This document shows positions 1 through 64,000 of a stretch of 64,000 bases of DNA, in pieces; the first letter of the stretch is position 1, and the number at the start of each line of letters is the position of its first letter. The position numbers and the translations under genes were made by a program. Origin of the DNA: an uncultured bacterium (GTDB taxonomy: Bacteria; Oederibacteriota; JAAXVQ01; JAUVAV01); the NCBI GenBank assembly GCA_963710755.1, contig CAVQBK010000003.1, forward strand, positions 211,605 to 275,604, read 5' to 3'. The notes beneath the pieces were generated by a model that ran no database searches, was not told where the DNA came from, and worked only from the letters and a program-made list of their open reading frames with translations.

Positions 1-1121
1 TGGGGATTGACCACGCCTTCCACCCCGGTCTCGGGATTTTTGAATTCCTCCACCAGCAGGGTGGTCAGGCTGCCGTCATTGATCCAATCGCGCACTTGCT
101 CCACATTGGCCTGGGTGGGCAAGCTCAACAGCAGATCAGCCGACGTGGTGCCGCAGGGCAAGGTGGGCTTGACTCCGTCCCAGGGATACAGCTTGATGTC
201 GTTGAGCAAGGCATCCATGAAGCACGTGCCCTTGCTCACAAAAAATTGGCTGTCGCTGTCCGGCTTTTCATGGCCGGTCCAGAAGGTGATGGTCTCCAGC
301 GGCATGCCTTGGGGATCGAGAGCGATCTCCAGATGCTGCCCTCCGGCCAATTTAACTGCCAGCCAGGTCACGGCCTGCTGGCCCTGATGAATATGGTAAT
401 CCATCAGACGGGCATGCCTGGCCAGGGACACACGCTTGCGGGCTGAGGTCAAGTAGGCCTCGTTCATAACCCGGTCCTGGAAATCGCTGAGCTCATCGGC
501 CGCCGCGCTGAATAAATCCATAAGCACCATATCCAGGTCCGCTTCACTGGTGGGTTGCCAGTTAGGCACGCGGGCCATCATGGCGGCGATCAACTGATGA
601 CGAAAAGAGGCGTAGTCCTTGCTCAAATAATCTATGCGCGGCTCGCTCTGCGCCGGACCGGCTTTTTCCCAATCAGGCGCGCAGTCGGCGCTGAAACAGC
701 CGGGCCGGAACTTGAAATCCAGTTCGCTCAGCAAAGGATCGATTTTGTAGGTGTCCAGGTCATTGATCGCCAGGGTGTAGGTGGAATAATCACCCACCGG
801 CGCGACGGTGAGACTGATTTTTTGCTGGCTCACCTGGCCTTCGATTTTGGTCACATGGATCTGATCCTTCAGCCATCCGCCGATAATACGCTGGCCCCCG
901 CTGATGGAAAAAACCTTGCAGGTCTGCTCCGGGCTGGTTGTAAACTCATCGAGCAGCTTTTGCAGTTTATGCTTGTTGTAAAAGTACACGTCCAGCACCG
1001 CATGGTCCGGATCAGGCCCGGACGGCAACCTGACCAGCACGAGCTGCATGCCATTGTAAGCGCCCAGGGTCTTGACCCGGTTGTTGAGGGCTTCCTGATC
1101 AATAATGGCCATGGTTCCCAT
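1..1121 (-). CDS. Baseplate J-like protein (gp6/gpJ/Afp11 family); N-terminal ~373 codons, C-terminus lies beyond window start
   Basis: Minus-strand frame is open from ATG at 1121 (GGAG just upstream; alternative ATG at 1112) to position 1. The ORF track misses it because it is truncated. Translation contains the baseplate-J signature stretch NWQPTSEADLDMVLMDLFSAAADELSDFQDRVMNEAYLTSARKRVSLARHARLMDY. It follows the gp25 gene, as in P2 W-J and Afp9-Afp11. The plus-strand ORFs listed here (7..387, 96..446, 555..1145) are antisense artefacts. Confidence 0.75.
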   Translation of the reverse strand, partial: MGTMAIIDQEALNNRVKTLGAYNGMQLVLVRLPSGPDPDHAVLDVYFYNKHKLQKLLDEFTTSPEQTCKVFSISGGQRIIGGWLKDQIHVTKIEGQVSQQKISLTVAPVGDYSTYTLAINDLDTYKIDPLLSELDFKFRPGCFSADCAPDWEKAGPAQSEPRIDYLSKDYASFRHQLIAAMMARVPNWQPTSEADLDMVLMDLFSAAADELSDFQDRVMNEAYLTSARKRVSLARHARLMDYHIHQGQQAVTWLAVKLAGGQHLEIALDPQGMPLETITFWTGHEKPDSDSQFFVSKGTCFMDALLNDIKLYPWDGVKPTLPCGTTSADLLLSLPTQANVEQVRDWINDGSLTTLLVEEFKNPETGVEGVVNP

Positions 1122-1135
1122 GTCTCCTTAAATCT

Positions 1136-1170
1136 AGTATTGTAGGGCACGGTCTCGACCGTGCTCTACA
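1136..1170. repeat. Intergenic palindromic hairpin element (copy A): ATTGTAGGGCACGGTC-tcg-GACCGTGCTCTACAAC
   Basis: 15-bp inverted repeat with one mismatch, located between the baseplate-J and gp25 genes. It shares the ends ATTGTAGGG...CTACAAC with the element at 1592-1628. Confidence 0.5.
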
Positions 1171-1187
1171 ACCCCGTCTGGACTACC

Positions 1188-1574
1188 CTATTTACTCTCG
1201 CTGTCCCGCTGGAACCTGAGTACTCTGGAGTCCTGTGTGCCTTTCAACCGGTAGGTCAACTCCACCACCAGCGCGCTTTCCTGGCTAAACTCTACTTTTA
1301 AATCCTCCATGGTCACCCGCTCGCCCAGCCAGCGCGCCAGGGCCTGAGTGATCCTGGCCTTGGCCATGCCCTCGGTCTGCTTGTCCATATTTTCAAACAG
1401 CAGCATGCGCACACCGGCGCCGAATTCGGTCACAAACGGGCGCTCACCGGGATTGGTAAGAATCAGCTGCACCACCTCATCACGCACATGGTCAGGCAGA
1501 TTGTCCACTGTGGCGGTCCGGCCATCCCGGTGGATGCGAAAAGGAAAAGATAAATGTTTGCCATAGATCCCCAT
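1188..1574 (-). CDS. Baseplate wedge protein, GPW/gp25 family (lysozyme-like fold)
   Basis: 128 aa. Size, the internal ...LILTNPGERPF...FGAG... region and its position between the PAAR and baseplate-J genes fit gpW/gp25/Afp9. Confidence 0.75.
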   Translation of the reverse strand: MGIYGKHLSFPFRIHRDGRTATVDNLPDHVRDEVVQLILTNPGERPFVTEFGAGVRMLLFENMDKQTEGMAKARITQALARWLGERVTMEDLKVEFSQESALVVELTYRLKGTQDSRVLRFQRDSESK

Positions 1575-1591
1575 AAGCTCTCCTAATCCAT

Positions 1592-1628
1592 TATTGTAGG
1601 GAACGGTCGTGACCCTTCCCTACAACGT
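1592..1628. repeat. Intergenic palindromic hairpin element (copy B): ATTGTAGGGAA-loop-TTCCCTACAAC
   Basis: 10-bp perfect stem between the gp25 and PAAR genes. Its termini match element A at 1136-1170. Confidence 0.5.
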
Positions 1629-1663
1629 CGGATATTGTTTTTTATTTTTCGATTCTCGATTTT

Positions 1664-1999
1664 CTAAACCCCTTCCACCTTGGGCTGGGTCTGGCTGATC
1701 AGCGCCATACCCTGCGGCGCGCCCTCCGGACTCTTGCACAGCCCGATGCTGCTTTCCATTAATAGCTTCTGCCCGTCCGTGGTGGCCATGGTCGTGCCCG
1801 CCTGCCATTCAATAGTCAGGCAAGGCGACGGCTTGGGCCCGGGCAAGGTGAAGGCGCAACCCGCAATCTGGTGCACATCCGATTCGAGCAGCACCGGTGC
1901 CCCCAGGGCCGAGACTTTTTGGTTGGCCGTGCTGAGAATAGCCATGCCGCCATGAGGACATTGAATAGTGGATTGAATAGTCAAATATTTCCCTGCCAT
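1664..1999 (-). CDS. PAAR-domain spike-tip protein
   Basis: 111 aa with the CPHGG motif, several Gly/Ala-rich turns and small size. Sits directly downstream of the spike (gpV) gene with start and stop abutting at 1999. Confidence 0.65.
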   Translation of the reverse strand: MAGKYLTIQSTIQCPHGGMAILSTANQKVSALGAPVLLESDVHQIAGCAFTLPGPKPSPCLTIEWQAGTTMATTDGQKLLMESSIGLCKSPEGAPQGMALISQTQPKVEGV

Positions 2000-2535
2000 C
2001 AGCTCACCTTGAAGGCACCGTCATTGACATCAAGGCCGCTGTCCTTAAGGCTGATCACCTTGCTGCCCACGGTGAGTTTGATTTCCGAAGACCCGATCAC
2101 CAGCTCCGGTCCGTCGGGATGTTTCAATCGGATCTCCATGGCACTGTCATCCATGATCAATTCCAGTCTTTCCGGGGTAATGAGTCCCCTTATTTGGGCA
2201 TCATCCTTGGTTTGGCTGGGAGGTTCATCCTGGGCCCACCAGAACCCGGTCCACAGAGGCGCACTCTTGAGCCCGGCTTCGAATTCCACCCATACACCAT
2301 CCTCTTCTTTTGGCAGCACCACCAAGCCATAGCCATCGCCTGCAAAAGGCACGCACGGCGTCATCCATGGCGAGAGTTGCCCGCTACCCCACACTTTGGG
2401 CACCTCGGCTTTGATGTACCCGGTTGCAGGATCGACTTGCTTGACCCGTCCCCGGTACTTGCCGAAATAGCGTTCCTCCAGAAAGGTCCTGATATCCGCG
2501 ACCACATTTTCTTCTACAGCCATGGTTCCACCCAC
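1999..2535 (-). CDS. Baseplate spike protein, gpV/gp5 N-terminal OB-fold family (VgrG/Afp8-like)
   Basis: 178 aa. Position between the gpD-like and PAAR genes, and the typical size of P2 gpV-type spikes. Ends ...GAFKVS. Confidence 0.65.
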   Translation of the reverse strand: MGGTMAVEENVVADIRTFLEERYFGKYRGRVKQVDPATGYIKAEVPKVWGSGQLSPWMTPCVPFAGDGYGLVVLPKEEDGVWVEFEAGLKSAPLWTGFWWAQDEPPSQTKDDAQIRGLITPERLELIMDDSAMEIRLKHPDGPELVIGSSEIKLTVGSKVISLKDSGLDVNDGAFKVS

Positions 2536-2565
2536 CTTTGCCAGGCCCTGAGGCCGGTTTTGGGC

Positions 2566-3729
2566 TTACACAATACTGAAAGAAACATTTACCGATACAC
2601 TGAGGCTGCCGGTCAGGCTGCTCTCACTTTGCTCCACATCACTGGTGGCGTTGCCCATCACCGTGAACTCCTGGCTGTACTCGTCCCAGGTCAAATGGTG
2701 AATCACCTTGGTCAGCACATAATGGCCGCTCAAGGCCGTGCGGCCGGCGTGAATGGCCACCATCTTGAAGGGCTGGAGTACACCGCCATAACAGGGCGCC
2801 TTGACCATGCCGCCGCCTTGGTAGGCATAGAGCGAGGCATTGCTCGCGCCCTGAACCATCTGCTGGGCATCGGCATCTTCATCGCTGTACTGCGACAACC
2901 GCCGGGTGGCGGTCTGGGACTCATCGCTGTAAGGCGCCTGCGAGCCCATGAGCGAAGCATCGCGAAAGCTGGAGGTGGCTGAGGTAATGCCCTTGTCATC
3001 GAGGCTAATGCTGTCCGTCACATAAGTGGCCGGCTGCTGGGCATTATGATGAACATCAAAACGGCTCACATTGCGGTCATCGCCGAGGGTGATCATGGTG
3101 GGCAACTGCTCGTCCAGGTTCTCGGGAAAATCCTTGAAGCAGCCAATGCTCTGGCCCCGGGTCTCCCCGGGCAGCACATAGGCATGCAAATGGTAAGTGG
3201 ACGCCAAGGTGCGAATCAGGCGTATGGGCATGCCCGAGAGGGTGCGGTCCGTGCGTTGCGTACTTGGCCGCGCCGGCAGGTTGGCCACATCGGTCTCCGT
3301 GATCTGGGCCGCGGCTTTGCCGAAGAGGTACTCCACGATCTCCTGATCACTGCGCTCGCCGGCTTCTTCGTGAATGGTTTCGCGGTTGAGATAGACGCTG
3401 TCATCATGCACGATCAAGGTCAGTTCACTCTGCCCTGGTTCAGGCTGCATGGCATTGTCTTGGCCCACCACCGGCCCGTCGATCAGGGCTACCCAATGCT
3501 CGCCGTCCGCCTTGACTTCAATACGTATGCGGCCGAAGGATTGAAAAAAGCGCTGATCCTGGTCGTTCCAGGCGCCCTGCGCATCGAGGCACAAGGGCCA
3601 GCGCAGTTGCGCTTCCCAGGCCTGATCCATCTCCTGGGTCACGGTAATGCCCAGGATGCGCTCCAGCTGATCCTGGGTAGCGCTCTGATCATCGAAGAAG
3701 ATTCTGAAATAAGTGGTCTTATCGCCCAT
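2566..3729 (-). CDS. Phage late control gene D-like protein (gpD / baseplate hub, gp27-like)
   Basis: 387 aa, placed immediately after the LysM gpX-like gene, matching the P2 X-D order. Size typical of gpD. Confidence 0.6.
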   Translation of the reverse strand: MGDKTTYFRIFFDDQSATQDQLERILGITVTQEMDQAWEAQLRWPLCLDAQGAWNDQDQRFFQSFGRIRIEVKADGEHWVALIDGPVVGQDNAMQPEPGQSELTLIVHDDSVYLNRETIHEEAGERSDQEIVEYLFGKAAAQITETDVANLPARPSTQRTDRTLSGMPIRLIRTLASTYHLHAYVLPGETRGQSIGCFKDFPENLDEQLPTMITLGDDRNVSRFDVHHNAQQPATYVTDSISLDDKGITSATSSFRDASLMGSQAPYSDESQTATRRLSQYSDEDADAQQMVQGASNASLYAYQGGGMVKAPCYGGVLQPFKMVAIHAGRTALSGHYVLTKVIHHLTWDEYSQEFTVMGNATSDVEQSESSLTGSLSVSVNVSFSIV

Positions 3730-3891
3730 TACAAGTCCTTTCTCTTAGAGACGGGTTCACAACCAACGATCCCCTCGCCTCTTGCGCGTCTAGTCCAGCA
3801 ACGTCGGAAAGGTGCCCCCCACCCAGCCTCTCCCCCAACTTGGGGGAAAGGAGATATTGCAGTTTGAGCCGGTGCGCTGCCATAGGGTCTC

Positions 3892-4182
3892 TTATTGCTG
3901 CGGCACAATAATGGTGCTGTTAGCCTCTGCTAACTCGTCAGCCTCGAGGCTGCTGTTGGCATCGGCAATATGCCAGAACTTACTGTCATCCTTATACGTC
4001 TTGCCGGCCAGCAGATCGAGTCGGTCCTGTTTTTGCAGAATGGTCTCTTGGCCGCGCACAGCCGGAAGCCGCCGTAGCTTGATAGCCACCACGCTGGTAC
4101 CGTCCGCCTGGGTCACGGTCATGGTCTCCACTTTTTTGTAGCGCGAGTTGTCGGCAAACATAGGGAACCTCCTTGGGTTCAC
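3892..4182 (-). CDS. Tail protein X-like (LysM-like domain)
   Basis: 96-aa ORF directly upstream of the gpD-like gene. Its C-terminal half (...DSKFWHIADANSSLEADELAEANSTIIVPQQ) resembles the LysM-like gpX fold. Confidence 0.55.
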   Translation of the reverse strand: MNPRRFPMFADNSRYKKVETMTVTQADGTSVVAIKLRRLPAVRGQETILQKQDRLDLLAGKTYKDDSKFWHIADANSSLEADELAEANSTIIVPQQ

Positions 4183-4302
4183 TTTTTAGGAGCGCGAAAA
4201 TTTAATCTAAACCATGAAAATCGAGAATCAAAAACAGACCACCATTGAGCTCCTTGCTAGGGCTCAATGGCTCCAGGAGCCTGCGCGACCATGCTCAGGC
4301 TC

Positions 4303-4983
4303 CTAAAACGGTATCATCTCCGCGATCTGGCTCACCGTGTTGGCCAGGTTGGCAATGGCCTGCACTTCCTTGACTGCATTGGTATAGTCCAGTGCGCCTT
4401 TGGCAATCCAATCATCACTGCAGGGATCAGCACCGGGCACGCCCAAGGTCAGTGATACTTCGGCCTGGATGGGATTGAGCCAGGCGTCGTATAACTTTTC
4501 ATTGATGGTCATGGATTGAATGACCACAGGCAGCACTTTCAGGGGCCCCCAGATGAACAGAATCTTGGGAAAGGCTTTTCTGGGAATCGGCTGCACGGCG
4601 GCATCCTCTCCGCCGCCCAGCCCCAAGGCCGAGCCAATGGCATCAAGCGCCGCGCCCATCAAGCCGCCGGCCATGTTGGTGGGATAGACCATTTTTTCCA
4701 GAGCCGCCAGGCGCGTGCCCACGCCAAAGGTCTTGGCCAGAATATTTTTGTCTTTCAATTCATCGCTGGCATTGAAATGGGCGGTCAGGCTGATGGTCTC
4801 GGTCGGGCTCTCTCCGGCCTGGCTGGTTTCCCGGGCCTGGCCGGAGAGAGGCCGGGCCGGAATCTGGATGCTGCGCGACAAGGACTCGGGATTGAATTGA
4901 AAAATGACCAGATTGGGAATAGGCCCCAGGAAGTCGCTGCCGTATTCCACCAACGCACCGCGAATGAATTTCCCCATGGTCAC
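4303..4983 (-). CDS. Tube-fold (T4 gp19-like) protein, putative tube initiator/baseplate-tube connector (Afp5/Afp7-like)
   Basis: 226 aa. The N-terminal IPNLVIFQFNPESL resembles the T4 gp19 PNLFQVEI motif. Second tube-family gene in the locus. Confidence 0.45.
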   Translation of the reverse strand: MTMGKFIRGALVEYGSDFLGPIPNLVIFQFNPESLSRSIQIPARPLSGQARETSQAGESPTETISLTAHFNASDELKDKNILAKTFGVGTRLAALEKMVYPTNMAGGLMGAALDAIGSALGLGGGEDAAVQPIPRKAFPKILFIWGPLKVLPVVIQSMTINEKLYDAWLNPIQAEVSLTLGVPGADPCSDDWIAKGALDYTNAVKEVQAIANLANTVSQIAEMIPF

Positions 4984-5129
4984 GCTCCACCTTTTTAGAA
5001 TCCTTACTGTTTAAATGCCGTGTCTCCGGGATCTATGTTTTTGGCAAAGATCGTATTCTTTACCTCCGACCCTTCTGGAGCTAAGGGTTCGAATTTTTCA
5101 GCCCTTACAATTAAACAAGATCTCCAAAT

Positions 5130-5450
5130 TCATATCTTTAACTCTCCGTTCTTTACGGGCGTGCCGTGAGACCTAGCCTTTATTCCCGCTTGGTCCTGCC
5201 GGGCCCGATCCAGGGCTTGCTCAATGCGCACCGCGCCTTGGCTCTGGGCTGTCCCCGGACTGGCGCCCGGAGAGAGGGTCAGGTGAACCGGCCCCAGGTT
5301 TTCAATAGTGCTGCTGTGATGGATCAGGTCTTCCCGGCCGGCCAGCCGGCGCAGCAGGGCCTGTCCCAACTCTTGCGCCCAGGCTTGCGCTTCCCGGGCA
5401 CTCAGGCCGTTGACACGCATATTAAGGTGCTCGATCCTGAGCTGCTTCAT
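5130..5450 (-). CDS. Hypothetical protein, eCIS-associated (106 aa)
   Basis: Stop/start overlaps the upstream ATPase gene (5447-5450) and it sits in the same operon. No recognisable motif. Confidence 0.35.
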   Translation of the reverse strand: MKQLRIEHLNMRVNGLSAREAQAWAQELGQALLRRLAGREDLIHHSSTIENLGPVHLTLSPGASPGTAQSQGAVRIEQALDRARQDQAGIKARSHGTPVKNGELKI

Positions 5451-7615
5451 ACCTGGTCCACCAGTGAGGCAAAGGCCCCGAATTGTTCCAGGCTCACCGA
5501 CCGGCCTGATTTTTCATATTCCCGTTTAAGGGCCACCATAACTTTGTCCATGCTCAGCTTGCCCTTGAATCCCGAGGCAAGCGGCCTGGCGCCACCGGCG
5601 CTTTGCAGGCAGGCCTGGAACACCACGGACCGGATATGGCCCCCGGCCAGGGGAAATTGTTTGGCCAAATAGCCCAGATCCAGGGCGCTGCGGTCCACCC
5701 CATTCGGGATAACCTGCTGCCAGATGCGCAGCCGCTCTTCCTCGCCGGGCATGGGAAAATCAATGATAAAGCGCAAGCGCCGCACAAAGGCTTCATCCAA
5801 ATCTTTTTTACGGTTGGTGGCCAGAATGGCCAGGCCTTTGAAGCGCTCCATGCGCTCCAGCAAATAACTGATCTCCAGGTTGGCATAGCGGTCATGGGCA
5901 TCCTTGACTTCAGACCGCTTGCCGAAGAGCGCATCCGCTTCGTCAAAAAACAGAATGGTGTCCGCGATATCAGCCAAGTCGAAAAGGCGTTTTAAATTTT
6001 TCTCCGTTTCCCCGATATACTTGCTGGCTACCTGGGACAAATCAATACGCACCATGGGCAGGCCCAGTAGAAGGGCCAGCCGCTCGGCGGCCATGGTTTT
6101 GCCTGTACCCGGCGGGCCGGCAAAGAGGGCTGTGATGCCGCTTTCATTCCAGGCCGCGGCTGTGCCCCACTCATAATGCACCTTGGTCAAGGCCTGCATG
6201 CTGGTAAGCAGTTCCTGATAATGGGCCTGTTGCTTGGCCGGCAGAACAACCTCTTCTTCCTGAAAGCGGGGGGTGACCCTTTGCGCCAGTTCGCCCATGT
6301 CCAGCGGTACCTGGGCCCAGCAGGCTGTGGCCAGGTCCTGACTGGTCAATGGCCGTCCGAGGGCCTGCAGGCTTTGGCCCACAGCGCTTATGGTGGCGCG
6401 CTCAAAGCGAAAGCGCCGGGCGCATTCCGCCATCTCCTGGTCCAGGCCCTGAGCCTGATCCTGCAATAGCTCATTCCAAGTCTCCAGGCGCTGCTTATAG
6501 GTCAGACTGGGCAGCTCCACCGCGGGCAGACGGTAAGCTGATGGCAGATGGGCCAGAGACTGGCGCTCCAGAAGACTGATGAAGATGGTAATGGGAATAG
6601 TCAGGCGCGGCAGCTGGTCCAGGGCAAGCTGCGGCCGCTCCTGGGTCAGCAACAGCACCTGTTCTTCATCAAGAAATAAATCCACCCCTTTAAGCCAGCA
6701 TAAGGTGGCCAAGCCGTCGCGAAAGGCTTTGGTGTTAAGCAGCAGCGGATCTTCCTGGAAGCGCACCACAGGCCGTTCCATTTGCTGGGCCATGAGGCAG
6801 GCCATGCCGCTAAAGGGACCGTGCTTAACACCCCACAAAGGCACCAGCCGGGCATGGCCGGGGTCTTCCTTGACCAGCCGGGCTGCGGTCATGGCTGCGG
6901 TGGCTGTAAGCTCCAGGCCGTGCGCTTCGGAAGCATTTACCACCTCCAGGCCATGGTCATGAGTACTGTTGGGATAAAGCAAGGAAGCCGCAATTAAGGG
7001 CGGCAGGCTAAGAGGCTGCTCCCAACCAAGGTGCTGATCAAAAGGCCCGGCCGGGGGTTGCAACAACCCAAAATGAAAAAGCCTGTGCGCCGGATTAAGC
7101 AATGCCATGAGCTGTTCCGGCTGATCCCATAAGCGCTGGGCCAAGGCCAGGGTAGGCCGGGTTTTAAGGGCATCATGCTGGCAGACCGCCAGCACCGCGC
7201 TGACCGAACTGTCCACCACCGGCAGCAACCCCATGGCCAGCACAAAGGTCTCCATGGGCCCCAACTGCAAGGTGGCCACCACCCAGGCAAAGGAGCCTCG
7301 CCTGACCTTGGCTGTGGTCATCAAGGGCTCCTGCAATTGCTCGGTCAGATAGCGGCCGGTAGGATCGTTTTTAAAGAACGACTGTTTTTTGTCCCAGCTG
7401 CGCTGATGACCCAGGGCGGCTGCGGCCTTGTCCTGCAAAGGCGGCAGGGTATCAGGCCTGGTAGCGGGCAACACGCCTTGCTCAAACCAGAGCCAGGCAA
7501 TTTCCCGGCGCAGGCGCAAGGTTACCTGGCGCAGCCAGTATTGGGCCACAGGATCCTCCACCTGAAGGCCCGGACTGAAGGTGACTTTAGGTCCATTGCC
7601 CGTGCTCACGGTCAT
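5447..7615 (-). CDS. AAA+ ATPase (Afp15/CDC48-like), eCIS hallmark
   Basis: 722 aa. C-terminal AAA module has Walker A GPPGTGKT, Walker B ILFFDEADALF, and second region of homology ILATNRKKDLDEAFVRRL. Large N-terminal extension as in Afp15. Confidence 0.8.
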   Translation of the reverse strand: MTVSTGNGPKVTFSPGLQVEDPVAQYWLRQVTLRLRREIAWLWFEQGVLPATRPDTLPPLQDKAAAALGHQRSWDKKQSFFKNDPTGRYLTEQLQEPLMTTAKVRRGSFAWVVATLQLGPMETFVLAMGLLPVVDSSVSAVLAVCQHDALKTRPTLALAQRLWDQPEQLMALLNPAHRLFHFGLLQPPAGPFDQHLGWEQPLSLPPLIAASLLYPNSTHDHGLEVVNASEAHGLELTATAAMTAARLVKEDPGHARLVPLWGVKHGPFSGMACLMAQQMERPVVRFQEDPLLLNTKAFRDGLATLCWLKGVDLFLDEEQVLLLTQERPQLALDQLPRLTIPITIFISLLERQSLAHLPSAYRLPAVELPSLTYKQRLETWNELLQDQAQGLDQEMAECARRFRFERATISAVGQSLQALGRPLTSQDLATACWAQVPLDMGELAQRVTPRFQEEEVVLPAKQQAHYQELLTSMQALTKVHYEWGTAAAWNESGITALFAGPPGTGKTMAAERLALLLGLPMVRIDLSQVASKYIGETEKNLKRLFDLADIADTILFFDEADALFGKRSEVKDAHDRYANLEISYLLERMERFKGLAILATNRKKDLDEAFVRRLRFIIDFPMPGEEERLRIWQQVIPNGVDRSALDLGYLAKQFPLAGGHIRSVVFQACLQSAGGARPLASGFKGKLSMDKVMVALKREYEKSGRSVSLEQFGAFASLVDQV

Positions 7616-8781
7616 GGCAATACCACCTCAGGACTTTGTTTGGCCTGCTGGCCATTGACCATTAAAATCACCCGATAGGTGCCGCCCGCTGGTTTGGTGC
7701 TGTTGGTGATGGCCACACTCAGGCTGGTCTGGTTCACGCTGCCCGGCAGATCGTCGTAAAGCTTAACCACCGTACCGGCCTGGTACAAGGCCACGCTGAT
7801 GGCGTCATCCACGCCGCCCAGCAAGGCACCGCTCAGGCTGATGGTGCCGTAATCACCGTTGGGGGTGAAGCCGGGTGTTCCCGTAATCGTCGGCAGCACC
7901 TGGATGGTGATCAGGTTGCTTTTTTGCACCCGGCCTGAAGGCAGGGGCTTGGTGAGTACCATGGGCCATTCCCCCGCGGACAGGGTATGAGCCGCCACCA
8001 AAGCCGCGATGGAGGCCACCATGCGGTCAGCGGTGGTGGTGTGATGATCAATGGCCATTTCCTGGTCATGAACATAGGCTTTCAAATCAGGCAAGGTGAG
8101 ATTCTCACCGATGATGATCACCTCATCGCCAGCCTCCACTTTTTCCTGCTCAGGATGATCAAGCACGGCCATGTCGCTGGGCCAGACGCCGAGCTGAATG
8201 CCCGCCTCGCCAATGGTGGTGGCACTGGTGTAATCAATGCCCACCAGCAAATTGTAGGAGGGCGGGGTGGTGCCGGTGATCATGATGGGCCGCACCTGAA
8301 AGGCCATGGAGAAGCGGTACTTCTCGTCATTGCCCTGCATCAGTTTGGAAAGCAGGTCGGCCGTGCTTTCGTCAAAGGTGATTTTTAATTCTTCCGGATT
8401 GTCCTTAAGCGCTTTTTGAATATCTGCCGGCACGGCGCTGCTTAATTGCAGCAAGGTCAGATCGCGCAGGGCGCGCAGGCCTTTGCCCAGATTGAGATGG
8501 GCTTTGCGCGTGTCACTCTCGCCGCCTTCATCAAAAGGCGTGAGTAAATATTTAAGCACCAGCCACAGGGGAGGATTCTGGCCTTCCGTGAGAGGCGTGT
8601 TTTTCAGGCTGGTGTCAAACACCGCTTCATACAGAAAAAGATTGAGCCGCGCGCCCGTGCTGTGGCTTTGATTGTCCCCGGGCCGCCCTACGCTGATGTC
8701 CAGGCCGGTGTGGTTGTGCAGTTTTTCTTCCAGTAAATGAGTCACTGCGCCAATGGCATCGGTTGTGTCCAGTTGAGCCAT
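7612..8781 (-). CDS. DUF4255 (Pvc16_N) protein, tail terminator/cap (Afp16-like)
   Basis: N-terminus has the family signature RLNLFLYEAVFD...PPLWLVLKYLLTPF (cf. LNLFLYRV / HYLLTAW). Overlaps the ATPase start by 4 nt. Confidence 0.65.
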   Translation of the reverse strand: MAQLDTTDAIGAVTHLLEEKLHNHTGLDISVGRPGDNQSHSTGARLNLFLYEAVFDTSLKNTPLTEGQNPPLWLVLKYLLTPFDEGGESDTRKAHLNLGKGLRALRDLTLLQLSSAVPADIQKALKDNPEELKITFDESTADLLSKLMQGNDEKYRFSMAFQVRPIMITGTTPPSYNLLVGIDYTSATTIGEAGIQLGVWPSDMAVLDHPEQEKVEAGDEVIIIGENLTLPDLKAYVHDQEMAIDHHTTTADRMVASIAALVAAHTLSAGEWPMVLTKPLPSGRVQKSNLITIQVLPTITGTPGFTPNGDYGTISLSGALLGGVDDAISVALYQAGTVVKLYDDLPGSVNQTSLSVAITNSTKPAGGTYRVILMVNGQQAKQSPEVVLP

Positions 8782-8915
8782 GATGCTCCTCGTCCGTCAT
8801 TCAACTACCCCGCGCTTGACATGATTTGGAATAATCTATCCTTCCATGTCACAGCGTTAGCGCGGGGATGGTTGGATATGATATGAAATAGATCATTATT
8901 TCTATTCGCTTCATC

Positions 8916-8935
8916 CCCGCCTTATAAGGCGGGGA
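8916..8935 (-). terminator. Perfect 20-bp palindrome CCCCGCCTTATAAGGCGGGG immediately 3' of the tape-measure-like gene (candidate intra-operon attenuator)
   Basis: Seen directly. Not followed by a clean U-run on the minus strand, so at best a partial terminator or RNA-processing site. A second inverted repeat CCCCGCGC...GCGCGGGG lies at 8807-8865. Confidence 0.25.
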
Positions 8936-8940
8936 ATTCG

Positions 8941-18082: not shown

Positions 18083-20053
18083 ATGTTTGGTAAACTGAGC
18101 CTGGCCGCGCTTCCCCTGAAAGACCCGCTTACGTTTGGCGCTTTTATATTTCTTGTACTGGCCGTCATCGCCGTGGCCCTTCTGATCACCTACCTGCACA
18201 GATGGAGGTGGCTGTGGAAAGAATGGCTGACCTCGGTGGATCATAAAAAAATCGGCGTCATGTATATCGTGGTGGCCAGCATGATGGGGCTGCGCGCTTT
18301 TATTGACGGCGTGATGATGCGCTCCCAGCAGGCCGTGGCCTTTGGCCCGGGCCAGGGACCCTTCAGTCCCGAGCTTTACAACCAGGTGTTCAGCGCTCAT
18401 GGCACCATCATGATTCTGTTTATGGCCATGCCACTCCTGATCGGCCTGATTAATATTGTGGTGCCCTTGCAAATCGGCACCCGCGACGTGGCTTTTCCTT
18501 TCATGAATTCCATCAGCTTTTACCTGTTTGTGGTGGGCGCCGTGCTTGCCAACCTTTCCCTGGGCATTGGGCAGTTCTCCCAAGCCGGGTGGTCCGGCTA
18601 TGCCCCCCTCACGGAAATCGGCTTTTCCCCGGGGGTGGGCGTCGATTATTACATCTGGAGTGTTGAAATATCGGGGATTGGAACCCTGCTCACGGGCATC
18701 AATTTTTTGGTCACCATACTGAGGCAGCGCGCGCCCGGCATGAGTTTGATGAAGATGCCGGTTTTCACCTGGACGGCTTTTTTCAGTTCCGTACTGATCA
18801 TTGGCGCTTTTCCCGTGCTCACCGTGGTCCTGGGACTTTTAGCCCTTGACCGCACTGCGGGCATGCACTTCTTTACCAATGCGCTTGGCGGCAACCCCAT
18901 GATGTATGTGAACCTTTTTTGGGCCTGGGGCCATCCTGAGGTTTATATCCTGATCCTGCCTGCATTTGGAGTATTTGCCGAGACTTCAGCCACCTTCAGC
19001 GGTAACCCCTTGTTTGGCTACAAGTCCGTGGTGATGGCCACCCTGGCCATCGTGGTGCTTTCCTATTCGGTTTGGGTTCATCACTTTTTTACCATGGGCG
19101 CCGGCGGCAATGTGAACGCCGTGTTTGGCATATCGACCATGCTGATTGCCATCCCCACGGGCGTGAAGATATTAAATTGGTTGTTTACCATGTTTCGGGG
19201 CAGACTCCGGTATCATACGCCTGTGCTCTGGACGCTTGGGTTTATGGTGCTCTTTACCATCGGCGGCATGACGGGCATGATGCTCGCCATGCCGCCCGCT
19301 GATTTCGTACTGCATGCCAGCATGTTTTTGATTGCTCACTTTCACAATGTGATCGTCGGCGGTACTGTATTTGGCGCCATGGCCGGTTTCATCTACTGGT
19401 TCCCAAAGGCCTTTGGGTTTAAACTTCACGAGCGCCTGGGCAAATCCGCCTTCTGGCTGTTCGCCAGCGGCTTTGTTCTCACTTTTGGACCGATGTATAT
19501 TCTGGGGTTTATGGGCATGACCCGGCGGCTTAATTATACAGAGAACCCCGCCTGGCGGCCTTTGCTCTGGATAGCGGCCCTTGGCGTGACCGTTTTTGCG
19601 CTCAGCTTACTTACCATGGCCATTCAATTGATCGTGAGCATACGCCAGCGCAAGCAAAACCGGGATCTCACGGGAGACCCCTGGGACGGCCGCACCCTTG
19701 AATGGTCCGTGCCTTCACCGCCACCGAGTTACAATTTTGCCATTATTCCCACGGTCACCGAACGCGATGCGTTTTGGGCGGCGAAGCAAAGCGGCCAAGG
19801 GAAAGCGCCTCAAGACTATAAGGATATTATGGAGCCGTGTAATACGTCGGCCGGTCTTTTTATCGGCGTCTTCAGTCTGCTTTTCGGATTTGCCATGATT
19901 TGGCAGATCTGGTGGCTCGCCATCTTCGGCGTGATCGGTGTTATCGTAACCTTGATTATCCGCACGTCCAATGATCATATTTATAAAATGATAAGCGCTG
20001 AAGAAGTCCGGCGGGAAGACCTGGCCGCCTCAATGGGGCAGGCCGGGCATTAA
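18083..20053 (+). CDS. cyoB: Cytochrome bo3-type ubiquinol oxidase subunit I (heme-copper oxidase)
   Basis: 656 aa polytopic protein with conserved heme-copper subunit I blocks ([33 protein letters not shown]). RBS GAGGAGAG. Confidence 0.9.
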
Positions 20054-20071
20054 GCGAAAAGAGAGGAATTC

Positions 20072-20671
20072 ATGAGCAATTCAACTGTACAAGAGCCCAT
20101 CTACGGGGGGAGCGAAATTGCTTCTACCCGCTTATTCGGCTTCTGGGCTTATATCATGAGTGATTTAGTGCTGTTTGGAACCTTGTTTGTGACTTATGCC
20201 GTTCTTTCCCGGAATTATGCAGGCGGGCCCACGGGAAAGGAACTCTTTAATCTGCGTGGGGTTCTGATGGAAACTTTTTTCCTTCTCACCAGCAGCTTTA
20301 CTTACGGCCTGGCCACCGTATCGGCCGCCAAAGGCAGGCGCGGATGGTTGCTCGGGTTTATGGCCGTCACCTTTGCTCTTGGCGCCGGCTTTGTGGCCCA
20401 CGAAATCCATGAATTCTCAGGATTGGTGGCAGCCGGGCATGGACCGGGGACAAGCGCCTTTTTATCCGCCTTTTTCACGCTCGTGGGGACCCATGGCCTT
20501 CACGTCAGTGTGGGCCTCCTCTGGATGGCGGTCCTGGCCGTACAGCTTGCCGCCAAAGGGCTTACACCGGCCACCAGCATTCGAGTAAAGACGCTGGGCT
20601 TGTTCTGGCACTTTCTGGACATTATCTGGATCTGTCTTTTTACCTTTGTTTATCTTATGGGGGCAATGTAA
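20072..20671 (+). CDS. cyoC: Cytochrome o ubiquinol oxidase subunit III
   Basis: 199-aa membrane protein. Position and size fit, and the C-terminal ...FWHFLDIIWICLFTFVYLMG is typical of subunit III. Confidence 0.8.
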   Translation: MSNSTVQEPIYGGSEIASTRLFGFWAYIMSDLVLFGTLFVTYAVLSRNYAGGPTGKELFNLRGVLMETFFLLTSSFTYGLATVSAAKGRRGWLLGFMAVTFALGAGFVAHEIHEFSGLVAAGHGPGTSAFLSAFFTLVGTHGLHVSVGLLWMAVLAVQLAAKGLTPATSIRVKTLGLFWHFLDIIWICLFTFVYLMGAM

Positions 20672-20998
20672 ATGAATAATCCTTATGTTCCTCACGCCAA
20701 GCCCGGAGAACTCCGGGATTACACCATCGGCTACCTGCTGTCCCTTCTTCTGACCGTGGTGCCCTTTATTCTGGTAATGAATAAGGTGCTTTCCGCAACC
20801 ATGGCCATCGTGGTGATCAGTGCCCTGGCGGTAACGCAAATGGCCGTGCACTTGACCTTATTTCTTCGCCTTCACAAGGCGTCGGACGAGCCCTTCAAAC
20901 TTACCATCTTTTATTATACGCTGATTATTCTGGCCATCTTAGTGGGCGCTTCCATTTGGATTATGCATCATCTGGATATGTATCATATGGTGCCTTGA
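20672..20998 (+). CDS. cyoD: Cytochrome o ubiquinol oxidase subunit IV
   Basis: 108 aa with three TM segments. ATG overlaps the cyoC stop. Confidence 0.75.
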   Translation: MNNPYVPHAKPGELRDYTIGYLLSLLLTVVPFILVMNKVLSATMAIVVISALAVTQMAVHLTLFLRLHKASDEPFKLTIFYYTLIILAILVGASIWIMHHLDMYHMVP

Positions 20999-21045
20999 GC
21001 AAGCTCAAACAACGGCATTGAACAATACGGGAAGGGGTAACAACC

Positions 21046-21990
21046 ATGACATCTTTAAAAGCTTATACTTTACTGGCCTCCATCGCTTTGGCGTCGGTGT
21101 GTATTCTTATGGTTTTGGGAGGCGCTGTAAGCTTCATGGGGGCCGCCAAAGCCATCCCTGATTGGCCCTCAACCTTCGGGAGTATCCTGCCTCCGGCTGA
21201 ACTGGGGGCCTTCGTCGAATACCTGCACCGGGTCATGGCGGTCATTGTGGGTCTGTTGGTCGTGGCCCTGGCCGTCATAGGACTGCTTAAGTTCCGTGCC
21301 CGGCCCTGGCTCCTGGTGCCGCCGCTTCTGACGATGGTATTGCTTGCCGTTGTTTCCACCGTGGGCGCCTTGGTTGTTCTCGGCTCCGTGTCGCCCATCG
21401 TCGCGGCCGTGGATGTAGCCAGTGCCCTGATGGTGCTGGCCTTGATGGTCACCATGGTTCAGGTCGGCCTTTATCTCCTGCGCCATCCTCAGGGCACTAT
21501 CCGCCTTGGCTTCCGGGATCCCTTTTCCAAGTTGGCGCTTAGTGCCACTGCCGTATTGTATGTGGTCTTGTTATCCGGTCTTTCCGTGGGCATCCCCAGC
21601 CCTGCCAACTGCCTGGGCCTGCCCCTGTGGAACCATGCCTTATCCCTGGCCGGCCATGGGTCTTGGCTGCGAACAGGGCACTTCCTTTTATCCAACGTGG
21701 CCGTCGTGCTCGTCTTCCTGGTGGCCATAACGTCCTGGACCCAATCGCGTCTGCAAACCCCACGGCGGTTTTTGGCTACCGCTGCCTTCCTATTGCTGAT
21801 CACCTCCATAGGTGCCAGTGAGCTGGCGGCAGCCCATGGCTTTCCCTGGTCCCTGATGGCCATCCGCGTTTCCACGGCAACCTTGCTTTGGGCCGCGCTC
21901 ACGGCATTGGTGGTTCACGAAGGCTTGCAAGCAGCGCTTCCTGAAACTGAAAAGGAATTAAGTGCTGTTGACAGCCTTAACCTGATATGA
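21046..21990 (+). CDS. ctaA: Heme A synthase-like protein (CtaA/COX15 family)
   Basis: 314-aa polytopic protein with an N-terminal ...AIPDWPSTFG... region and conserved His in TM helices. Confidence 0.55.
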   Translation: MTSLKAYTLLASIALASVCILMVLGGAVSFMGAAKAIPDWPSTFGSILPPAELGAFVEYLHRVMAVIVGLLVVALAVIGLLKFRARPWLLVPPLLTMVLLAVVSTVGALVVLGSVSPIVAAVDVASALMVLALMVTMVQVGLYLLRHPQGTIRLGFRDPFSKLALSATAVLYVVLLSGLSVGIPSPANCLGLPLWNHALSLAGHGSWLRTGHFLLSNVAVVLVFLVAITSWTQSRLQTPRRFLATAAFLLLITSIGASELAAAHGFPWSLMAIRVSTATLLWAALTALVVHEGLQAALPETEKELSAVDSLNLI

Positions 21991-22844
21991 ACCTTTGGAA
22001 AATTTATTCTTCCCTTTCCCGTTTTTATCTTTCTTTGGCCGTGGCCCTTTCCGGCTTGATCGGCTTTATTTTTTATGAGGGCCGGCTTAATTTAAAGGCC
22101 TTCATGCTTTTGCTGGGAATATTTTTGCTTTCCAATGCCGCTTCTGCCTTGAATCAATATCAGGAGCGAGCCTTGGACGCCCTCCTCCCGCGTACCCAAA
22201 ACAGGCCCTTGCCGGCACAGGCTATTTCCATAAAAAGTAGTTGGTTGTTTATATGTTCAACTTGCCTTTCGGGCTTGCTCATTTTACTTTTGGGCGCAAA
22301 TTTATTAACAGCCGTTTTAGGGGCTTTTAATTTGCTGTGGTATGGTGCGGTTTACACGCCTTTAAAAATGAAAACAAAATATGCCGTATTTTTAGGCGCC
22401 ATTTGTGGGGTTATCCCGCCTATCATGGGCTGGACCGCGGCCGGCGGGTCGATGTTTAATTATAAAATTGTCTTTATTGCCTTATTTGTATTTTTATGGC
22501 AAATCCCTCATGTTTTTCTTCTGCATTTAAAATATCAGAATGAGTTTGAATCGGCAAAGATGCCTTTAATTTTATCCACTTCCGACCAGCTTAAAAATAG
22601 AAGGTTGGTGTTTTATTGGATCTTAGCCACGATCTTGTGCACTTTTCTATATCCATTTTTTAATATTTTTAACAAAAGTTGGTTGATCATACTTTTATTA
22701 ATAGTCGATGGGGTTGTTCTTCTTTATTCTTTTTATCACTTGTTTTTCATTCCCAAACTTTCAACCAGCATCAACAAATTAATCCTAAGTTTCCATTTTT
22801 ATCAGCTGATTATTTTTGCATTGATTATGCTGGCAACGGAATAA
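21987..22844 (+). CDS. cyoE: Protoheme IX farnesyltransferase (heme O synthase, UbiA family)
   Basis: LNQYQERALDALLPRTQNRPLP corresponds to the N-x3-(D/E)-x3-D ... RTxNRP prenyltransferase motif. Start overlaps the ctaA stop. The gene is markedly AT-rich relative to upstream cyo genes. Confidence 0.7.
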   Translation: MNLWKIYSSLSRFYLSLAVALSGLIGFIFYEGRLNLKAFMLLLGIFLLSNAASALNQYQERALDALLPRTQNRPLPAQAISIKSSWLFICSTCLSGLLILLLGANLLTAVLGAFNLLWYGAVYTPLKMKTKYAVFLGAICGVIPPIMGWTAAGGSMFNYKIVFIALFVFLWQIPHVFLLHLKYQNEFESAKMPLILSTSDQLKNRRLVFYWILATILCTFLYPFFNIFNKSWLIILLLIVDGVVLLYSFYHLFFIPKLSTSINKLILSFHFYQLIIFALIMLATE

Positions 22845-22935
22845 AACCAGCGGAAGAGATGGGCACCACTTTTTCCCGTGGTCTTTGACGATCCAGCTTG
22901 CAATTTTATTTATGGAGAAGGCTGAGCCCGGACCA

Positions 22936-23026
22936 CTGCTCCCCCAAGAAAAGCCGAATCTCGGATGGAGGCCGTCCCTGGGCAGGAGGGGCTATTAAGC
23001 TGTTATGGTGTTAACGTCCTGTTGAC
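22936..23026. repeat. R2 repeat (copy 1): ~90-bp unit ending ATTAAGCTGTTATGGTGTTAACGTCCTGTTGAC
   Basis: Aligns by eye with 24644-24733 and partly with 28629-28691. Its 3' end resembles the MITE terminal inverted repeat. Confidence 0.55.
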
Positions 23027-23031
23027 TTCAA

Positions 23032-23409
23032 TCACGATCTGGCGAGACCACGTTCTAATATAGCAATCACTTCCGTATTCAGGCTGACGCCTTCCCGCTC
23101 TGCCTCCAAGGCAAGACGTTCATGCAGCGTTTTCGGAACCCGCACATTGAATTTTCCACTATATTTTTCCCGGGGCAATGGGATCGATCGTCCTCGCCTT
23201 AATTCTTCCTCCAGCCAAACCTCCTTGGCTTCGGCAATCATTTTTAACGCCTCTTCCTCCGTCTCACCTTGTGATACACAGCCGGGCAGATCAGGGATGA
23301 CCGCAACATAACCGCCGTCTTGATTATCCGGAATTAAATCCACACGGTACTTCAATTTAATATACTTTAAGAGATCGGCTTTGATATTCCTACCAGCCAT
23401 GGTTATCAT
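23032..23409 (-). CDS. hicB: HicB-family antitoxin (N-terminal HicB fold plus C-terminal RHH)
   Basis: 125 aa. C-terminal FNVRVPKTLHERLALEAEREGVSLNTEV is a ribbon-helix-helix. Overlaps the hicA stop by 4 nt. Confidence 0.75.
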   Translation of the reverse strand: MITMAGRNIKADLLKYIKLKYRVDLIPDNQDGGYVAVIPDLPGCVSQGETEEEALKMIAEAKEVWLEEELRRGRSIPLPREKYSGKFNVRVPKTLHERLALEAEREGVSLNTEVIAILERGLARS

Positions 23410-23648
23410 TCCTCTCCGCTAAGATAGCGCGCAAGCACAGTTCGCACTTGTTCCACGTAACAGCGCTTTACAGGATTATTCCTGGGCAATGTGATGGTGG
23501 TATATTTCTGATGTGAAAAAACCGTATGGCTGCCTTTGCCCTGTCTTTCCACATAGCCCAGTTTCAACAATACTTTGACAATTTCCGAGTACCTAATCTC
23601 TCTTCTCTTATCCATGACTGCAAATAAGAGTTTATCCAGCTTGGTCAT
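23406..23648 (-). CDS. hicA: HicA-family mRNA interferase toxin
   Basis: 80 aa with GKGSHTVFSH (the HicA GSHxxF motif). Confidence 0.75.
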   Translation of the reverse strand: MTKLDKLLFAVMDKRREIRYSEIVKVLLKLGYVERQGKGSHTVFSHQKYTTITLPRNNPVKRCYVEQVRTVLARYLSGEE

Positions 23649-23846
23649 GAAATGTCCTTCTTTTTATGGTACTATATTCGGTACTACATATCAATAGCTT
23701 AATAATTTAAATAGCCGCGCGCCAAAACAGGGATGCCGGCGCCAAGGTTTAAATTATTGGACCGGAAAACAGCAATTTTCTTTCGAAAAATGTTAATTTT
23801 TTCCCTTCCTCCCCGTCCCCCGTGCCTCCCTGTGAATAGTCCTTTT

Positions 23847-24164
23847 TTATCTTGTCCCGTTTTTTAATCTCTTCACTTCTTCCACCACCGCCATCTCTAT
23901 GACCGTCCGCAAGCTCCACACAATCTCATTGACCATGGTTAGATCCATCTCCTCCGGACAGGCCGCCACGGGGTTGGCCTCCATCATACATGTGTACTCC
24001 CCGGCCCAATGAAAGATAGGAATCTCCTTGAGCAGGATACGGTTGTCAATGGTCACCCGGGCTATGCCGATAATAGCGGATAAGTTCGAAGTGCTGGGGT
24101 AGATGGTGATGGAGAGATTGGGGGATTGGGGCATGGGGCGTTCCTTGTGTGGCTTATTTTCCAT
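23847..24164 (-). CDS. Small conserved hypothetical protein (copy 1 of a duplicated gene; paralog at 27828-28115)
   Basis: 105 aa. From MPQSPNL onward it is ~96% identical to the 95-aa paralog (4 aa differences). Divergently paired with an XRE-family regulator. Confidence 0.5.
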   Translation of the reverse strand: MENKPHKERPMPQSPNLSITIYPSTSNLSAIIGIARVTIDNRILLKEIPIFHWAGEYTCMMEANPVAACPEEMDLTMVNEIVWSLRTVIEMAVVEEVKRLKNGTR

Positions 24165-24252
24165 ATTATGCCAATCCTTCGGTTTAAGGTCAAGGTTTTT
24201 ATGTGGCTAACTTTCTGTTTGCTAATTTTCTGCAAGGAATTAGATTACTGCC

Positions 24253-24564
24253 ATGCCTACTAAGTCTAAAGAATCAAACATCATTCAAAAGAGCATGGGC
24301 CATGTCATTCGGACATTGCGTTTCAAGCTGAATCTTACCCAAAGTCAGCTGGCCGAAAAAGCCGGCCTGGACCGCACCTATATTGGGGATATTGAAATCG
24401 GCGGCCGCAATATCGCCCTGCGCACTTTCTTTCGCCTAGCTGCAGCCCTTGAGGTGTCGCCGGACAAGTTCATGAAATTATTGACCAAACAACTGGAAGC
24501 GGATCATAAGGGATTTGATTGGAAGAAACTCATGGAAAAAGATAAGTGGGTGGAGAGAGGGTAA
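24253..24564 (+). CDS. XRE-family (Cro/C1-type HTH) transcriptional regulator, copy 1
   Basis: 103 aa. HTH core LTQSQLAEKAGLDRTYIGDIEIG. C-terminal ~35-aa extension ends KDKWVERG, shared with copy 2 and with the fragment at 26571-26710. Confidence 0.7.
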   Translation: MPTKSKESNIIQKSMGHVIRTLRFKLNLTQSQLAEKAGLDRTYIGDIEIGGRNIALRTFFRLAAALEVSPDKFMKLLTKQLEADHKGFDWKKLMEKDKWVERG

Positions 24565-24643
24565 AGGTAGGTATCAAAATAACAGCATGTATTTCCCCTC
24601 GCCCCGTGCCAGCGGGGAGAGGTTGGGTGAGGGGCCCAGTATA
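24565..24643. repeat. Conserved 3' tail of the XRE gene with a G/C-rich imperfect hairpin (CCCCTCGCCCCG-TGCCAGC-GGGGAGAGG...GGTGAGGGG); also at 28549-28628
   Basis: Near-identical between the two XRE copies although the XRE coding regions have diverged. Confidence 0.5.
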
Positions 24644-24733
24644 CTCCTCCCCCAAAAAAGTCGAATCTCGGGTGGATGCCGTCCCTGGGCAGGAGGGGCA
24701 ATTAAGTTGTTATGTTGTTAACGTCCCGTTGAC
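24644..24733. repeat. R2 repeat (copy 2), ending ATTAAGTTGTTATGTTGTTAACGTCCCGTTGAC (MITE-like terminus)
   Basis: Aligns with 22936-23026. The last ~35 bp match the right end of the MITE family. Confidence 0.55.
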
Positions 24734-24772
24734 CCGTATTTCCGGCGCATTTTTTAAAGAAAGGGGCAAACC

Positions 24773-26269
24773 ATGAAAAAGTTAACTTATAGCCTGCTCT
24801 TATGTGGGCTTATATTGGATGGTTCCGTTCACGCTGAACTCGTCGAAAGAGGAACGCTCTCCGGCATCGTAACCACCTTTGACTCGGACAACGCAGGCGT
24901 TCTGTACCGAAACAGTGCCTCTGAGTATTGGCACCTAACTCGAGGCGGCGACGCCAAAAAACTTATCGCCAATTCACATTCTGAACGTGTGACATCGGTG
25001 TCACCTCAGCGCACTTACGCCCTTCTCCGCGGAATGGAAGGCATTCACATTGTGAAACTCAAAACCGGAGAAAAAATCCCCATAAAATTTAAGTTGAATT
25101 TTTCTCATCATGCTACCTGGCTTTTGGATGAAAGTAAATTCGCCTTTGTATCACGAAACAAGAAAGAAAGTGAACGCCCGGTTCTTTCTAATTTTACTGA
25201 AAATCTCTATCTTTTTAATGTTATTGAGTATGTCAAGGATTACAAGAATCGGTCACTCGCGGATATCGGTAATTATACAACAAAACTTACAACGTATACC
25301 AAAGGCTTTTGGATAGACAATCTCGCCTGGGCTACCGATCAGAAGAGACTTGCCTTTGGAACCTACCATCCGGAGAAAGTGAACAATCAATCTAAGTATT
25401 TTCATACGATAGAAGTTGTTGATATCTCCAGTGAAATGATTTCTACTGTAGCCAAGATGCCCAGCGATGGAATCTATTGGACCGGAAAGGATTCGCTGGC
25501 GTTTTTCGGCTATACCAAAGCAGGTGGTTGGACGCTCTACGCCAAAGAAGGCCAAGGGCCTGTAAAGCAACTCGTTCAGGGACGACCACACCATTGGGCT
25601 TTTTCCGAACAAGAGCGGAGTTATTTATACGACATGCCGCCTCACTCATCAAATCCGGGAAACGAACACTTTTGGAAGAATTTGGATAATAAAAGCATGA
25701 CCAGGATAGTAGGTGCTCTAAGGAATCCGATGTTATCCAAGGACGGAAAGTGGCTCTCATTCCAAGTCCCTGATACACTGGACAAAGCCATGGCCATCTT
25801 GGTTGAAACAAAACTCATCTCAGAGCGTGCCGTTAATGGGACAGTCAAGGTTGAGGACCTCATCCAAATACGTATGGGAGAAAGGCCATCAGTTTATGAC
25901 GTGAAGTCGTCACCCCTCCCTCAGCCATCGGTCACTTTTCGTTTGAATGATGTACAGGCCAATCAGGAATTCATCTCGTATGAGCTACATCTAAAGAATG
26001 AATTCAATGACAGGTACTTGCGTTTTAAATTTGTAAACCAACAGCAGATTGCCGGCAAAATTACAGACGCAACTGGCAATGAAGTCCTATCATGGCCGAG
26101 GATCGTTCAACCTGCCGTTTCAGCTTTCCTCGTGGGGCCGCATGAAACCAAGGTGTTCAGCGGACGTACCTCTTCCTCGTTGAAACCGGGTCAGACCTAT
26201 ACCGTCGCCTTTGAACTGATAGGATACCAAAACATTCCGACAGTCCAAACACAATTTACAGTCGACTAG
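24773..26269 (+). CDS. Secreted hypothetical protein (signal peptide; 498 aa), lower-GC
   Basis: N-terminal MKKLTYSLLLCGLILDGSVHA signal. No recognisable catalytic motif. Composition differs from the core genome. Confidence 0.5.
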   Translation: MKKLTYSLLLCGLILDGSVHAELVERGTLSGIVTTFDSDNAGVLYRNSASEYWHLTRGGDAKKLIANSHSERVTSVSPQRTYALLRGMEGIHIVKLKTGEKIPIKFKLNFSHHATWLLDESKFAFVSRNKKESERPVLSNFTENLYLFNVIEYVKDYKNRSLADIGNYTTKLTTYTKGFWIDNLAWATDQKRLAFGTYHPEKVNNQSKYFHTIEVVDISSEMISTVAKMPSDGIYWTGKDSLAFFGYTKAGGWTLYAKEGQGPVKQLVQGRPHHWAFSEQERSYLYDMPPHSSNPGNEHFWKNLDNKSMTRIVGALRNPMLSKDGKWLSFQVPDTLDKAMAILVETKLISERAVNGTVKVEDLIQIRMGERPSVYDVKSSPLPQPSVTFRLNDVQANQEFISYELHLKNEFNDRYLRFKFVNQQQIAGKITDATGNEVLSWPRIVQPAVSAFLVGPHETKVFSGRTSSSLKPGQTYTVAFELIGYQNIPTVQTQFTVD

Positions 26270-26350
26270 TTCCTGCTGGGCATATGTGGATATGGGACGA
26301 ACCTAACTAATGATTCCTGAGAAGTAAGTACCTTTTTTGAAGTCGAATAA

Positions 26351-26569
26351 GTTCTAGGGGACGTTAACAACATAACAACTTAATAGACAGTTCCAAATAA
26401 ATGCAGTTATAATTACACCATGCCACGACAAAAACGACTGAATTTACCAGGGTAACAGACATTTAAGTGAGCGCCAAAGAACAAGCGGTATCGAAATGGT
26501 TCGAAAAAGGAAGGGAGATTTGTGAACGAAAAAATATAAAGTTGTTAAGTTGTTAACGTCCCGTAGAAC
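26351..26569. mobile_element. MITE-like non-autonomous element, copy A (~219 bp, 21-bp TIRs GTTCTAGGGGACGTTAACAAC / GTTGTTAACGTCCCGTAGAAC)
   Basis: Near-identical copies at 37354-37572 and 38987-39204 in the opposite orientation. Terminal inverted repeats seen directly. No coding capacity. Confidence 0.7.
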
Positions 26570-26570
26570 A

Positions 26571-26710
26571 CTTTCTTTCGCCTAGCTGCAGCCCTTGAGG
26601 TGTCGCCGGACAAGTTCATGAAATTATTGGCCAAACAACTGGAAGCGGATCATAAGGGATTTGATTGGAAGAAACTCATGGAAAAAGATAAGTGGGTGGA
26701 GCGGGGTTGA
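26571..26710 (+). pseudogene. 3' fragment of an XRE-family regulator gene (third, truncated copy)
   Basis: Matches 24427-24564 of XRE copy 1 with a few substitutions. Starts 2 bp after the right TIR of MITE copy A, so the 5' part and the partner gene are missing. Confidence 0.65.
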
Positions 26711-26734
26711 TGGGGGGATAATTTCTTTGCTGGT

Positions 26735-27637
26735 TCAAACAAAATATCCGTCTTTCTTTAAAAACCGCTCATGTTTTTTCCTGTTACAATAAGGTGCATA
26801 AATTATTCCATCCCACTTCCATATTTTTTGATCATTAAATATAATGTCTATATTCATAGTTGTGTTTAATATTTTCTCCCACAGGTTTTTATAGGGATTA
26901 ATGCACAACGAAGATTGAAAGCAATCTTTTGCAGTACAAGTATTGTTAGCCGTATATTCATCAAAAGACTTCGAAACGATCCCCCCGATTATATCTATTA
27001 TTTTGATCGCTCTAGCTTCATCTGAATATTTTTCTGATTTTTTGGGAATAAAATAAGGGCCGCCCAGTATTACTTTTTTTTCTCGCGCCAAATCATGAAT
27101 CTGTACCTTGATTTTATCCTGATACTTACGGTCATTAATATCAATGAACCAATCCACTTTGGGGTTATTGAACAAATATGATCCTGGCTGATGGAAATTA
27201 AGTTTTTTTACAAAAGGAAATATTCTTTTAAATCCATATAAATAACCATTTTGTGCATGCCCGGCTATTATTGCTTTGTCTGTCAATTTTTGTCCGCATT
27301 CTACTTCTGATTTATTTAGAATATAAAAACCTAGAAGGCAAATATAGTCTCTGTTATTTCCCGATAAAAGCTCCGTAACAAAACCCTCAAGGGCACAAGG
27401 ATCGTCTTTAGCGACTTTCTTTAACTCAGACCATTTTCGCAAACGGGATTTAAGATATTTTCTTGAGCAGGAGCGGGCGATTTCAATGAATTTCTTCATC
27501 GATTCTTCGCCGGGAAAGCACGCCATTGAAATGATGTAATTTCTTGTGGCTCCAGAATAGGTTGTTCCCAAACATCCTGATTCATCGGAGATAACGATGA
27601 GTCGCAACTTTTTACCCCAAAAAAATAGCCCCGTCAT
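26735..27637 (-). CDS. DUF3800-family protein (AT-rich, 300 aa)
   Basis: N-terminal LRLIVISDESGCLG fits the DUF3800 hhYhDESG start. Strongly AT-rich compared with surrounding DNA. Confidence 0.45.
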   Translation of the reverse strand: MTGLFFWGKKLRLIVISDESGCLGTTYSGATRNYIISMACFPGEESMKKFIEIARSCSRKYLKSRLRKWSELKKVAKDDPCALEGFVTELLSGNNRDYICLLGFYILNKSEVECGQKLTDKAIIAGHAQNGYLYGFKRIFPFVKKLNFHQPGSYLFNNPKVDWFIDINDRKYQDKIKVQIHDLAREKKVILGGPYFIPKKSEKYSDEARAIKIIDIIGGIVSKSFDEYTANNTCTAKDCFQSSLCINPYKNLWEKILNTTMNIDIIFNDQKIWKWDGIIYAPYCNRKKHERFLKKDGYFV

Positions 27638-27827
27638 ACCCTCTCAAAGAGAGGTGAGTTCTCGACAAGGGCGAGAACCGACGGGGCTAATATAGGACAC
27701 CAATAATTTCTAAATAGAGTATATCTCAGCTTTTTATTGCCTACAAGTATAATTTTAAAGTTTTTATGATCCCCTTAAATTATCGGCATAATATTGCTGA
27801 TCCTAAATTTAATATGCCTATTCCCTT

Positions 27828-28115
27828 TTATCTTGTCCCGTTTTTTAATCTCTTCACTTCTTCCACCACCGCCATCTCTATGACCGCCCGCAAGCTCCAC
27901 ACAATCTCATTGACCATGGTTAGATCCATCTTCTCCGGGCAGGCCGCCACGGGCTTGGCCTCCATCATACATGTGTACTCTCCGGCCCAATGAAAGATAG
28001 GAATCTCCTTGAGCAGGATACGGTTGTCAATGGTCACCCGGGCTATGCCGATAATAGCGGATAAGTTCGAAGTGCTGGGGTAGATGGTGATGGAGAGATT
28101 GGGGGAGTGGGGCAT
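27828..28115 (-). CDS. Small conserved hypothetical protein (copy 2; paralog of 23847-24164)
   Basis: 95 aa. Nucleotide identity to copy 1 runs from ~27826 through the start codon (6 substitutions). Confidence 0.5.
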   Translation of the reverse strand: MPHSPNLSITIYPSTSNLSAIIGIARVTIDNRILLKEIPIFHWAGEYTCMMEAKPVAACPEKMDLTMVNEIVWSLRAVIEMAVVEEVKRLKNGTR

Positions 28116-28236
28116 AAAAATCTTCCTTTTGTTACTAATTTGCTACCAAGAGTATATCCAATTCATAAAAGGAGATCAAGCCAATTGTACATAACTTGCC
28201 ATTTACTTATTTTCTACAAACCTCTAATGTTGCCCT

Positions 28237-28548
28237 ATGCCTTCAAAATCTAAAGAGAAAAATATAATCCAAGTTACCTTAGGTCATATTATAAGGGACT
28301 TACGCTACAAGCTTCACCTTACTCAAGAACAGTTGGCCGAACGGGCTAGTGTAAACCGTTCCTATATTGCTGATCTTGAATTAGGCGGACGCAACATGGC
28401 CTTTCGCAATATTCTACGGCTATCCGTCGCCCTGGAAATCACGCCAGATAAATTATTCAAATTGCTTCTCAAACGACTTGAAACAGATCAAAAAGGATTT
28501 GATTTGAAGAAGTTTATGGAAAAAGATAAGTGGGTGGAGAGAGGGTAA
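28237..28548 (+). CDS. XRE-family HTH transcriptional regulator, copy 2 (diverged)
   Basis: 103 aa, ~60% identical to copy 1 over the HTH but with an identical last 11 codons and identical downstream tail. Confidence 0.7.
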   Translation: MPSKSKEKNIIQVTLGHIIRDLRYKLHLTQEQLAERASVNRSYIADLELGGRNMAFRNILRLSVALEITPDKLFKLLLKRLETDQKGFDLKKFMEKDKWVERG

Positions 28549-28628
28549 AGGTAGGTATCAAAATAACAGCATGTATTTCCCCTCGCCCCGTGCCAGCGGG
28601 GAGAGGTTGGGTGAGGGGCCCACTACAC

Positions 28629-28691
28629 TCCTCCCCCAGGAAAAGTCACGTATCAGGTGGATACCGTCTCTGTACACAATAGGTAATTAAG
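28629..28691. repeat. R2 repeat (copy 3, degenerate)
   Basis: CTCCTCCCCCAGGAAAAGTC... aligns with the 5' part of the other R2 copies and ends ...GGTAATTAAG. Confidence 0.4.
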
Positions 28692-28724
28692 CAAGACCGT
28701 CCCCTTTATACAAAAGAAAAATGC

Positions 28725-28931
28725 TTGGATATGGTCTTGAAAGCGTTAGAAACGATGGAGCAAGGGGATAGAAATCTCGTTGTCCAGGAATTATTAGATC
28801 TATTGCAGAACAATGAATTTAAAGATTCCACATGGGCTAAAAGTGATCAAAAACGATTTAAAAAAGAGCTTGAAAAGTTCAGATGGTGTCGCCGGTTGCT
28901 TGGGATATTAGAAACGAAAATAAAAGAATGA
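28725..28931 (+). CDS. Small helical hypothetical protein (68 aa)
   Basis: ORF in the AT-rich spacer upstream of the STAND gene. No homology recognised. Could be non-coding. Confidence 0.25.
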   Translation: MDMVLKALETMEQGDRNLVVQELLDLLQNNEFKDSTWAKSDQKRFKKELEKFRWCRRLLGILETKIKE

Positions 28932-29028
28932 TTCTGATATAAAAAACTATATGACAATATATCGACATCCATCCCGCCATTAGCCACGGAAATGCGCATT
29001 TCAGTAACTATAACAGTGTGGTCGCCTA

Positions 29029-32000
29029 TTAGGAGGCCAACCGAACTTCGCGAAATGCCTCGCTAAGCTGAAGCGCTGCACTTCGCCTGTCGCCCATGTC
29101 GACTAGAATGTCGAGAATCCGCAGGAACTTCTGAGCAAGAGCCATTTTCATGGGCGTATCACGATGTGCGAAGTACTGAACAAGCTCCGCAATACGTGCC
29201 GGAATGAACGTTCCATGCCAACCCTTTAGGTTGTCGGGTCCGTTATTAATAATCGAGAGCACTTGGTCCGCGAAGGCTTCTGTTGGATAGTTTGCCCTTG
29301 CTCGTTCACAGAGCGTCAAAAATGGGGCCATCACAGAAGCGGCCCATCCGCTGGCGCGAACGAATCGATTGATCAGGGGTAGGATACGGTCAATTTCTGA
29401 CCAGTCACCATTGACGTAGCGAGCAGCTAAGTCCGCGCCTTCGACGGAGACAAACATTAAAGTGCGAACAAGATCAGGCTGATCGAAACCTGTGAGTTCA
29501 CCACTCCGGTAAGTGTCGCGTTTGAAAACGGAATCCTGTAAAAGACGTTCAAGACACAGGTTCAGCATCACGATTGCATCGGCTGGAACGACCGGCGCAT
29601 CGTACACATAGGCGCAGACATAAGTACTCGCGAAGGGGGAAAGGAGAGCCCAGCAATTGTCGCCTTTGAGGTTCAGAATCGGGTCGAGGAAGCGGGTTTG
29701 AAAGTCGGCAAGCGGGATAAAACCAGCCACCTGGCCCAGCCGCGATCCAAGCGTATGCGTCCACTCGAAAATCTGGGTTGATGATTTATTTCGGCGTCCA
29801 GGCTTCACCCATGCTGGCTCATTCTTTTGATTGGTCCAGTCGAGAACACCAGCGAGGAAATCGAGAAGTGAGTTCATTGCGCTACTTTGCAGAACCTTAT
29901 CAAAGGGGATGTGCTTAAGAATTTTTGCTGCCTGCTTGGAATGCCAAATAACGTTTGGTTCACCCCATGCCTCAGCTGCGTCGGTAGCATCATCAGCATC
30001 GATATCTTCATAGCTTTGATGCCCACGTCGGCTCTTTCCTTGTTCGACTTTCACCCAGGCTGGAGGCGGTAACGGAAGGGAAGCCCATCCGCTTCCATTC
30101 TCGTAGAACTCAAGCGCCGCATCGATCGCCGCTTGCGCTTCACTCATCGAATGGAGTGCTTCATTGTGTTGACGGGCCTGGCTGCGCGGCCGTAGTGGGA
30201 CGTGACAGAGCGAAAATGCTAAGACCAGCGCCGCCCAAGTCAATCTGGGATCCTTGGACCAAAGCTTACACGATTCTTCAAGCGCGGCTAATGAAACAAT
30301 CTCCAATGGGTGCGCAATCAGCCCAAGAAGGTCGCGAATCGCACCGCGTTCCGCTGTACTTTCGCGGATATCCGCTGCGATGCCGCGCGCCACGTAGATC
30401 GCCTGATGCCATGGGATAATGGAACTGGGAGACTGCATCAAATCGGGCTTTTCTGGCAGAAGGATAGCACGTTTTAATACATCACGAGCCCACTTGAGAT
30501 CTTCTTGACTACACCCTTTTCGAAATGTGAGCGCGATGGCAGCGGTGGCGGCAACTGCACCTCGACGTATACCCAACTGCACTTCTTCGTTCTCATCTTT
30601 CGGTTGTTTGAATAAATCGTTGGCGTCAGCTTCTCTGGCCATTGCAATGGCATCTTGAATATCGTAACTGTCGTTGAGTCCCTTCTTTTCAAATGACTTG
30701 CACGCCCACGTCCACAAGCTGGTCAGATTAAGATATTTAGTTGCCTCTTCGACCCTGGCGATATTTTCAGGTTCAGCATCGGAAGGACTAACGTGGACAA
30801 TTGTTAGCTGGTCTGAATCCTTTTCCGTGCGGTAGGCCTGATAGTTGTGCGGGTCTGTAAACTCGGCATATTTAATGGCTTGTTCCATGAGGTGTTTCCT
30901 TACCTCTGGAATATTGCGCTGCTCCTCGTACTGAAAAGGCAAATTATTCTTGAAATCGAGAATCGCATTGCGGGTTTGGTTACGGATCGGTCCTGTCGCA
31001 AAAACAAACATAGGCACCATCCAACTAAGCTGCTTTTTGCGAACCGGCCTGGCATTTGCTGCTTGGATCGCATCAACGTGAGGTTTATCGGTGCGAGATG
31101 TAAAACCTATTAGATTAGTAGTCGGAGCAATATCTTGCTCCCATCGATGTTGGTCGGCAGCTAGCAAACGTTGTGAGATGAAGAGTGGCAATGTCGTTTC
31201 GGACACAGTTTCGGTATTGAGCGCAAGCATTGCCGCAATGCCTAGGATGGCGATGCATTCGTTTCCCTCTATGATTTGCTGGATTATCTCATCAACGGGC
31301 CGACCACGCTCAAGCTCGGTGAAGCACCATTCTTCGAGTGCCATAAACCCGCAGCCGATGGCATTGGGCGCCCATGTAGAACGAAACCAAAGATACTCCC
31401 GGTCAGTACCCCAGAATTTCTGGGTACCCCAGGGAAACCTCAGTTCAAGCGGTATAGGTGTGCCGGGGGGATTTTCATGATATCGTGAATAACAATGTAG
31501 TTGTCGCCACGCGGTCATCGCGTGATTGCATAGTTCCCGAAGGAGTCTCAAAGCCTCGGCGGGTGAAAACTTAAAAAGTGAGTAAAAGGGCTCTCGAAGC
31601 GGTGAAGGAGGCAAGAAACTTTGATGGTCATCGTGGATCGATAGCCTTTCACAGTCGTGGAAACTAAAATCACCTATGGCTCGCAGAGAATGTCCGAACG
31701 AAAGTGACATTTGTTCTTGGCGCGTGCGCTCAGCTTTCGGCTTGGCAAGGACTGTTTTGCGCCACTCGGCCGCACGATGAAGTTCCTGTCTTTCGCGGGC
31801 GACTTGCTCGTCTGGTAGTTCCTCTCGCAGGAACGCCAATGAAAGTTCGACGACCGACTGAGGGAGTGATTGGGCGAGGACAGGTGAGTAGACGATGATG
31901 TCGTGAAAAGCGTCGTCACGGATACGCTCTGAGTTGGCCACCCGCTGCAAGTAGTCGGCGGCAAAGATCGGCTCAGATCTCGACGATTTTAAGAGGAGTT

Positions 32001-34365
32001 GAGAGAGGGATTTTTGAAAGCCACCGGGGTCGGGCATGGTGGCGAGCCAGGTGGCGCATTGCTGCAGCAGAGCGCGAGACGTTGGATTGGGCAAATCTGC
32101 AAGTGCATTTTGCCAGACCTCGAAGATAGCGACGATCTCCGGATAGAGCCTCTGCGGTATATCCGAAATGCGTCTGAGGATAAAGTTGATGAGGCGACGC
32201 CACGCGGCGAAGTCGGAAGGCCAACCGAGAAGATCAGCGAATCGTTGGCGTTGATCCGGTGGAAGCGCACCAGCGAGGATGTTCGCATTCGGAGTGGTCT
32301 TTTCAGCTTGAAACCAGACAAGCACCTTTCTGAAAAGCCGGAAGTCGTCGGCAAAGATGGCCGTCGCAAACTGGTCCTCATCAGCTTCGAACTTCGCAGT
32401 TCCGAGGGGACCGACTAGCCAAGCACGCAGCCATTGTGATCTAAGGTCCGAACCCTCGGTTTTGGCGAGGTAGGCGCACCATTCTTTTCCCTGTGTGTAC
32501 TCCCATTGGGAAGAGAGTTCGACGACGCGCGCGACCGCTGGCGGCTCCCCGGAAGCCTTAATCTCTTCCATCCATTGGGCCCCGCGATCAGCCAAGACAT
32601 AGAAAAAGGCCCATTCGAAGAAGATATCGTGGGCGAAGCGGACGGATATCCCTTCACGAGCATTTTGGAGTATGCCATCTGATCTTAGGTCATCGATGTG
32701 TGCGACTGAAGTGAGCTGGCTAAGGCAAATCGGCTGGCTAAGATTGCGAGCACGAACAGAAGCTAAATTGAGCAGCGCTCGCTGGCGTTCAATTGCGTCT
32801 TGTCCATTCTCATTATAACCGCCCCGCTGCCACCAATTCTCGATCAAATCTACTTCAGATTGAGGAGCGAATGTCGGGGCGCCGGGGTCGGCTACGTAAC
32901 TTTGGTTTAGCACTTTCGCAAAAAAGGGTCGTCGGACAATCTCTTTCACCTGGGGTAATCCAAACAGAAGTGGTCTCAGGTGTGGTTTGGCTTTTGCGAG
33001 TAGCTCAGCCTCTTCGTCGCTCAGCTGATCAACGCTAAGCGTCTCGACATTCAGGACATCAAGGAACTCGCCTAACCAATTGCGAAGAACTTCAATACCG
33101 GTGTTGCGAAGGGAGACGACGGTTCGCCAGTTGTCAAGCAGCGGTGACTCCACAATGGTGCGGATTACGTCGAGAATGATGGGCTGATGCTCCTTCTCAA
33201 TACGATCGATTGCATCGATGAACAAAATGGAAGTGCCAGATGCTCCGATCTCAACGAGAAGTTGCTCCAAGGGAGCACCAGAGAGACCCTGCGAAGTCGC
33301 ATAACTGATCCAACTGGTGCCTTCGAGCTGTTCGGCTTTGAGGAAGAAAACTGGCCCGCGTACTAGCGCGCGCTCTACCGCTCGCCTCACTACGACTGAT
33401 TTGCCACTTCCCGGCAGGCCGCGAACCTGGACAACACGGGCTGTAGTTAGCTTGGCGTCCAGGTCTCCTAGGAGCGAGGCTCGGTCGAGCTTTGATCCGC
33501 CAACATCGTCAGGAATGAGGTTTGTGTAACTCTTTGTGAGTTCCGTTAATCTGTCGAGATCAAGACGCAAGGAGGTCGCGCCGCGAAAGCGTACCACAGG
33601 GGAGATCATGCGCACAAGCCGCGCGCGGTCAAACTGGCCCGATTTGCCTGCTGAAGCGCGGGCTAACTGAACGATCTTTGACCAAACGAAGGGTGCCTTG
33701 GCTGCGTCATCGGGCACGAGGCAATCTCCGATGCGATTAATTGCATCCGGGGGATCAGTGGCGCCTTCACGAAGGAAATCGAATTGGATCAGAACGAAGT
33801 GCGCAAGGAACCGATGCACTTCTTCATTTGTGCACGGCGCCCCCTTTGCATCTTCCATCAGAGCAACTACGTTGTTCTTGACTGTTTTGAGCTCAGCACT
33901 AGCGCCGCCATCCTTCGCAAAGCGAGCGTTAAAATGATCCGCGGTCAGACTTTCACGGGCCCAATCGCAAAGGGTTTTAAGCGCTCGTTCTTTGGCGGGG
34001 GTAACCGTGCCAACTGCTGACCCGTAGCGGTCGACGTTGATGCGGAAGTCAGCTTTTTTGAGGGTAGCCCAACTGTTGCGGATAATGTCGCGAAAGTCGG
34101 TGTTAGTTTCCGCCTTGCTTATTGTGAGCGAACGCTTCACCTGGAGGCTAAGGCGAGCGGGTTTCTTTGCTGCATCTTCAAAATCAACAATCACATCATC
34201 GAGCGGTTCGCCGAAGTCGCGCTGTTGAACCGACACGCGAACAACGGTTCGATCATCAATGCCGGGTGCATATGCTTCGGCTAGAAGCGCGGTGAGATAG
34301 AACGCGGCCGCGTCACCCTCAAAGGTAAAACCTTCACCGCCGGCGAGTTCAGTTGATTGTGGCAT
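29029..34365 (-). CDS. Giant STAND-type P-loop NTPase with N-terminal Cap4-like (DUF4297) nuclease-like domain and ~1350-aa helical C-terminal region; putative Avs/bNACHT-like antiviral sensor-effector (1778 aa)
   Basis: N-terminus GGEGFTFEGDAAAFYLTALL...DDVIVDFED...LSLQVKRS fits the DUF4297 GGxGFxFQ start plus a D...(D/E)xK-like core. Walker A VRGLPGSGKSVV at aa ~306-313 and Walker B ILFIDAIDRIE at aa ~369-379. The long C-terminal region has no other catalytic motif. Confidence 0.6.
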   Translation of the reverse strand: MPQSTELAGGEGFTFEGDAAAFYLTALLAEAYAPGIDDRTVVRVSVQQRDFGEPLDDVIVDFEDAAKKPARLSLQVKRSLTISKAETNTDFRDIIRNSWATLKKADFRINVDRYGSAVGTVTPAKERALKTLCDWARESLTADHFNARFAKDGGASAELKTVKNNVVALMEDAKGAPCTNEEVHRFLAHFVLIQFDFLREGATDPPDAINRIGDCLVPDDAAKAPFVWSKIVQLARASAGKSGQFDRARLVRMISPVVRFRGATSLRLDLDRLTELTKSYTNLIPDDVGGSKLDRASLLGDLDAKLTTARVVQVRGLPGSGKSVVVRRAVERALVRGPVFFLKAEQLEGTSWISYATSQGLSGAPLEQLLVEIGASGTSILFIDAIDRIEKEHQPIILDVIRTIVESPLLDNWRTVVSLRNTGIEVLRNWLGEFLDVLNVETLSVDQLSDEEAELLAKAKPHLRPLLFGLPQVKEIVRRPFFAKVLNQSYVADPGAPTFAPQSEVDLIENWWQRGGYNENGQDAIERQRALLNLASVRARNLSQPICLSQLTSVAHIDDLRSDGILQNAREGISVRFAHDIFFEWAFFYVLADRGAQWMEEIKASGEPPAVARVVELSSQWEYTQGKEWCAYLAKTEGSDLRSQWLRAWLVGPLGTAKFEADEDQFATAIFADDFRLFRKVLVWFQAEKTTPNANILAGALPPDQRQRFADLLGWPSDFAAWRRLINFILRRISDIPQRLYPEIVAIFEVWQNALADLPNPTSRALLQQCATWLATMPDPGGFQKSLSQLLLKSSRSEPIFAADYLQRVANSERIRDDAFHDIIVYSPVLAQSLPQSVVELSLAFLREELPDEQVARERQELHRAAEWRKTVLAKPKAERTRQEQMSLSFGHSLRAIGDFSFHDCERLSIHDDHQSFLPPSPLREPFYSLFKFSPAEALRLLRELCNHAMTAWRQLHCYSRYHENPPGTPIPLELRFPWGTQKFWGTDREYLWFRSTWAPNAIGCGFMALEEWCFTELERGRPVDEIIQQIIEGNECIAILGIAAMLALNTETVSETTLPLFISQRLLAADQHRWEQDIAPTTNLIGFTSRTDKPHVDAIQAANARPVRKKQLSWMVPMFVFATGPIRNQTRNAILDFKNNLPFQYEEQRNIPEVRKHLMEQAIKYAEFTDPHNYQAYRTEKDSDQLTIVHVSPSDAEPENIARVEEATKYLNLTSLWTWACKSFEKKGLNDSYDIQDAIAMAREADANDLFKQPKDENEEVQLGIRRGAVAATAAIALTFRKGCSQEDLKWARDVLKRAILLPEKPDLMQSPSSIIPWHQAIYVARGIAADIRESTAERGAIRDLLGLIAHPLEIVSLAALEESCKLWSKDPRLTWAALVLAFSLCHVPLRPRSQARQHNEALHSMSEAQAAIDAALEFYENGSGWASLPLPPPAWVKVEQGKSRRGHQSYEDIDADDATDAAEAWGEPNVIWHSKQAAKILKHIPFDKVLQSSAMNSLLDFLAGVLDWTNQKNEPAWVKPGRRNKSSTQIFEWTHTLGSRLGQVAGFIPLADFQTRFLDPILNLKGDNCWALLSPFASTYVCAYVYDAPVVPADAIVMLNLCLERLLQDSVFKRDTYRSGELTGFDQPDLVRTLMFVSVEGADLAARYVNGDWSEIDRILPLINRFVRASGWAASVMAPFLTLCERARANYPTEAFADQVLSIINNGPDNLKGWHGTFIPARIAELVQYFAHRDTPMKMALAQKFLRILDILVDMGDRRSAALQLSEAFREVRLAS

Positions 34366-34788
34366 CGCTAGCCTGCATTAATGCTTTAATCATTTTCCGT
34401 TTCCCCATAACAACTTTTTAACCTACCTATAACGTTGGAATAATAAAGCTTTCCCGGTTTGCATTGAGCATAGTTTTTATCACCCTTATATACTATGAAA
34501 CCGTTTTTTACCAAGATTTTATTGAATTTTCCAATGAAATTAACTCCACCCTTGAGCAGCCTCAAGTACCAGCGGCAAATAGCAGTCCAGGTGTGGTAAA
34601 TAAAAGCTGGTAGCTTATAAAATACCCCCCCCTATTTCCATTGCTATCTCCTCGACTCTATGGCCCTATGTGCCTGAGTGGGAGAGGAGAGGGTAATCCG
34701 ATGAAACAAACCCTTTTAAACTAGGGGACGTTGGTTCTTAGGATGCAATACGATTGCTAAAGCCTTCGCCTTTTAATACAATTAAAAC

Positions 34789-34971
34789 ATGCCAAGACAA
34801 GCTCGCCTAGACATACCAGGTGCCCTCCACCATAGCATGATCCGGGGGACCAATAAGTCTGCTGTTTTTAAAAGCAAGCAAGATAAACTCTGCTTCCTCG
34901 AATGTCTCGGTGATAAAATAGTGCGGGTTAAGGCAATTAAAGCAGCGGCGGAGTGGAAGGAAGCTCGTTGA
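34789..34971 (+). pseudogene. N-terminal fragment of an IS200-like Y1 (HuH) transposase gene
   Basis: MPRQARLDIPGALHHSMIRGTNKSAVF parallels the N-terminus of the minus-strand copy (MARQKRLSIPGAIYHIITRG). It loses homology after ~45 codons and runs antisense into the neighbouring fragment. Confidence 0.5.
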
Positions 34972-34980
34972 TATATAAAA

Positions 34981-35256
34981 TTAGTGGGAAGAGATGAAAC
35001 CAGGGCGTCGGCGCGGCAGTGTGGAATTCCGGTGCCAGCCGCCATCGCCTTTGGTTGGTCGCAGAAGTAAATGCACATGATTGCTCATCAGCGCCCAGCC
35101 ATAGCACTGGCAAGTGGTTTTTTCTAGAGCAAATGATAATCGTTCCAGAAATTCTCGTCGATCACGATCATCTTTGAATAGTGCCATCCCATTTAAACCG
35201 CGCGTGATGATGTGATAGATTGCACCTGGTATGCTTAATCGTTTTTGTCTGGCCAT
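34981..35256 (-). pseudogene. Truncated/frameshifted IS200-like Y1 transposase (RAYT-like; HuH motif HVHLLL present)
   Basis: MARQKRLSIPGAIYHIITRG...WALMSNHVHLLLRP, then the frame degenerates. A continuation ORF lies in another frame (34782-35078). Confidence 0.55.
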
Positions 35257-35403
35257 GTTTGGTTAGACCAGCGAATCCTAATTTCCTTCCAGTTTTTTGT
35301 TTTCATTAAGCTTATAAGCTTACTCCGGCCCCCAACCCCATTTCAACTCTGGACGCTCGATATTCGCGCTGTTTCATGAAACAAACAATGGGTTGTGTAT
35401 ATC

Positions 35404-35432
35404 TTGACAACCAATAGTGTCTGCGCCATAAT
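35404..35432 (+). promoter_or_regulatory. Sigma70-type promoter: TTGACA (35404-35409), 17-bp spacer, CATAAT (35427-35432)
   Basis: Consensus-like hexamers with ideal spacing, ~40 bp upstream of the ArsR-family gene start. Confidence 0.5.
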
Positions 35433-35439
35433 TAGATGG

Positions 35440-35455
35440 TTAGATAACTATCTAA
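35440..35455 (+). promoter_or_regulatory. Putative ArsR/SdpR operator: palindrome TTAGATA-AC-TATCTAA
   Basis: 7-2-7 perfect inverted repeat just downstream of the -10 and overlapping the predicted transcription start, a classic autorepressor arrangement. Confidence 0.5.
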
Positions 35456-35472
35456 CAACAAAAGGAGTGCGG

Positions 35473-35781
35473 ATGACAAAGAGCAATGCGTTTTTTCAAG
35501 CATTGGCCGACCCGACCCGGCGCCAGATTCTTAAATTGTTGCAGCACGCCGAGCAAACACCGGGCGAGCTGCTGGAGCATTTTGTTATGACCAAGCCGTC
35601 GTTGTCCCATCATTTGGATATTTTGAAAAAAGCGGATTTGGTGGAAACCCGGCGACAGGGGCAAAATATTTACTATTCTTTAAAGACCAGTGTATTTGAA
35701 GATGTGGTGGCTTTTTTGCTGGACTTCACGGGCAAACCAATAAGTAAAGCCGGCACACGCCGGCAAAAAAAGAAAGGTTGA
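35473..35781 (+). CDS. ArsR/SmtB-family transcriptional repressor (SdpR-like)
   Basis: ALADPTRRQILKLL...ELLEHFVMTKPSLSHHLDILKKADLV is the ArsR winged-HTH signature. RBS AAAGGAG 7 nt upstream of ATG 35473. The track ORF start at 35395 is overextended. Confidence 0.75.
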   Translation: MTKSNAFFQALADPTRRQILKLLQHAEQTPGELLEHFVMTKPSLSHHLDILKKADLVETRRQGQNIYYSLKTSVFEDVVAFLLDFTGKPISKAGTRRQKKKG

Positions 35782-35786
35782 GGAAC

Positions 35787-36440
35787 ATGTATACCATTGA
35801 ATGGAAAAAAGAGATTCCGGCTTTTGTTTTACTGGCCGTGGTGCTACTGGTGGTGGGGTTGATGTATCCGGCTTTACCCGAACGCCTGCCCATGCACTGG
35901 AACATCCAGGGTGAGGTGGACGGCTGGGTGGCCAAATCCTGGGGCAGTGTTTTCTGGATGCCCCTGATGTGCGTGGCCATGCATTTTCTTATGCTTTTTT
36001 TGCCGCTGATTGATCCCCGGAAAGAACGGTATGCCCAATTTTTACGCCCGTATCGTCAAATCCGGTATGGCTTGGTCATTTATTTGAGCTTGGTCTCCAT
36101 TCTGGTGCTGGTCGCAGCTATAATTCCGGCCATTCCGGTGCATTATATTATTGCCGGAACCGTATCCTTGCTCATGATTGTGATTGGAAATTATCTGGGC
36201 AAGTTGCGGCCGAACTGGTTTGTGGGCATCCGGCTGCCGTGGACTCTGGAGAATGAGGAAGTCTGGATACGCACGCACCGCTTGGGCGGCAAGCTGTTTG
36301 TGCTGGTGGGCATTATGGGTCTGATCGGACTTTTCTTCAAGCCCGTGGTTACCTTTGCGCTATTCTTTGGAAGCTTGTTGGTAACATTGGTTATTGTAGT
36401 GGTGTATGCGTTTCAATTGTATCGGAAGTTGAGTGGGTGA
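35787..36440 (+). CDS. SdpI/YhfL-family membrane protein (DUF1648 plus SdpI immunity-like domain)
   Basis: Polytopic. NWFVGIRLPWTLENEEVW matches the SdpI-family NxxxGxRxxWTL..EEvW motif. ATG 35787 has a GAGGA RBS; the track start TTG at 35778 is less likely. Confidence 0.65.
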   Translation: MYTIEWKKEIPAFVLLAVVLLVVGLMYPALPERLPMHWNIQGEVDGWVAKSWGSVFWMPLMCVAMHFLMLFLPLIDPRKERYAQFLRPYRQIRYGLVIYLSLVSILVLVAAIIPAIPVHYIIAGTVSLLMIVIGNYLGKLRPNWFVGIRLPWTLENEEVWIRTHRLGGKLFVLVGIMGLIGLFFKPVVTFALFFGSLLVTLVIVVVYAFQLYRKLSG

Positions 36441-36513
36441 TTATTTAATCTATTTCTATGCTTTTTCTGCGAAGGCAATGGGACAGGCAAGGGGACACCT
36501 ATAATTTAATAAC

Positions 36514-36692
36514 TATTCTCCATCGATGATAATAGGAAGCAAAGATGGGTTTTCCTTGATTATCTGTGCACCTTGCCGGAATAACCTGCTGGCGGCAGGC
36601 TGACTGATACCCAGCCGATCGGCCAATGCTGTTTGCCGTTCGTGCTGATAGTCGCATGCCAAATAAATGGCCAAACTCCGGGCTTTCGCCAT
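36514..36692 (-). pseudogene. C-terminal fragment of a Y1 transposase-like gene with DnaA-C-like HTH
   Basis: Minus-strand translation MAKARSLAIYLACDYQHERQTALADRLGISQPAASRLFRQGAQIIKENPSLLPII resembles the C-terminal HTH tail of IS200-like proteins of the MARQARLDIPGALHH family. Isolated, with no upstream catalytic part. Confidence 0.4.
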
Positions 36693-36774
36693 GTTTCGCG
36701 ATGATCTGCCTTTTCTATTTAGAGAAAAAAGTGGCTGGCACCGATTTCGCTACTCCTTGAGTAAAAAATCTAAT

Positions 36775-37077
36775 TTACTCAAACCAACTGGTCAGGAAAT
36801 CTTGGCATTTATGAAGCTTAAATTCTGTAATTCGATATTCTTGAATGCCTGCTTTCACCAATGGATCATCATTACAAAATTTCTCAATGTCTTCACATTT
36901 TACTATAATTATCCCTCCTCCAGCACCAACTTTGGGACCAGAGACAAGCACTGATCCGTCTTTAAACCCAATATCAAGATATTCTAGATGTGCCTTAATC
37001 GCTTTTTCCATTTCTTTTTGTACAGGAAGGTTTTCTACGAATGAACCTTCCAATGTGTAATATTTATTTCCGTTCAT
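36775..37077 (-). CDS. YciI-like protein (Dabb fold)
   Basis: 100 aa. ...DGSVLVSGPKVGAGGGIIIVKCEDIEKFCNDDPLVKAGIQEYRITEF is typical of the YciI family. AT-rich. Confidence 0.55.
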   Translation of the reverse strand: MNGNKYYTLEGSFVENLPVQKEMEKAIKAHLEYLDIGFKDGSVLVSGPKVGAGGGIIIVKCEDIEKFCNDDPLVKAGIQEYRITEFKLHKCQDFLTSWFE

Positions 37078-37353
37078 TGATTTCCTTCCAATATTCTTAA
37101 TGTATTAGAATTGCTCTGCTAATTTCTGCATATTGCCTATAACGTTCCTGGCACATACGATGTTGCGTCTGACACTTGAAGTTACATTATCCTTTTAGCT
37201 TTTTTAAAGCAACAAATTTTTTGACCTAAATCAAGCAAGCAATATGGCGTAGCCCAAGCGACCGCAGGGCGCGCAGCGTTATGTGCCGTGTTGAACTAAA
37301 CCTTCGGTAATAAAATTATTGCGTAGATTCATTGACTACCTATCATGATATGT

Positions 37354-37572
37354 GTTCTACGGGACGTTAACAACTTAACAACTTTATATTTTTTCGTTCA
37401 CAAATCTCCCTTCCTTTTTCGAACCATTTCGATACCGCTTGTTCTTTGGCGCTCACTTAAATGTCTGTCACCCTGGTAAATTCAGTCGTTTTTGTCGTGG
37501 CATGGTGTAATTATAACTGCATTTATTTGGAACTGTCTATTAAGTTGTTATGTTGTTAACGTCCCCTAGAAC
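37354..37572. mobile_element. MITE-like element, copy B (inverted relative to copy A)
   Basis: Reverse complement of copy A with TIRs GTTCTACGGGACGTTAACAAC / GTTGTTAACGTCCCCTAGAAC. Confidence 0.7.
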
Positions 37573-37726
37573 TAACGTTCTATTCCCAGACTTTTTCTTT
37601 TTTCATTTCACTTTTTTACAAAAAAAGGACATGCCTATAGTTTCAAGTTAGACATGTCCCCTAATCTTATCCAAAATAAAAACCCACCCGACTAGCTTTA
37701 GGTGGGTTAATTAAAATGCTCTATTA

Positions 37727-38092
37727 TTAACTCTGAAAATAATGTTTATATTTTTTCGGCAACGCTTTTGATTTCGCGCCACCTTTTTTAATCTTTGAAA
37801 CTAATTTTTCAGAGGCATCTGGTTTCCTAATATGGCTTTTATTTGCTGACCAAGCTAAAATATCAGATAGTAATTCTTCTTTTACTCGAATATAATTCAC
37901 AAAGGATTTCTTTTTTACAAACGGATGTTCACCCGGTTCAATTATACAAGAACGGTCACATGGCCTATCTTCGCGTACTGTCGAAAGACTCACAAGTAAA
38001 CAATGTGTCTCGTTATTACAAACAACGAAAAACAGATGATGGGAAGAAGGACTGTCAGTAGGGATTAAAAAAGCAGCACCAATTAATGACAT
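37727..38092 (-). CDS. Hypothetical protein, candidate toxin partner of the Panacea-domain antitoxin (121 aa)
   Basis: Overlaps the upstream Panacea gene by 10 nt in an AT-rich context. Ends Lys-rich. No family recognised. Confidence 0.35.
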   Translation of the reverse strand: MSLIGAAFLIPTDSPSSHHLFFVVCNNETHCLLVSLSTVREDRPCDRSCIIEPGEHPFVKKKSFVNYIRVKEELLSDILAWSANKSHIRKPDASEKLVSKIKKGGAKSKALPKKYKHYFQS

Positions 38093-38640
38093 TCCAAAAA
38101 TTGCTTTGCTTTATTAAAGCGGTGAATGTCCTTTTCAATTTCTTTTATAACTTGTGTGGATTTCCCAACGGCTCTAAAAATATCTTCGATTTCAATGGGT
38201 TTTGATGAACCTTCGGGGTCTTGCCACTCTTTTAAATACCTATGACAGTATTTTTCAATTTGCCACTGATTAAAATGCCTAAACTTGTGTGAAACTTTTT
38301 CTATTAGCTCTATCTCTCTTTCGCTTAACTCTCCATCCTCACATTCATTATGAGCGGAAACGTTATAATTATTCCGCACTATATGTTTATGCCAATAGGA
38401 GTCTTCCCCTGGTTTTGGTTTATAATTAATAGTATCCAATATTTCACTTACAACTGGACCATGAGGCAATGAAAAATACCTGTCACAAGTAATAGGTGCT
38501 TCCCATTTTTTCAAAGCTTCCCTGTCTGCAATATATAGAAGCTTGATTAGCTTCATATAGTTAATACGCCCACCTTCTTTTTTAATAAAATGGCAGGCTG
38601 CTTGTGTTGCTTTTTTAATATCAAACTCGAATTGGATCAT
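38083..38640 (-). CDS. Panacea-domain (DUF4065, SocA-like) putative antitoxin
   Basis: N-terminal MKLIKLLYIADREALKKWEAPITCDRYFSLPHGPVVSEI matches the Panacea core (KLxKLLYxADRE...GxPxxx..Y.A...GPV). Confidence 0.6.
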   Translation of the reverse strand: MIQFEFDIKKATQAACHFIKKEGGRINYMKLIKLLYIADREALKKWEAPITCDRYFSLPHGPVVSEILDTINYKPKPGEDSYWHKHIVRNNYNVSAHNECEDGELSEREIELIEKVSHKFRHFNQWQIEKYCHRYLKEWQDPEGSSKPIEIEDIFRAVGKSTQVIKEIEKDIHRFNKAKQFLECH

Positions 38641-38986
38641 TTTAACCGCCCCTTATTTACCCGAATTCGGCCCAATTTCTAGTGAATTCGCCTACACTTT
38701 CATAATAGTTTCGTCTCAATAGTTGATATTGTTTAGACCCTGATTTGACTTTAAATACCGCTTAAGCGGTATTTAACTATATAGAAGTATAGCATACGCC
38801 CCGATATAAACACAACATATTGTCCAGCTCACCCAAGTTGCCTAAAGCCATTTGTCGTATCCAACCAGTATTAAACCCTTATAAATCAACGGTTTTCCCT
38901 CATCCAGAGTGCGCCTTCTCGACGCTATCCATCATGTCATCCTTTTTTGAATTCTCGCCCCTGAAGGTTCTGCACTGTAATGTTGG

Positions 38987-39204
38987 TTCTAGGGGACGTT
39001 AACAACTTAACAACTTTATATTTTTCCGTTCACAAATCTCCCTTCCTTTTTCGAACCATTTCGATACCGCTTGTTCTTTGGCGCTCACTTAAATGTCTGT
39101 CACCCTGGTAAATTCAGTCGTTTTTGTCGTGGCATGGCGTAATTATAACTGCATTTATTTGGAACTGTCTATTAAGTTGTTATGTTGTTAACGTCCCCTA
39201 GAAC
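38987..39204. mobile_element. MITE-like element, copy C (same orientation as copy B)
   Basis: Near-identical to copy B. TIRs GTTCTAGGGGACGTTAACAAC / GTTGTTAACGTCCCCTAGAAC. Confidence 0.7.
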
Positions 39205-39285
39205 ACAGACCCGGGTATCCGGGACGAGCCTAACTGATTAACTTAAGCTTCTTGTTCCCCACTATTTCCACGCCCTCGCCGGCTC

Positions 39286-39513
39286 TTATTTTTTATCCGC
39301 CTTGCCCGGCTGATCCCCTTGGGTGCTGATATGCACGCCGGGCACGGAAACATCGGTGTTGCCATTGTCATCGGTACTGATATGCACCCCGGGCAGGTTC
39401 ACGCGCACGCCCTGATCGGATACGTGGATGCCCACCATGCCATTGCTTTTTGAACCGCAGGCCGCGAGACCCACCAAACTCATCCCCACCAAAACCCACG
39501 CCATTATTTTCAT
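39286..39513 (-). CDS. Small lipoprotein with duplicated PGVHIST motif (75 aa)
   Basis: Signal peptide ending LAAC (lipobox). Internal repeat LPGVHISTDDNGNTDVSVPGVHISTQGD. Confidence 0.5.
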   Translation of the reverse strand: MKIMAWVLVGMSLVGLAACGSKSNGMVGIHVSDQGVRVNLPGVHISTDDNGNTDVSVPGVHISTQGDQPGKADKK

Positions 39514-39687
39514 GCCCGCCTCCGAAATTAAGATAGATTATGCTTCTGGTCACATGTCTTCAGTATCGGAAAATAGAAATCAAACTCAACGCTGAGCATC
39601 CGGCATGCCTTCGCTCCACCGGCGAGAAAACTTCAATGCCAGATAGCGCCTTTTCCCCATAGCCTTGGCCTGCTTGCGGAATGCTTT

Positions 39688-41058
39688 TTACCGATCCCCC
39701 TGGACCGCCTCTTCATTCAGCAGGCCTTCAATATTCTCAACAACTAAAAAATTCAGCTCTTTGCCTCGTTTACGCTCCTCTAAAAACCCTTTCTTGGCCA
39801 GATCCAACAAATCCGACCGGGCCGTGCCCCAGGAGATGGCATTTGAATTTTGATAGTTTTTAATGGTATAGGCAAAGTCCTTATGGTTGATGGCATGATT
39901 TAACAGATCGATCTGCCGATAGTTTAAATCCTCTCTTCTTTTTATCCTGGTTCTGAGCCGATGATAGTTAACCACTTTCTTTTCAACATAGGCTTCCAGC
40001 GCTTCGATACTTTTTCGAATAATACTTAGATGATAATAAATAAAATAATTTAAATCTCCGCCGTCGCATTCGGTATTTAAATAAGCCCTTTTATATTGGC
40101 CTTTGGATTGATTGATCATTTCCGAAATGGAAACATATTCAAATAATTTATACTGCTTGCTAATCAGGTACCAATAAAACAATCCCCGGGCCGTCCGGCC
40201 GTTGCCGTCGGTAAAGGGATGGATATAACCGATCATAAAGTGGAGGATAATGGCTTTTATAACCGGGTGAACGAACTCCTGGTCGTCATTGGCAAAGTCA
40301 CATAAGGCCTGGATTCTCTGCTCCACTTCTGCATAAGGGGGCGGTATAAACAAGACTTCCTGGTCCGCATCATGTACATTAACCTGTTCTTTTCTAAAAG
40401 AACCTTCTTCCTCAGGATTTTCCAACAACCCGGCAGTTAAATCTTGATGTATTTTTTTAATTAATTCCGGGGAGAGCTTTTGGGTTTTATACTGCTTGGT
40501 TATTTTAATAATCGCACTATAGTTATTGATGATCATTTTTTCATCCTGCGTTTTTGGTTTCTTGCCGGCCTTGATCATTTCCTTGGCTTGTTTGCGCGTG
40601 GTGGCCGCGCCTTCTATTTGGGATGAAGTGATGGCTTCTTCCATCAACGCGTGTATGATTCTTTGTTTCAGCCATTCTTCCTTGTGGTCTTCTTCGCCGG
40701 CATTTTGAAAAACCATATTATCCGAAAGATGGATATCGACATAGTGGATCTCTTTTAAGATGCTGTTGGTTAATTTATAGGAAAAGGGGCTATTTTTAAT
40801 ATCCACCAAGCCCTTGGTTTCCAGACTCTGCGAACGTAAAAAAATTTTCATATAAAGCCATAAGGTTAAATGATCATAACTGCTTTCCGGTAAGGGACTA
40901 TTAGAGAACTTGTTCCAGGTCCAGTACTCTTCATAGGCTTGATTAAGAAAAATGCTTAGTTCTTTTTTCGCGTGAAGCTGTTTATGAATCGTCAATAACG
41001 TCATCATTAAATCATCATTGAGCTTTTCCACTATATTGGGAAAGTATGGTTTTTGCAC
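39688..41058 (-). CDS. Fic-family protein (class II, with inhibitory SxxxEG helix), 456 aa
   Basis: Fic motif HPFTDGNGRTAR. Inhibitory motif SSQIEG lies N-terminal to the core. GTG start. AT-rich. Confidence 0.8.
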   Translation of the reverse strand: MQKPYFPNIVEKLNDDLMMTLLTIHKQLHAKKELSIFLNQAYEEYWTWNKFSNSPLPESSYDHLTLWLYMKIFLRSQSLETKGLVDIKNSPFSYKLTNSILKEIHYVDIHLSDNMVFQNAGEEDHKEEWLKQRIIHALMEEAITSSQIEGAATTRKQAKEMIKAGKKPKTQDEKMIINNYSAIIKITKQYKTQKLSPELIKKIHQDLTAGLLENPEEEGSFRKEQVNVHDADQEVLFIPPPYAEVEQRIQALCDFANDDQEFVHPVIKAIILHFMIGYIHPFTDGNGRTARGLFYWYLISKQYKLFEYVSISEMINQSKGQYKRAYLNTECDGGDLNYFIYYHLSIIRKSIEALEAYVEKKVVNYHRLRTRIKRREDLNYRQIDLLNHAINHKDFAYTIKNYQNSNAISWGTARSDLLDLAKKGFLEERKRGKELNFLVVENIEGLLNEEAVQGDR

Positions 41059-41396
41059 TTTAATGCACCTTTTTCTATCAATTTATAAATTTTTAATACT
41101 TGTTAACACTATATCAACAAAATCTATCAATTTAAATAAAATTAATACTTTGTTATATTTAACTATTAATATTTATTAGTTTTTAAATTTTTGATACTTT
41201 GCTTGATGAATTTAGGATTAATTAAATTAAAAGACATTTTCATTTAATTAATTTTGGTTAAGTAAAAGAAGGCTTAATTATTAAGACGCTAATTAAAGGA
41301 ATCTCAGTGGATAGCACCAAAATTACCGCATATATTTTTATCCGGTCGAAAAATCGGTGGCTGGCGCCAAAACCCCGACTCTATGATTGGCCGTCC

Positions 41397-42554
41397 TCAC
41401 TCTACGCCTTCATTCAACAGCCCTATATACGCACTGTAGGCATATATCCTACCCCGCTGTTTACCGCTGATTTCTTTGACGATCCCCAAACGCTCAAGCT
41501 GATTAAAGGCCGACACAATGGTGGGGGTGGTCAGGCCTGTCAGCTTTTTCATTTTTTTAATCGATAAAATGAGATGTTGCTCCATTTCACGGTGGAGGCG
41601 GAGGGCCGTGGTGGCACCTCTGCCGGTCTGCTGCAGGGCTTGCCGGTCTTGATTAACCAAAGCCATTAGTCTCTTGGCTGTATCCACGGCATTGCCCGCT
41701 GTTTCAATGAGGCCATCGGCAAAGAAGTCGAGCCAACTTTCCCAGTCTCCTTCAAGGCGCACCTGCTCCAGCAACTTGTAATACATCTCTTTATGTTTTT
41801 TAAAGTAAAGACTCATATACAGCATGGGCTGGGATAGTATTTTTTCTGTATATAATAATAATGTAATCAGCAACCTGCCGATACGGCCGTTGCCATCCAA
41901 AAAGGGATGGATCGTTTCAAACTGCACATGGGCCAGCGCCACTTTGATTAAAGCCGGTGTTCTGGTTTCCGCATTATGCAGGTACTTTTCAAAAGCATCA
42001 AGACACTCCATTAATAATTCCGGCGGTGGGGGCACAAAGCCGGCATTGCCCGGTCTGGTGCCGCCCACCCAATTTTGACTTTTTCTGAATTCTCCGGGAT
42101 TTTTACCGGCCCCCCTTCCCTGGGATAACAGCACTTGGTGTATTTCCCGGATAAGACGCAATGACAGAGGAAACCCTTCTTCCATCCGTTTTAACCCATG
42201 ATTGAGTGCAGCGACATATTGAGAAACTTCCTCCACATCATCGATTGGTACCCCGGGCATGGCTTCCGATTCATAAATGAGCAAATCTGAAAGGGACGAT
42301 TGCGTGCCTTCGATCCTGGAGGACATCACCGCCTCTTTACGGATATAAGCATATATAAAATAGGTAATATCGGGCAACAAGATCGCCGCACTGTCGAGCC
42401 GTCCTAAGCTGATTAAAGCCTGATCCAGTTTCAGACGTAAACCATCGTCAATAGCCAATTTCTTAAAATCCGGTATGGGATAGGGGACAAAGGCCTTGAC
42501 CTGTTCATCATAAACAGTTGTTGTAATATATCGTCCTGTTACCTCTTTAGTCAT
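41397..42554 (-). CDS. Fic-family protein (class II), 385 aa
   Basis: Fic motif HPFLDGNGRIGR and inhibitory motif SSRIEG. Confidence 0.8.
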   Translation of the reverse strand: MTKEVTGRYITTTVYDEQVKAFVPYPIPDFKKLAIDDGLRLKLDQALISLGRLDSAAILLPDITYFIYAYIRKEAVMSSRIEGTQSSLSDLLIYESEAMPGVPIDDVEEVSQYVAALNHGLKRMEEGFPLSLRLIREIHQVLLSQGRGAGKNPGEFRKSQNWVGGTRPGNAGFVPPPPELLMECLDAFEKYLHNAETRTPALIKVALAHVQFETIHPFLDGNGRIGRLLITLLLYTEKILSQPMLYMSLYFKKHKEMYYKLLEQVRLEGDWESWLDFFADGLIETAGNAVDTAKRLMALVNQDRQALQQTGRGATTALRLHREMEQHLILSIKKMKKLTGLTTPTIVSAFNQLERLGIVKEISGKQRGRIYAYSAYIGLLNEGVE

Positions 42555-42736
42555 GACATCCTCTTAATTAAAGTATATCGGATTTAGATTTAATTAAATT
42601 TATTTTAGTAAAAGAAAGCTTATTTGGCAACTTATTAATTAAAGTATAACTGTTTTTCTTTTAATTAATAGAAAATAACGCTGGAGACGCCATATTTATT
42701 TGCCATGACTGTTCTAGTCAATAGGGTCGGGAAATT

Positions 42737-42973
42737 GGTGGCTGTTACCGGTTGCGCCTATAATTTTCCACGCTGCGGTCATAGGTCTTTTCCGCTTTGG
42801 CGTCAAAATAACAAGCCGGCAATTCGCCCCTCTTGCGGTGATAGTGAAGGCATTCACAGCAGAGGCCCTTGCGGGAACAGGGGTAGGAACAATTGCAGTC
42901 GTTTCTATTATGCTCTTGTTTGCATTCCACCGGCTGATCTCCCCTACAAAAATCTTTCTTCCATTCCGGCGTT
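42737..42973. repeat. 237-bp direct repeat, copy 1 (second copy at 45329-45565; 1 mismatch)
   Basis: Seen directly. Contains the Cys-rich mini-ORF on the minus strand. Confidence 0.8.
42745..42930 (-). CDS. Cys-rich small protein (N-terminally truncated copy; [21 protein letters not shown])
   Basis: 61 aa from a GTG start. Identical to the C-terminal 61 aa of 45337-45573 except R/M at one position. Confidence 0.35.
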
Positions 42974-43052
42974 TGATAACACGAATATGGATCTTATTTG
43001 ACCCTTCGAATGCCGGGAGCCTTCGCGCTTGGCATCCCTTAAAGCTGCTGCT

Positions 43053-44147
43053 TCATTTAATTTCATCTTTCACTTCCGGAACCCGTATAAATAAATTAAA
43101 CAACTTGTGATTGATATAATAAATCGAATTGCCCATCTTCTTTTTCTTTAAAAATCCACCATCTACCAATTCGTTTAAATATTTTGTGGCCGTGATCCTG
43201 GTTATGTTTAAATCCCGTTTCAGAAAATCTATTTTCGTATAGGGATGAAAAAATAAATTGTTTAAAAGATCCTGGCTATAAAAGCGGTATTTTTGGCGAA
43301 TCTCATGCTTGTAGGCCATCATTAATTCTCTGATTTTCAGGATGATGTGTATGGTTTGACGCGACGTTTGTTCAATCCCGGCAAGTATGAATAAAATCCA
43401 TTCTTCCCAAGCTTCCCGATCCCGTACGGCTTGTAAAAGACGATAATAATCATTTTTATTTTTAATAATGTATCGGCTGAGGTACAGCACCGGTATGTTT
43501 AATAACTTTTTTTGAACCAAATATAAAATATTGAGGATGCGTCCTGTCCTTCCATTGCCGTCATAAAAAGGATGGATGCTTTCAAATTGATGGTGAATCA
43601 CCGCCATCTTAATTAAAGGATCTATCGGCGAAATGTGATCATCATTGATATACTTCTCCAAGTTATTCATCAAACGCAAAATATCATCGGCATTTTGTGG
43701 TGGCGTATAGACCGTCTCACCGGTTTGATTATTTTTGAGTTCTGTTCCTGGAAGTTTTCGATATCCGGCCTTATGTTTAACCAATTCAGATTGAATTTCC
43801 AGTATAGTGTTGCTGGTCAACATGCCGCTCTTTTGCACCAACTGGAATCCTTTTTTCAATGCAATGGCATAATTTTGAACCTCTTTGGTTGCCGGACTGG
43901 TTTGCATCTCTTTAAAAAGACCAAGTTTAAACAATTCATCTTGGGTGGTAATAATATTTTCAATTGCAGAACTATCCTTAGCTTCCTGAAGGCCTAACGA
44001 ATTGATTAAAATATTTTGATTGGGTATGGTTTGCGAAATGCCTTTTAGTTCTGCTAAATATCTGTGCGCTCGGGCTGCTTTTTTTAATATCTCCTTTGAT
44101 TCAAGATCCGCTTTGGGCGGCAGATTATTTAACTGGTACATGGGCAC
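43053..44147 (-). CDS. Fic-family protein (class II), 364 aa
   Basis: Fic motif HPFYDGNGRTGR and inhibitory motif SSAIEN. Confidence 0.8.
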   Translation of the reverse strand: MPMYQLNNLPPKADLESKEILKKAARAHRYLAELKGISQTIPNQNILINSLGLQEAKDSSAIENIITTQDELFKLGLFKEMQTSPATKEVQNYAIALKKGFQLVQKSGMLTSNTILEIQSELVKHKAGYRKLPGTELKNNQTGETVYTPPQNADDILRLMNNLEKYINDDHISPIDPLIKMAVIHHQFESIHPFYDGNGRTGRILNILYLVQKKLLNIPVLYLSRYIIKNKNDYYRLLQAVRDREAWEEWILFILAGIEQTSRQTIHIILKIRELMMAYKHEIRQKYRFYSQDLLNNLFFHPYTKIDFLKRDLNITRITATKYLNELVDGGFLKKKKMGNSIYYINHKLFNLFIRVPEVKDEIK

Positions 44148-44562
44148 ATTTAACTCCTGGGCGCAGTTATGTATAAAAACATTAAAATTTTATATATTGT
44201 GCAATAAGTATGTATATTTTTAACCATTTATTATACATGCGATTGTAATTATCCTTTTTTATCAAGCATTTTATGGTACTTCATTTTTATGGTCTTATTG
44301 CCTTTTTGATCTGAATGTCAATAAAAAAGACGGTTTTTGAAATTGTAGAGGGGGTATCGGGGACGCTCTTAACTAATCCAACTTAAGCTTTTTGTTCCCC
44401 ACTATTTCCACGTCCTCGCCAATACCTTGCTGGACTGCCTCATCGCTTATCCCCAAATATTTCCCTATCCCGGTTTTAGAGTGGCTACCTGGGACGTCCT
44501 TCGATAATATGATATCCCTTGTGCAGTGCAATTTTGCAGTCGCGTGCAATAATAGCCGGCAC

Positions 44563-44928
44563 CTATTTCGAAGGAAGTAGTCTGGCCATTTGGCTGACCA
44601 ATTCAGGCACATGCTGCTTGGCTACTCTCCACAAAAGTTCATCTTCGATTTCTCCGTATTCGTGGGCAATGACATTTCTTTGAGCAATAATCTTTCCCCA
44701 TGGAATTTGAGGATTATTTTTTTGAAAGGACTTTGATACTTTATTGGCAGCTTCACCAATAATTTCAATATTTCTTTCTATCGCATTTCGAAGTTTTCTA
44801 TCTGAAGCATAATCATGATAGGTCTGATCAGCTATGAATTCCATAACCGCTTTCCCTGCATCCAGCATATCCCACAGGTAGGCCAGATCCCTCTCTTCAG
44901 GCTGCATAAATAACCTCTCGATTATCAA
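44563..44928 (-). CDS. hepT: HepT-like HEPN-domain toxin (DUF86)
   Basis: 121 aa. RNVIAHEY is the Rx4HxY HEPN motif. Overlaps the mntA-like gene by 32 nt. Confidence 0.75.
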   Translation of the reverse strand: MIIERLFMQPEERDLAYLWDMLDAGKAVMEFIADQTYHDYASDRKLRNAIERNIEIIGEAANKVSKSFQKNNPQIPWGKIIAQRNVIAHEYGEIEDELLWRVAKQHVPELVSQMARLLPSK

Positions 44929-45199
44929 GGATGGCTTGCCTGCGATAAGGATTCCTTATTCCTTTCTTGGATACCAGGTCGACTTTTTTCAAAAACAAGG
45001 CCTCCAGCTCATGCTGCATATCAATCCAATCGTATAGACTCCAGCCGGAATTATTGAGAAACTCCACCAGCACATCAACATCGCTGTTGGAGGTAAAATC
45101 GTCACGAAGAACAGAACCAAAAAATGAAAGTTCCGCTATCTTCCATTTTTGGCAAAAATCTCTTATTTTTTGGTGATCAATACTGATGTGAGGACTCAT
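44897..45199 (-). CDS. mntA: MntA-like minimal nucleotidyltransferase antitoxin
   Basis: 100 aa. GSVLRDDFTSNSDVDVLVEF is the GSx10DxD NTase motif. Confidence 0.75.
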   Translation of the reverse strand: MSPHISIDHQKIRDFCQKWKIAELSFFGSVLRDDFTSNSDVDVLVEFLNNSGWSLYDWIDMQHELEALFLKKVDLVSKKGIRNPYRRQAILDNREVIYAA

Positions 45200-45328
45200 T
45201 TTTATTCCTTAACCAAGTGATGAATTTATGATGACAGATATTTGATGACGAGGCAATATTTTATTGTTGTCTAAGCTGTCAATAACAATAGCATGCACCG
45301 GTTGAGATCCATCGGTATGAGAAAAACC

Positions 45329-45565
45329 GGTGGCTGTTACCGGTTGCGCCTATAATTTTCCACGCTGCGGTCATAGGTCTTTTCCGCTTTGGCGTCAAAA
45401 TAACAAGCCGGCAATTCGCCCATCTTGCGGTGATAGTGAAGGCATTCACAGCAGAGGCCCTTGCGGGAACAGGGGTAGGAACAATTGCAGTCGTTTCTAT
45501 TATGCTCTTGTTTGCATTCCACCGGCTGATCTCCCCTACAAAAATCTTTCTTCCATTCCGGCGTT
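45329..45565. repeat. 237-bp direct repeat, copy 2
   Basis: One mismatch relative to 42737-42973. Confidence 0.8.
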
Positions 45566-45573
45566 ATATCCAA
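45337..45573 (-). CDS. Cys-rich small protein (full-length copy, 78 aa; 9 Cys)
   Basis: [48 protein letters not shown]... ATG start present only in this copy. Confidence 0.4.
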
Positions 45574-45696
45574 CCTGGAACTATCGGTTGGCCGTGCAGG
45601 GTACAGGCAGGCCGGTACCCTGCAACAAGGTTTTTTTAAATGCTGCCCAAGGATGAGGTCGCACTTCTTTTTATTACACCCTGAACATTAATAGCA

Positions 45697-46377
45697 TCAG
45701 GCCGTCCTTTTTTTACTTCTGCTTTTCTGCTTAACCGCTTTAACCGCCGCGATCAAGGGTTTATAGCGTTTGGCCTGTTCATCGAATTCATAAAATTTGG
45801 CATGTTTGATGTCAAACCACCAGGCATGAAGCTGCAGGGTGCCCTGATTGATCCGTCGGTAGATGGGGGGATAGGTTTTGAGATGGCTCAATTGCATGAG
45901 CACATTAAGCTGGGAGATTTGATTGAGATCGGACAAGGACTCATCGATCTCCACGGTCTCCTCCACCTCCGCGATGGAAGCACGCTGCAGGCGTAGCCAT
46001 GATTCCAGATTGGGCATGCCGTCCAACGCCATGCCCTGATAAATGACCTGCATGGCCCCGCATTCGGAATGGCCGCAGACGATGATGTCCTTGACGTCTA
46101 ATTGAAAAAGCGCGTACTCAATGGCCGCGCCTACAGAAACGCTTCCGGCCGAGAGGCCGCCCGGTCCGCAAGGCGGGACCATGTTGCCGATATTGCGGAT
46201 GATGAACAAGTCCCCCGGTTGGCCTGAGGTCATGGCGGAAGGCAAAATGCGGCTGTCCGCACAGGTCAAAAACAGGGCCTGCGGTTTCTGCCCTTTGATC
46301 AAGGGCGCGATTTTCTTTTGATAGTGGGCTTGCTGTTCCAGCTCGAATTTTTTAATGCCCTCTATGAGTCTTTTCAT
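45697..46377 (-). CDS. Beta-class carbonic anhydrase
   Basis: LTCADSRILP (CxDSR) and IIVCGHSECGA (HxxC) zinc-ligand motifs. Confidence 0.8.
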   Translation of the reverse strand: MKRLIEGIKKFELEQQAHYQKKIAPLIKGQKPQALFLTCADSRILPSAMTSGQPGDLFIIRNIGNMVPPCGPGGLSAGSVSVGAAIEYALFQLDVKDIIVCGHSECGAMQVIYQGMALDGMPNLESWLRLQRASIAEVEETVEIDESLSDLNQISQLNVLMQLSHLKTYPPIYRRINQGTLQLHAWWFDIKHAKFYEFDEQAKRYKPLIAAVKAVKQKSRSKKRTA

Positions 46378-46446
46378 TTGCGCTCCTGTAAGGGATTAGC
46401 GGCGCCCACCCTGGCCGCCATGGTCTGTGCCCATTGCCCGGCTGGT

Positions 46447-46974
46447 TTAGGGGACGCGGTCAAAAAAAGGATTCTTGGCCTGGGCGGACAGGGGTACGCC
46501 ATAGGCAATCTTAACCTTCTCACCCAGCAGCTGGAGCGAGAGCGCGGCCATGCCCATGCTGTACATCACCCGGTTGTCGGCATGATGCAGCCCGGCCACC
46601 GCCACCGCCGAACCCAGGGCAATGCCCAGATCGCCGGTGTTGAAGGCGCAGATGCCGTTCTGGGTGCGGTTGTCAGCGCAGTCCCTAAACCCGCACAGTC
46701 CGCAATACTTGAGGTCCATGGTTTTAATTTTGGTACCCACGAGCATGGCCACTTCGGCATGCTCGCGCACATTGGCTGCGTCGCGCAGGAAAGAGGGCAC
46801 TTGTTGTTCCTTGCCCAGCCGTTCCATTTCCCCGGCCAGGGTAAGTAAATCCGCTTTTTCCAAAATAGCGATTTCCAGATTATCCTGACCCCGGCCCTTG
46901 GGCGCGGTGACCGCAGCCAGCACCATCTTGTGAGCCACGTCCATTAAGGCTTGTTGTTCCGCATGCTGTATCAT
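46447..46974 (-). CDS. DUF2148-like ferredoxin-domain protein
   Basis: 175 aa with a YCGLCGFRDCADN cysteine cluster. Size and motif fit DUF2148. Confidence 0.45.
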   Translation of the reverse strand: MIQHAEQQALMDVAHKMVLAAVTAPKGRGQDNLEIAILEKADLLTLAGEMERLGKEQQVPSFLRDAANVREHAEVAMLVGTKIKTMDLKYCGLCGFRDCADNRTQNGICAFNTGDLGIALGSAVAVAGLHHADNRVMYSMGMAALSLQLLGEKVKIAYGVPLSAQAKNPFFDRVP

Positions 46975-47089
46975 TGTTTCTCCCAGTTAAAGGTTTTTTC
47001 ACAGAAACGCGGGAAGAAAAACTTTTATGGATCGCTGCGCGATCATCCCAAAATGATCCTGTGATAAACAGCTTTTATTTACCGCGTGG

Positions 47090-50000
47090 TCACTCCTGTG
47101 ACAGTTTAACCAACCCCAGGGCCTGACGCTTGACCCAGCCTTGATGGCCGGCATCGAGGGCCACTTTGATCCAGGCCTCTTCCTGCTCCAGGACCGCCAT
47201 ACTCATCCCTTCCGGCAAATCAAGCAGGGCCTCGGCTTTGGGATAAGGCCGCAACCGCAGAGGCGCCTGGTTGCTGAGCACCACGGCCTTCTGCCACCAC
47301 AGCGGTTCGCTGGAGCGGGCCGTGGCCCAGAGCACGGTCAGCAGCAGGGCCAACGCCGCCAGGCCTGAACAGAGCTTTAAGGGATTTCCAGCCTGCGCCC
47401 ACGGTCCTTCTTTTGCATCCATGACTTTGCGGCCAGCGGCAGGGTTATTTAAAATACCAAAGGAGCGCGGCCAAAGCAACCATAACATCAACAGCACGAT
47501 TAAGATCCAATAAAGGACCACCACCGCGATCCATAATTCATCGGCTGTAAAATACTGATAGAGGTTCTGTATTGCCAGTACCCAGGCCGATGATTCCAAA
47601 TTAAGATCCCTGATGGTGGTTAGGCCGTGCACGGTCTTAAGATTAAAAGCAATCGCCTGATCGCGCGGCGCCAGCCAATGAGCGCGCTCATAGGCCAACA
47701 CCGCATCCCCCAGGCGGCCCTGGTGCACATAGCAATTGCCCAGGTTAAAATACACGGGACCACCGGCCGCACCCTGATTGAGCAGATCGGTGTAAATTTT
47801 TTCCGCTTCCTGAAGCCGTCCCTGGTCCATAAACGCATTGGCCTGAGTAAACCGGGCCGCCTGATCCTGGGCCAGCGCCGGATGGGGCGCAAGCAAGGGC
47901 AGCAACAGCACCAGGGCCACTTTAATCTGCTGCTTGGCGTCCTTTTCCTTTTGCTTCCATACGGCCTCAAAAGCACGGAGGGCTGTTTTTAAATCCTTGT
48001 GCAAGGCATGCATATCCTTGGCCGGCAGGGTTACGGCCGCGTAACGCACATATTCACAAGCCGTCAAGGCCACTTTAAAACGGGCCACCAGAGCCTGAGG
48101 AATCTCATTGGCCTTGAAATAACCGGCCAGGCGTTCGGCGCTGATGTAGCTGTTGGGTACTTTAAATTTGGCGGCCAGGTAGTCGGTGGTGATTTTGGTG
48201 AGGCCGTCATAAAAGGTACGGATGGCGCCGTCATAGATGGCGTGTTTTAAGCGGCGCATGGCTTTTTTGGCTTGGGTATAGGCCTGCCGCCTGCGCCAAG
48301 CCTGTTCATCCGCCAATAGGTTGTCCTGGCGGCGGCGCCAGCCAAAGGCGCCCAGCAGCAACAATGGTCCCAAAGCCTGCACCACCCAGAAGCTCCAGTG
48401 ATGAACCCAGGAACCACTTAGGTCCGTTCGGCCGGTCAGCGCATGCTTGTTGGGCTGCAAGGATAAGGTGGCACTGTCCAAGGCGGGCGTGATAATCGTC
48501 TGGCTTTCTGTTTTTGGCCGGCCGCTGACCGTCACCCCCGGGATGGACATGCTCACCGTCTGCCAGGTTTTGAGTTCAGGATCAAAAGCCCGCACCCGGG
48601 CCGGGCCCAGAGCAAAGACCCCCGGTTTTTCAAACACCACCAGATAATGGTAATTCCGTCGGCTGAATATAACCTTGTCCCGGGGATCTACGGTATCCTC
48701 TATTTTTTCCAGATACACCCGGCAGCCGGACACTGCCGCCAGCAATGGTTCCGGCGCGCTGCTCAAATTGCCCTGGCCGCTTAAGGTAAGCGCGAGCATG
48801 ACCGGCCGGCCCGTGCGTGGCGCTGTATCCTGTTGCCAGGCCGCCTGTCCTTGAAAGCAGCCTACCAAGACTTGCTGCTTATGCAGCCCCTGGACATCCT
48901 TGGGCAGGGGCAGTACCTTGACACTGAGCACATCGGTCAGGTATTGCTGCTGTTTGTTTTTCACACTGATGACCGCCTTGCCCATGGCAATGGAAAAGGT
49001 TCCCGGCCTGATGGGAAACAGAGCGGTGCGGTAATGACGCTCCAACAACCGCTGCTTGGTGCTGGAAATTTGCTCTTCCTTTTGCAAAGGTGGCAACGGT
49101 TCGGTAATAAAGCCGGAGAGCATGGGTGGCGTATAGGCCATGGTGGTGTGCTCATCGCTGACGTATTGAAGCTTGATGGTCAGGGTGACCTGCTGGTTGA
49201 CATAGGCCTGATCCTTGTCCAAATAAGCCTCGAACACCACGCCGTCTTTATCCGCACTCTCCAGCTTGGGCGCTGCCGGCACCAGAGCTTGCCCGGTTTT
49301 GCCTACCCCGCTGAAGCGGCGACGGTAGGTAATACCTGAATTGGTGCCTTCCACCCTGATCTTGAGTTTTTGGCTGCTGTAGGTCTTGTTGCCCACTTTG
49401 ACCCGAATGGGCTCAATCTCAAACAAGCCCGGCTGTTTGCCCAGGTAGACCACGCTAATGAGCCGGTGATGCCAGAGTTGGCCTTGCACGGAAAGAGGAC
49501 CAGTGGTCTGGCTGCGGTTGATAATTTCAAAATAGGACAGCTTGGGCAAAATCACCTTGCCCAGGGCATGATTGCTTTTGGCGAGAATATCCACCTGCAG
49601 CGTAAAACTTTCATCCAGATGCACCCGGTCATGATCCAAACTGACGCTTAGTCGCACCGGCTTGCGTCCAGCCGCTGACTCGGGCTCATCGTGGGTTATA
49701 GGCTCCGTGGCCAGCTCCACTTCATTGTCCGCAAGCCAGCCGCCATTGCCCTGCAATGCATCTCCGCCGGGCAGGCTGCGTTCCTGCACGGTATCGGGCG
49801 ACACGCTGTAATTTTTAATCATCCCTGTTTTAGGCTTCCCGGTTGGTGTGGCCCAGGGTTTAGGTGACGCCGTTGAGGCCGGCTCCGCGTCCAGTATGGG
49901 CTCCGTGCTCAGTTCGGCTTCTTCCTGTTCGCGCGCCAGCATAGGTTTGAGCTGCTGATCATAGATTGCCTGATTGACGTTTGGCACTGCCGGTTGGGAA

Positions 50001-50128
50001 GCCTTGGAATTGGCAGCCTCCGCCCCGGGGACGAACCAGCTCAGGGCAACGATGAGGATGGCAAGATTGACAAGCTTGGTCACAGTTTGGTCCTTCTTTT
50101 TGAAATGCTTTAAGCGCTTCCCGGCCAC
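47090..50128 (-). CDS. BatD-family protein fused to TPR repeats and a C-terminal SH3b-like domain (1012 aa)
   Basis: N-terminal signal/TM, BatD-like region and internal TM. TPR YFNLGNCYVHQGRLGDAVLAYERAHWLAPRDQ. C-terminal ...AWIKVALDAGHQGWVKRQALG. Confidence 0.5.
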   Translation of the reverse strand: MAGKRLKHFKKKDQTVTKLVNLAILIVALSWFVPGAEAANSKASQPAVPNVNQAIYDQQLKPMLAREQEEAELSTEPILDAEPASTASPKPWATPTGKPKTGMIKNYSVSPDTVQERSLPGGDALQGNGGWLADNEVELATEPITHDEPESAAGRKPVRLSVSLDHDRVHLDESFTLQVDILAKSNHALGKVILPKLSYFEIINRSQTTGPLSVQGQLWHHRLISVVYLGKQPGLFEIEPIRVKVGNKTYSSQKLKIRVEGTNSGITYRRRFSGVGKTGQALVPAAPKLESADKDGVVFEAYLDKDQAYVNQQVTLTIKLQYVSDEHTTMAYTPPMLSGFITEPLPPLQKEEQISSTKQRLLERHYRTALFPIRPGTFSIAMGKAVISVKNKQQQYLTDVLSVKVLPLPKDVQGLHKQQVLVGCFQGQAAWQQDTAPRTGRPVMLALTLSGQGNLSSAPEPLLAAVSGCRVYLEKIEDTVDPRDKVIFSRRNYHYLVVFEKPGVFALGPARVRAFDPELKTWQTVSMSIPGVTVSGRPKTESQTIITPALDSATLSLQPNKHALTGRTDLSGSWVHHWSFWVVQALGPLLLLGAFGWRRRQDNLLADEQAWRRRQAYTQAKKAMRRLKHAIYDGAIRTFYDGLTKITTDYLAAKFKVPNSYISAERLAGYFKANEIPQALVARFKVALTACEYVRYAAVTLPAKDMHALHKDLKTALRAFEAVWKQKEKDAKQQIKVALVLLLPLLAPHPALAQDQAARFTQANAFMDQGRLQEAEKIYTDLLNQGAAGGPVYFNLGNCYVHQGRLGDAVLAYERAHWLAPRDQAIAFNLKTVHGLTTIRDLNLESSAWVLAIQNLYQYFTADELWIAVVVLYWILIVLLMLWLLWPRSFGILNNPAAGRKVMDAKEGPWAQAGNPLKLCSGLAALALLLTVLWATARSSEPLWWQKAVVLSNQAPLRLRPYPKAEALLDLPEGMSMAVLEQEEAWIKVALDAGHQGWVKRQALGLVKLSQE

Positions 50129-50136
50129 GGCCTTTA

Positions 50137-51915
50137 TTACCAGGGTGGTCCCTGATAGTCAGGAGAAGGCTTGGCCTGATCAGGCCATTGTTTCTGGATG
50201 GAATTTTCCTCTGACTCCAAAGACCGCAAGGTGCGTAAAGCTTCGTCCTGGGACATGCCTTTTTGGCGCCGGCCTTGTTGTTCTTCCGAAGTTTTAGGCT
50301 GATGGCCCTGATCCTGGCGTTGCTGGCTTTGTTGTTGTCTTTCCCGGGGCGGCGCCTGCTCTTGCGGTCGGCCCTGGGCCTTGGCCTGCTCCTGACCGGG
50401 TTTATCCGCACCGCTGCCGGGCTGCTTGCCCTGATCTTGGCCCTGGCTCTGCCGTTGTTGGGGCGCGGTCGTGTGGGTGCGCTTTTTAATCTCTCTTAAT
50501 ATGATTTCAATATTATATCGCGCCTCCTCGTCGTTTTGATTGAGAATGAGCAATTCCTTGTAACGCTCCAGGGCTTCCTGCCAATAAGCCGGATCCCCTT
50601 CCTGCAGACCCAGGTAAAAGGCGGTGTACCCCAGGTTATAAAGCACCGCCTGGTGCAATCGGTTGCGGGCATGGGCCCGGGCGCGGGTGAAGGCCTGGTA
50701 GGCTTCCATCAGTTTTTGTTGGGCCAGCAAGCTGCAGCCCAGATTGTAATCCGCCAAAGCCTGCTGCGGCTTGAGGCGGCGCGCTTGCTCAAAAGCCTGT
50801 TGCGCATGAATCAAATCGTTTTGCGCAAACCCTTTCAGCCCCTGCTGCATGAGCTGGCGGTAGCTCTGGGCTTGACCGGCCAAAGGCAGGCCCAGCAGTA
50901 CCAGCAGCACGGCCACCCGGCTCAGGTGCTTGGGATTTTTTTGTTGCTGGATCAGCAGGCTGGCGGCCACCAGCAGCGCAGCCATCAGGGCCAGCCAGGG
51001 ATAGAGCGGCCGCCAGGCATAATAGCCGCTGGTAAAACGTTTAATTTTTTCAAGATGATTTAATTCCGCCACCAGCTGGTCTTCCTGGGCATTGCTGTCG
51101 CTCAAGCGCCAGTAAATGCCGCCGCCGGCATCCGCCAGCTGGGCCAGCCGTTTTTGATTTAACTTGGTGACCACGGCTTTGCCGTGGCTGTCTTTGACCA
51201 CGCCCTGGTCCAGGCTCAGGCCGATGCCCTGGGGCGTGCCCACGCCCAGCACATAAAGCCGGACGCCCTCGGCCCGGGCTTTTCGGAGCGCACTGTCCAT
51301 CTTGGCACCGTAATCCTCGCCGTCGCTGATCAGCACCATGACCTTGTTCTTGGCCCCGTTGCGTTCAAAACTGTCCAGTCCCAGGCGTAGGGCTTGATCA
51401 ATAGCAGTGCCTGCCAGCGGCAGGCTTTTGCTGTTCATGGCATCCACCATCAGCCGGAGGGCACCTTTATCGTCCGTAAAGGGACAGCTCATAAAGGCTT
51501 CCCCGGCCCATTGGATGAGGCCAATGCGATGGCCTTCCCAATGATCGATCAGATAGGTCATGGCGCGTTTGCCCCGTTCCAGCCGCGAAGGCATGATATC
51601 CTTGGCCTCCATGGAGGCGGAACAATCCATCAGGAATAAGATGTCCAGGCCCATGCTGCCGGCCTGCCGGCCCATGACGGTTTGTTGGGGCTGGGCCAGA
51701 CCCAGCACGGTAAGGGTAAACGCCAGCATCAGCAGCATGCGGCCGGCCCATTGCAGCCGGGGATAATGATGAACCGTCAGCTGGCGCAGCAAGGGCGCTT
51801 GCGCCAGGCGGTTGAGCGCCTGGGTGCGCTTTTTTTGATGCCACCACCAACCCAGTAGCCAAAGGGGCAGCAGCCAGAGCAACAGTAATAAGTGCGGCTG
51901 ATCAAAACGTATCAT
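50137..51915 (-). CDS. BatB-like vWA-domain/TPR membrane protein (592 aa)
   Basis: N-terminal TM helices. vWA MIDAS ILFLMDCSASM. TPR repeats (ADYNLGCSLLAQQKLMEAYQAF...). Gln/Pro-rich low-complexity C-terminus. Confidence 0.65.
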   Translation of the reverse strand: MIRFDQPHLLLLLWLLPLWLLGWWWHQKKRTQALNRLAQAPLLRQLTVHHYPRLQWAGRMLLMLAFTLTVLGLAQPQQTVMGRQAGSMGLDILFLMDCSASMEAKDIMPSRLERGKRAMTYLIDHWEGHRIGLIQWAGEAFMSCPFTDDKGALRLMVDAMNSKSLPLAGTAIDQALRLGLDSFERNGAKNKVMVLISDGEDYGAKMDSALRKARAEGVRLYVLGVGTPQGIGLSLDQGVVKDSHGKAVVTKLNQKRLAQLADAGGGIYWRLSDSNAQEDQLVAELNHLEKIKRFTSGYYAWRPLYPWLALMAALLVAASLLIQQQKNPKHLSRVAVLLVLLGLPLAGQAQSYRQLMQQGLKGFAQNDLIHAQQAFEQARRLKPQQALADYNLGCSLLAQQKLMEAYQAFTRARAHARNRLHQAVLYNLGYTAFYLGLQEGDPAYWQEALERYKELLILNQNDEEARYNIEIILREIKKRTHTTAPQQRQSQGQDQGKQPGSGADKPGQEQAKAQGRPQEQAPPRERQQQSQQRQDQGHQPKTSEEQQGRRQKGMSQDEALRTLRSLESEENSIQKQWPDQAKPSPDYQGPPW

Positions 51916-52036
51916 GACTGTCCTTGCGCTTTTTAATTGGTCATCCTGAACCAGGATTTTAACTCAAGGTCTTCTCACTTGCCAATGGTTAAACGCGTCC
52001 GTTTGCGTGACCGGGTTAGGATGGGTTGGCGGCCTT

Positions 52037-53377
52037 TTAGCGACTGACCACTAATTTTTTCAGAGGATAGATACTGGTTTTTCCCCGACTGATGGCGGCC
52101 AGGCGTACATAATACAGCCCCGGCGCCAGGTGATGCAAACGGCAGCGGACCAGCTGCTCTCCGGGAGATACGGTAATGCTGGCCACACGCTCCCCGGCCA
52201 CATTGTAAAGCGTGACCCGTCCGCCACCGTCCGCATCCTCAGGCCAGCAAAAAGTCACCTGGTCAACAGCAGGGTTGGGATAAAAAGCATGGGCCGCAGG
52301 TGCAGGATCATTGACCGTGGCCGCTGGGCTGGGCGTGGTGCTTGCGGTTGCAGGCATGATGGTCGTGGTGGTGGCACTGGCCGTGGGGCTCGCGGTCAGG
52401 GTGGGTGTCACGGTGGCGATGAATGAGGCTGTTGGCGTGAGGGTGTTGGTCAAGGTGATGGTGCTGCTCGCCGTCAGGCTGGGCGTCACGGTAAATGAAT
52501 TGGTGTTGGTCGGGGTAACGGACCACGTAGGGCTGTGGGTGGCTGTGGCCGTGGGTGTAGACGTATTGGTCAAGGTCGCAGTAGGGCTCGCGGTCAGGGT
52601 GGGCGTTATTGTGCAGGTGCTGGTGGTGGTCTCGGTAAAGGTGGCGGTGGCCGTGATGGTCATGGTAAACGAGGGCGTGGGCGTAATGGTCAGCGTGGAT
52701 GTTGGCGTATAGGTAATGGATTGCGTGGGGGTCATGGTGGCGCTGGGACTGGCGGTAAAGGTTGGCGTCATGCTGGGCGTCGCGGTCAGGGTCGGCGTGG
52801 CGGTAAAGGTTGGCGTGTGGGTTGGGGTTATGGTGGGAGTAGAGGTAGAGGTCGGCGTGCCCAGGACATCGGAAATATAAACGCAGAAGGTGGAAAAAGA
52901 AGCTGCCGGCGACACGCCGGCAGGATCAGGAAAAGGGTTCCATGAATAAGACCGCTGCAAACGGGCGGTGGCATAAGAACTGAGGCCTATGGTGGTGGAA
53001 AATTGAAATTGAATACCCAGATAATAATCGCTGCCATTAACAATAGGCACGGCTGATGACAGAGGCATTTGGTTCCATCCATTCACAGCTTCCTGGGGAG
53101 CGGCTGCAGCCAGGAGATTCTCGGCATACCCGGTGGTGCTGTTGCCTTGATACACCGCAGCCTGTATCTGAGTGCCGGGCGTGGTGATGTTCTGCACATA
53201 AACCATAATGTAGCTGGCCGTAAAATCTTCAGCAGCGCGAAACATATGGCCGCGAATGGAAGCCGCAAAGGAGGCGCTGCTGTCGGGCAAATTATTATTG
53301 CCCAGCACCGCTGCCTTGGCTTGGGTTGGACAGCCTAATAATAATATGATCATTATTTTTCTCAAGGTTGTGCGCAT
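52037..53377 (-). CDS. Secreted protein with ~200-aa Thr/Pro-rich linker and T9SS-type C-terminal sorting domain (446 aa)
   Basis: Signal peptide. TPT/TAT repeats (nt ~52250-52870). C-terminus FYPNPAVDQVTF...VTLYNVAGERV...GLYYVRLAAISRGKTSIYPLKKLVVSR resembles the Por-secretion C-terminal domain. Confidence 0.6.
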   Translation of the reverse strand: MRTTLRKIMIILLLGCPTQAKAAVLGNNNLPDSSASFAASIRGHMFRAAEDFTASYIMVYVQNITTPGTQIQAAVYQGNSTTGYAENLLAAAAPQEAVNGWNQMPLSSAVPIVNGSDYYLGIQFQFSTTIGLSSYATARLQRSYSWNPFPDPAGVSPAASFSTFCVYISDVLGTPTSTSTPTITPTHTPTFTATPTLTATPSMTPTFTASPSATMTPTQSITYTPTSTLTITPTPSFTMTITATATFTETTTSTCTITPTLTASPTATLTNTSTPTATATHSPTWSVTPTNTNSFTVTPSLTASSTITLTNTLTPTASFIATVTPTLTASPTASATTTTIMPATASTTPSPAATVNDPAPAAHAFYPNPAVDQVTFCWPEDADGGGRVTLYNVAGERVASITVSPGEQLVRCRLHHLAPGLYYVRLAAISRGKTSIYPLKKLVVSR

Positions 53378-53521
53378 CCTGCCCCCTTGGATAAGGGTCG
53401 GCGACTAAGGGTAAGCGTTTACCTTTATTTTCAAGAGCATTGATTACTAATCGGTGTATGCACTTAATAATTTCAAAGCTAAGCCGATCATTTAATTACC
53501 ACTTGCCACAAGGAGGCTTGC

Positions 53522-56500
53522 ATGCGTCACTGGTTACTCAGCCTTATGGTTGTCCTTTTACTCACACCCTTGGTTAACGCCGCCACTTATACAGTCACCA
53601 ATAGCAATGATTCGGGCGCCGGTTCTTTTCGTCAGGCCGTACTGGATGCCAACGGCTCGGTCGGTCCCGACAGCATCGTGTTTAGCTCCAGTTTTATGTA
53701 TATCACCGTAAGCAGTTATATCCGGGTGACTGACACCATTAACCTCAGCGGCAACTACGCGGTTATCAATGGCAACAACAGCAGCAACGGCGTTTATTTT
53801 GCCGCCGGCAGCGATGGCAGCACCATCACGGCCATGGCCTTTGTACAATCCACAGGCTACGGTCTCAGCCTGGCGTCCAACTGCAACCGCGTCTATAACT
53901 GCGCCTTGGGCACCAACTTCAGCGGCACGAGCGGGCTGGGCAACAACATCGGCCTGTCCGTCAGCGGCCATTACAATGACATCGGCGGTACGCTCTCCTC
54001 AGGCTACAATATTATCTCCGGCAATAACAGCTATGGGCTCAGTATTTATAGTTCCATTGGCACCAGGGTACACGGCAACTATATTGGCACCAATCACACC
54101 GCTACCTTGGCCGTGCCCAATAACACGGGTATTCAACTCTACGGCAACAGCATGCAAACCATGATCGGCGGCGACCGCAGTGCCGGTCAGGGCAATGTGA
54201 TCAGCGGCAATACCACTTACGGTGTGTACCTCAGCGATGTAGATTGTTTTGGCAACAGCCTGGCCGGCAATTACATCGGGGTGGATCCCATTCAGGTCAA
54301 TCCCTTGCCCAATAGCGTGGGGATCTTGGTTCATCAGTCCTCCTGGAATTATATCGGCTTGCCGGTGGCGAATTATGGCAACGTGGTGGCCGGCAACAGC
54401 TCCTATGGCATTGAACTTTGGTGCGGCAGTTCCACCAGCAATCCCCATCCCAATGCCAACCGTATTCAAAACAACTATATCGGCATCTGCCCGGACACCG
54501 GCGTGGTTTACGGCAACAACAATGGCGTCTATCTGGCTTCTGCTGACGGCAATTTGGTTGGCGGCGACCGGACACTCAACGAAGGCAATGTGATCTCAGG
54601 CAATACCAACCACGGGGTATACATGCTCGACGGCATTGGCAACTCCATCAGCGGCAACCTGATCGGCACCGATATTCTAGGATCCATGGAAGCGCACAAC
54701 ACCGGTTCGGGCATCCGCATTCAGATGGGCTCAGGCAACCTGATCGGCGGGTACAATATTGGCACCACCTTACGCCAGGGCAACCTGATCTCCGGCAATT
54801 ACCAGCACGGCATCACCTTTAACCGGGATGTACTGGGCGAACAGCAGCGGAACAATAATATTTACGGCAACTGGATCGGCCTGAACCTGGCCGGCACCGG
54901 CGCTATTGCCAATCAGCAAAACGGCATTAATTTTTACACCAATGCCGGGGACAATAATATCGGTTCCTCCAACACTCTTTATCGCAACGTAATTGCCGGC
55001 AATGGCGGCTATGGATTCCAGGCGCAATACGGCTTCAACAACAAGGTCTACGGCAATTACTTTGGCACGGACATCAATGGGACCACCTTCATTCCCAACA
55101 GCAATGATGCCATTCACTGGACCAACAGCTACAAGAACCGGATTGGCGGCACCAACACCAATGAAGGCAATGTAATCTGCGGCACAGGCACTTACGGCAT
55201 TTACCTGGCCGATAGCTTTGAGAACACCATCATCGCCAATTATATTGGTGCGCTGGCCAACAAAACCGTGACCTCACCCAATTTCAATACCGGTATTTAC
55301 CTCACCAATTGGAGCTATACCAACTGGATCGGTTTGGAAAGCGCCAACAAAGGCAACCTGATCGCCGGCGTGACCAACGGCATTAATGTGGCCCATGATC
55401 AGGCCGACGGCGTCATGCTCAGCACCAACACCATCTGCGCCTTCAGCGGCCAGGGCATTATCCTGGCGGCCGGTGCCAACAACAATGAAGCCGCGCCCAC
55501 CATTGATTCCCACAGCAGTGGCTGGCTCTATGGCACATGTACCAGCGGCGACGATGTGGTGGAAGTGTTTGTGTCAGACCGCTCCACCGGCGTGGCCGGC
55601 GGCAGCCTGACCTATGTGGGCCGCACCACGGCCATCATCGGGACATCGTGGGGCCTCAATGTAACCGGCCGGTTTACCACCAGTGGAGAAGCCTTCACGG
55701 CCATTAGCACCAACGGCATGAACAGTTCCGCCTTTGCTCAAAATTACATGATTCCTTACCCTACGCCGACCATCACGCCGACATCCACCATTACCATGAC
55801 CTCTACGTTCACGCCGACTGCTACCATTACCAAAACGGGCACTCCCACCGCGACCTTGACGGATACGGCAACTGCCACAAGGACAGCCACACCTTTGGCC
55901 AGCGCCACTTTCACGCCCAGCTATACGGCCACGCCCTCGGTAACACCGACCTTTACCCTCACAGCCACCATGACTGATACCATGACTTCCACGGCCACCC
56001 CCACCCTGACCGCGACACCCACCAAGACCTTTACCCCTACAGCGACGGCCACAGCCACCATCTCAACGACGATAACGCCCGGTAACACACCTACATTTAC
56101 GGAAACACCCACTTGTTCGCCCACGTATACAGCCACGGGCACTGCGACCGCTACAGGCACCTGCACCGACACGCCCACTCAAACCGCGACCCCAACCATG
56201 TCGGTCACCTCTACACCCACGGGCACCTGCACCGACACGCCTACTCACACCCCGACCCCAACCATGTCGGTCACTTTTACTGCGACAGGCACTAAAACCA
56301 TGACCAGTACAGCCACGCCTTATTATTCAGCAACGACGACGTCAACGATCACCGACACCCCCACTGTAACATCGACCGCCACCATTACCACTACCAGCAC
56401 CATCAGCCCCACGCGCACCGCCACACCTCTGGCCACCAACACCCCGGTAGTCACCAATACACCGGTGGTCACCGCCACGGAGACCGATAACAACACCACC

Positions 56501-56758
56501 CCCGTACAAGTATTGGCTTATCCCAACCCCGCCACGGACCATGTGGCATTCTCTGTGCCCGATTGGAACAGCGGCAGCCTGGAGATCATGATCTATAATG
56601 CCTCCGGCGAGCTGGTGGCTAAAGTGAACTCTTATAATCCCCATCAGACCCAAGCGCCTACTTGGTCCACCGGCAGCGTCAGTCCCGGCATTTACTTGGC
56701 GAGAGTATATATTGATAAGAAACTGGTCCAAACCAAGAAGGTGGCTATTATCAAATAG
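53522..56758 (+). CDS. Right-handed parallel beta-helix repeat protein with Thr/Pro-rich linker and T9SS-type CTD (1078 aa)
   Basis: Signal peptide. N-terminal [23 protein letters not shown]. More than 10 (I/V)(S/A)GN..YG(I/V) beta-helix repeats. Thr-rich linker nt ~55750-56480. C-terminus [12 protein letters not shown]...[11 protein letters not shown]...[23 protein letters not shown]. Confidence 0.7.
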
Positions 56759-57312
56759 CCCGCCATCTTAGGCACTGCTTATAAAAAAAGGCCTGCATGC
56801 TGATCATGCGGGCCTTTTTTATTTAATTTATTTTAATCGTATGGTCCCTTCCGGTGTTCATTCTTTATCTGCTTTAAGGCACCACTACCTGCACTCTTGG
56901 CAGCCTCCGAAGGGCAGGGTGATCCAGAACACTTGTAAAATAAGCGCCTGAGGTTTTTCAAACGGTTTTTTACAAGATATTTCAAATAGGCAGGACGATT
57001 ATACTGTCTGCTGCAAATCGGGCGGGATCGATTAACATTATCGTGGGTAATCTATTAGTCTTGGTTGCAAAAAACGTTTTTTAGAAAAGGGCATCTGGTC
57101 CTATTCGTCCTGCCCGCCTTCGCTTAGCCGGCATCCAGGATTTTTTAAGGGTTCAATCTGGACCCCGCTAAAACCATACCGGGGTGTCCGAAATTAGACA
57201 TGACCATTAATGCGTACTGCCACCATAACTTATTAAGTAGTATTTTTATCGCCAGAAAATCTTGGGTCTTCCACACTTTTAATCTGATGTTTCCCTAAAC
57301 TCCTGGCGCAAC

Positions 57313-60300
57313 TCAACGGATGATGGCCAGTTTTTTAATGTGGCCTTTTTGTCTTAACCCGTTTTTCGTCAAGTTAAGGCGGTAATAGTAAAGACCGGGC
57401 GGTATAGCGTGCGCGTCCCAAGCCACCCGGTTAATGGCGGGATGGTACTCCTGCACTATGGCAATTCTTTCGCCGGCCAGGTTAAAAATCTCTATGGCCA
57501 CCCTGTCCACCTTTTGCGGCGGATAAGCAAAATAAATGATTCCCCGGCCCGGATTAGGATAACTGAGCACATCGGCCACACTGATCCAGGCCGGCGTTGC
57601 GGTTACCGTGGCCGTGGGCGTACTTGCCCCAACCAAGGCGGGTACAGCCACAGTTTGGGTGCCTGCGCTCTCACCGCGGTCATTGACAGCTGTAAGCTTA
57701 TAATAATAACCTTGTCCGTCCTGGACTTGGGTATCGTCCCACAAGGGTGCTTCTTCCCATTGATAAGATTTTTGTCCTATCAGGTTGCCTGCCTGGCAGT
57801 TCACCTCGGCCTGCGTTGACCGGTAAATATTATATTGGATGAGCTTCTCAGCCTGGTTGTTTTGCTGCCAGGTGAGACGGATAAGGGTCTGCACCCGTTC
57901 TGCGCTCAAGCCTTGTGGTATGGTCGCCAGTGGAATGACAGGCACCCCCATAACTGGGCTGGACAAAGAACCGGCATGATTTTGATTATCATAGGCGCAG
58001 ACCTGGTAATAGTAGGCTGTGCCATTAACGGTCAGCGTATCTCCCCATGCCTGCGCCGTGGCCCCCACCCAGGCCAGCGGTGTATTGCCCATGGCCGTGG
58101 CATTCAGGCCTCGCCAGATCTGATAGCCTGCCAGGGGATAGGTGCCGGCCATTGCCGGCTGCCAAGTAAGATCCAGGCGTTCATCCCCGGCGGTGATGGT
58201 CAATTGCCCCGGTACACCGGGTAAGTGCATGGGTATCACAACCGCTTCCGGCGAGTAACCGCTGCGATTACCGGCGCTGTCCTCGCTTTTAATTTTATAA
58301 TAATAAGCCACGCCGTTGCTCAAAGGTGCGTCTGTATAGGTAGTAACCGGCACATAGGCTCCATTGACAGGGGGGTCTGTTTGGCCGTCTGACAGGGGCG
58401 CGCGATAAACCTGATAGCCTTTGAGGCTCAGGCTGCCGGGTACCCCGGGCAGCCAAGCCAGCCGGGCTGATCCATTGCCCGCCTGCACGCTGACTTGGGC
58501 AGGCGGCAGGGGTGCCACGAACCCGGCCGTAGGCACGCAGGTACATTCCGCGGAAAAGCCACAGGTGTTGCCCGCACTATCAATGGCCGAGACCCGGTAA
58601 TAATAAGTCGTGCCGTTGCTTAACCCTGTATCCGTGATCCAAGGTTCGTCCAAAGGCTGCGCATTGACGGGCGTGGTATTACCACTGGCGGCCACGGTGC
58701 TGCGGTAATAATGATAGCCTGTAATGGGATAGGCCGAGCGGGCCGGAACCCAGGCCAAATGAGCCTCCCCCTGGCCTGGATTGGCCACCAGCTGCGAGGG
58801 CGCCTGGTAACCCACCAGTTGAATATCACCCAAACTGGCCGTGCGTCCTACCAGATCACGAGCATTAACGGTCATGGTGTAGAGCCCGACTTGGGCGAGG
58901 GGCTGGGAAGTTAAAAAATAGCCTGTGCCTGGATAAGCGCCCAGACCGGCCCATTGCATGGTAAGGTGCGCCTGGGTGCTCGAGTCGGGCGCCTCAATAT
59001 CACCCCAGCAGGACAATTGACCGAGCAACGTGGCATCATCGCTTGCATCAAGGAAAAGAATATAGGTGGAGCCCAACTCCAGGGCTGCAGTTTCCTGCGC
59101 CCGGTAGGACATGGGCCAGCTTTGGGCCACCCATCCTCCCTTAATCAAGGGGGGATCATGGTCGACGGTGACATTAAAGGCAATAGCAGAGGAAAGATTG
59201 ACAATATCCTGAAAAGCCGTGGCATTACCGGCTCGATCCTGAAACCGGATGGCTACCCGATAATCACCGGCTTGGGCCGTATCCGTAATGGTCACATAGC
59301 AGGGATAAAAGGTAGGTGCAAAATCAATAAGGCTGATACTGGCATCGGGTTTGGTGATTTTTAGTGTTCCCTGCAGGGTTGCGCCTGAGTCGTCGCTGAC
59401 CAGGGCTTGTACGGTCGCTTGTCCGTTGGGCGCCAGATAACTGGGGGTGAGACTGGCGGTTTGGATGACCGGCGCTGTGGTATCAGTCGCAACCTCGAGT
59501 GTTAGCGGGCCTTGCTGGGATTCGTTGCATGATATATCGAGAGCGTGGAAAACCAGGTGATAGGTCCCGGTTTGGCCGGTGTCCTGGAAGCACCCGGTAT
59601 AGAGCGACGACAGGCCCTGCCGGGATAAGGGTTGTTCTCTGGTTTCCGCATTGGGCAGCGTCACCTCGACCCAGACATGAGAAGAGACATCGTCATTATC
59701 CGTGGCGGTGATGGAGCAGGCCACGGCTTGATAGGCCGTGATGGCGGTTGGTTGAATGGCTGCCTGTAATAAAGCCGGCCCGGTATGATCTCCGGGCAGG
59801 CGGTAATCCATTTCCAAAGTGGGATCGCCGAGAAAATTATAGGTGTACATCGTTCCCGGCAGGCATTGATAGTAAAGGGTGCTGGGCCGTACCCGGCCAT
59901 TATCATAGTAAGCGGCCTTAAACAGTTTAAAAATACGCACCACCGGATCCTGGGCAGGCTCACCGAAATACATGATCCGATTAGCCCCCACATAGGCCAA
60001 GGCACCGCCATGCTCAATTTCAAAGAAGCTCTTGCCAATATTGTCCACCACATCAAAGGTTCCGGTATAACATGCCGAGGCCACCACAAAAGGCAGGCGC
60101 TGGCCGTTCTGGAGTTGGCGCACGTGCCAGCTCGTCAATCCCACGTTGGCCCAGCCTGCATTATTGCCATGCCCCAGGTATCCTACTACCCCGCAGCCTG
60201 CATTGAGCGCGGCCACGATGGTGTTGCCCTGACTAGCGTCGGCTATGGTCACAGGGGTGAACTTGTTGATCCCGGTTAGTTGATCATCCAGCCAGCCGGT

Positions 60301-60834
60301 ATAGACCATGGTCTTGGACCAGGTGCTGACCGCAGGAAAGGTTGCCCAGAGGGTGCTGATTTTTTGGGCTTGCCCGGCGTCAGCCGCGGGCAGACGCCCG
60401 CCAAAAATTGTGGCGCCGGTTTCGCTGTAGCCATCTCCATTAAGCTTAAAATAATAACCGTCGTAAACCACGTTATTGTATCGCCGAACCGGTATATGAC
60501 TGGCATCCCCGGCCAGCAAAGCATAGGAGATGGCCCAGGTGGCATAGGCGTCTTGTAAATAGGCGCGTATTTTTTCCTGTGTATCTGCGCCGGGATAAGC
60601 GGCGGTTATAGCTTCCAGCGCAACGACCCGGGTTTGCACCCCTTGATTATTTTTGGCTATCACATAAGCATCAAAAGCCGTCTGCCAGGCGCTGGGTGTG
60701 ATGATGACATAATCCGCCGGTGCGCCGGTACACAACCCGGCTGGTGCTAACCGGGCTAATCCTAAAAGCGTGATCAGCACTCCTAGGCGAACCAACGCGC
60801 GACGCATGCGCTTAAGGCTCCAAGGGGAGGCCAA
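57313..60834 (-). CDS. Gingipain-like cysteine peptidase (C25 family) with FN3-like repeats and T9SS-type CTD (1173 aa)
   Basis: Catalytic His GVVGYLGHGNNAGW and Cys PFVVASACYTGTFD in the N-terminal domain. Several FN3-like YYY(R/K)(V/I)SA(I/E)DSAGN repeats. C-terminal SYPNPGRGIIYF...IEIFNLAGERI...GLYYYRLNLTKNGLRQKGHIKKLAIIR. Confidence 0.7.
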   Translation of the reverse strand: MASPWSLKRMRRALVRLGVLITLLGLARLAPAGLCTGAPADYVIITPSAWQTAFDAYVIAKNNQGVQTRVVALEAITAAYPGADTQEKIRAYLQDAYATWAISYALLAGDASHIPVRRYNNVVYDGYYFKLNGDGYSETGATIFGGRLPAADAGQAQKISTLWATFPAVSTWSKTMVYTGWLDDQLTGINKFTPVTIADASQGNTIVAALNAGCGVVGYLGHGNNAGWANVGLTSWHVRQLQNGQRLPFVVASACYTGTFDVVDNIGKSFFEIEHGGALAYVGANRIMYFGEPAQDPVVRIFKLFKAAYYDNGRVRPSTLYYQCLPGTMYTYNFLGDPTLEMDYRLPGDHTGPALLQAAIQPTAITAYQAVACSITATDNDDVSSHVWVEVTLPNAETREQPLSRQGLSSLYTGCFQDTGQTGTYHLVFHALDISCNESQQGPLTLEVATDTTAPVIQTASLTPSYLAPNGQATVQALVSDDSGATLQGTLKITKPDASISLIDFAPTFYPCYVTITDTAQAGDYRVAIRFQDRAGNATAFQDIVNLSSAIAFNVTVDHDPPLIKGGWVAQSWPMSYRAQETAALELGSTYILFLDASDDATLLGQLSCWGDIEAPDSSTQAHLTMQWAGLGAYPGTGYFLTSQPLAQVGLYTMTVNARDLVGRTASLGDIQLVGYQAPSQLVANPGQGEAHLAWVPARSAYPITGYHYYRSTVAASGNTTPVNAQPLDEPWITDTGLSNGTTYYYRVSAIDSAGNTCGFSAECTCVPTAGFVAPLPPAQVSVQAGNGSARLAWLPGVPGSLSLKGYQVYRAPLSDGQTDPPVNGAYVPVTTYTDAPLSNGVAYYYKIKSEDSAGNRSGYSPEAVVIPMHLPGVPGQLTITAGDERLDLTWQPAMAGTYPLAGYQIWRGLNATAMGNTPLAWVGATAQAWGDTLTVNGTAYYYQVCAYDNQNHAGSLSSPVMGVPVIPLATIPQGLSAERVQTLIRLTWQQNNQAEKLIQYNIYRSTQAEVNCQAGNLIGQKSYQWEEAPLWDDTQVQDGQGYYYKLTAVNDRGESAGTQTVAVPALVGASTPTATVTATPAWISVADVLSYPNPGRGIIYFAYPPQKVDRVAIEIFNLAGERIAIVQEYHPAINRVAWDAHAIPPGLYYYRLNLTKNGLRQKGHIKKLAIIR

Positions 60835-61510
60835 AAAAAGCTTCTTGGCTGTTCCATAATTTTTTTTGCAGCTCCCGGTCCACGATATTACGGGGTTGGT
60901 TATCAGGATCCCAGGTGGTGGTCGTAAGTACCACCGCGACCTCTGCCCCCGAAGAAACCAGCAGGCTCTGCGTACGCCCCAGGTATTTAAGCATATACAG
61001 ACGCACGATCAGGACCCGGGCGCTGCCCATGCGCCTGATGGCATAGTCATAATCTTGTTGGGGATAAGCGGCTTGGTTTTGATAGGCTGATCCATCGGCT
61101 TGCGGCGCTTGGGGCCGCGACAAGGTAGGCTGACCGGCAGGGATCACCGGCAGGGCCAGCGGCTGTTGTTGCCAATGGCCGGAGACCGTGATCGCTTTAA
61201 CCTGTGCTTGTTGGGGAATAGATATCCATACCTCCCGGCATGGTAGCAGGGGCTGCCCCGGAATTTGGAGCAAACCTGCATCCCCTTCTGTGGATACCAG
61301 GTGTGTCCAATGGTCGTTGGCCGTGCAGGTAAAGGCCAGGGGAGAAGCATGAAAATGGAGGCGCGCTTCCTGCCGGGAGGCTTCAAAGGCAGCTCTGGCC
61401 GCGGCGCTGGTGAGAACCGGCATTAATAGCAACCACGTTACCATAATACTTACCCCACCGAATCTTGCACGCAAGCCCAGACGGGTCATGGCTATTCCTC
61501 TCTTATCCAT
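60812..61510 (-). CDS. Signal-peptide protein, candidate C25 propeptide domain, in a separate frame overlapping the peptidase start by 23 nt
   Basis: 232 aa with N-terminal hydrophobic signal (VSIMVTWLLLMPVLTSAAARA). Directly upstream of the catalytic domain, where C25 enzymes carry their propeptide. Frame differs, implying a frameshift or a true two-gene arrangement. Confidence 0.4.
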   Translation of the reverse strand: MDKRGIAMTRLGLRARFGGVSIMVTWLLLMPVLTSAAARAAFEASRQEARLHFHASPLAFTCTANDHWTHLVSTEGDAGLLQIPGQPLLPCREVWISIPQQAQVKAITVSGHWQQQPLALPVIPAGQPTLSRPQAPQADGSAYQNQAAYPQQDYDYAIRRMGSARVLIVRLYMLKYLGRTQSLLVSSGAEVAVVLTTTTWDPDNQPRNIVDRELQKKLWNSQEAFFGLPLEP

Positions 61511-61703
61511 ACATATTCAGCTTTATCGGCTAGGCGCTGATGTCCAAAGGTAGCGCATTGTACCATGATAAGCGGAAAGGAATAAACCATGCTTTTATAT
61601 GTCATCCCAAGTGAGGCCACTGGCAGGTCCTTGCGCTATTAGCATGTCAATAGACCGGGCGGAGGAGGCTCGGCCGGAACCTAAATCGTGCCCTCAACCC
61701 TGG

Positions 61704-62477
61704 TTAGGCCGCTATTTCTTCCAGCAGCATGGTCTTGAGGAGGAGTTCGATTTTTTCCGGTGTGTGCAGGTATTCGGTATTCACCAGCTGCGCGATTTTG
61801 TGCATGACCAGATGGCTGATAGCGCCTTTGGCCAGCTTGCGGTTGGTAAAGTTCTCGTTATGAATGACAATAGGCTTGCCGATTTTGATATGACAACGGG
61901 CGATGCCGGGCAGTTTTTTATGCCGCGGCCAGGCCTGGTAAAACCCATTTAACCCTACCGGCACAATAGGCACATTGGCTTCCATCACCAGACTGCCCAC
62001 GCCTTCTGCCGCCGGTTTGATGCGGCCGTCATCAGAGCGGGTGCCTTCCGGAAAAATGGCCACCATCTCCCCATTGGCCAGACGGTCTTTCATCTGGACA
62101 AAGACATTTTTTACAGACTTCAAGTTGGTGTAGTCAATAATAATACTGTTGGAATGAACCAGGAATTTTTTCCAAAAGGGACTCTCATATAGTTTGTGTT
62201 TGGCCAGAAAATGCAGCTTCTTTTTCAAACGGTGTTTAAACAAGGGGTAACAAATACAGAAATCAAGATAACTGACATGATTGAACACGAAAACACAGGG
62301 CCCTTGGGGAATGTTTTCCACACCGCTTATCTTGCCCCGCAACACCAAATAAAAGTAAAGTTCAAATAAAGAGCCCATGATGTCGATATAAAAAAGATTG
62401 AAGAGCTTGTTCCACCATCTTTTCATTTGCTTAACCTCTTTTCGCCATACTCTGGTAATACTATAGTGTCGTGACAA
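61704..62477 (-). CDS. plsC: 1-acyl-sn-glycerol-3-phosphate acyltransferase (lysophospholipid acyltransferase)
   Basis: HVSYLDF (HxxxxD) and FPEGTRS motifs. Confidence 0.8.
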   Translation of the reverse strand: MSRHYSITRVWRKEVKQMKRWWNKLFNLFYIDIMGSLFELYFYLVLRGKISGVENIPQGPCVFVFNHVSYLDFCICYPLFKHRLKKKLHFLAKHKLYESPFWKKFLVHSNSIIIDYTNLKSVKNVFVQMKDRLANGEMVAIFPEGTRSDDGRIKPAAEGVGSLVMEANVPIVPVGLNGFYQAWPRHKKLPGIARCHIKIGKPIVIHNENFTNRKLAKGAISHLVMHKIAQLVNTEYLHTPEKIELLLKTMLLEEIAA

Positions 62478-62659
62478 TCCCGCTTCAGCCTTAGGCCTTT
62501 TTGCAGTCAGGACTATTTATTTTTGGACCAAAGGCCCGCGCCCCGTGAAAACGGCCGGCCCCCATCCTGGTGCCTGTTGCAAGCCGTGGCAATGCTTGAC
62601 ACCTCTTGAACGCTGTGTTTTGATAAGCACATATCGATTATGCCTAAAGGATGTGAACC

Positions 62660-63604
62660 ATGAGTGTTTCCATTAAAAGCATCTGGACGCTGGGCCTGGG
62701 TGGTGTGGGCGGTTATGTGGGCGGCCGTATTGCCGAGGCCTTGACCAAACATCCGGGCAGGCAGCATATTTATTTCATTGCCCGCGGCGAACACCTGCGC
62801 GCCATTCAACAGCAGGGATTGCGGCTCATGCTTCATGATAATCAACCCTTAATCGGCCATCCCGCCTTGGCTACCGATGATATGAGTCAATTGCCGCTGC
62901 CGGAATTGGTCATTGTGGCCGTCAAGAGCTATGATTTGCAAACGGCCTTAAAGCCGCTGGTCCCCTATGTACGGCCCGGCACCATTATCCTGCCTTTATT
63001 AAACGGCATTGACATTGTGGAGCGTTGCCGCCGGGTATTGCCTGAAGCTATTATTCTGCCGGCCTGCATTTACGTGGGCGTGCATAAGGAAGGCCCGGGG
63101 GTGATCCGCCAGCAAGGCCGGGAAAATAAGATCATCTTTGGCCCTGATCCAAAACATCTGGATCTCAACCTGACTTCCTTAAAAACGGTTTTAACCCGGG
63201 CCCATTTAAACTGCGACGAACACTATAATCCCTGGCCGGCCATCTGGTCCAAATACCTGTTCATCGCGCCGCTGGGGTTGGTCACCTCCGCTTATAATAA
63301 AACCCTGGGTGAGGTGGCCAACGACCCCAGCCTGCTCCATCAAGTACGCCTGGTAATGGAAGAGACCCGCGCCCTGGCTCTGGCTAAAGATATTGTGCTG
63401 CCCAAGGATATTGTGGAAAGCACTTTAAAAAAACTCCGTGATTTCCCACCGGAGACTAAAACCTCCTACCAGCGCGATGTGGAAACTCCGGGCAAAGCCA
63501 ACGAAGGCGAACTATTCGGCCCTACCATTATCCGGCTGGGCCAAGAGCTCAACCGCGCCACACCCATGACGGAAAAACTAACGGCCTTGCTTGGCCTGGC
63601 ATGA
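62660..63604 (+). CDS. panE: 2-dehydropantoate 2-reductase (ketopantoate reductase, ApbA/PanE family)
   Basis: N-terminal Rossmann motif LGLGGVGGYVGG. Length 314 aa. Conserved K/E positions typical of the family. Confidence 0.7.
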   Translation: MSVSIKSIWTLGLGGVGGYVGGRIAEALTKHPGRQHIYFIARGEHLRAIQQQGLRLMLHDNQPLIGHPALATDDMSQLPLPELVIVAVKSYDLQTALKPLVPYVRPGTIILPLLNGIDIVERCRRVLPEAIILPACIYVGVHKEGPGVIRQQGRENKIIFGPDPKHLDLNLTSLKTVLTRAHLNCDEHYNPWPAIWSKYLFIAPLGLVTSAYNKTLGEVANDPSLLHQVRLVMEETRALALAKDIVLPKDIVESTLKKLRDFPPETKTSYQRDVETPGKANEGELFGPTIIRLGQELNRATPMTEKLTALLGLA

Positions 63605-64000
63605 ACCCTGCGGCGACTAGGCCCAAAGTCCTGGTCCCTGGAAGTGTGCTGCTCGATCACTATGCGGATAGCGGCCGGCGCTTTCTGGGCGGTGCTTGTT
63701 TTAATTTTGCCTACCATATGCATCATCTTTTGGGAAACGTGGATTTTTTAAGCCGTGTGGGCCACGATGACGCCGGGCAATTTATTCTGACAGAACTCGA
63801 ACGCCGTCACTTTCCCACCCATTTAATCCAAAAGGACTTGCACAAGCCCACTAAAACCGTGCAGGTCCGGAAGGATGACCACCATGAGCCTTATTACCTT
63901 ATCAGCCGTGACGTGGCCACGGACTATTTGGAGATGCCGGGCCTGACCGATACACAATTAAAGGCTTACCAGTTGGTTTATTTCGGCACCACCATTCAAA
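63601..64000 (+). CDS. PfkB-family carbohydrate kinase, N-terminal part (continues beyond window)
   Basis: ATG at 63601 overlaps the panE stop (ATGA). VLVPGSVLLDH...GGACFNFAYHM is the ribokinase-like N-terminal pattern. Not in the ORF track because it is truncated. Confidence 0.55.
   Translation, partial: MNPAATRPKVLVPGSVLLDHYADSGRRFLGGACFNFAYHMHHLLGNVDFLSRVGHDDAGQFILTELERRHFPTHLIQKDLHKPTKTVQVRKDDHHEPYYLISRDVATDYLEMPGLTDTQLKAYQLVYFGTTIQ

Follow-up and report, generated by a model that had tools for sequence, protein, structure and literature searches.

The interval from about position 21987 to about position 45565 of the analysed DNA (a 64-kb stretch, called the window here) is probably a chromosomal hotspot island, built of about a dozen separately acquired modules from various donors. 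The island is ~23.6 kb in size, occupies 37% of the window, and lies between a cyoABCD-ctaA-like operon on the left and DUF6485, beta-carbonic anhydrase (beta-CA), DUF2148 and Bat genes on the right. Judging from the sequence, an Avs4-like STAND NTPase, three SoFic-like Fic AMPylators and a DUF3800-like protein with an RNase H fold would constitute a candidate anti-phage set. The predicted toxin-antitoxin set consists of HicAB, Panacea with a candidate toxin, and MntA/HepT. The other putative cargo includes regulators that resemble restriction-modification (R-M) control proteins, each with a small orf105-like gene, as well as SdpR/SdpI, YCII and a secreted protein. Profile searches (Pfam, PADLOC and NCBIfam) confirmed the gene list of the initial annotation except for the DUF3800 gene, for which the support is indirect and comes from homologues and fold.

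The island is distinct from its surroundings in base composition. Gene GC3 is 0.46±0.12 in the island (n=22) compared to 0.66±0.06 in the flanks (n=31; Mann-Whitney p=2e-7, Levene p=0.009). The values span 0.24-0.71 across adjacent modules, and the sharp gene-to-gene fluctuation in GC content described earlier is real and significant. The tetranucleotide signature deviates without a break, with all 2-kb windows from ~21.5 to 45 kb lying more than 2 sd above the flank mean. Even the gene for the STAND NTPase is deviant by this measure, despite its near-normal GC content. The initial annotation had placed a ~23-kb island between cyoE and the carbonic anhydrase gene. The island is confirmed, but its compositional left edge is the junction of the ctaA-like gene and cyoE at 21987 rather than 22850: the cyoE gene (21987-22844, + strand) already has a GC content of 0.386 (GC3 0.44), compared to 0.584 (GC3 0.67) in the ctaA-like gene that it overlaps by 4 nt. 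The probable right edge is near 45329-45565, and the beta-CA gene (45697-46377) belongs to the right flank.

The product of the gene called cyoE is UbiA/heme O synthase-like. It scores 159.6 bits against TIGR01473, under the cut-off of 210.3 bits, and its best non-self homologue is 52% identical. Homologues with 44-46% identity are stand-alone genes outside cyo operons. In a relative (L005), ctaA and UbiA are fused in one gene, and the UbiA portion of this fusion is only 28% identical to cyoE. The low-GC cyoE is present in all three strains. Immediately beyond it the strains part, as read from 17-24 nt at contig ends: one variant (L003, 99.3% identical) departs from the window sequence ~68 nt past cyoE, and in the other (L107, 97.2%), different DNA follows an S1-like end that lies 8 nt past cyoE. 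In the window, the corresponding S1 (22935-23029, + strand) is the solo end of an element and carries a terminal repeat of the MITE type. It terminates 2 nt short of the stop codon of hicB (23032) and is 90% identical to a second such end, S2 (24643-24733 in this comparison). The hicB (23032-23409, − strand; HicB 2.3e-14 and HicB_lk_antitox in Pfam) and hicA (23406-23648, − strand; Pfam HicA_toxin 1.7e-7) genes are predicted to form a toxin-antitoxin pair.

Two related modules carry the XRE regulators. Module A (23808-24706) comprises orf105 (23847-24164, − strand), the divergent XRE1 gene (24253-24564, + strand) and a tail. Module B (27826-28691) comprises orf95 (27828-28115, − strand), the divergent XRE2 gene (28237-28548, + strand) and a degenerate end, S3. 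Both regulators resemble R-M control proteins (7e-16 for XRE1 and 4e-15 for XRE2). The modules are 80% identical over 874 nt; the stretches 23845-24134 and 27826-28115 are 98% identical, and the rest is ~70-75% alike. Module A also occurs in L105, a short metagenome contig, where it is 95.5% identical from 23808 on and has AbiEii, not hicA, as its left neighbor. S2 (24643-24736, + strand), which carries the terminal repeat, is located between XRE1 and orf498 (24773-26269, + strand). The latter has no family match in Pfam, PADLOC or NCBIfam; its N-terminus reads as a signal peptide, and the protein is predicted to be secreted. MITE1 (26350-26571, + strand) comes next and is followed by a duplicate of the XRE1 3' end (26569-26701, + strand), which is 99% identical to 24423-24555, so that 133-nt copies of this 3' end flank S2, orf498 and MITE1. 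Further on, orf300 (26735-27637, − strand) has an N-terminal DESG motif and may, on the indirect evidence of homologues and fold, belong to a divergent branch of DUF3800-like proteins whose fold resembles that of RNase H. The reading frame orf75 (27766-27993) is probably not a gene.

The STAND/NACHT NTPase (29029-34365, − strand) is a protein of 1778 residues. Residues 292-590 match the NCBIfam Avs4 model at 3.7e-28, with a score of 97 bits against a cut-off of 1500 bits, and the PADLOC Avs4 profile is matched at 1e-19. Residues 2-269 match DUF626_VIII of PADLOC (2.2e-26), a similarity of the N-terminal 270 residues to the type VIII retron accessory protein. The C-terminal 1,180 residues have no profile match. 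Full-length homologues with 34-39% identity, annotated as NACHT, are found on proteobacterial plasmids. The protein has in common with AVAST type 4 (Avs4) the homologous central NTPase region, the organization as a single gene of ~1,800 codons with a long C-terminal region, and the defence context. It differs in its score, which is far under the family cut-off, and in its N-terminus, which matches the retron accessory protein and not that of the Avs4 model.

Two convergent Y1 (IS200-like) relics span 34724-35256 (Pfam Y1_Tnp 5e-5). Both are truncated: one occupies 34981-35256 (− strand) and the other 34789-34971 (+ strand), the latter retaining an upstream MITE-type end at 34724. The ArsR-type SdpR gene (35395-35781, + strand; HTH_5 3.7e-15) and the SdpI gene (35778-36440, + strand; SdpI 5.7e-19, DUF1648 5.6e-16) precede a single-gene YCII cassette (36753-37146, with the gene at 36775-37077, − strand; GC3 0.27). 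The 90% protein cluster of YCII counts 34 members, Williamwhitmania and Eubacteriaceae among them. The DNA of the cassette is 90% identical to JGI contigs of Bacteroidales and Firmicutes over just these 400 nt (394 nt in the window); the contexts are unrelated and the similarity is limited to the gene. The block 37352-39204, with a GC content of 0.35, consists of MITE2 (37352-37573), orf121 (37727-38092, − strand), the overlapping Panacea antitoxin gene (38083-38640, − strand; SocA_Panacea 1.1e-22) and MITE3 (38986-39204). Panacea and orf121 thus appear to be a toxin-antitoxin pair placed between two direct MITE copies.

Three tandem class-II Fic (SoFic-like) genes follow: Fic456 (39688-41058), Fic385 (41397-42554) and Fic364 (43053-44147), all on the − strand, with PADLOC SoFic matches of 2e-51, 2e-116 and 3e-119, respectively. 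Like the SoFic AMPylators, all three have the Fic_N, Fic and SoFic-like_C domains of Pfam, an intact HPFxDGNGRxxR motif and the inhibitory SxxxE(G/N) motif, and two of the three match nearly the whole PADLOC profile. Unlike them, all three fall under the NCBIfam equivalog cut-off (best 385 vs 550 bits), they are mutually distant copies in tandem (22-30% identity), and Fic456 is extended at its N-terminus by ~130 residues. Fic364 and MntA/HepT are flanked by two direct-repeat copies (42737-42973 and 45329-45565, − strand), which are 99.6% identical and hold DUF6485 genes at 42745-42930 (Pfam 1.7e-5) and 45337-45522, both on the − strand. These are the true genes; the + strand reading frames at 42705-43001 and 45330-45656 are spurious. 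Similarly, orf79 (44373-44612) is probably not a gene. MntA (44897-45199, − strand; NTP_transf_2 1.4e-15) and HepT (44563-44928, − strand; HepT-like 1.1e-24) contain the GSx10DxD and Rx4HxY motifs. Their cassette (44535-45220) recurs with 95% DNA identity, over exactly this stretch and with both flanks different, in L106, a short contig from the same single metagenome as L105. There the sharply bounded 687-nt stretch sits between an orf105-like/XRE pair and FUR, and an S3-like end abuts the cassette boundary exactly.

The repeats are concentrated in the island. A self-BLAST of the 64-kb window placed 21 of 23 repeat pairs inside it, and three near-identical direct-repeat pairs and one MITE pair flank individual modules. 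The three 222-nt MITE copies are 98-100% alike (MITE2 and MITE3, in direct orientation, are 98.6% identical) and have 35-nt terminal inverted repeats. All seven terminal-repeat matches are inside the island, where none would be expected, as are 20 of the 29 matches to the GGGACG core, and roughly 10 of the 17 module junctions carry element ends. Within MITE1, the beginning of a gene for a Y1 transposase is preserved (MPRQKRLNLPG), and the fold of MITE1 as single-stranded DNA has a z of -7.2. In being short, non-coding, multicopy and near-identical, in keeping the 5' end of a Y1 gene and in lacking a visible target-site duplication, the elements are akin to MITEs and to the small elements derived from IS200/IS605 (Y1 HUH). 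Classical IS200/IS605 elements have subterminal hairpins, whereas the MITE of the island has perfect-type terminal inverted repeats. Current mobility is unproven, because no target-site duplication is visible at the MITEs and the window contains no intact transposase.

These data support the piecemeal accretion suggested in the initial annotation: modules occur at 95% identity elsewhere with other neighbors, the two strain variants part from the window just past cyoE, GC3 varies widely, and repeats bracket modules. Separate origins are indicated by the YCII copies in distant taxa, the plasmid-borne relatives of the Avs-like gene, the low mutual identity of the Fic genes, and the closest cyoE homologues, which are found outside cyo operons. 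From these traces we infer a recombination mechanism and an order of events in which modules would enter and leave without any site-specific integrase. One route would be homologous recombination of the RecA type between short stretches of common sequence. It would leave near-identical direct repeats around the newcomer, such as the 133-nt XRE1 3' end and the 237-nt repeat with the DUF6485 gene, and conversion tracts, such as the 290 nt of orf105. The other route would be the activity of, or recombination between, the Y1-derived 222-nt MITE copies and solo ends found at most module junctions. The direct repeats could alternatively stem from unequal crossing-over, or from duplication followed by deletion.

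The foremost alternative, though an unlikely one, is a single integrative element (ICE, IME, prophage or satellite) that arrived in one step, lost its integrase and att sites, and became a mosaic by later insertions and amelioration. Old islands commonly lose the integrase, one homologue of orf300 adjoins a Phage_integrase gene (contig L102), and the Avs-like gene has a plasmid homologue that is flanked by recombinases. However, the earlier statement that integrase, tRNA and attachment repeats are lacking has held up: the 64-kb window contains no tRNA or tmRNA, no integrase, recombinase or DDE remnants turned up when the intergenic DNA of the island (6.4 kb) was scanned in six frames, and no exact repeat common to both borders is longer than 10 nt, a length that falls within the distribution obtained by shuffling. 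Genes for conjugation, replication or phage structure were absent from the Pfam matches in the island. The changes in GC3 across adjoining modules also speak against a single arrival, as do the 90-95% identical copies of three single modules elsewhere, which have sharp boundaries and other neighbors. It is likewise improbable that the Y1-derived ends are specific sites at which a trans-acting HUH/Y1 enzyme inserts and excises modules, forming an integron-like capture platform without an integrase. The frequency of ends at junctions, the S3-like end at the MntA/HepT boundary in L106, the S1-like end at the divergence point of L107 and the small, sharply bounded cassettes fit such a platform. 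Nevertheless, the Fic456/Fic385, SdpI/YCII and orf300/orf95 junctions are without such an end, the ends are heterogeneous, both local Y1 copies are truncated, and the terminal inverted repeats are not the hairpins of classical IS200/IS605 ends. Furthermore, the same pattern is explained if MITEs inserted into AT-rich spacers and ordinary homologous recombination then took place.

A partial assembly artefact, in which repeats of 220-290 nt misjoined pieces of different strains or organisms in a metagenome contig, is very improbable. The island is repeat-rich and of mixed composition, the breaks in Logan contigs from run ERR11523667 coincide exactly with repeats (D1 at 23874, D4 at 45536), and internal junctions beside such repeats could be assembly errors. 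Yet both outer junctions recur at 100% identity in Logan assemblies L001 and L002 of that run, from cyoE through S1 and hicBA up to 23874 and from the beta-CA gene up to 45536. The orf498, orf300, Panacea, orf121, Fic456, Fic385 and MntA proteins are also recorded from Logan, and the 1.47-Mb length of the contig suggests long reads. Least probable of all is a vertically inherited, conserved region of unusual composition. The low-GC cyoE kept in three strains and the recurrence of both outer junctions would fit it, but repeats and MITEs are concentrated in this interval, and its modules are 90-95% identical in unrelated contexts (three genes or modules), whereas no relative of the flank genes exceeds 64%. 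That limit applies to the ctaA-like gene in the protein collection; for the beta-CA gene it is 49% in a scan of JGI metagenomes only. The nearest relative, with 87% DNA identity, stops within the ctaA-like gene, and the remainder are 64% identical or less. The initial annotation held that the same content in related genomes would indicate a core region. At the left junction, the part compared, both strain variants differ right past cyoE, which speaks in part against this and, together with the tetranucleotide deviation and the module copies elsewhere, for an island.

An island of separately acquired modules shares with tRNA-anchored genomic and pathogenicity islands the atypical GC and oligonucleotide composition, the accessory genes and the insertion-sequence relics, but here there is no tRNA, integrase, flanking direct repeats or uniform single-donor composition. 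Modules between repeated elements (Panacea between MITE2 and MITE3) and small, sharp-edged cassettes in an array are reminiscent of composite transposons and integron cassette arrays; unlike these, the bracketing elements have no transposase, IntI integrase and attC-type sites are absent, and gene orientations are mixed. Defence hotspots without an integrase are already known as a kind. Hotspot #37 of E. coli has no detectable mobile element in 68% of cases (PMC10121019), and the core defence hotspots (cDHS) of P. aeruginosa likewise lack a detectable mobile element (PMC10250203). The present island resembles them in its fixed site between housekeeping genes, in its diverse defence and toxin-antitoxin genes with no mobile element, integrase or tRNA, and in a content that varies by strain, as compared here at the left junction. 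It differs in that it belongs to an uncultured lineage and has junctions marked by long direct repeats and by MITEs of a Y1-derived family.

The island extends from about position 21987, at the junction of the ctaA-like gene and "cyoE", to about 45565, just before the beta-carbonic anhydrase (beta-CA) gene. The sharp fluctuation of GC content from gene to gene reported in the initial annotation is borne out, and both the GC3 of the genes and the tetranucleotide signature deviate across the interval. GC3 is 0.46 ± 0.12 in the island genes (n = 22) compared to 0.66 ± 0.06 in the flank genes (n = 31), the two sets differing in mean (p = 2e-7) as well as in variance (p = 0.009). Every 2-kb window between about 21.5 and 45 kb exceeds the threshold for tetranucleotide distance to the flanks, and the Avs-like gene deviates by this measure despite its near-normal GC content. 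The left edge, previously placed at 22850, has to be shifted to 21987, where the ctaA-like gene (GC 0.584) overlaps by 4 nt with "cyoE" (GC 0.386), which is thus already GC-poor. The right edge is formed by a DUF6485 copy adjoining beta-CA, near 45329-45565.

"CyoE" is a UbiA gene that falls below the cut-off for heme O synthase. The closest homologue shares 52% identity with it, and those at 44-46% are stand-alone genes outside cyo operons. A related contig, L005, encodes a 598-aa fusion of the ctaA-like protein with a different UbiA domain, which shares just 28% identity with "cyoE" (L005 10001-11797, compared with 21046-22844 in the window). "CyoE" may be a housekeeping gene that has undergone xenologous replacement at the edge of the island. 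It is found in all three strains seen, and is therefore an older, fixed acquisition.

The flanks have several features of their own. An extracellular contractile injection system (eCIS) cluster at about 4300-16442 comprises a weak match to a CIS tube protein (4303-4983), an AAA ATPase (5447-7615), a Pvc16_N protein (7612-8781), a sheath protein (11274-13235) and an eCIS_core protein (13947-16442) of lower GC content (0.51; GC3 0.54). BatA/BatD-type genes are located at 47090-51915. Type IX cargo with the Por_Secre_tail sorting domain, best known in Bacteroidota and their relatives, is encoded at 52037-53377 and 57313-60834 and includes a 1173-aa C25 (gingipain-like) peptidase. A 1078-aa gene at 53522-56758 has no Pfam match and a deviating tetranucleotide signature. 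GC skew is very strong here, reaching -0.34 at 55.5-56.5 kb in this gene and +0.32 at 52-53 kb in a neighbor gene, and repeats are present at 56153-56292 and at 52538-52685/55924-56059. The acyltransferase gene at 61704-62477 has a GC content of 0.455, locally below that of its neighbors.

Re-annotation of the island by profile searches (Pfam, PADLOC and NCBIfam) reproduced the gene list compiled earlier. At the left end, the hicB/hicA toxin-antitoxin pair (23032-23409 and 23406-23648, minus strand) is followed by module A, consisting of orf105 (23847-24164, minus) and XRE1 (24253-24564, plus), by orf498 (24773-26269, plus), a predicted secreted protein of no family, and by the DUF3800-like orf300 (26735-27637, minus). 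Module B, orf95 (27828-28115, minus) and XRE2 (28237-28548, plus), precedes the gene for the Avs-like protein, a STAND NTPase of 1778 aa (29029-34365, minus). Two convergent Y1 transposase relics, both truncated (34981-35256, minus; 34789-34971, plus), an SdpR/SdpI pair (35395-36440, plus) and a YCII gene (36775-37077, minus) occupy the middle of the island. The remaining genes are on the minus strand: a Panacea antitoxin (38083-38640) with the overlapping 121-aa gene orf121 (37727-38092), a lipoprotein (39286-39513), three SoFic-like Fic genes, namely Fic456 (39688-41058), Fic385 (41397-42554) and Fic364 (43053-44147), and the MntA/HepT pair (44897-45199 and 44563-44928). At 42705-43001 and 45330-45656, the plus-strand ORFs are spurious, and the true genes are two DUF6485 copies on the minus strand.

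The island thus clusters several defence and toxin-antitoxin systems. PADLOC finds three SoFic genes, one Avs4-like gene and MntA as PDC-S09, and Pfam recognises HicAB, Panacea and HepT/MntA. HicA and HicB, whose genes adjoin with a 4-nt overlap, score 31.7 bits (cut-off 27) and 53.5 bits (cut-off 21) in Pfam. The MNT gene is followed by the overlapping HEPN gene (57.9 and 86.9 bits in Pfam), and the motifs Rx4HxY and GSx10DxD of such pairs are found as AQRNVIAHEY and GSVLRDDFTSNSDVDV. Judging from their families, HicA and HepT would be RNases restrained by HicB and MntA, respectively. The Panacea domain scores 81.5 bits versus a Pfam cut-off of 25.7, and the protein would, by the same reasoning, neutralise its downstream 121-aa partner, a candidate toxin that none of Pfam, PADLOC and NCBIfam places in a family. 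Pfam likewise has no match, even at E ≤ 5, to orf300, orf498, orf121, orf105 or either terminal region of the Avs-like protein.

Both XRE proteins resemble the control proteins of restriction-modification systems and match the same PADLOC model (7e-16 for XRE1 and 4e-15 for XRE2). The orf105-like gene, which encodes a protein of 90-105 aa and no family, is divergent from such a regulator wherever it is found: at 23847-24564 and 27828-28548 in the window, and at 620-1337 and 1-441 in contigs L105 and L106, respectively. The pair recurs beside differing cassettes (hicAB, AbiEii and MntA/HepT). The two orf105 copies of the window are 98% identical, and their XRE partners are 66% identical in protein sequence.

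Fic364 consists of Fic_N, Fic and SoFic-like_C domains, Fic385 of Fic_N and Fic, and Fic456 of Fic and a weakly matching Fic_N. All three have the catalytic motif HPFx[DE]GNGRxxR intact as well as an inhibitory motif, and these class-II Fic proteins would be AMPylators. The genes are predicted to work like SoFic, yet all score below the NCBIfam equivalog cut-off of 550 bits (384.8, 135.6 and 67.3 bits). Although they lie in a row, a recent tandem duplication is rejected because their mutual identity is just 22-30%. An AT-rich 44-nt repeat with TTAATTAA motifs is present in the spacers of 24-26% GC on either side of Fic385, with one copy downstream of Fic456 (41208-41251) and two upstream of Fic385 (42554-42597 and 42625-42668). 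These repeats may be common operator or promoter elements.

The attribution of orf300 to DUF3800 stands in part. There is no direct Pfam match (none at E ≤ 5), but homology via intermediates and an RNase H2-like fold support the attribution. A profile built from orf300 and two homologues has just 35 representatives among 1.84 billion proteins, and 9 of the 29 representatives scanned match DUF3800.

The STAND NTPase core of the Avs-like protein is detected by NCBIfam (3.7e-28), by the PADLOC Avs4 model (1e-19) and, weakly, by Pfam AAA_16. Residues 292-590 are the sole part that matches the NCBIfam Avs4 model. The protein is predicted to work like Avs4, yet its score of 97.4 bits is far under the equivalog cut-off of 1500. 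Instead of the N-terminal part of the Avs4 model, residues 2-269 match PADLOC DUF626_VIII, which represents the type VIII retron accessory protein (PMC7736814). The label 'serine esterase' for this region was not adopted, as the match covers only the first 249 of the 474 positions of the retron model. The C-terminus has no Pfam match, a sequence search of the whole protein against the PDB gave no match, and a single-sequence AlphaFold model of the N-terminal domain was unusable (pLDDT 42). By family, the protein would sense infection and then switch on its N-terminal effector. Full-length homologues with 34-39% identity, annotated as NACHT, are encoded on proteobacterial plasmids. One of them, on the Polaromonas plasmid pPNAP05 (L108), is a stand-alone gene with recombinases and a DUF4160/DUF2442 pair in its flanks.

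In a self-BLAST of the 64-kb window, 21 of the 23 repeat pairs fall in the island. Three copies of a short, non-coding MITE of 222 nt (26350-26571, 37352-37573 and 38986-39204; 98-100% identical) have 35-nt terminal inverted repeats and an interior that keeps the 5' end of a Y1 transposase gene; the Y1_Tnp relics are cut off after about 70 aa. Elements of the IS200/IS605 family normally end without terminal inverted repeats, and those of this Y1-related MITE are atypical for that family. No common target-site duplication is present in the flanks of the aligned copies, and the terminal repeat is absent from the viral contigs searched. Solo ends with the same type of repeat follow "cyoE" directly (S1, 22935-23029), XRE1 (S2, 24643-24736) and XRE2 (S3, degenerate), and further ends are found upstream of one Y1 relic and at more junctions. 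MITE2 and MITE3 flank the Panacea pair in the same orientation. A second junction sequence, GGTATCGGGGACG..CTTAACT.., occurs on the plus strand at 39213-39280, 44352-44420 and about 26293, adjoining MITE3, between HepT and Fic364, and adjoining MITE1, respectively; two of the copies, which share 87% identity over 69 nt, contain the tail of a lost ORF.

Long direct repeats enclose single modules. One (24423-24555/26569-26701, 99%) encloses S2, orf498 and MITE1; another (42737-42973/45329-45565, 99.6%), spanning the whole DUF6485 gene, encloses Fic364 and MntA/HepT. A third (23845-24134/27826-28115, 98%) lies within the XRE modules, which are otherwise about 70-75% alike, and resembles a tract of conversion or recombination. 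Such repeats would be the expected trace of homologous recombination, either circle integration over a shared sequence or unequal exchange, and would render the enclosed segments excisable.

Of the junctions of the island, only the outer ones recur in the Logan contigs L001 and L002 (ERR11523667), with 100% identity; the internal ones beside repeats of 220-290 nt are taken as assembled in the 1.47-Mb source contig recorded in NCBI and ENA. The strain variant L003 (99.3% identical) stays with the window sequence until about 68 nt past "cyoE", and then contains 24 nt not found in the window. In L107 (97.2%), an S1-like end 8 nt past "cyoE" is followed by different DNA. The left junction thus differs in two strain variants, on just 17-24 nt of contig tail, and is probably a strain-level breakpoint marked by an S element. 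Elsewhere, L105 is 95.5% identical to 23808-24631 (orf105-XRE1) and has AbiEii as the left neighbor. In L106, precisely the MntA-HepT stretch 44535-45220 recurs at 95% identity; an orf105-like/XRE pair and an S3-like end adjoin it at one side, and FUR at the other. For YCII, genes with 90% identity at both the protein and the DNA level occur in Bacteroidales, Firmicutes and other contigs; the 400-nt alignment, which takes up 394 nt of the window (36753-37146), spans the gene alone. Combined with the plasmid homologues of the Avs-like gene and the divergence of the Fic genes, these breakpoints and matches show that, judged by sequence, each module is transferred as a unit independently of the others.

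A scan of genome contigs with the ctaA-like gene gave four loci only, of which the best relative (87% identical) ends inside the gene and the other three (56-63%) are not syntenic. The ctaA-like protein has no match between 64% and 100% identity. The 90% clusters of beta-CA, DUF2148 and cyoD contain the query alone; the cyoC cluster has one further member, from a 3.6-kb contig of the 87% relative. A metagenome scan with beta-CA found relatives of at most 49% identity with no synteny in common; in L060, cyo genes are near beta-CA, arranged differently. The nearest ctaA-like relatives are in MAGs labelled Spirochaetia/Spirochaetaceae.

The island shares its atypical base composition with classical integrative islands, but has no integrase, tRNA neighbor or att repeats. 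That these were lacking had been noted from the sequence, and the searches agree. Pfam was run on all called genes and on a six-frame translation of 6.4 kb of intergenic DNA (102 stop-to-stop segments); Y1_Tnp is the only transposase or recombinase family in the island genes and intergenic DNA, the intergenic scan matching Y1_Tnp and DUF6485, and a hit to IN_DBD_C (E 0.041) is at chance level. ARAGORN found no tRNA or tmRNA in the 64-kb window. The longest exact match between the borders is 10 nt, within the 8-14 nt of shuffled sequences. No recombinases were found in the flanks beside eCIS, the cyo operon, the Bat operon or the type IX secretion cargo. An integron requires IntI and attC-bounded cassettes, whereas the island has no integrase and, in the interval 21000-47000, no match to any Rfam family at gathering scores.

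The observation of the island is confirmed and its interpretation as piecemeal accretion is supported, by modules seen apart elsewhere (L105, L106 and YCII) and by direct repeats and MITEs around single modules. The best reading is that of an integrase-less hotspot. Homologous recombination between short common sequences, such as the portable MITE/solo-end repeats, DUF6485, orf105 and the 3' ends of the XRE genes, would add, swap and remove small modules, and insertion of the Y1-derived MITE family would bring further change. The closest concept is that of the integrase-free defence hotspots of E. coli (hotspot #37; PMC10121019) and P. aeruginosa (PMC10250203), and existing concepts are unchanged because such hotspots are already known. 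A bolder reading, which we consider improbable, takes the Y1-derived terminal repeats as working recombination sites of an integrase-free cassette capture, carried out by a trans-acting HUH/Y1 enzyme or by repeat-seeded homologous recombination. It builds on the Y1-derived ends at most module junctions and on the L106 and L107 breakpoints. If true, the process would insert and excise single defence or toxin-antitoxin modules, and the orf105-like/XRE pair would be a recurrent partner of such cassettes.

The island supplies several candidates for experiment: the Avs-like NTPase with its retron-VIII-like N-terminus, the very rare DUF3800-like branch, the putative toxin partnered with the Panacea antitoxin, and the recurrent orf105-like/XRE pair. 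Its footprints are unusually readable, with near-identical repeats around modules, a MITE-flanked toxin-antitoxin pair, and cassettes that have other neighbors elsewhere. The island illustrates how defence and toxin-antitoxin genes can accumulate at one chromosomal site without an integrase.

Follow-up and report, generated by a model that had tools for sequence, protein, structure and literature searches.

In a 64,000-nucleotide stretch of DNA (the window) we found two copies, A and B, of a divergent two-gene module lying 3.98 kb apart, each pairing a small gene of 95 codons with an XRE-type regulator that resembles the controller (C) proteins of restriction-modification (R-M) systems. We hypothesise, with a probability of roughly 45%, that the module is a C-protein-gated switch, in which the XRE protein represses a nucleic-acid-binding and probably harmful payload. 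What we observed is the gene pair, a conserved promoter, operator-like repeats, the sequence affinity of the regulator to C proteins, reassortment of regulator and payload among related loci, and a mosaic of identity between the two copies.

Two module copies with mosaic identity

In copy A the small gene (23847-24134, minus strand, 95 aa) is transcribed away from the XRE gene (24253-24564, plus strand; 103 aa, with an HTH_3 domain and a match to PADLOC Control_protein), and copy B repeats this layout with a small gene at 27828-28115 (minus strand, 95 aa) and an XRE gene at 28237-28548 (plus strand, 103 aa). A preliminary description of this DNA had proposed such a duplicated pair, and we recovered the ORFs at the same positions as a genuine conserved module. 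The small proteins, described earlier as about 96% identical, share 282 of 288 nucleotides (97.9%) and 96% of their amino acids in a comparison by segments, whereas the intergenic region is 51% identical and XRE codons 1-91 are 67.8% identical in nucleotides (66% amino acid identity over the whole protein), in agreement with the divergence reported for promoters and HTH regions. Identity returns in a perfect 107-nt run (24532-24638 and 28516-28622) covering the last 10 XRE codons with their stop and the next 74 nt, which gives exact limits to the identical XRE end and flank that had been noticed. On the other side, only 42% identity remains 3' of the small-gene stop, so the block of identity ends there. 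The small ORF and the 3' block each contrast with the XRE core (Fisher p = 3e-24 and 2e-11, respectively), which excludes chance as the source of this mosaic.

Between the same two copies, dS is 0.03 for the small gene and 1.7 for the XRE gene. Together with recombination breakpoints that vary between locus pairs and the replacement of cassettes at orthologous loci, this supports the suggested origin of the mosaic by gene conversion or recombination, and in the window the payload and the 3' flank appear to have been recently homogenised around an anciently diverged control core. The accompanying proposal, that selection has acted on the specificities of the two regulators, is not supported: the XRE dN/dS is 0.13, indicating purifying selection, within a range of 0.07-0.16 for the XRE genes.

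A conserved small gene and its product

The ORF of small gene A extends back to 24164, and the preliminary description spoke of a protein of 95-105 aa, but the 105-aa start is probably wrong. The ATG at 24134, shared by both copies and giving 95 aa, is the likely start, because the promoter -10 ends at 24165 and the upstream ATG (24164) would precede the expected transcription start. An AAGGA Shine-Dalgarno sequence lies 6-9 nt upstream of ATG 24134. The promoter is sigma-70-like in copy A (24165-24193, minus strand; TTGACC-17-CATAAT with TG ahead, 10 of 12 matches) and in copy B (28151-28179, minus strand; TTGATC-17-TATACT), and a promoter-like site (at least 8 of 12 matches, -10 ending 30-35 nt upstream of the small-gene start codon) occurs in 7 of 11 intact loci, which are short metagenomic contigs probably from one lineage and thus not independent. 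Past the small-gene stop, a tail of about 40 nt (AAAAAGGACTATTCACAGGGAGGCACGGGGGACGGGGAGG; 23807-23846 in copy A, minus strand) is 80-100% identical among A, L001, L002 and L003, and is absent in B.

The preliminary description had left room for the small ORF not being a gene. We found 23 relatives of its product, with 16 invariant residues among the 20 full-length members, and a dN/dS of 0.22-0.57 against four relatives, values by which the small ORF is, on sequence grounds, coding and under purifying selection. Sequence and profile searches matched the small protein to no known family: Pfam, NCBIfam, PADLOC and PHROGs gave zero matches at permissive thresholds, as did Pfam when nine members were searched with E as high as 10, and profile searches of the PDB returned nothing but a meaningless match to ComP (E 0.33). 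When 1.84 billion representatives were searched exhaustively with HMMER, five matches came up besides the query, namely one full-length relative, three fragments and one spurious repeat protein (P0014). No relative appeared in scans of metagenome and viral contigs, genome contigs returned L001 again and nothing else, and tblastn against plasmids and phages as well as a search of IMG/VR gave no match. Literature searches on SpoVG-like toxins or XRE partners brought up nothing relevant.

SpoVG (PF04026), known from Firmicutes and spirochaetes, is a small protein that binds both DNA and RNA. The product of the small gene resembles it in fold, with a modest match, and sequence homology is unsupported: there was no match to PF04026 or to SpoVG in the PDB, and hhalign gave a probability of 14.5-14.9% against approximate SpoVG sequences. 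The two proteins also differ in genomic context and in signature motifs, ARVxIDxxILLKE and VAxCP..D belonging to the small protein.

A regulator of the C-protein type

In restriction-modification, timing is the textbook role of C proteins. Both XRE proteins match Pfam HTH_3 (E 4.6e-14 for XRE-A, 2.2e-10 for XRE-B), their best PADLOC matches are Control_protein (E 7e-16 and 4e-15), and their top PDB matches are C.BclI, C.Esp1396I and C.AhdI (E 3e-10 to 3e-9; about 1e-10 for XRE-A with C.BclI and C.Esp1396I); the entry 3g5g, considered as C.Csp231I, was rejected under that name, being tagged C.Esp1396I. XRE-A has the signature LDRTYI..IE..RN in common with C.BclI and C.Esp1396I, and more generally the XRE proteins share with R-M C proteins (C.PvuII, C.Esp1396I, C.BclI, C.AhdI) an LxRTYI..IE.G.RN signature, a recognition-helix motif, small size and, in putative form, operators just upstream of their own gene. 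Judged by sequence, the XRE protein is a member of the C-protein family, and these matches, with a C-box-like operator in relatives, substantiate the likeness to controller proteins first seen in the window. The XRE gene lacks a Shine-Dalgarno sequence and has a -10-like hexamer whose end is 5-6 nt upstream of the ATG in 8 of 11 loci, so that the XRE mRNA is probably leaderless; leaderless transcripts have been described as a hallmark of C genes (PMC2632904).

There are also differences from R-M systems. The window XREs, at 103 aa, have a tail that extends about 22 residues beyond C.Esp1396I, and the gene they face is a divergent 95-aa orphan, with no restriction or methylase gene at any module locus (window neighbours searched with Pfam, NCBIfam and PADLOC; no methylase or nuclease domain at related loci). 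The position of R, downstream of XRE, is empty in most loci, which makes the R-M analogy incomplete. Weak NCBIfam matches of the XRE proteins were to DicA, RstR, HipB, HigA and Y4mF, with RstR scoring 33.6 bits where the cut-off is 80.

Operator-like repeats between the genes

Putative operators of copy A (24152-24246) include the direct repeats GCTTATTTTC (24152-24161), which lies just 3' of the small-gene -10, GCTAACTTTCTG (24206-24217) and GCTAATTTTCTG (24221-24232), along with an inverted repeat, CTAATT-N10-AATTAG (24222-24243), and a -10-like TAGATT (24241-24246) placed 6 nt upstream of the XRE ATG. Those of copy B (28132-28212) are TTACTAATTT (28132-28141), CATAACTTGC (28190-28199) and TTACTTATTT (28203-28212), and the three-site layout recurs in L002, L003 and L006. 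A core, CTWAYTT, is common to the repeats of A, B and L002, so cross-recognition between A and B is possible. These direct repeats of the GCTWAYTTTC type differ from the canonical C-boxes of R-M C proteins, which the window copies lack.

Other loci carry palindromes: 12+12 nt over the small gene's -10 in L001, 18 nt between the -35 and -10 of its promoter in L005, and 10+10 nt within its core promoter, ending at the -10, in L008. The palindrome of L010 and L012 (13+13 nt, GCTAACTATAGTC-TGTA-GACTATAGTTAGC) lies upstream of a weakly defined small-gene promoter and over a -35-like hexamer of the XRE gene. These two loci thus carry ACTATAGTC-TGTA-GACTATAGT, which is near-canonical when compared with the published C-box layout, GACT-N3-AGTC-N4-GACT-N3-AGTC with a tGTa centre (PMC2175313), that is GACT-N3-AGTC-TGTA-GACT-N3-AGTC, the inner spacer being N2 instead of N3. 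Each of the 11 intact small genes examined stands opposite a divergent XRE gene, with repeats or a palindrome that overlap or adjoin the small gene's promoter.

Reassortment, decay and neighbourhood

XRE partners across the 11 loci measure 69-103 aa, and their relatedness does not follow that of the payloads. L006 and L012 share 80% of the small protein and 38% of XRE, L010 and L012 share 89% of XRE and 52% of the small protein, and A and L006 share 88% of XRE and 54% of the small protein, while the same payload clade occurs with four unrelated types of operator and XRE. At orthologous loci the cassette has been replaced, with a breakpoint, relative to L005, near 23812, just past the conserved small-gene tail. 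Regulator and payload, as the sequences present them, reassort freely, and the earlier picture of a conserved small protein beside a diverged regulator proved too simple, as L006 has kept the A-type XRE (88% aa) alongside a small protein of no more than 54% identity. Two copies have decayed: an IS200-like insertion cuts the small gene of L007 and leaves XRE intact, and both genes of L009 are broken. Among the loci examined, none has an intact small gene without XRE; this pattern of decay would fit a payload that does harm.

Neighbours of the modules include genes of toxin-antitoxin (TA) and defence systems (HicAB twice, HepT/MNT, AbiEii, SIR2, Schlafen/AlbA_2, an Avs4-like protein and KilA-N/ORF6N), and some modules (L008, L010) adjoin housekeeping genes. 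Downstream of the small gene, on the same strand, lie hicAB (A, L005), a 300-aa gene (B) or KilA-N/ORF6N (L006, L012), and downstream neighbours differ or are convergent in L001, L002, L003 and L010. An operon of the module with hicAB was considered and rejected, given these other neighbours and the promoter-like site and inverted repeat that hicAB has of its own. PHROGs, phage and plasmid collections and IMG/VR gave no phage context.

The proposed switch and its alternatives

In the C-protein-gated switch that we favour, each copy would be a self-contained two-gene unit. XRE would be made at a low level from a weak promoter, probably on a leaderless mRNA, and would bind the repeats or palindromes of the 90-120-bp intergenic region, which extend into its own promoter and lie within or next to the strong sigma-70 promoter that drives the small gene, so that it could both autoregulate and keep the small gene repressed. 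The small gene would yield a 95-residue alpha/beta protein of SpoVG-like fold, with nucleic-acid binding as its most likely activity, a target unrelated to the specificity of the regulator, and harmful effects when expressed without regulation. The pair may then act as a transcriptionally gated addiction or exclusion module that applies C/R logic to a new payload, as opposed to a protein-protein TA system. The control cassette (XRE and operators) and the payload are exchanged separately from each other, through homologous recombination inside a narrow lineage. The analogy also has a side that speaks against harm, since in R-M systems the divergent gene repressed by C would be protective and not toxic. 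On the model of M genes under C-protein repression, the small protein could itself be protective, serving in immunity, in anti-defence or as an inhibitor, expressed early and then shut off by XRE in a pair that is not toxic, a reading that we regard as quite improbable.

A bistable switch similar to CI/Cro or DicA/DicC would give the small protein another role, as a second DNA-binding regulator or an anti-repressor in competition with XRE at common operators; together the two would set the on/off state of adjacent genes, for instance hicAB, the 300-aa gene or the KilA-N genes. Divergent genes with three repeated sites between them, the SpoVG-like fold, the same-strand genes 3' of the small gene (A, L005, B, L006, L012) and the weak matches to DicA and RstR would suit it, but we think it unlikely, because the small protein and the operators do not change together (one payload clade with four operator/XRE types; one XRE type with payloads 54% identical), downstream genes are not constant, hicAB has its own promoter-like site and phage context is absent. 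For a classical type II TA system, in which XRE, besides repressing transcription, would bind the small protein directly and so neutralise it, perhaps with its C-terminal tail, one could cite the TA-rich surroundings, weak matches to the HipB, HigA and Y4mF antitoxins, and an EKDKWVERG tail conserved at the protein level through synonymous changes (L006 and a third XRE fragment). In 11/11 loci, however, the two genes diverge from promoters of their own instead of forming an operon, the identities of regulator and payload are decoupled (38% vs 80%, 89% vs 52%, 88% vs 54%), the XREs of L001, L005, L008 and L010-L012 have no such tail and the payload matches no known toxin family; divergence and reassortment thus argue against a co-evolving protein antitoxin, and against the TA resemblance raised in the preliminary description in its classical form, to which we assign a small probability. 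Least probable of all appears to be that the modules are non-functional leftovers, the regulatory stump of a decayed R-M system or mobile element passively duplicated in rearrangements mediated by MITE or REP copies. The region is dense in such repeats and holds a truncated third XRE, and many C genes outside R-M loci have been proposed to be remnants (Sorokin et al., PMC2632904), but purifying selection acts on both genes (dN/dS 0.07-0.16 and 0.22-0.57) and in 11 loci the pair is intact and accompanied by a promoter-like site or by palindromic operators, none of them having an R or M gene.

Heteroimmune repressor cassettes are well known from lambdoid imm regions and from CTX-phi (rstR/ig-2). 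The module resembles them in having a diverged repressor/operator core between near-identical flanks and co-resident copies with different repressors, but it differs in lacking phage genes and phage-collection matches, in a partner that is not of the replication or Cro type, and in an RstR score below the cut-off. A closer precedent is the catalogue of Sorokin et al. (2009), in which only about 23% of new C-family genes lay in R-M loci, C-gene pairs within 3 kb were listed, and the question was posed whether C genes outside R-M loci also control toxic genes (PMC2632904). The module is one case of that class, and a compact one, with two genes in about 0.9 kb; what it adds is a specific conserved partner family, not described there, and the reassortment of this partner with its control cassette. 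Its promoter and operator region is defined, variants with exchanged regulators occur in nature, and one genome holds two copies. Should the payload be toxic or defensive, TA and defence systems would gain a small effector of new fold, and control cassettes would be shown to move between payloads as independent units; a harmless payload would leave a rare, lineage-restricted regulator with an orphan gene, and no more. That the pair is the first defined C-protein-gated toxin or anti-phage effector outside R-M, with a lethal or abortive payload of SpoVG fold and swappable cassettes that give each copy an 'immunity type', is a bolder proposal that we hold as possible but doubtful; if true, it would answer the 2009 question of what C proteins outside R-M control.

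Flanking repeats and a third XRE fragment

Downstream of XRE-A, on the plus strand, a REP-like double hairpin is followed by an 85-nt MITE-end element (24565-24733), a region predicted to fold with -35.6 kcal/mol (z = -2.5). Its first 74 nt are those of copy B, and its MITE-end part is 89% identical to 22942-23026. The same REP-like hairpin follows XRE-B, with a degenerate MITE-end element (28549-28700, plus strand). We considered the module as a transposable unit with inverted ends, and rejected this on finding no terminal inverted repeat beyond the small gene. Rfam gave no match in the window.

The third XRE 3' fragment that had been seen next to a MITE is indeed there, as an orphan piece at 26569-26713 (plus strand; codons 58-103 with its own stop) that is 96% identical in nucleotides to 24423-24567 of copy A. 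The EKDKWVERG tail is still encoded in it, through synonymous codons, and the fragment is not followed by a REP hairpin. The idea that the identical XRE tail is a mere part of the REP/MITE sequence was rejected, as in both L006 and this fragment the tail is kept, with synonymous changes, without the REP. The fragment begins exactly at the right inverted repeat of the 219-bp MITE that truncates the gene (26351-26569; 35-nt arms, 91% complementary), further copies of which lie at 37355-37571 and 38987-39203.

Two copies of a divergent module with mosaic conservation

We found that modules A and B are spaced 3981-3984 nt apart by the ORF list, the repeat finder and pairwise alignment. In the ORF list, each has a small gene on the minus strand (23847-24164, or from 24134, in A; 27828-28115 in B) that faces a plus-strand XRE gene (24253-24564 and 28237-28548) encoding a 103-aa regulator with a Pfam HTH_3 domain (E 4.6e-14 and 2.2e-10, respectively). 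The small ORFs agree at 282/288 nt (97.9%; 96% in amino acids), the intergenic regions (24135-24252 and 28116-28236) at 51% and XRE codons 1-91 at 67.8% of nucleotides, and a 107-nt perfect run (24532-24638 and 28516-28622) then covers the last 10 XRE codons, the stop and 74 nt downstream; just beyond the small-gene stop, identity is 42%. The mosaic conservation of a duplicated module, which a preliminary description had reported, is thus borne out (Fisher p = 3e-24 for small ORF versus XRE core identity). Between the copies, dS is 1.7 in XRE and 0.03 in the small gene, which implies either recent homogenisation of the flanks or replacement of the core. Sliding-window identities across loci showed that both module ends are conserved at near 100%, comprising on one side the small gene's final 30 nt and ~40 nt past it and on the other the XRE 3' end with a REP hairpin, and that breakpoints vary from one pair of loci to another. 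The dS values, the pair-specific breakpoints and the cassettes replaced at fixed loci (see below) agree with the gene conversion or recombination suggested earlier.

As also described before, a third XRE 3' fragment (26569-26713, 96% identical to copy A) abuts a MITE, its start coinciding with the right arm of a full copy of 219 bp (26351-26569); beyond A, B and this piece, the window holds no further module copies. The MITE family (~219 bp, terminal inverted repeats of 35 nt, GTTCTAGGGGACGTTAACAACATAACAACTTAAT...) has three full copies in the 64 kb, the other two at 37355-37571 and 38987-39203. Half-elements of 85 nt in direct orientation (22942-23026 and 24649-24733) flank the block of hicBA, small gene A and XRE-A, and an element of this type also follows XRE in L002 and hicB in L005, two of the related loci on metagenomic contigs. 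The REP-like GC-rich double hairpin CCCCTCGCCCCGTGCCAGCGGGGAGAGGTTGGGTGAGGGG lies at 24595-24634 and 28579-28618 and is identical in four loci (with L002 and L003), and a similar motif, GGCACGGGGGACGGGGAGG, is found beyond the opposite module end. Fragments of IS200/RAYT-like Y1 transposases occur in L001 and L007, one of them splitting the small gene. Both ends of the module are possible hot spots of recombination or transposition.

The small gene encodes a previously unclassified protein family

The small gene is a real gene, a point that non-conservation would have put in doubt: its dN/dS against four relatives is 0.22-0.57, and profile search brought the family to 23 members, 91-98 aa long, with 16 residues invariant in the 20 full-length members (M1, G23, R26, V27, D30, I33-E37, P39, V56, A57, C59, D64, R76). 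A sigma-70-like promoter is predicted on the minus strand of both copies (TTGACC-17-CATAAT, 24193 to 24165, in A; TTGATC-17-TATACT, 28179 to 28151, in B), at a position that matches across the aligned loci and is followed by an AAGGA Shine-Dalgarno site. Since the -10 of copy A ends at 24165, the ATG at 24164 would fall ahead of the point where transcription is expected to begin, and the shared ATG is thus the likely start codon, giving 95 aa in both copies. The small-gene transcripts are predicted to begin near 24158 in A and 28144 in B.

Nor did the protein turn out to belong to a known family, as it had no match in Pfam, NCBIfam, PADLOC, PHROGs or PDB sequences, and it was not found in plasmid, phage and IMG/VR collections. 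Members are scarce (~23 clusters among 5.8 billion), and the family is lineage-restricted. An AlphaFold2 model from nine sequences (pLDDT 82, pTM 0.72) places two helices after four or five strands. The family profile aligned with SpoVG sequences in the same register at a probability of only 14.5%, and we therefore speak of a SpoVG-like fold, not of a SpoVG family member.

The regulator is of the C-protein type

By sequence, the regulator half belongs to the well-known family of restriction-modification controller (C) proteins. Its closest solved relatives are C.BclI (2b5a, E 2.8e-10), C.Esp1396I (3clc and variants, E 7e-10) and C.AhdI (1y7y, E 2.9e-9), with a common helix LDRTYI..IE..RN, and its top PADLOC models are Control_protein (E 7e-16). 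Neither the window nor any related locus contains a restriction endonuclease or methyltransferase gene. The XRE ATG lacks a Shine-Dalgarno site and is preceded by a -10-like hexamer ending 5-6 nt before it in 8 of 11 loci; leaderless translation is described as frequent among C genes (PMC2632904). The XRE transcript is predicted to begin at its ATG or no more than a few nt away.

The intergenic region of L010 and L012 reads GCTAACTATAGTC-TGTA-GACTATAGTTAGC, almost the layout of the published C-box, GACT-N3-AGTC-TGTA-GACT-N3-AGTC (PMC2175313), whereas the window copies have three direct repeats instead. In copy A these putative operators are GCTTATTTTC (24152-24161), GCTAACTTTCTG (24206-24217) and GCTAATTTTCTG (24221-24232), one just past the -10 of the small gene and two over XRE's own weak predicted promoter; the region also has an inverted CTAATT-N10-AATTAG. 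The earlier idea of selection on regulator specificity was not supported: XRE dN/dS is 0.07-0.16, that is, purifying, and the repeats of A, B and L002 have CTWAYTT in common as their core, with most differences in the bases around it. Given this core, the two window copies may cross-regulate; their insulation from each other is hypothetical.

Control cassette and payload reassort

A divergent XRE of 69-103 aa stands beside every intact small gene examined (11/11, the window's two copies included), and where the XRE is short, a palindrome particular to the locus lies across or next to the promoter of the small gene. The two halves reassort: small protein and XRE are 80% and 38% identical between L006 and L012, 52% and 89% between L010 and L012, 54% and 88% between A and L006, and 78% and 34% between A and L001. 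Natural cassette replacement is visible in two cases at fixed loci. Through hicAB and as far as ~23812, L005 matches the window at 99% identity, and past that point it has a small protein of 49% identity and an unrelated 74-aa XRE; L006 and L012 have the same flanking genes, KilA-N/ORF6N at one side and a gene we take to be YwbE-like at the other, and differ in their XRE and operator cassettes. In L007 an IS200-like insertion cuts the small gene and leaves XRE intact, and in L009 both genes are broken.

In the regulatory architecture that we propose, with a probability of roughly 75%, XRE would be an autoregulator of the C type and would also repress the facing small-gene promoter. The preliminary description had likened the architecture to controller-protein or toxin-antitoxin switches; the controller part is borne out by sequence, and the reassortment of regulator and payload makes a co-evolved protein-protein antitoxin unlikely. 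The payload, being conserved across unrelated operator types, would act not on those operators but on some constant target, and would have to be kept repressed. Circumstantially, this need would fit the strong small-gene promoter facing a weak, probably leaderless XRE promoter, the position of the modules among toxin-antitoxin and defence genes and within a low-GC island that follows the cox operon, and the decayed copies in L007 and L009. That the payload is toxic is possible, yet we think it rather doubtful.

Sorokin et al. found only ~23% of new C-family genes in restriction-modification loci, noted that paired C genes occur, and asked whether the remaining ones control toxic genes (PMC2632904). 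New here are a defined, conserved and previously unclassified partner family, evidence for independent movement of control cassette and payload, and two copies of the module within 4 kb.

Genomic neighbourhood

Around the modules we found HicAB (twice), HepT/MNT, AbiEii, SIR2_2, Schlafen/AlbA_2, an Avs4-like NTPase, Panacea and Fic genes. The low-GC island (22900-44200; GC 0.36-0.49 versus 0.52-0.58), dense in toxin-antitoxin and defence-type genes, starts right after the cytochrome oxidase operon (COX2/1/3, CtaA, CtaB; 17201-22844) and also holds ArsR with SdpI (35395-36440), a SocA/Panacea protein (38083-38640) with a 121-aa partner, and three Fic-domain proteins (39688-44147). Small gene A is followed immediately downstream by a minus-strand HicA (80 aa)/HicB (125 aa) pair (23032-23648), 99% identical to that of L005, whose adjacent module is a very different allele. 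A 1778-aa STAND-type NTPase (29029-34365, minus strand) resembles Avs4 weakly in its ATPase region (NCBIfam, 97 bits versus a cut-off of 1500) and matches PADLOC DUF626_VIII at its N-terminus (E 2e-26), and probably represents an unclassified type of defence protein.

Two proteins without family match, each a singleton cluster in a collection of 15 billion sequences, are a 300-aa orphan (26735-27637, minus), downstream of small gene B on the same strand, and a 498-aa protein (24773-26269, plus) with a signal-peptide-like N-terminus. The N-terminal IVISDESG motif of the former presumably recalls DUF3800. Only in L008 (505-2188) does a candidate effector, a 402-aa SIR2_2 protein, occupy the 'R position' downstream of the controller, 260 nt after XRE on the same strand. 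Upstream of the cox operon, an 831-aa protein (13947-16442, plus) carries an eCIS_core domain.

What the first reader, a model, noticed from the sequence alone, without database searches (positions are those of the whole stretch)
26351..39204. Novel ~220-bp MITE family with 21-bp terminal inverted repeats: three full copies plus end fragments
Copies A (26351-26569), B (37354-37572) and C (38987-39204) are near-identical, flanked by GTTCTA(G/C)GGGACGTTAACAAC inverted termini, and have no coding capacity. Copy A is inverted relative to B and C. Related terminal sequences (GTTAACGTCC...GTTGAC) also end the R2 repeats at 23026 and 24733. Copy A directly truncates an XRE gene copy. The element is evidently mobile in, or recombinogenic for, this island, but no cognate transposase is present in the window.
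Basis: seen in the sequence. Interest (0 to 1): 0.55.

Follow-up and report, generated by a model that had tools for sequence, protein, structure and literature searches.

The report
Miniature deletion derivative of a tyrosine-transposase element
The three 219-bp repeats are real and are shrunken, gene-less copies of a small mobile element that normally carries a single-strand-DNA "Y1" tyrosine transposase gene (the TIRYT / RAYT group 1 family). This explains their inverted ends and their lack of target-site duplications; the kind of element is already described, and only this particular family is new.

Summary
Copies A (26351-26569), B (37354-37572) and C (38986-39204) are each 219 bp and differ at 1-4 positions. 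Their terminal inverted repeats (TIRs) extend to 35 bp, and their flanks are unrelated right at the boundaries.

The element is a real MITE, but not a classical DDE-transposase one. Its interior consists of the two ends of a gene: a promoter plus the first 11 codons (MPRQKRLNLPG), joined to the last ~29 codons. That gene encodes a 335-aa protein with a Y1/HUH transposase domain and a C-terminal helix-turn-helix.

In a metagenome contig (L006) the intact gene sits between the same ends (GGGGACGTTAACAACATAACAACTTAAT). The protein family is very large. It corresponds to the published TIRYT/"TIRtron" elements, also called TnpA-Y1 subclass 2.1 or RAYT group 1.

A fourth full copy and a truncated fifth lie on other contigs with different flanks. 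All full copies share one deletion junction, so the mini-element spread after the deletion. No target-site duplications (TSDs) occur, as expected for Y1 enzymes.

The surrounding toxin-antitoxin island also holds about nine further solo ends or gene fragments of related elements. No intact transposase is in the window.

Verdict: new member of a known kind, of moderate interest.

The parts
26351..26569 (+). Copy A of the 219-bp miniature element, with the remnant transposase gene reading on the + strand.
26351..26385 (+). Left TIR of copy A. It has the outer hexamer GTTCTA, the GGGGACG motif, two octamer subrepeats (TTAACAAC, ATAACAAC) and TTAAT.
   Evidence: I9. The alignment to L006, L012, L013 and L016 shows GGGGACG plus the subrepeats conserved.
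26384..26413 (+). Sigma-70-like promoter TAGACA-18-TATAAT abutting the left TIR. It is the remnant of the transposase gene promoter.
   Evidence: 11 of 12 matches. The same position holds TTGACA plus a -10 box in L006, L012 and L016.
26420..26455 (+). Remnant 5' coding end: ATG plus 10 codons (MPRQKRLNLPG) followed by a stop. The deletion junction lies at about 26453-26458.
   Evidence: tblastn of P0001 gives 11/11 identical residues; DNA alignment.
26467..26556 (+). Remnant 3' coding end (..EQAVSKWFEKGREICERKNIKLLSC*). The stop codon TAA at 26554-26556 lies inside GTTAAC of the right TIR.
   Evidence: tblastn gives 20/25 identical to the P0001 C-terminus; HMM positions 310-334; DNA alignment.
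26535..26569 (+). Right TIR of copy A.
   Evidence: I9.
37354..37572 (-). Copy B, with the gene remnant on the - strand. It differs from A at 1 nt. It lies 277 nt upstream of, and is co-oriented with, the YciI-like gene at 37077..36775.
38986..39204 (-). Copy C, with the gene remnant on the - strand. It differs from B at 3 nt. It lies 345 nt upstream of, and is co-oriented with, the SocA/Panacea operon at 38640..37727.
22993..23029 (-). Solo left-type end (AGGACGTTAACACCATAACAGCTTAAT) at the tip of repeat R2-1. It sits at the left border of the low-GC island, 3 nt from the HicB stop codon.
   Evidence: (D7, D9).
24700..24736 (-). Solo left-type end (GGGACGTTAACAACATAACAACTTAAT, 27/27 to the MITE left end) at the tip of repeat R2-2.
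26570..26713 (+). The last ~145 nt of an XRE gene copy, cut off by copy A. The 5' part of that gene is missing, so an adjacent deletion or rearrangement occurred.
   Evidence: (D2), 96% identical to 24423-24567.
34724..34968 (+). Remnant of a second, diverged TIRYT element. It has a left end (GGGGACGTTGG..) 65 nt upstream of ATG 34789, plus about 50 N-terminal codons.
   Evidence: E = 4.9e-11.
34984..35339 (-). Remnant of a third TIRYT element. It has about 69 N-terminal codons (54% identical to P0001). Its left TIR, GGGGGCCGGAGTAAGCTTATAAGCTTAAT, lies at 35305-35339.
   Evidence: E = 2.4e-31.
36491..36749 (-). Remnant of a fourth TIRYT element. It has a C-terminal HTH fragment plus a right end whose reverse complement reads GGGGACACCTATAATTTAAT. 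This fits the published GGGGWSAS motif.
   Evidence: E = 1.8e-7, HMM positions 272-329.
44359..44621 (-). Probable C-terminal remnant plus right end (GGGGACGCTCTTAACTAATCC) of a fifth TIRYT element. The evidence is weak.
   Evidence: E = 5.8, but at the expected HMM positions 299-332.
39221..39280 (-). A 60-nt right-end remnant homologous to 44360-44420. It lies 17 nt from copy C.
   Evidence: D13, 95%.
26294..26320 (+). GGGACGAACCTAACTAATG, a possible further degenerate end. It resembles the end at 39221 and lies about 30 nt from copy A.
   Evidence: The resemblance was judged by eye only.
28681..28705 (-). Degenerate end (GGGGACGGTCTTGCTTAATTACC) at the tip of the third, partial R2 repeat.

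Best explanation
The 219-bp unit is a non-autonomous miniature element. It arose by one internal deletion from a ~1.1-kb single-gene mobile element of the TIRYT/'TIRtron' kind. That kind is also called TnpA-Y1 subclass 2.1 or RAYT group 1.

The full element has three parts. A 26-35-bp TIR begins with GGGGACG and carries two tandem ~8-nt subrepeats. A sigma-70 promoter abuts the left TIR. The gene encodes a ~335-aa protein with an N-terminal Y1/HUH nuclease-ligase domain and a C-terminal DnaA-like helix-turn-helix, and its stop codon lies in the right TIR. The deletion removed codons 12 to about 306. It left both ends, the promoter and 11 codons.

Shown: the homology of both halves, the shared junction, and the dispersal to unrelated flanks without TSDs.

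Inferred: the mini-element was then copied to new sites in trans by a cognate TIRYT. This would use single-strand cleavage and ligation through the catalytic tyrosine, which leaves no target duplication. On single-stranded DNA the two ends of the mini-element can pair into a 35-bp stem. That would present both cleavage sites together, as a REPIN hairpin does for a RAYT. The HTH domain probably reads the octamer subrepeats.

The retained promoter may fire outward into neighbouring genes. The near-identical inverted copies A and B can also serve as substrates for homologous recombination.
For: 1. A protein search with the six-frame peptides of the element found P0001. This protein starts with the element's MPRQKRLNLPG and ends with ..AVSKWVEKGREICERENVNLLSC, against the element's ..AVSKWFEKGREICERKNIKLLSC.

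2. In L006 the P0001 gene is flanked by GGGGACGTTAACAACATAACAACTTAAT on the left, identical to the MITE over those 28 nt. On the right it is flanked by ..GTTAAGTTGTTAACGTCCC. The promoter and stop codon sit at the same positions.

3. P0001 matches Pfam Y1_Tnp (2e-13) and NCBIfam REP-associated tyrosine transposase (78.2 bits, cut-off 80). It carries the motifs NHFH and YIHLNP. Its AF2 model best matches TnpA-REP (4er8, E = 1e-6), then the ISDra2, IS608 and IS200 transposases. The C-terminal domain matches the DnaA DNA-binding domain.

4. All eight loci of family members that were examined, covering six distinct proteins, share one architecture: a GGGGACG-led TIR with two subrepeats, lying 34-36 nt before the ATG in seven loci and 83 nt in L007.

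5. Four full 219-bp copies (A, B, C, L002) share the same length and junction, carry 1-5 private substitutions, and have unrelated flanks. A truncated copy sits in L003. Logan unitigs of the same strain break inside the element.

6. No TSD is present at any copy. None is present either at the identical P0002 element, which occurs in two different contexts.

7. The 219-nt strand folds, as ssDNA, into a terminal 35-bp stem (-31.7 kcal/mol, z = -5.6).

8. The literature describes this family. Di Nocera 2013 (PMC3733652) reports RAYT-like genes flanked by TIRs with a GGGGWSAS motif, with TIR repeat families occurring as singles, dimers and groups. Quentin 2018 (PMC6006769) defines subclass 2.1. 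Bertels 2017 (PMC5581495) finds group 1 the most IS-like of the true RAYT groups.
Against: The immediate parent was not found. P0001 is only 80% identical over the 25-residue C-terminal remnant, and its element lacks the outer GTTCTA hexamer.

No intact TIRYT lies in the window. The rest of the 1.47-Mb source contig could not be searched.

Transposition by any TIRYT has never been shown experimentally. Most family members fetched here (P0064, P0015, P0094) sit at one conserved locus per genome, like domesticated genes.

Only five copies are known, three of them within 13 kb of a heavily rearranged island. Some spread by recombination cannot be excluded.

The ssDNA hairpin, the role of the HTH domain and the outward promoter activity are all inferences.
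Confidence: 0.82

Rival explanations
1. The element is a classical MITE, mobilised by a DDE transposase (for example the IS5, IS630 or IS1182 kind) that recognises the 21-35-bp TIRs by a cut-and-paste mechanism.
For: The element has long, near-perfect TIRs, a small size and no functional ORF. In L002 an IS1182/IS5-like transposase gene lies about 800 bp from the copy.
Against: No TSD of any length is present at four full copies. A CTAG or TA duplication is excluded because the C/G polymorphism at position 7 travels with the element to different loci. The interior is homologous to both ends of a Y1 transposase gene, and the intact gene is bounded by the same ends. BLAST found no match to the TIR at the L002 transposase.
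Confidence: 0.03
2. The copies are not transposed units. They are leftovers of segmental duplication, gene conversion or homologous recombination within a plastic island. On this reading the repeat is recombinogenic rather than mobile.
For: The island is full of duplicated modules: D1-D4, D13 and the R2 repeats. All three window copies lie within 13 kb. Copy A's flanks show a deletion or rearrangement, since the XRE 5' half is missing.
Against: Homology stops at exactly the same two nucleotides in four copies, and all eight flanks are unrelated. Further copies sit on other contigs, next to IS fragments and a membrane-protein gene that do not occur in the window.
Confidence: 0.07
3. The unit has been exapted as a functional cis-element. 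Candidates are a portable promoter or RNA hairpin that regulates neighbouring toxin-antitoxin genes, or a structured small-RNA gene. This is compatible with a transposon origin.
For: The element holds a conserved promoter-like site with 11 of 12 matches and no terminator. Copies B and C lie upstream of, and are co-oriented with, downstream genes. The RNA fold is strongly favourable (z about -7).
Against: There are no Rfam hits. The fold energy comes almost entirely from the TIR stem, and the interior shows no notable structure. Copy A faces only a gene fragment. Three copies are too few to test orientation bias or covariation.
Confidence: 0.1
4. The shared ~30-nt end is a site for a site-specific recombinase, like an integron attC site or a cassette boundary. 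The 219-bp unit would then be two such sites back to back.
For: Solo ends sit at module boundaries and at the border of the island. In L001 a solo end lies inside an array of attC-like palindromes.
Against: The end has tandem subrepeats, not the inverted R''/L''-L'/R' organisation of attC sites. The window has no integrase or other recombinase gene. Only eight such ends occur in the window, six of them in the MITE copies. The gene-remnant homology explains the whole unit.
Confidence: 0.03

Closest known systems
TIRtrons: TIRYT genes with their flanking TIRs and the derived TIR repeat families (Di Nocera et al. 2013, PMC3733652). Equivalent to TnpA-Y1 subclass 2.1 (Quentin et al. 2018, PMC6006769) and RAYT group 1 (Bertels et al. 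2017, PMC5581495).
   Same: The parent protein has the subclass 2.1 signatures: HuH motif NH[YF]H, Y motif Y[IV]HLNP and a C-terminal DnaA_C-like HTH. The gene is flanked by TIRs that begin with GGGG(A)(C), lie at a fixed distance from the gene, and overlap its 3' end. Repeats of the TIRs occur as 'dimers' and solos elsewhere in the genome.
   Different: The terminal motif here is GGGGACG(T/G), not the published GGGGWSAS. One remnant in the window, at 36491, does fit GGGGACAC. This mini-element retains recognisable 5' and 3' coding remnants and the promoter, so its origin by deletion is explicit. I found no description of such a derivative in the papers read. The MITE also carries an extra outer GTTCTA hexamer not seen in L006 or L012.
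REPINs, which are REP doublets mobilised by RAYTs of groups 2 and 3 (Bertels & Rainey 2011, PMC3116915)
   Same: Both have two inverted end sequences separated by a short spacer that can fold into a long hairpin on single-stranded DNA. Both lack TSDs, are non-autonomous, and are linked to a Y1/HUH protein related to IS200 transposases.
   Different: The arms here are not themselves palindromic REPs with a GTAG tag. The spacer is 149 bp and made of gene remnants. The known copy number is low (five known, against tens to hundreds). The related protein carries an extra HTH domain and belongs to a different RAYT group.
IS200/IS605 insertion sequences (IS608, ISDra2)
   Same: Both use the Y1/HUH transposase fold. 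Neither produces TSDs. Both are small elements.
   Different: IS200/IS605 elements have no TIRs. They use different subterminal hairpins at each end and insert 3' of a fixed tetra- or pentanucleotide. No conserved flanking nucleotide is seen here.
Bacterial MITEs derived from DDE insertion sequences (for example RUP, Correia/NEMIS, Nezha)
   Same: The size (about 220 bp), the TIRs, the lack of a transposase, the origin by internal deletion of an autonomous element, and the potential to carry promoters all match.
   Different: DDE-derived MITEs are flanked by TSDs of fixed length. This one has none, and its parent is not a DDE element.

Membership tests
MITE (generic definition) | Small size (under about 300-500 bp) and no transposase coding capacity | tested here: met
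   The element is 219 bp. Its longest internal ORFs are remnants: 11 codons followed by a stop, and a 29-codon tail.
MITE (generic definition) | Terminal inverted repeats | tested here: met
   The TIRs are 35 nt at 91-94% complementarity. The outer 21 nt are exact except for one polymorphic position.
MITE (generic definition) | Several copies at unrelated loci with sharp common boundaries | tested here: met
   Four full copies and one truncated copy have unrelated flanks, in the window and on two other contigs. The genome-wide copy number is unknown.
MITE (generic definition) | An autonomous relative with the same termini | tested here: met
   L006 has 28 nt of the left end identical, a homologous right end, and an intact 335-aa gene. 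It is a relative, not the immediate parent.
MITE (generic definition) | Target-site duplications | tested here: not met
   None of 1-10 bp is present at A, B, C or L002. This is expected if the mobilising enzyme is a Y1/HUH transposase.
TIRtron / TIRYT (TnpA-Y1 subclass 2.1, RAYT group 1); tested on the parent-like protein P0001 | Y1_Tnp core with the HuH motif NH[YF]H or NHVH and the Y motif Y[IV]HLNP | tested here: met
   Pfam PF01797 scores 2e-13. NHFH lies at residues 59-62 and YIHLNP at 119-124, and both are conserved in 17 homologues. The criteria come from Table 1 of PMC6006769.
TIRtron / TIRYT (TnpA-Y1 subclass 2.1, RAYT group 1) | A C-terminal extension with a helix-turn-helix (Bac_DnaA_C, HTH_23 or HTH_28) | tested here: met
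   In P0001 the matches to Bac_DnaA_C and HTH_3 are weak. PF08299 is precomputed on many homologues. The AF2 C-terminal domain matches the DnaA DNA-binding domain 3pvp (TM 0.71).
TIRtron / TIRYT (TnpA-Y1 subclass 2.1, RAYT group 1) | A gene flanked by long TIRs sharing the GGGGWSAS motif, with no REP hairpins | tested here: inconclusive
   TIRs of 26-30 bp are present in all 8 loci examined and all begin with GGG(G)ACG. The first six positions fit the motif, but positions 7-8 (G, then T or G) do not fit 'AS'. One window remnant reads GGGGACAC and fits fully.
TIRtron / TIRYT (TnpA-Y1 subclass 2.1, RAYT group 1) | NCBIfam REP-associated tyrosine transposase (NF047646) at its trusted cut-off | tested here: not met
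   The score is 78.2 bits against a cut-off of 80. This is just below threshold. That model is an equivalog for the short RAYTs.
REPIN | Two inverted REP units, each an imperfect palindrome with a GTAG (or similar) tag | tested here: not met
   Each arm contains only the 6-bp palindrome GTTAAC and tandem, not inverted, subrepeats. There is no conserved GTAG.
REPIN | High copy number and a cognate single-copy RAYT flanked by the same units | not testable with these tools
   The source genome (a 1.47-Mb contig) could not be searched.
IS200/IS605 | Distinct subterminal hairpins at the left and right ends, no TIRs, and insertion 3' of a fixed short target | tested here: not met
   Long TIRs are present, and the flanking nucleotides are not conserved.
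Integron attC site | An imperfect palindrome with an R''(RYYYAAC)-L''...L'-R'(GTTRRRY) organisation, 57-141 bp long, in an array of one orientation next to an intI gene | tested here: not met
   The end has direct subrepeats, the unit is 219 bp, copy A is inverted, and no integrase is in the window. The criteria are from my own knowledge.

The most novel reading that the evidence does not exclude
TIRYT/RAYT-group-1 proteins have no demonstrated activity and are often regarded as domesticated. On this reading they are active transposases that move any DNA bounded by their GGGGACG-led ends. This deletion derivative would be a caught-in-the-act intermediate on the path from an IS200-like insertion sequence to REPIN-type hairpin repeats. 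Beyond that, about a dozen TIRtron ends delimit toxin-antitoxin and defence modules in this 23-kb island, and none lie in the other 41 kb. This could mean that Y1-mediated end-to-end joining builds such islands, as a tyrosine-HUH analogue of cassette accretion.
Probability: 0.12. Interest if true: 0.7.

Novelty: new member of a known kind. Interest (0 to 1): 0.4.

Why it matters
The role of the very large TIRYT/RAYT-group-1 family is unresolved. At least 7994 relatives scored below E = 1e-10 in the search here, which scored only the 8000 candidates sharing most words. Nobody has shown that these proteins move DNA.

A mini-element made of nothing but the two ends of such a gene is good genomic evidence for movement. 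It has been copied with one shared deletion junction to several unrelated sites, without target duplications. This suggests that the ends are sufficient in cis and that a TIRYT can act in trans.

It also offers a compact 219-bp substrate for biochemical tests of how Y1 enzymes handle inverted-repeat ends, and for testing the proposed origin of REPINs.

Locally, the copies matter for annotation. They break short-read assemblies, they truncate an XRE gene, and they carry a promoter pointing into neighbouring toxin-antitoxin genes. The near-identical inverted pair A/B could invert the 10.8-kb segment between them.

Tried and rejected
1. Rfam gathering scan of the whole window: no hits.
2. BLASTN of the unit against plasmids and phages: nothing relevant.
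3. Exact-pattern scans of viral contigs with the TIR and with the 5' coding remnant: 0 hits.
4. The GTDB genome scan with the 22-nt end pattern found only one solo end, in an Elusimicrobiota MAG (L001), and not the source genome.
5. TSD search by eye and by script at all copies, including flank combinations expected after A/B inversion or B/C deletion: none. A 'CTAG' or 'TA' TSD with a palindromic target GTTCTAGAAC was rejected because the position-7 polymorphism is inherited across loci.
6. The integron attC idea, prompted by L001, was rejected on the anatomy of the ends.
7. The REP/GTAG idea was rejected because the arms are not palindromes.
8. A fuzzy search for further degenerate ends of this family in the window (up to 8 mismatches) found only the 8 known ends.
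9. Empty-site search through 90%-identity relatives of the flanking genes (YciI-like, Fic, XRE). Homology ends before the insertion sites, so the result is uninformative.
10. A profile search of the protein family against PDB sequences gave nothing at E ≤ 0.01. The fold search was needed instead.
11. Host identification failed. The best named CyoB hits are only 68% identical, to Spirochaetia MAGs, and no names are attached to the source contig.

Full report
**Observation.**

The three repeats exist as described. A is inverted relative to B and C. Each is 219 bp. In a common orientation they differ at 1 position (A/B), 3 (B/C) and 4 (A/C).

The 21-nt termini GTTCTA(G/C)GGGACGTTAACAAC occur at all six ends. 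With up to 3 mismatches allowed the pattern matches 7 times in the window, against 0 matches in 100 shuffles. The inverted repeat really extends to 35 nt (91-94% complementary). It contains a tandem subrepeat, (G)TTAACAAC-(A/T)TAACAAC (I8-I10).

Homology between copies stops abruptly at the outer G and C, and the flanks are unrelated. The solo ends on the two 85-nt R2 repeats (22993-23029, 24700-24736) are real. The last 145 nt of an XRE gene abut copy A at 96% identity to the gene at 24253-24564 (D2).

**Context.**

The window carries four main blocks:
- an extracellular contractile injection system locus;
- a cyo quinol-oxidase operon ending at 22844;
- a low-GC island from about 22.9 to 45.7 kb (44.6% GC against 55% on either side; the element itself is 38% GC);
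- carbonic anhydrase and Bat genes.

The island is a mosaic of toxin-antitoxin and defence-type genes. These include HicAB, three XRE modules, SocA/Panacea, three Fic genes, HepT/MNT and a 1778-aa ATPase. Many of them are duplicated. The window has no integrase, no DDE transposase, no tRNA and no Rfam family.

**What the element is.**

The decisive result came from using the element's six reading frames as a protein query. The single hit, P0001 (335 aa), begins with MPRQKRLNLPG. These are exactly the 11 codons that follow a promoter-like site in the element. P0001 ends with ..QQAVSKWVEKGREICERENVNLLSC. The element reads ..EQAVSKWFEKGREICERKNIKLLSC followed by a stop, which is 20 of 25 identical.

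On its contig (L006) the P0001 gene lies between the same ends. On the left is GGGGACGTTAACAACATAACAACTTAAT, identical to the element over 28 nt. This is followed by TTGACA-18-TATAAT and the ATG. On the right is ..AACTTGTTAAGTTGTTAACGTCCC, with the stop codon TAA inside GTTAAC.

The 219-bp unit is therefore the full element with codons 12 to about 306 deleted. The junction lies at about 26453-26458 in copy A. Everything in the unit is accounted for: TIR, promoter, 5' stub, 3' stub and TIR.

**The parent family.**

P0001 matches Pfam Y1_Tnp (2e-13). It scores 78.2 bits on NCBIfam 'REP-associated tyrosine transposase', just under the cut-off of 80. It has weak C-terminal helix-turn-helix matches.

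An alignment of 17 homologues shows the conserved HuH motif NH(F/V/I/L)H and the tyrosine motif YIHLNP. An AlphaFold model (pLDDT 77.6) matches best the REP-associated tyrosine transposase bound to a REP hairpin (4er8, E = 1e-6). The next best matches are the ISDra2, IS608 and IS200 transposases. The C-terminal domain matches the DnaA DNA-binding domain.

The family is very large. In the search, 7994 of the 8000 scored candidates had E below 1e-10, and most are 334 aa. Sources label them 'transposase' or 'REP element-mobilizing transposase RayT', in Elusimicrobiota, Chlamydiota, Desulfobacterota and others.

These features are those of TnpA-Y1 subclass 2.1 of Quentin et al. 2018: HuH NH[YF]H, Y motif Y[IV]HLNP, a C-terminal Bac_DnaA_C-like HTH, and no REPs. 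That paper equates the subclass with the TIRYTs of Di Nocera et al. 2013 and with RAYT group 1 of Bertels et al. 2017.

Di Nocera et al. described 'TIRtrons', which are RAYT-like genes flanked by long TIRs that often share GGGGWSAS. They noted that the TIRs of some form repeat families occurring as singles, dimers and groups.

I checked the architecture in eight fetched loci, which cover six distinct proteins. Every one has 26-30-bp TIRs beginning GGG(G)ACG followed by two tandem ~8-nt subrepeats. The left TIR lies 34-36 nt before the ATG (83 nt in L007), and the right TIR lies at or near the stop codon.

**Evidence for mobility.**

1. A scan of JGI metagenomes found a fourth full copy (L002, 219 bp, 2-5 differences from the window copies) and a 51-nt truncated copy (L003). 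The L003 copy abuts a 5'-truncated istB gene. Both have flanks that do not occur in the window.
2. Logan unitigs from run ERR11523667 reproduce window segments exactly and terminate inside the element. This is what a repeat does in an assembly graph.
3. All full copies share the same length and deletion junction but carry private substitutions. The deletion therefore happened once, and the mini-element multiplied afterwards.
4. The identical full-length P0002 element occurs in two different genomic contexts (L012/L014 and L013/L015).

No copy of either element has a target-site duplication. A hidden CTAG or TA duplication is excluded, because the C/G polymorphism at position 7 of one end is shared by copies at different loci and so travels with the element. 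Absence of duplications is the rule for Y1/HUH transposases (established for IS608 and ISDra2; my knowledge and PMC6006769).

**Mechanism.**

*Shown.* The ends, the promoter and the gene stubs are homologous to a TIRYT element, and dispersal occurred without TSDs.

*Inferred.* A cognate TIRYT acts in trans, cutting and rejoining single strands at the ends through its tyrosine. As single-stranded DNA the element folds into a 35-bp terminal stem (-31.7 kcal/mol, z = -5.6). This would bring both ends together much as a REPIN hairpin does. The interior adds little structure. The tandem octamers next to the -35 box are natural candidates for the HTH domain, serving end recognition and perhaps autoregulation.

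*Not settled.* Where exactly cleavage occurs is unknown. So is whether the extra outer hexamer GTTCTA belongs to the recognised end; it is absent from L006 and L012. It is also unknown whether the source genome still has an active TIRYT. The immediate parent is not in the 5.8-billion-protein collection in a form that keeps the same C-terminus. A more diverged helper could not be excluded.

**Local consequences.**

The retained promoter (TAGACA-18-TATAAT, 11 of 12 matches, with no terminator downstream) points out of the element. Copies B and C lie 277 and 345 nt upstream of, and are co-oriented with, the YciI-like gene and the SocA/Panacea operon. Copy A faces only the XRE fragment.

Copy A is associated with loss of the XRE 5' half, so a deletion or recombination occurred next to it. 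A and B differ by one base and are inverted, so they could invert the 10.8 kb between them. None of this could be tested here.

**The island as a graveyard of related elements.**

A family HMM run on the six-frame translation of the window found four further pieces:
- two N-terminal gene fragments, 34984-35262 on the minus strand (E = 2e-31) and 34786-34968 on the plus strand (E = 5e-11);
- a C-terminal fragment at 36516-36749 on the minus strand (E = 2e-7);
- a weak C-terminal fragment at 44376-44621.

Each fragment has an end of the family type at the expected distance. GGGGACGTTGG.. lies at 34724. GGGGGCCGGAGTAAGCTTATAAGCTT lies at 35305-35339. GGGGACACCTATAATTTAAT lies at 36491-36515. GGGGACGCTCTTAACTAATCC lies at 44359.

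Further end remnants lie at 39221-39280, 26294 and about 28700. Together with the MITE copies and the R2 solos, that makes about a dozen TIRtron ends in 23 kb of island, from at least five lineages. I saw none in the other 41 kb. Whether this reflects a target preference for existing ends, tolerance of the island to insertions, or a role in assembling it is open.

**Rivals.**

- A DDE-type MITE is contradicted by the absence of TSDs and by the gene-remnant homology.
- Pure segmental duplication is contradicted by the sharp common boundaries in eight unrelated flanks and by the copies on other contigs.
- A recombinase site or attC reading is contradicted by the anatomy of the ends and by the lack of a recombinase.
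- Exaptation as a promoter or RNA element is possible, but it is additional to the transposon origin rather than an alternative.

**Novelty and score.**

The kind of element (TIRYT genes, their TIRs and TIR repeat families) is published. This particular family and its host are new to the collections searched. The explicit deletion derivative that retains gene stubs is a neat, and as far as I could find undescribed, illustration. I file it as a new member of a known kind, with interest 0.4.

Noticed in passing
window 34724-36749: A two-gene ArsR-SdpI module (35395-36440, + strand) is bracketed by remnants of two different TIRYT elements. Both remnants lie on the minus strand. One is a right end with a C-terminal stub (36491-36749). 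The other is a left end with an N-terminal stub (34984-35339). A third N-terminal stub (34786-34968, + strand) converges on the latter.
   Followed up: partly
window 22942-23026, 24649-24733, 28593-28705: Three direct copies of an ~85-nt repeat (R2) end in a TIRtron-type left end. Two of them follow an XRE gene and a GC-rich hairpin (CCCCTCGCCCCGTGCCAGCGGGGAGAGGTTGGGTGAGGGG). The first copy marks the exact left border of the low-GC island, about 100 nt after the cyoE/UbiA gene.
   Followed up: partly
window 23845-24567 and 27826-28551; L042: The module of a 105/95-aa ORF (-) plus an XRE gene (+) is duplicated with mosaic identity: 98% over 290 nt, then 70% over the XRE gene. In another metagenome (L042) the same module, at 95.5% identity, sits next to an AbiEii gene instead of HicAB.
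   Followed up: partly
window 36753-37146; L031-L040: A ~400-bp unit holds a YciI-like gene (100 aa) with its upstream region and terminator. It is 90% identical to contigs from many metagenomes. Its 90%-identity protein cluster has 34 members, named from Williamwhitmania and Eubacteriaceae MAGs. Homology has sharp boundaries, and in the window the unit abuts the TIRYT C-terminal stub.
   Followed up: partly
L001 120-185, 1983-2046, 2205-2270, 2979-3038 and 1921-1955: An Elusimicrobiota MAG contig carries four ~66-nt imperfect palindromes (GCCCAAC...GTTGGGC), all in one orientation and each following a gene. This looks like an integron-type attC cassette array. A solo TIRtron left end, 27 nt identical to the MITE end, lies between an OLD-like ATPase gene and the next palindrome.
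   Followed up: partly
window 42732-42973 and 45324-45565: A 242-nt direct repeat (99% identical) covers most of two small ORFs (98 and 108 aa) that have no Pfam match. The two copies flank a Fic gene and the HepT/MNT pair.
   Followed up: no
window 5447-16442: This is an extracellular contractile injection system locus. It includes an AAA ATPase, Pvc16_N, a sheath protein and an eCIS core domain protein.
   Followed up: no
window 29029-34365 (-): A 1778-aa ORF has only weak AAA_16/AAA matches near residues 308-394. It is the largest gene between the inverted copies A and B.
   Followed up: no
window 52037-56758: Two large genes face outward (divergent: 446 aa on the - strand, 1078 aa on the + strand). 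They carry degenerate 36-66-nt internal repeats, and their repeat regions are about 70% inverted copies of each other (D6, D8, I3-I5).
   Followed up: no
L002 52-1779; L003 135-2642: The two metagenome contigs with further MITE copies are rich in other insertion-sequence genes. L002 has an IS1182/IS5-like transposase. L003 has a 5'-truncated istB gene cut exactly at the MITE end, and an IS66-family transposase. These family assignments are by eye from the translations.
   Followed up: no

Follow-up and report, generated by a model that had tools for sequence, protein, structure and literature searches.

A probable stand-alone antiviral STAND receptor of Avs4 stock with a Cap4-like effector domain

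The gene at positions 29029..34365 (minus strand) of the window, the whole 64,000-nucleotide stretch of DNA that was analysed, encodes a 1778-aa protein made up of a Cap4-like nuclease domain, a STAND NTPase and an alpha-helical sensor, as judged from the ORF list and its translation. The protein is very probably a stand-alone antiviral STAND (Avs) receptor, with an NTPase and a proximal sensor of Avs4 stock and a Cap4-type DNA endonuclease as its effector. This assignment draws on the reading frame, the domains and their folds, the conserved motifs, the homology with Avs4, the organisation as a single gene and the defence genes found in the neighbourhoods. The clade it represents is related to Avs4, carries a Cap4 effector and has so far gone uncharacterised; it lies within the well-described Avs class and is no new kind of system.

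The gene is a single uninterrupted ORF with an ATG start and a stop codon at 29029-29031, and its N-terminus, MPQSTELAGGEGF, agrees with the N-termini of its homologues, of which more than 700 were found. Comparison with 11 homologous loci gave a dN/dS of ~0.12-0.15 for the gene, with ~0.15 in every region; at three further homologous loci the synonymous sites were saturated. The ORF is real and intact and is under purifying selection over its full length. Promoter and terminator scans returned sites no more often than in shuffled sequence. Clustering of ORFs in 18 homologous loci revealed no conserved neighbour gene, the clusters holding nothing but spurious ORFs that overlap the gene; a multi-gene system was therefore rejected, and the gene was taken to act as a single-gene system.

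The N-terminal region (aa 1-290; 33496..34365, minus strand) adopts a Cap4-like nuclease fold and was assigned as a fused PD-(D/E)xK-type nuclease effector domain, of the type known in CBASS, Avs3/7, Hachiman and Lamassu. Its secondary-structure elements follow in the order H12-28, E40-46, E58-63 and E69-80. The putative active site, located by conservation (aa 56-77; 34135..34200, minus strand), consists of D56-D57, where strand beta2 begins, and Q75-V-K77 within beta3. The spacing of 18 from D to (E/Q) is also found for D41/E59/K61 in HerA-DUF4297 (10.1101/2024.10.24.620088). Among 72 diverse family members, which diverge to 26-30% identity in the sensor, D56, D57, Q75 and K77 were each 100% conserved and E16 was 93% conserved. 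A preliminary description of the DNA, made from the sequence alone, had quoted the motifs DDVIVDFED and LQVKRS, and these were confirmed at aa 56-64 and aa 74-79; PD-(D/E)xK-type residues, whose lack it had named as an argument against its own reading, are thus present. The motif is D...QxK, and because its middle position is Q75 and not the canonical D or E of D...(D/E)xK, we infer nuclease activity only from conservation and from relatives. A Pfam search of aa 1-287 gave no DUF4297/Cap4 or other sequence match, even at E<=10. The Cap4 assignment is supported by the fold and by PADLOC profile matches, not by Pfam, so that of the earlier label "Cap4-like (DUF4297)" the fold was borne out and the Pfam family was not. 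No other effector-like domain was detectable in the protein with Pfam.

The effector domain is followed by a STAND NTPase module with nucleotide-binding, helical and winged-helix domains (aa 291-600; 32566..33495, minus strand), supported by the NCBIfam and PADLOC Avs4 models, Pfam and hhalign. Conservation among the same 72 members located its motifs. Walker A is GLPGSGKS (aa 316-323; 33397..33420, minus strand), in which G319, G321 and K322 were 100%, G316 98% and S323 95% conserved; its lysine, which had been given as K312, is K322 (G316-L-P-G-S-G-K322-S323). Walker B is ILFIDAIDR (aa 380-388; 33202..33228, minus strand), and its D384 and D387 were 100% conserved, as was the downstream R420. 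An MHD-like His-Asp motif, F-A-H-D-I-F-F-E-W, lies in the winged-helix domain (aa 577-585; 32611..32637, minus strand), with F577, H579, D580 and W585 all 100% conserved. This motif aligns with 'THDIYEEW' of EcAvs4 in the common pattern xHD-I-(F/Y)-x-E-W, and A-H579-D580 presumably takes part in ADP binding, as in STAND and NLR proteins generally. The module thus has the Walker A, Walker B and winged-helix His motifs of a STAND-type P-loop NTPase, the class that the preliminary description had named, and is homologous to the EcAvs4 NTPase. Avs4 was the only NCBIfam match of the whole protein (aa 292-590, 97.4 bits), and the PADLOC Avs4 profile (PDLC02169) matched at 1e-19 over profile positions 192-461 of 1570. 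Pfam matches to the NTPase region were weak, with 21.9 bits for AAA_16 (cut-off 32.6) and 15.6 bits for NACHT (cut-off 26.7). The protein had been proposed as an Avs/bNACHT-type antiviral sensor-effector; the Avs part of that candidate assignment is supported, and bNACHT was rejected since the NACHT score lies below its cut-off and the protein is closer to Avs4.

The remaining ~1180 aa form a sensor that is nearly all helices in the AF2 model (pLDDT 63, pTM 0.50), well above the at least 400 aa of mostly alpha-helical, repeat-like sensor that characterises the Avs class. Its proximal part (aa 601 to ~1300; 30466..32565, minus strand) is homologous to the EcAvs4 sensor. The distal module (aa ~1301-1778; 29032..30465, minus strand) lies outside the hhalign alignment to EcAvs4 and has the highest confidence in the C-terminal AF2 model, most of its 10-residue blocks having a pLDDT of ~75-94. 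Its extreme C-terminus is invariant, with L1748, D1752, G1758 and R1761 unchanged in 26 members at identities down to 29%. Because similarity to EcAvs4 ends at ~aa 1300, the last ~480 aa may alter specificity. Among close homologues, aa 901-1340, in the EcAvs4-homologous region, was the most variable stretch, at 69-76% identity versus 79-87% for the nuclease and NTPase. Pfam detected no domain of any kind in aa 601-1778, DNA-binding domains included, even at E<=10; a MalT-type C-terminal DNA-binding domain had been put forward as a feature that would speak against a defence function.

The sensor had been described as unrecognisable in sequence, and this did not hold, as EcAvs4 was found by profile, profile-profile and structure searches. 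A single-sequence phmmer search of the PDB yielded only a chance match, and family profiles were needed. With a family profile, EcAvs4 was the sole PDB match (E 2.1e-7) and was collinear; hhalign aligned the family with EcAvs4 over 934 columns at 98.5% probability (E 3.9e-15), ending at EcAvs4 residue 1178. The EcAvs4 sensor was also the best structural match of the sensor, followed by HEAT/importin-like solenoids, although the Foldseek TM-scores of the model against 8dgf were low (0.36-0.41). Avs4 (AVAST type 4; EcAvs4, PDB 8dgf, WP_001572194.1) is likewise a single-gene STAND receptor, and its NTPase and ~700 aa of its sensor are homologous to, and collinear with, those of the 1778-aa protein. 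The two proteins nevertheless differ considerably. Their identity is only 17%, our protein is ~190 aa longer, and residues 1-182 of EcAvs4 are unaligned, with the ~290-aa Cap4-like effector in their place; the distal ~480 aa of our sensor do not align to EcAvs4 either. Against the curated Avs4 model (NCBIfam NF041815, an equivalog model) the protein scored 97.4 bits, far below the full-length cut-off of 1500 bits.

SeAvs3 (8dgc) and SeAvs7 (9n00/9n01/9yix) resemble the protein only in the Cap4 domain and the P-loop. Neither 8dgc nor 9n00 was found among the sensor's profile matches or among the structural matches listed (best 50 and best 60), and the sensor lacks the family-specific, terminase-binding or capsid-binding (Dsr1-like) character of Avs3 and Avs7. 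Their triggers, the terminase large subunit and the major capsid protein, need not hold here. Cap4 itself, the CBASS effector (6vm6, 7yib), shares only the nuclease fold; CBASS Cap4 was rejected, as Pfam shows no SAVED or other nucleotide-sensing domain in the protein and no cyclase occurs among the ORFs annotated for the 22-46 kb island. HamA, LmuA and HerA-DUF4297 are other Cap4/DUF4297-type nucleases, from which the protein differs in having Q for E at the middle position and no Pfam match, and in that its activation would come from the fused STAND NTPase and sensor. The N-terminal domain is common to the type VIII retron effector (Mestre et al. 2020, PMC7736814), since aa 2-269 matched positions 2-249 of 474 of the PADLOC DUF626_VIII profile (E 2e-26). 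A retron effector was rejected because the match is confined to the N-terminal half of the profile and the remainder of the protein is a STAND receptor; Pfam found no reverse-transcriptase domain in the 20 ORFs scanned from the 22-46 kb island. PADLOC PDC-M54A has a similar effector-plus-NTPase front end (aa 9-587 against positions 17-605 of 1621, E 2.8e-10), but the match is weak, the sensor part of the profile is unmatched and the family is a different one. Because Lee et al. 2026 (PMC13581612) report that Avs11, which senses portal too, has no sequence or structural similarity to Avs4, the family is probably not Avs11; it may already be among their 684 sensor clusters.

The sensor family comprises ~980 representatives at 50% identity, nearly all of one architecture; Cap4, NTPase and sensor were found together in 71/73 full-length representatives. 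One outlier (P0399) has a trypsin-like N-terminal domain instead (Pfam Trypsin_2, 8e-8), and another (P0313) gave no Pfam match; effector swapping has been described for Avs7. The core subfamily is uniform, with 74-81% aa identity among the 119 nearest cluster representatives, and genome loci across Chrysiogenota, Acidobacteriota, Chlorobiota, Desulfobacterota and Alpha/Beta/Gammaproteobacteria showed 67-81% identity. The family is patchily distributed across phyla and shows foreign GC content, and no homologues were found in phage genomes. Public annotation names the homologues 'ATP-binding protein', 'hypothetical protein' or, in two entries, 'NACHT domain-containing protein', and a few relatives carry precomputed NACHT matches.

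The window contains the TA modules HicAB, SocA/Panacea and HepT/MntA, three Fic genes (SoFic), MITE-like repeats and IS fragments, and no tRNA that could serve as an integration site. TA modules, Fic genes and MITEs had been noted before; a DUF3800 gene, also claimed, was not recovered, and the 300-aa neighbour ORF at 26735..27637 had no Pfam match (E<=1) and no PADLOC match (E<=0.001). CBASS E1-E2/JAB, AriA and mad3/mad8 genes occur in the flanks of homologues, as do IS91 and integrase genes, and some homologues reside on plasmids. The association with defence islands and mobile elements is one of gene presence, not of statistical enrichment.

A mechanism can be proposed in which every step is modelled on homology to SeAvs3, EcAvs4 and SeAvs7. 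In the uninfected cell, the protein would be an ADP-bound, autoinhibited monomer, in which H579-D580 and the sensor keep the NTPase closed and the nuclease sequestered. Upon infection, the ~1180-aa helical sensor would wrap a newly made conserved phage protein; because the sensor is Avs4-like, the likeliest single candidate for this trigger is the portal protein. Binding would open the NTPase and allow ATP to replace ADP, with the participation of Walker A K322 and Walker B D384/D387, and oligomerisation would follow. SeAvs3 and EcAvs4 form tetramers. SeAvs7 is a tetramer too (PMC13581612), and both SeAvs7 and SeAvs3 carry Cap4 nucleases, which provides precedent for the mechanism (PMC13581612). 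In the oligomer, the Cap4-like domains would meet and form an active nuclease (D57, Q75, K77), and indiscriminate degradation of dsDNA may then stop the phage from replicating, at the expense of the cell.

It is about an even bet that the protein is an Avs-type receptor whose divergent sensor sees another conserved phage protein, or an infection cue, instead of the portal. The 17% identity to EcAvs4, the end of the hhalign alignment at ~aa 1300, which leaves out the distal module, and the high variability of the EcAvs4-homologous sensor part among close homologues all favour another trigger. Different Avs sensor families recognise different phage targets (Lee et al. 2026, PMC13581612), and portal sensing also occurs in Avs11, dissimilar as it is to Avs4 (PMC13581612). 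On the other side, four methods specifically single out portal-sensing EcAvs4 as the best match of the sensor, and the alignment covers ~700 aa of the sensor. A related and more tentative reading is that the family branched off from the Avs4 lineage as an Avs clade in its own right, as yet without a name, and acquired both the Cap4 effector and a new distal ~480-aa module with an invariant C-terminal tail, giving it a non-portal trigger or a two-part mode of recognition or autoinhibition not seen in EcAvs4.

The remaining alternatives question the activity of the protein or its role in defence. The window copy lacks ~16-19 aa after aa 777 through an in-frame deletion (32034..32035, minus strand; homologue comparison), residues that 118/119 close homologues possess, and it is surrounded by MITEs and IS fragments, so it could be a decaying or inactive allele of a functional family. 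We consider this unlikely, given that 5.3 kb of reading frame are uninterrupted, no invariant motif is lost, the site lies in a part of the AF2 model that has low confidence and separates predicted helices, and a second database sequence, P0043, shares the gap. Less probable still is that the Cap4-like domain is inactive as a nuclease and serves as a DNA-binding or oligomerisation module, with killing or signalling by another route. The replacement of D...(D/E)xK by D...QxK, at the position of E59 in HerA-DUF4297, and the missing Pfam match would fit such a role, but the invariance of Q75 together with D56, D57 and K77 is expected of an active site and not of a decayed one, the protein has no further detectable effector-like domain, and inactivation of the Cap4 nuclease of SeAvs7 abolished defence as well as toxicity (PMC13581612). 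In the tree of Lee et al. (PMC13581612), STAND clades associated with defence are reported to alternate with clades that are not, and the public annotation is unspecific, which leaves a very small chance that the protein is a non-defence STAND protein merely located in a mobile island, such as a regulator resembling MalT or a signalling ATPase with a housekeeping role. The defence-type nuclease effector, the absence of Pfam domains from aa 601-1778, the patchy cross-phylum distribution with foreign GC content and the defence genes in the flanks all argue against it, and the NTPase groups with the defence family Avs4, the closest relative, and not with non-defence families, a grouping that the preliminary description had named as counting against its reading.

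The probable Avs receptor described here adds a large, widely transferred NLR-like antiviral receptor family whose homology to Avs4, a receptor of solved structure, can be detected, and it offers D57, Q75, K77, K322, D384/D387 and H579 as candidate functional residues. If it behaves as predicted, it would be one more case of a well-described mechanism. Strong conservation across phyla is a hint that the viral target, too, is highly conserved; should the family be a distinct clade with its own mode of recognition, its uniform cross-phylum core subfamily would mean that a single type of receptor can act on the phages of widely differing hosts. The clade is a natural comparison for the divergence of Avs4-type sensors, and if something else than the portal acts as trigger, or the invariant C-terminal module proves regulatory, the clade would reveal how bacterial pattern-recognition receptors evolve their specificity.

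The Avs gene (29029..34365, minus strand) was a single uninterrupted ORF of 1778 codons with an ATG start, according to the ORF list and its translation, and the start codon is well placed because the N-terminus of the protein, MPQSTELAGGEGF, agreed with those of its homologues. Comparison with 11 homologous loci gave a dN/dS of 0.12-0.15 overall and of 0.09-0.17 in each of five sub-regions, including the sensor (synonymous sites were saturated in three further loci), indicating a real gene under selection. An in-frame deletion private to the window allele removed 16-19 aa after aa 777. The gene, with a GC content of 0.53, lay within a low-GC stretch of ~24 kb (roughly 22-46 kb), where most 2-kb windows had a GC content of 0.39-0.47, compared with about 0.50-0.60 outside.

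The preliminary description had assigned the N-terminus to a Cap4-like (DUF4297) domain. The Cap4-like fold was borne out by fold matches of the effector domain (PDB entry and score in brackets) to Acinetobacter Cap4 (6vm6, 13.8), SeAvs3 (8dgc, 13.6), Enterobacter Cap4 (7yib, 12.4), Hachiman anti-bacteriophage protein A (HamA; 8zue, 11.8), Lamassu LmuA (9ux8, 10.8), and NucS, Can2, Card1 and many restriction endonucleases (various entries, 5-7). The "DUF4297" label, however, is not a Pfam result, since Pfam found nothing in aa 1-287 even at E<=10. PADLOC weakly matched aa 9-587 to PDC-M54A and matched aa 2-269 to "DUF626_VIII" (2e-26; profile positions 2-249 of 474 only), a model that stands for the type VIII retron effector in Mestre et al. 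2020 (PMC7736814). Six plasmid matches to the protein (H20 and H22-H26, from Azospirillum, Agrobacterium and Shewanella) covered only the Cap4-like N-terminal region, aa 1-257 or shorter, at 25-37% identity, and were annotated 'hypothetical protein' or came from an unannotated record. The occurrence of this region alone, together with the retron model match, suggests that the Cap4-like domain is a module that has been shuffled into other architectures.

The effector elements ran helix 12-28, strand 40-46, strand 58-63, strand 69-80, helix 89-102 and strand 113-121, which is the order of a PD-(D/E)xK core. D56-D57 opened the second strand, and Q75-V-K77 lay within the third; D56, D57, Q75 and K77 were 100% conserved, and E16 93%, in 72 family members with sensors down to 26-30% identical. 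The D57-to-Q75 spacing of 18 residues equals that in the D41/E59/K61 triad of HerA-DUF4297, which was experimentally tested and described as like that of Cap4 (10.1101/2024.10.24.620088). The middle catalytic position was Q75, where E would be expected; its invariance speaks for function, and nuclease activity is predicted.

In the NTPase, Pfam gave only sub-threshold P-loop matches at aa 308-447 (AAA_16, 21.9 bits; NACHT, 15.6 bits). PADLOC matched aa 292-587 to Avs4 (1e-19), and Avs4 was the single NCBIfam family matched (97 bits vs. a cut-off of 1500; aa 292-590 only). Walker A read G316-L-P-G-S-G-K322-S323, so that the lysine previously numbered K312 is K322, ten residues further on, and Walker B read I-L-F-I-D384-A-I-D387-R. 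R420 and the motif F577-A-H579-D580-I-F-F-E-W585 were 95-100% conserved in the 72 family members. H579-D580 aligned with "THDIYEEW" of EcAvs4 and is presumably the MHD-type motif of the STAND/NLR winged-helix domain, a motif in contact with ADP when the protein is at rest.

Four methods converged on EcAvs4 as a relative of the sensor. Searched against all PDB sequences, a 30-member full-length family profile found only EcAvs4 (8dgf, titled "Avs4 bound to phage PhiV-1 portal"; E 2.1e-7), in three collinear stretches (291-365 to 208-282, 554-753 to 446-648 and 926-1321 to 771-1176). With hhalign, a 26-sequence family alignment matched EcAvs4 (WP_001572194.1, annotated Avs4, from an E. coli plasmid) at a probability of 98.5% and E 3.9e-15 over 934 columns at 17% identity, family 275-1330 to EcAvs4 183-1178. 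Residues 1-182 of EcAvs4 fell outside the alignment, as did the effector and the distal ~480 aa of the Avs protein. An AF2 model of aa 601-1778, nearly all helix and of moderate confidence (pLDDT 63, pTM 0.50; mostly 75-94 in the last ~560 residues), gave 8dgf as the top Foldseek match in the PDB (E 3.9e-8), with low TM-scores of 0.36-0.41; importin-like solenoids followed at about 1e-4. SeAvs3 and SeAvs7 were absent for the sensor among the matches listed, and the N-terminal family profile weakly matched apo SeAvs7 (9n00, E 3.8e-4), covering the last part of the Cap4 domain and the P-loop. Pfam found nothing in aa 601-1778 even at E<=10. The distal sensor ended in L1748, D1752, G1758 and R1761, which were invariant in the 26-sequence alignment.

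At E<=1e-3, a full HMMER scan with the sensor recovered 978 representatives (50% clusters), of which 309 also passed E<=1e-30. Members of full length were about 1690-1940 aa, and in most the sensor started near residue 600. The Cap4-like domain was present in 71 of 73 full-length representatives; the other two carried different N-terminal domains, one matching Pfam Trypsin_2 (P0399, 8e-8) and the other without a match in the Pfam search (P0313). Effector swapping of this kind was described for Avs7 by Lee et al. (PMC13581612). The window protein was part of a tight subfamily, the 119 nearest 90%-cluster representatives being 74-81% identical to it over the full length. Genome loci and named homologues came from Desulfurispirillum, Desulfobulbus, Nitrosomonas, Halomonas/Vreelandella, Kiloniellaceae, Chlorobiaceae, Acidobacteriota, Burkholderia and Pseudomonas. 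The Chlorobiaceae locus was among those 67-81% identical, and Desulfovibrio and Microbulbifer stood further off at 57-61%. The core subfamily kept 67-81% identity over six bacterial phyla. Receptor gene GC was often markedly unlike that of the flanks (for instance 0.53 vs. 0.37 and 0.49 vs. 0.37 in homologous loci L004 and L006). This identity and GC mismatch are evidence that one conserved design has spread widely by horizontal transfer, and the proportion of synonymous differences (pS) of 0.44-0.63 inside the subfamily indicates that the spread was not very recent. Polaromonas, Rhizobium, Shinella and Pseudomonas plasmids carried full-length relatives of 34-39% identity, and a search of phage genomes yielded no homologue.

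When the ORFs of the window and of 18 homologous loci were all clustered, no neighbor proved conserved, indicating a single-gene system. The gene was surrounded by three modules of toxin-antitoxin type, namely HicA/HicB (23032-23648), a SocA/Panacea-domain antitoxin with a 121-aa ORF upstream (38083-38640) and HepT/MntA (nucleotidyltransferase; 44563-45199), as well as two XRE regulators and three paralogous Fic-domain genes in a row on the minus strand (39688-41058, 41397-42554 and 43053-44147; PADLOC SoFic defense model, 2e-51, 2e-116 and 3e-119). Repeats of 242 nt and 44 nt were scattered between the Fic genes. A two-gene module, comprising a 95-105-aa ORF of unknown function and a divergent 103-aa XRE-type HTH protein, was duplicated (23845-24567 and 27826-28551; nucleotide identity 98% and 70%). 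Its second copy, whose XRE protein (28237-28548) matched PADLOC 'Control_protein' models (4e-15), lay directly downstream of the Avs gene and was not kept at other loci. Neither a 498-aa ORF with a signal-peptide-like N-terminus (24773-26269, plus strand) nor a 300-aa ORF (26735-27637, minus strand) had a Pfam (E<=1) or PADLOC (E<=0.001) match, leaving the earlier DUF3800 assignment of the latter unsupported.

MITEs of about 210-220 nt (26350-26571, 37352-37573 and 38986-39204, with a solo end near 24706-24728) had terminal inverted repeats GGGGACGTTAACAAC(A/T)TAACAAC, with seven matches in the window vs. none expected. Two of the copies, 100% identical and inverted relative to each other, flanked a 10.8-kb segment holding the Avs gene. 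The MITE interior opened with a remnant, MPRQKRLNLPG, resembling the N-terminus of a nearby IS200-type transposase fragment. This 91-aa ORF just upstream of the Avs gene (34981-35256, minus strand; Pfam Y1_Tnp, 5e-5, profile positions 5-59 of 121) is probably a truncated IS200-like Y1 transposase. Homologue flanks held matches to CBASS E1-E2/JAB, PARIS AriA and mad3/mad8, and IS91/integrase genes. Together, these neighborhoods fit a defense-island or mobile context.

The protein most likely acts as a Cap4-bearing Avs receptor, by analogy with the model worked out on SeAvs7 (PMC13581612). At rest it would be an ADP-bound autoinhibited monomer; the helical sensor would then bind a conserved phage protein, ATP-dependent tetramerization would follow, and the assembled Cap4 domains would cut dsDNA non-specifically and abort infection. 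Gao et al. 2022 reportedly described the same mechanism for SeAvs3. All of these steps are inferred; each part required was present and conserved in the Avs protein. As trigger we tentatively favor the portal protein, a possible target because the homologous EcAvs4 sensor binds portal; we leave room for other targets because the similarity to EcAvs4 is remote, the distal module is extra, and a second portal-sensing family unrelated to Avs4, Avs11, is known (PMC13581612).

The architecture and every domain type of the protein are already known, and this abundant family is probably included in the catalogue of 589 STAND clades and 684 sensor clusters of Lee et al. 2026 (PMC13581612). By sequence comparison, it falls below the cut-off of the curated Avs4 model yet is demonstrably homologous to Avs4. 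The family is best described as an uncharacterized Avs4-related clade with a Cap4 effector.

Follow-up and report, generated by a model that had tools for sequence, protein, structure and literature searches.

Two overlapping minus-strand genes in the 64,000-nucleotide stretch of DNA analysed here (the window), panA and panT, form a compact bicistronic operon that is probably a type II PanAT toxin-antitoxin module, in which PanT would act as a MazF-like endoribonuclease and PanA would neutralise it by direct binding. The operon anatomy, the domain identity of the antitoxin, the conservation of the pair and the modelled fold of the toxin were established here. PanT is a new, divergent member of an already described Panacea/MazF-like pairing and not a new type of toxin. 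The features of the locus, and of the repeat family that frames it, are listed below in window positions.

24706-24727, solo MITE end
26358-26562, MITE copy A, the third copy, inverted
37354..37572, unstranded, MITE copy B on the downstream flank, length 219 nt, terminal inverted repeats of 35 nt, free of long ORFs
37671..37708, minus strand, intrinsic-terminator-like hairpin 3' of panT, stem 37708-37701 with 37688-37681, then a U-run
37727..38092, minus strand, panT, ORF for a basic protein of 121 aa, predicted fold MazF/Kid/CcdB
38083..38640, minus strand, panA, ORF for a 185-aa Panacea-domain antitoxin
38641..38985, minus strand, panA leader/regulatory region with a 26-nt palindrome (38751-38776)
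38986..39204, unstranded, MITE copy C on the upstream flank, length 219 nt, terminal inverted repeats of 35 nt

The panT start lies within the end of panA on the same strand, the two genes sharing 10 nt, ATGTCATTAA. An earlier sequence-only reading had correctly described this overlapping downstream ORF of 121 aa, and the overlap falls within the spacing of at most 100 nt that serves as criterion 1 for two-gene PanAT systems (Kurata et al., 2022; PMC8832971). A strong Shine-Dalgarno sequence, AAGGGG, stands 7-12 nt upstream of the panA ATG. At the other end of the operon, 19 nt past the panT stop codon, RNA folding gives a G+C-rich stem of 9 bp and then UUUUUAUUUU; the whole-segment z-score of this hairpin is unremarkable (-1.3), and a simple terminator scan has no match there because the loop is long. 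About 110 nt upstream of the panA start lies a perfect 26-nt palindrome, TTAAATACCGCTTAAGCGGTATTTAA, a possible operator or RNA hairpin. A scan of 38641-38985 for sigma-70-like promoters found none inside that stretch.

Both genes are AT-rich, with a GC content of 34.7% for panT and 34.6% for panA against 51.2% for the window, which suggests a foreign origin; the module was probably acquired horizontally. The low-GC stretch starts at ~36.6 kb, further left than the left MITE, so the MITEs are not the limits of the whole low-GC segment. As repeats, they have the characters expected of MITEs, being short, non-coding, bounded by inverted repeats and present as three full copies and one solo end. 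Copies B and C are 99% identical and in direct orientation, the terminal inverted repeats are 91-94% identical, stops occur in all frames, and the end motif is found 7 times in the window versus 0 expected. No consistent target-site duplication was detected at the single copies or at the outer ends of the B/C pair, nor was an empty site found, and these outer ends merely lengthen the inverted repeat by 3 nt (TGT/ACA). The flanking repeats noted in the sequence-only reading are therefore real, whereas its term 'cassette' holds for the layout of a MITE-framed operon, not for demonstrated mobility.

Promoter-like sites of the form TAGACA-18-TATAAT, in both cases a consensus match only (11/12), are present in copy C (39171..39142, minus), directed toward panA ~500 nt away, and in copy B (37510-37539, minus). 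Judging from these matches, the sites could drive panA and the YCII gene at 36775-37077, respectively. A contig assembled from short reads of this sample breaks close to the MITEs, as is expected for repeated DNA. A second gene is framed by the repeat family, namely a 498-aa ORF (24773-26269) with no Pfam match, located between the solo end and the inverted copy A. Beside the PanAT locus, three Fic/DOC-domain genes lie in a row (39688-41058, 41397-42554 and 43053-44147, all minus), two with Fic_N and one with a SoFic-like C-terminal domain; this row occupies partly low-GC DNA, which gives the region the look of an accessory island with many toxin-like genes. ArsR and SdpI genes at 35395-36440 may point to a Firmicute host. 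Scans of the window for tRNAs and Rfam families found none, and all the window proteins that were looked up were singletons at 90% identity.

The Panacea core that had been assigned to 38083-38640 is confirmed: PanA residues 31-139 score 81.5 bits on Pfam PF13274 (SocA_Panacea), whose cut-off is 25.7 (E = 1.1e-22), and phrog_1281 is matched over nearly the full length (residues 4-177, E = 5.7e-29). The NCBIfam equivalog SocA_antitoxin reaches 17.6 bits, below its cut-off of 190, and by this measure PanA and SocA are not orthologues. No DNA-binding domain is recognisable in PanA. Its C-terminal part carries the motif TH..CPEWxDPxGSSxPI (about residues 132-150), which is kept in 21-23 PanAs paired with the family of the window PanT, the PanAs of paired loci being 29-42% identical to that of the window.

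PanT matches nothing in Pfam, NCBIfam or PADLOC, in agreement with the earlier view that no family could be assigned to it, and its sole library match is phrog_19071, of unknown function (PHROGs, E = 1.9e-14). The composition reported for the ORF also stands in part, since the gene is AT-rich (~35% GC) and the protein lysine-rich and basic (15 Lys, pI 9.5), whereas 'cysteine-rich' is only modestly true of four Cys, of which only C49 is conserved in the family. A word-indexed search with PanT returned only three relatives, at 36-38% identity. When these three relatives were used to build a family HMM, an exhaustive search at E ≤ 1e-3 retrieved 2,417 representatives at 50% identity, almost all of them 120-150 aa long; the stricter limit of E ≤ 1e-10 kept 627. 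The closest relative found has at most 38% identity to the window PanT, which with its 121 aa is shorter than most relatives (~135-139 aa) and lacks the C-terminal 10-15 residues; a variant of 119 aa is present in Acinetobacter. None of 103 aligned family members has a credible Pfam match, and wherever a source names a member, the name is 'hypothetical protein'. On the evidence of these searches, PanT is a divergent member of a very large, unnamed, Panacea-associated family and not an orphan.

The association with Panacea genes was assessed by inspecting the upstream gene wherever DNA was obtainable, with L001, located at a contig end, left out as uninformative. A Panacea gene lies directly upstream of the PanT homologue in 25 of the 26 informative distinct loci, and the gap between the two genes in paired loci is -4 to +14 nt. 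The sole exception (L020, 2462-2758) is a partial PanT-like ORF, covering query residues 45-116, behind a 211-aa ORF that is not Panacea-like. The pair is carried by Klebsiella phage ST13-OXA48phi12.5, a Helicobacter pametensis prophage and a Vibrio tectivirus-like phage, by plasmids of Endozoicomonas, Acinetobacter baumannii and Acetobacter, and by Gammaproteobacteria and Planctomycetota MAGs. It occurs at 9 distinct metagenome loci and on 5 sampled contigs, where the neighbours have precomputed PF13274 matches, and a narrow-alignment scan of a genome collection gave 3 loci. In E. coli ETEC H10407 the pair is found at 4684531-4685519 (L036), with a PanT, WP_014640052.1, that matches the family HMM at 4.6e-36. 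Among 5,426 complete E. coli genomes, 206 (~4%) contain the complete pair, including ETEC H10407, O103 and O157:H7 strains, annotated as 'Panacea domain-containing protein' and 'hypothetical protein'. PanT homologues were also found in temperate phages of E. coli, Yersinia and Pseudomonas. Among the conditions that would refute it, the sequence-only reading had named a lack of conservation of the ORF next to Panacea genes in other genomes; since the pair is conserved there, the toxin-antitoxin reading survives, and only the claim of novelty shrinks.

Some of these loci differ in state or setting. In a Gammaproteobacteria MAG (L005, 3992-4294) the PanT homologue is truncated and adjoins a 1,299-aa methyltransferase/restriction-like gene, and in a Planctomycetota MAG (L006, 3369-3983) PanA is split by a frameshift, being intact in the sister MAG L007. 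Five loci (L025 and L028-L031) set the pair among genes typical of mobile or defence regions: in one of them it follows an integrase and precedes an N6/N4 methyltransferase with a ResIII helicase, and in the others it stands beside HipA_2 with DUF3037 and AAA_14/DUF4143 genes.

An AlphaFold2 model of PanT, computed from the 103-sequence alignment (pLDDT 94.6, pTM 0.86), has four main strands followed by one helix and a short strand, with two helices at the C-terminus. MazF structures fill the top 33 places of a Foldseek search against the PDB (probability ~1.00, TM ~0.55), and the best matches among viral models are named 'Endoribonuclease' or 'PemK-like protein'. On this model, the PanT family can be placed with good confidence in the MazF/Kid/CcdB fold, i.e. 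an SH3-like barrel with a C-terminal helix. Sequence comparisons gave no corresponding link: none of the 103 family members matches PF02452 (MazF/PemK) at E ≤ 0.1, PDB sequence searches with PanT profiles returned nothing meaningful and no MazF, and hhalign comparisons of the family profile with Kid, EndoA and 3-sequence and 120-sequence low-diversity MazF profiles were non-significant, with probabilities below 1%. As these MazF profiles are shallow, the failed link would count as weak negative evidence.

The resemblance to MazF/PemK/Kid toxins (PF02452) lies in the fold, to which PanT adds a further C-terminal helix, and not in the partner, those toxins being paired with AbrB/SpoVT or RHH antitoxins of the MazE type (MazE/PemI/Kis) whereas PanT is paired with a Panacea protein. 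Catalysis in the MazF fold depends on an Arg in the β1-β2 region and a Thr/Ser at the end of β3, i.e. R25/T48 in EndoA and R29/T52 in MazF; in contrast to this conserved Arg/Thr pair, the PanT family has His/Asp/Cys/His. CcdB and the type III toxins ToxN, AbiQ and CptN have lower structural scores against the PanT model, and the latter three are controlled by an RNA antitoxin, unlike PanT, whose antitoxin is a protein.

Among the 88 PanT clusters described by Kurata et al. (2022, PNAS; PMC8832971), T5, T6, T8 and at least one further cluster have an HHpred probability above 99% to MazF/PemK/CcdB. Two PanTs predicted to be MazF-like, from Pseudomonas moraviensis and Bifidobacterium ruminantium, proved toxic, with rescue by the cognate PanA, and inhibit protein synthesis specifically, as measured by 35S-Met incorporation; in the P. 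moraviensis pair the two proteins form a complex and co-purify, and neutralisation by PanA is independent of ClpXP and Lon (PMC8832971). It has been proposed that standalone Panacea proteins neutralise directly, maybe as a sensor (Ernits et al., 2023; PMC10440598). The window family shares the architecture of the MazF-like PanAT systems, in which a standalone Panacea antitoxin of ~185-195 aa comes first, a 'hypothetical protein' toxin of ~120-140 aa follows, the gap is -4 to +14 nt and the toxin has a MazF/PemK/CcdB-type fold. The proposal of a possible new toxin thus gives way to a family of 2,417 representatives that is linked to Panacea, is modelled in the MazF/Kid/CcdB fold and belongs to a pairing catalogued as T5, T6 and T8 (PMC8832971).

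The window PanT family is likely to be cluster T6, whose reference sequence, of the P. moraviensis type, is WP_083201923.1 (PMC8832971). T6 has been found in Enterobacterales, Pseudomonas, Acinetobacter, Methylococcaceae, Oceanospirillales, Halomonas and Pasteurellaceae, with gaps of -4 or -1 nt, or of 14 nt in Acinetobacter (PMC8832971); its taxonomic spread resembles that of the window family, and the 14-nt gap in Acinetobacter is common to both. The published MazF-like clusters reach an HHpred probability above 99% to MazF, whereas the window family was non-significant against smaller, shallow MazF profiles. Accessions of the window family had no match in the available cluster tables of Kurata et al. 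or NetFlax. Other assignments were considered and set aside. Listeria phage B025 gp28, termed 'mRNase' by Kurata et al., has no match to the family HMM, and Salmonella phage Emek, a member of cluster T1, was not found in phage searches with the family, so at least these members belong to another family. A likeness of the PanA N-terminus to the P. moraviensis extension 'MIFSEQKVAQ' was likewise discarded as weak evidence for T6, as an N-terminal helix may be common in PanAs.

In window numbering, the signature of the PanT family consists of H19 (100%), D46 (99%), C49 (96%) and H56 (99%), together with F58, S63, Y67, G104 and S108, conserved at 95-99%; six of these nine positions are polar, and the window copy retains every one of the nine. 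The invariant H19 opens strand β2 in the model, and the family has Ser/Thr at positions 35-38. This number of invariant polar residues in a protein of 120 aa argues for an enzyme rather than a pure binding poison such as CcdB, and the conserved signature combined with the MazF-like fold makes a MazF-like endoribonuclease that blocks translation and is bound by PanA the best-supported reading.

By analogy with the characterised PanAT pairs, PanA would be translated first, with panT translationally coupled to it through the 10-nt overlap and the hairpin terminator closing the operon. Free PanT would be toxic, cutting mRNA, tRNA or rRNA as a MazF-like endoribonuclease and so bringing translation to a stop, and PanA would neutralise it by direct binding, as in other PanAT pairs. 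Release of PanT may follow from degradation of PanA, or the Panacea domain may sense a trigger, e.g. phage infection.

As the conserved residues differ from those of MazF, there is room for an unlikely alternative, namely that within the MazF/CcdB fold the PanT family forms a separate, unnamed branch with another catalytic centre (H19, D46, C49 and H56, with S63 and Y67) and a chemistry or target other than that of MazF, the CPEWxDPxGSSxPI motif of PanA being the element that blocks or senses it. Such a toxin could possibly cut a specific tRNA or rRNA as a two-histidine RNase, or perform a Cys/His-dependent modification. Its signature is conserved at 95-100%, and the family has no detectable profile likeness to PF02452 or the MazF profiles. 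Moreover, in a colinear hhalign alignment H19 falls on the catalytic Arg25 of EndoA, although this alignment is non-significant; the conserved Cys, His and Asp could equally be structural, e.g. a metal site, and the validated MazF-like PanTs simply inhibit translation. That PanT is instead a CcdB-like DNA gyrase poison without RNase activity appears very unlikely. CcdB gyrase poisons have a conserved C-terminal gyrase-binding tip, and PanT has no such CcdB motif at its C-terminus.

Two further explanations concern the state of the pair and the mode of action of its antitoxin. It is rather improbable that the module is inert or decaying cargo in its host, either because the short PanT is non-toxic or because the pair is a hitch-hiker on AT-rich foreign DNA between MITEs. 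The reduced length of the window PanT would fit this explanation, as would the decayed copies elsewhere (the truncated PanT of L005 and the frameshifted PanA of L006) and the fact that one third of the PanT candidates tested in the literature, 8 of 25, were non-toxic in E. coli (PMC8832971). Yet neither ORF is interrupted, their overlap persists, the operon keeps its Shine-Dalgarno sequence and terminator, 9 of 9 signature residues are kept, and the Acinetobacter variant is shorter still. A SocAB-like (type VI) arrangement, with PanA as a proteolytic adaptor delivering the toxin to ClpXP and no binding inhibitor, is highly improbable. It draws on SocA being the founding Panacea protein and on the weak SocA_antitoxin match of PanA, which lies far under the cut-off; the Panacea domain is common to PanA and the SocA of Caulobacter, whereas the toxins are unrelated, the fold class of PanT differing from that of SocB, and other PanAs need neither ClpXP nor Lon for neutralisation and engage in stable complexes.

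In kind, the locus is ordinary, being probably another PanAT module on horizontally acquired DNA, and its residual interest lies in an unnamed family with a His/Asp/Cys/His signature that is non-canonical with respect to MazF. The value of the finding is one of annotation, as a widespread partner of Panacea proteins is covered by no model in Pfam or NCBIfam and still goes by the name 'hypothetical protein'. The His/Asp/Cys/His signature offers clear targets for mutation, and the E. coli copies would provide an easy experimental system for establishing what PanT cleaves and whether the module defends against phage.
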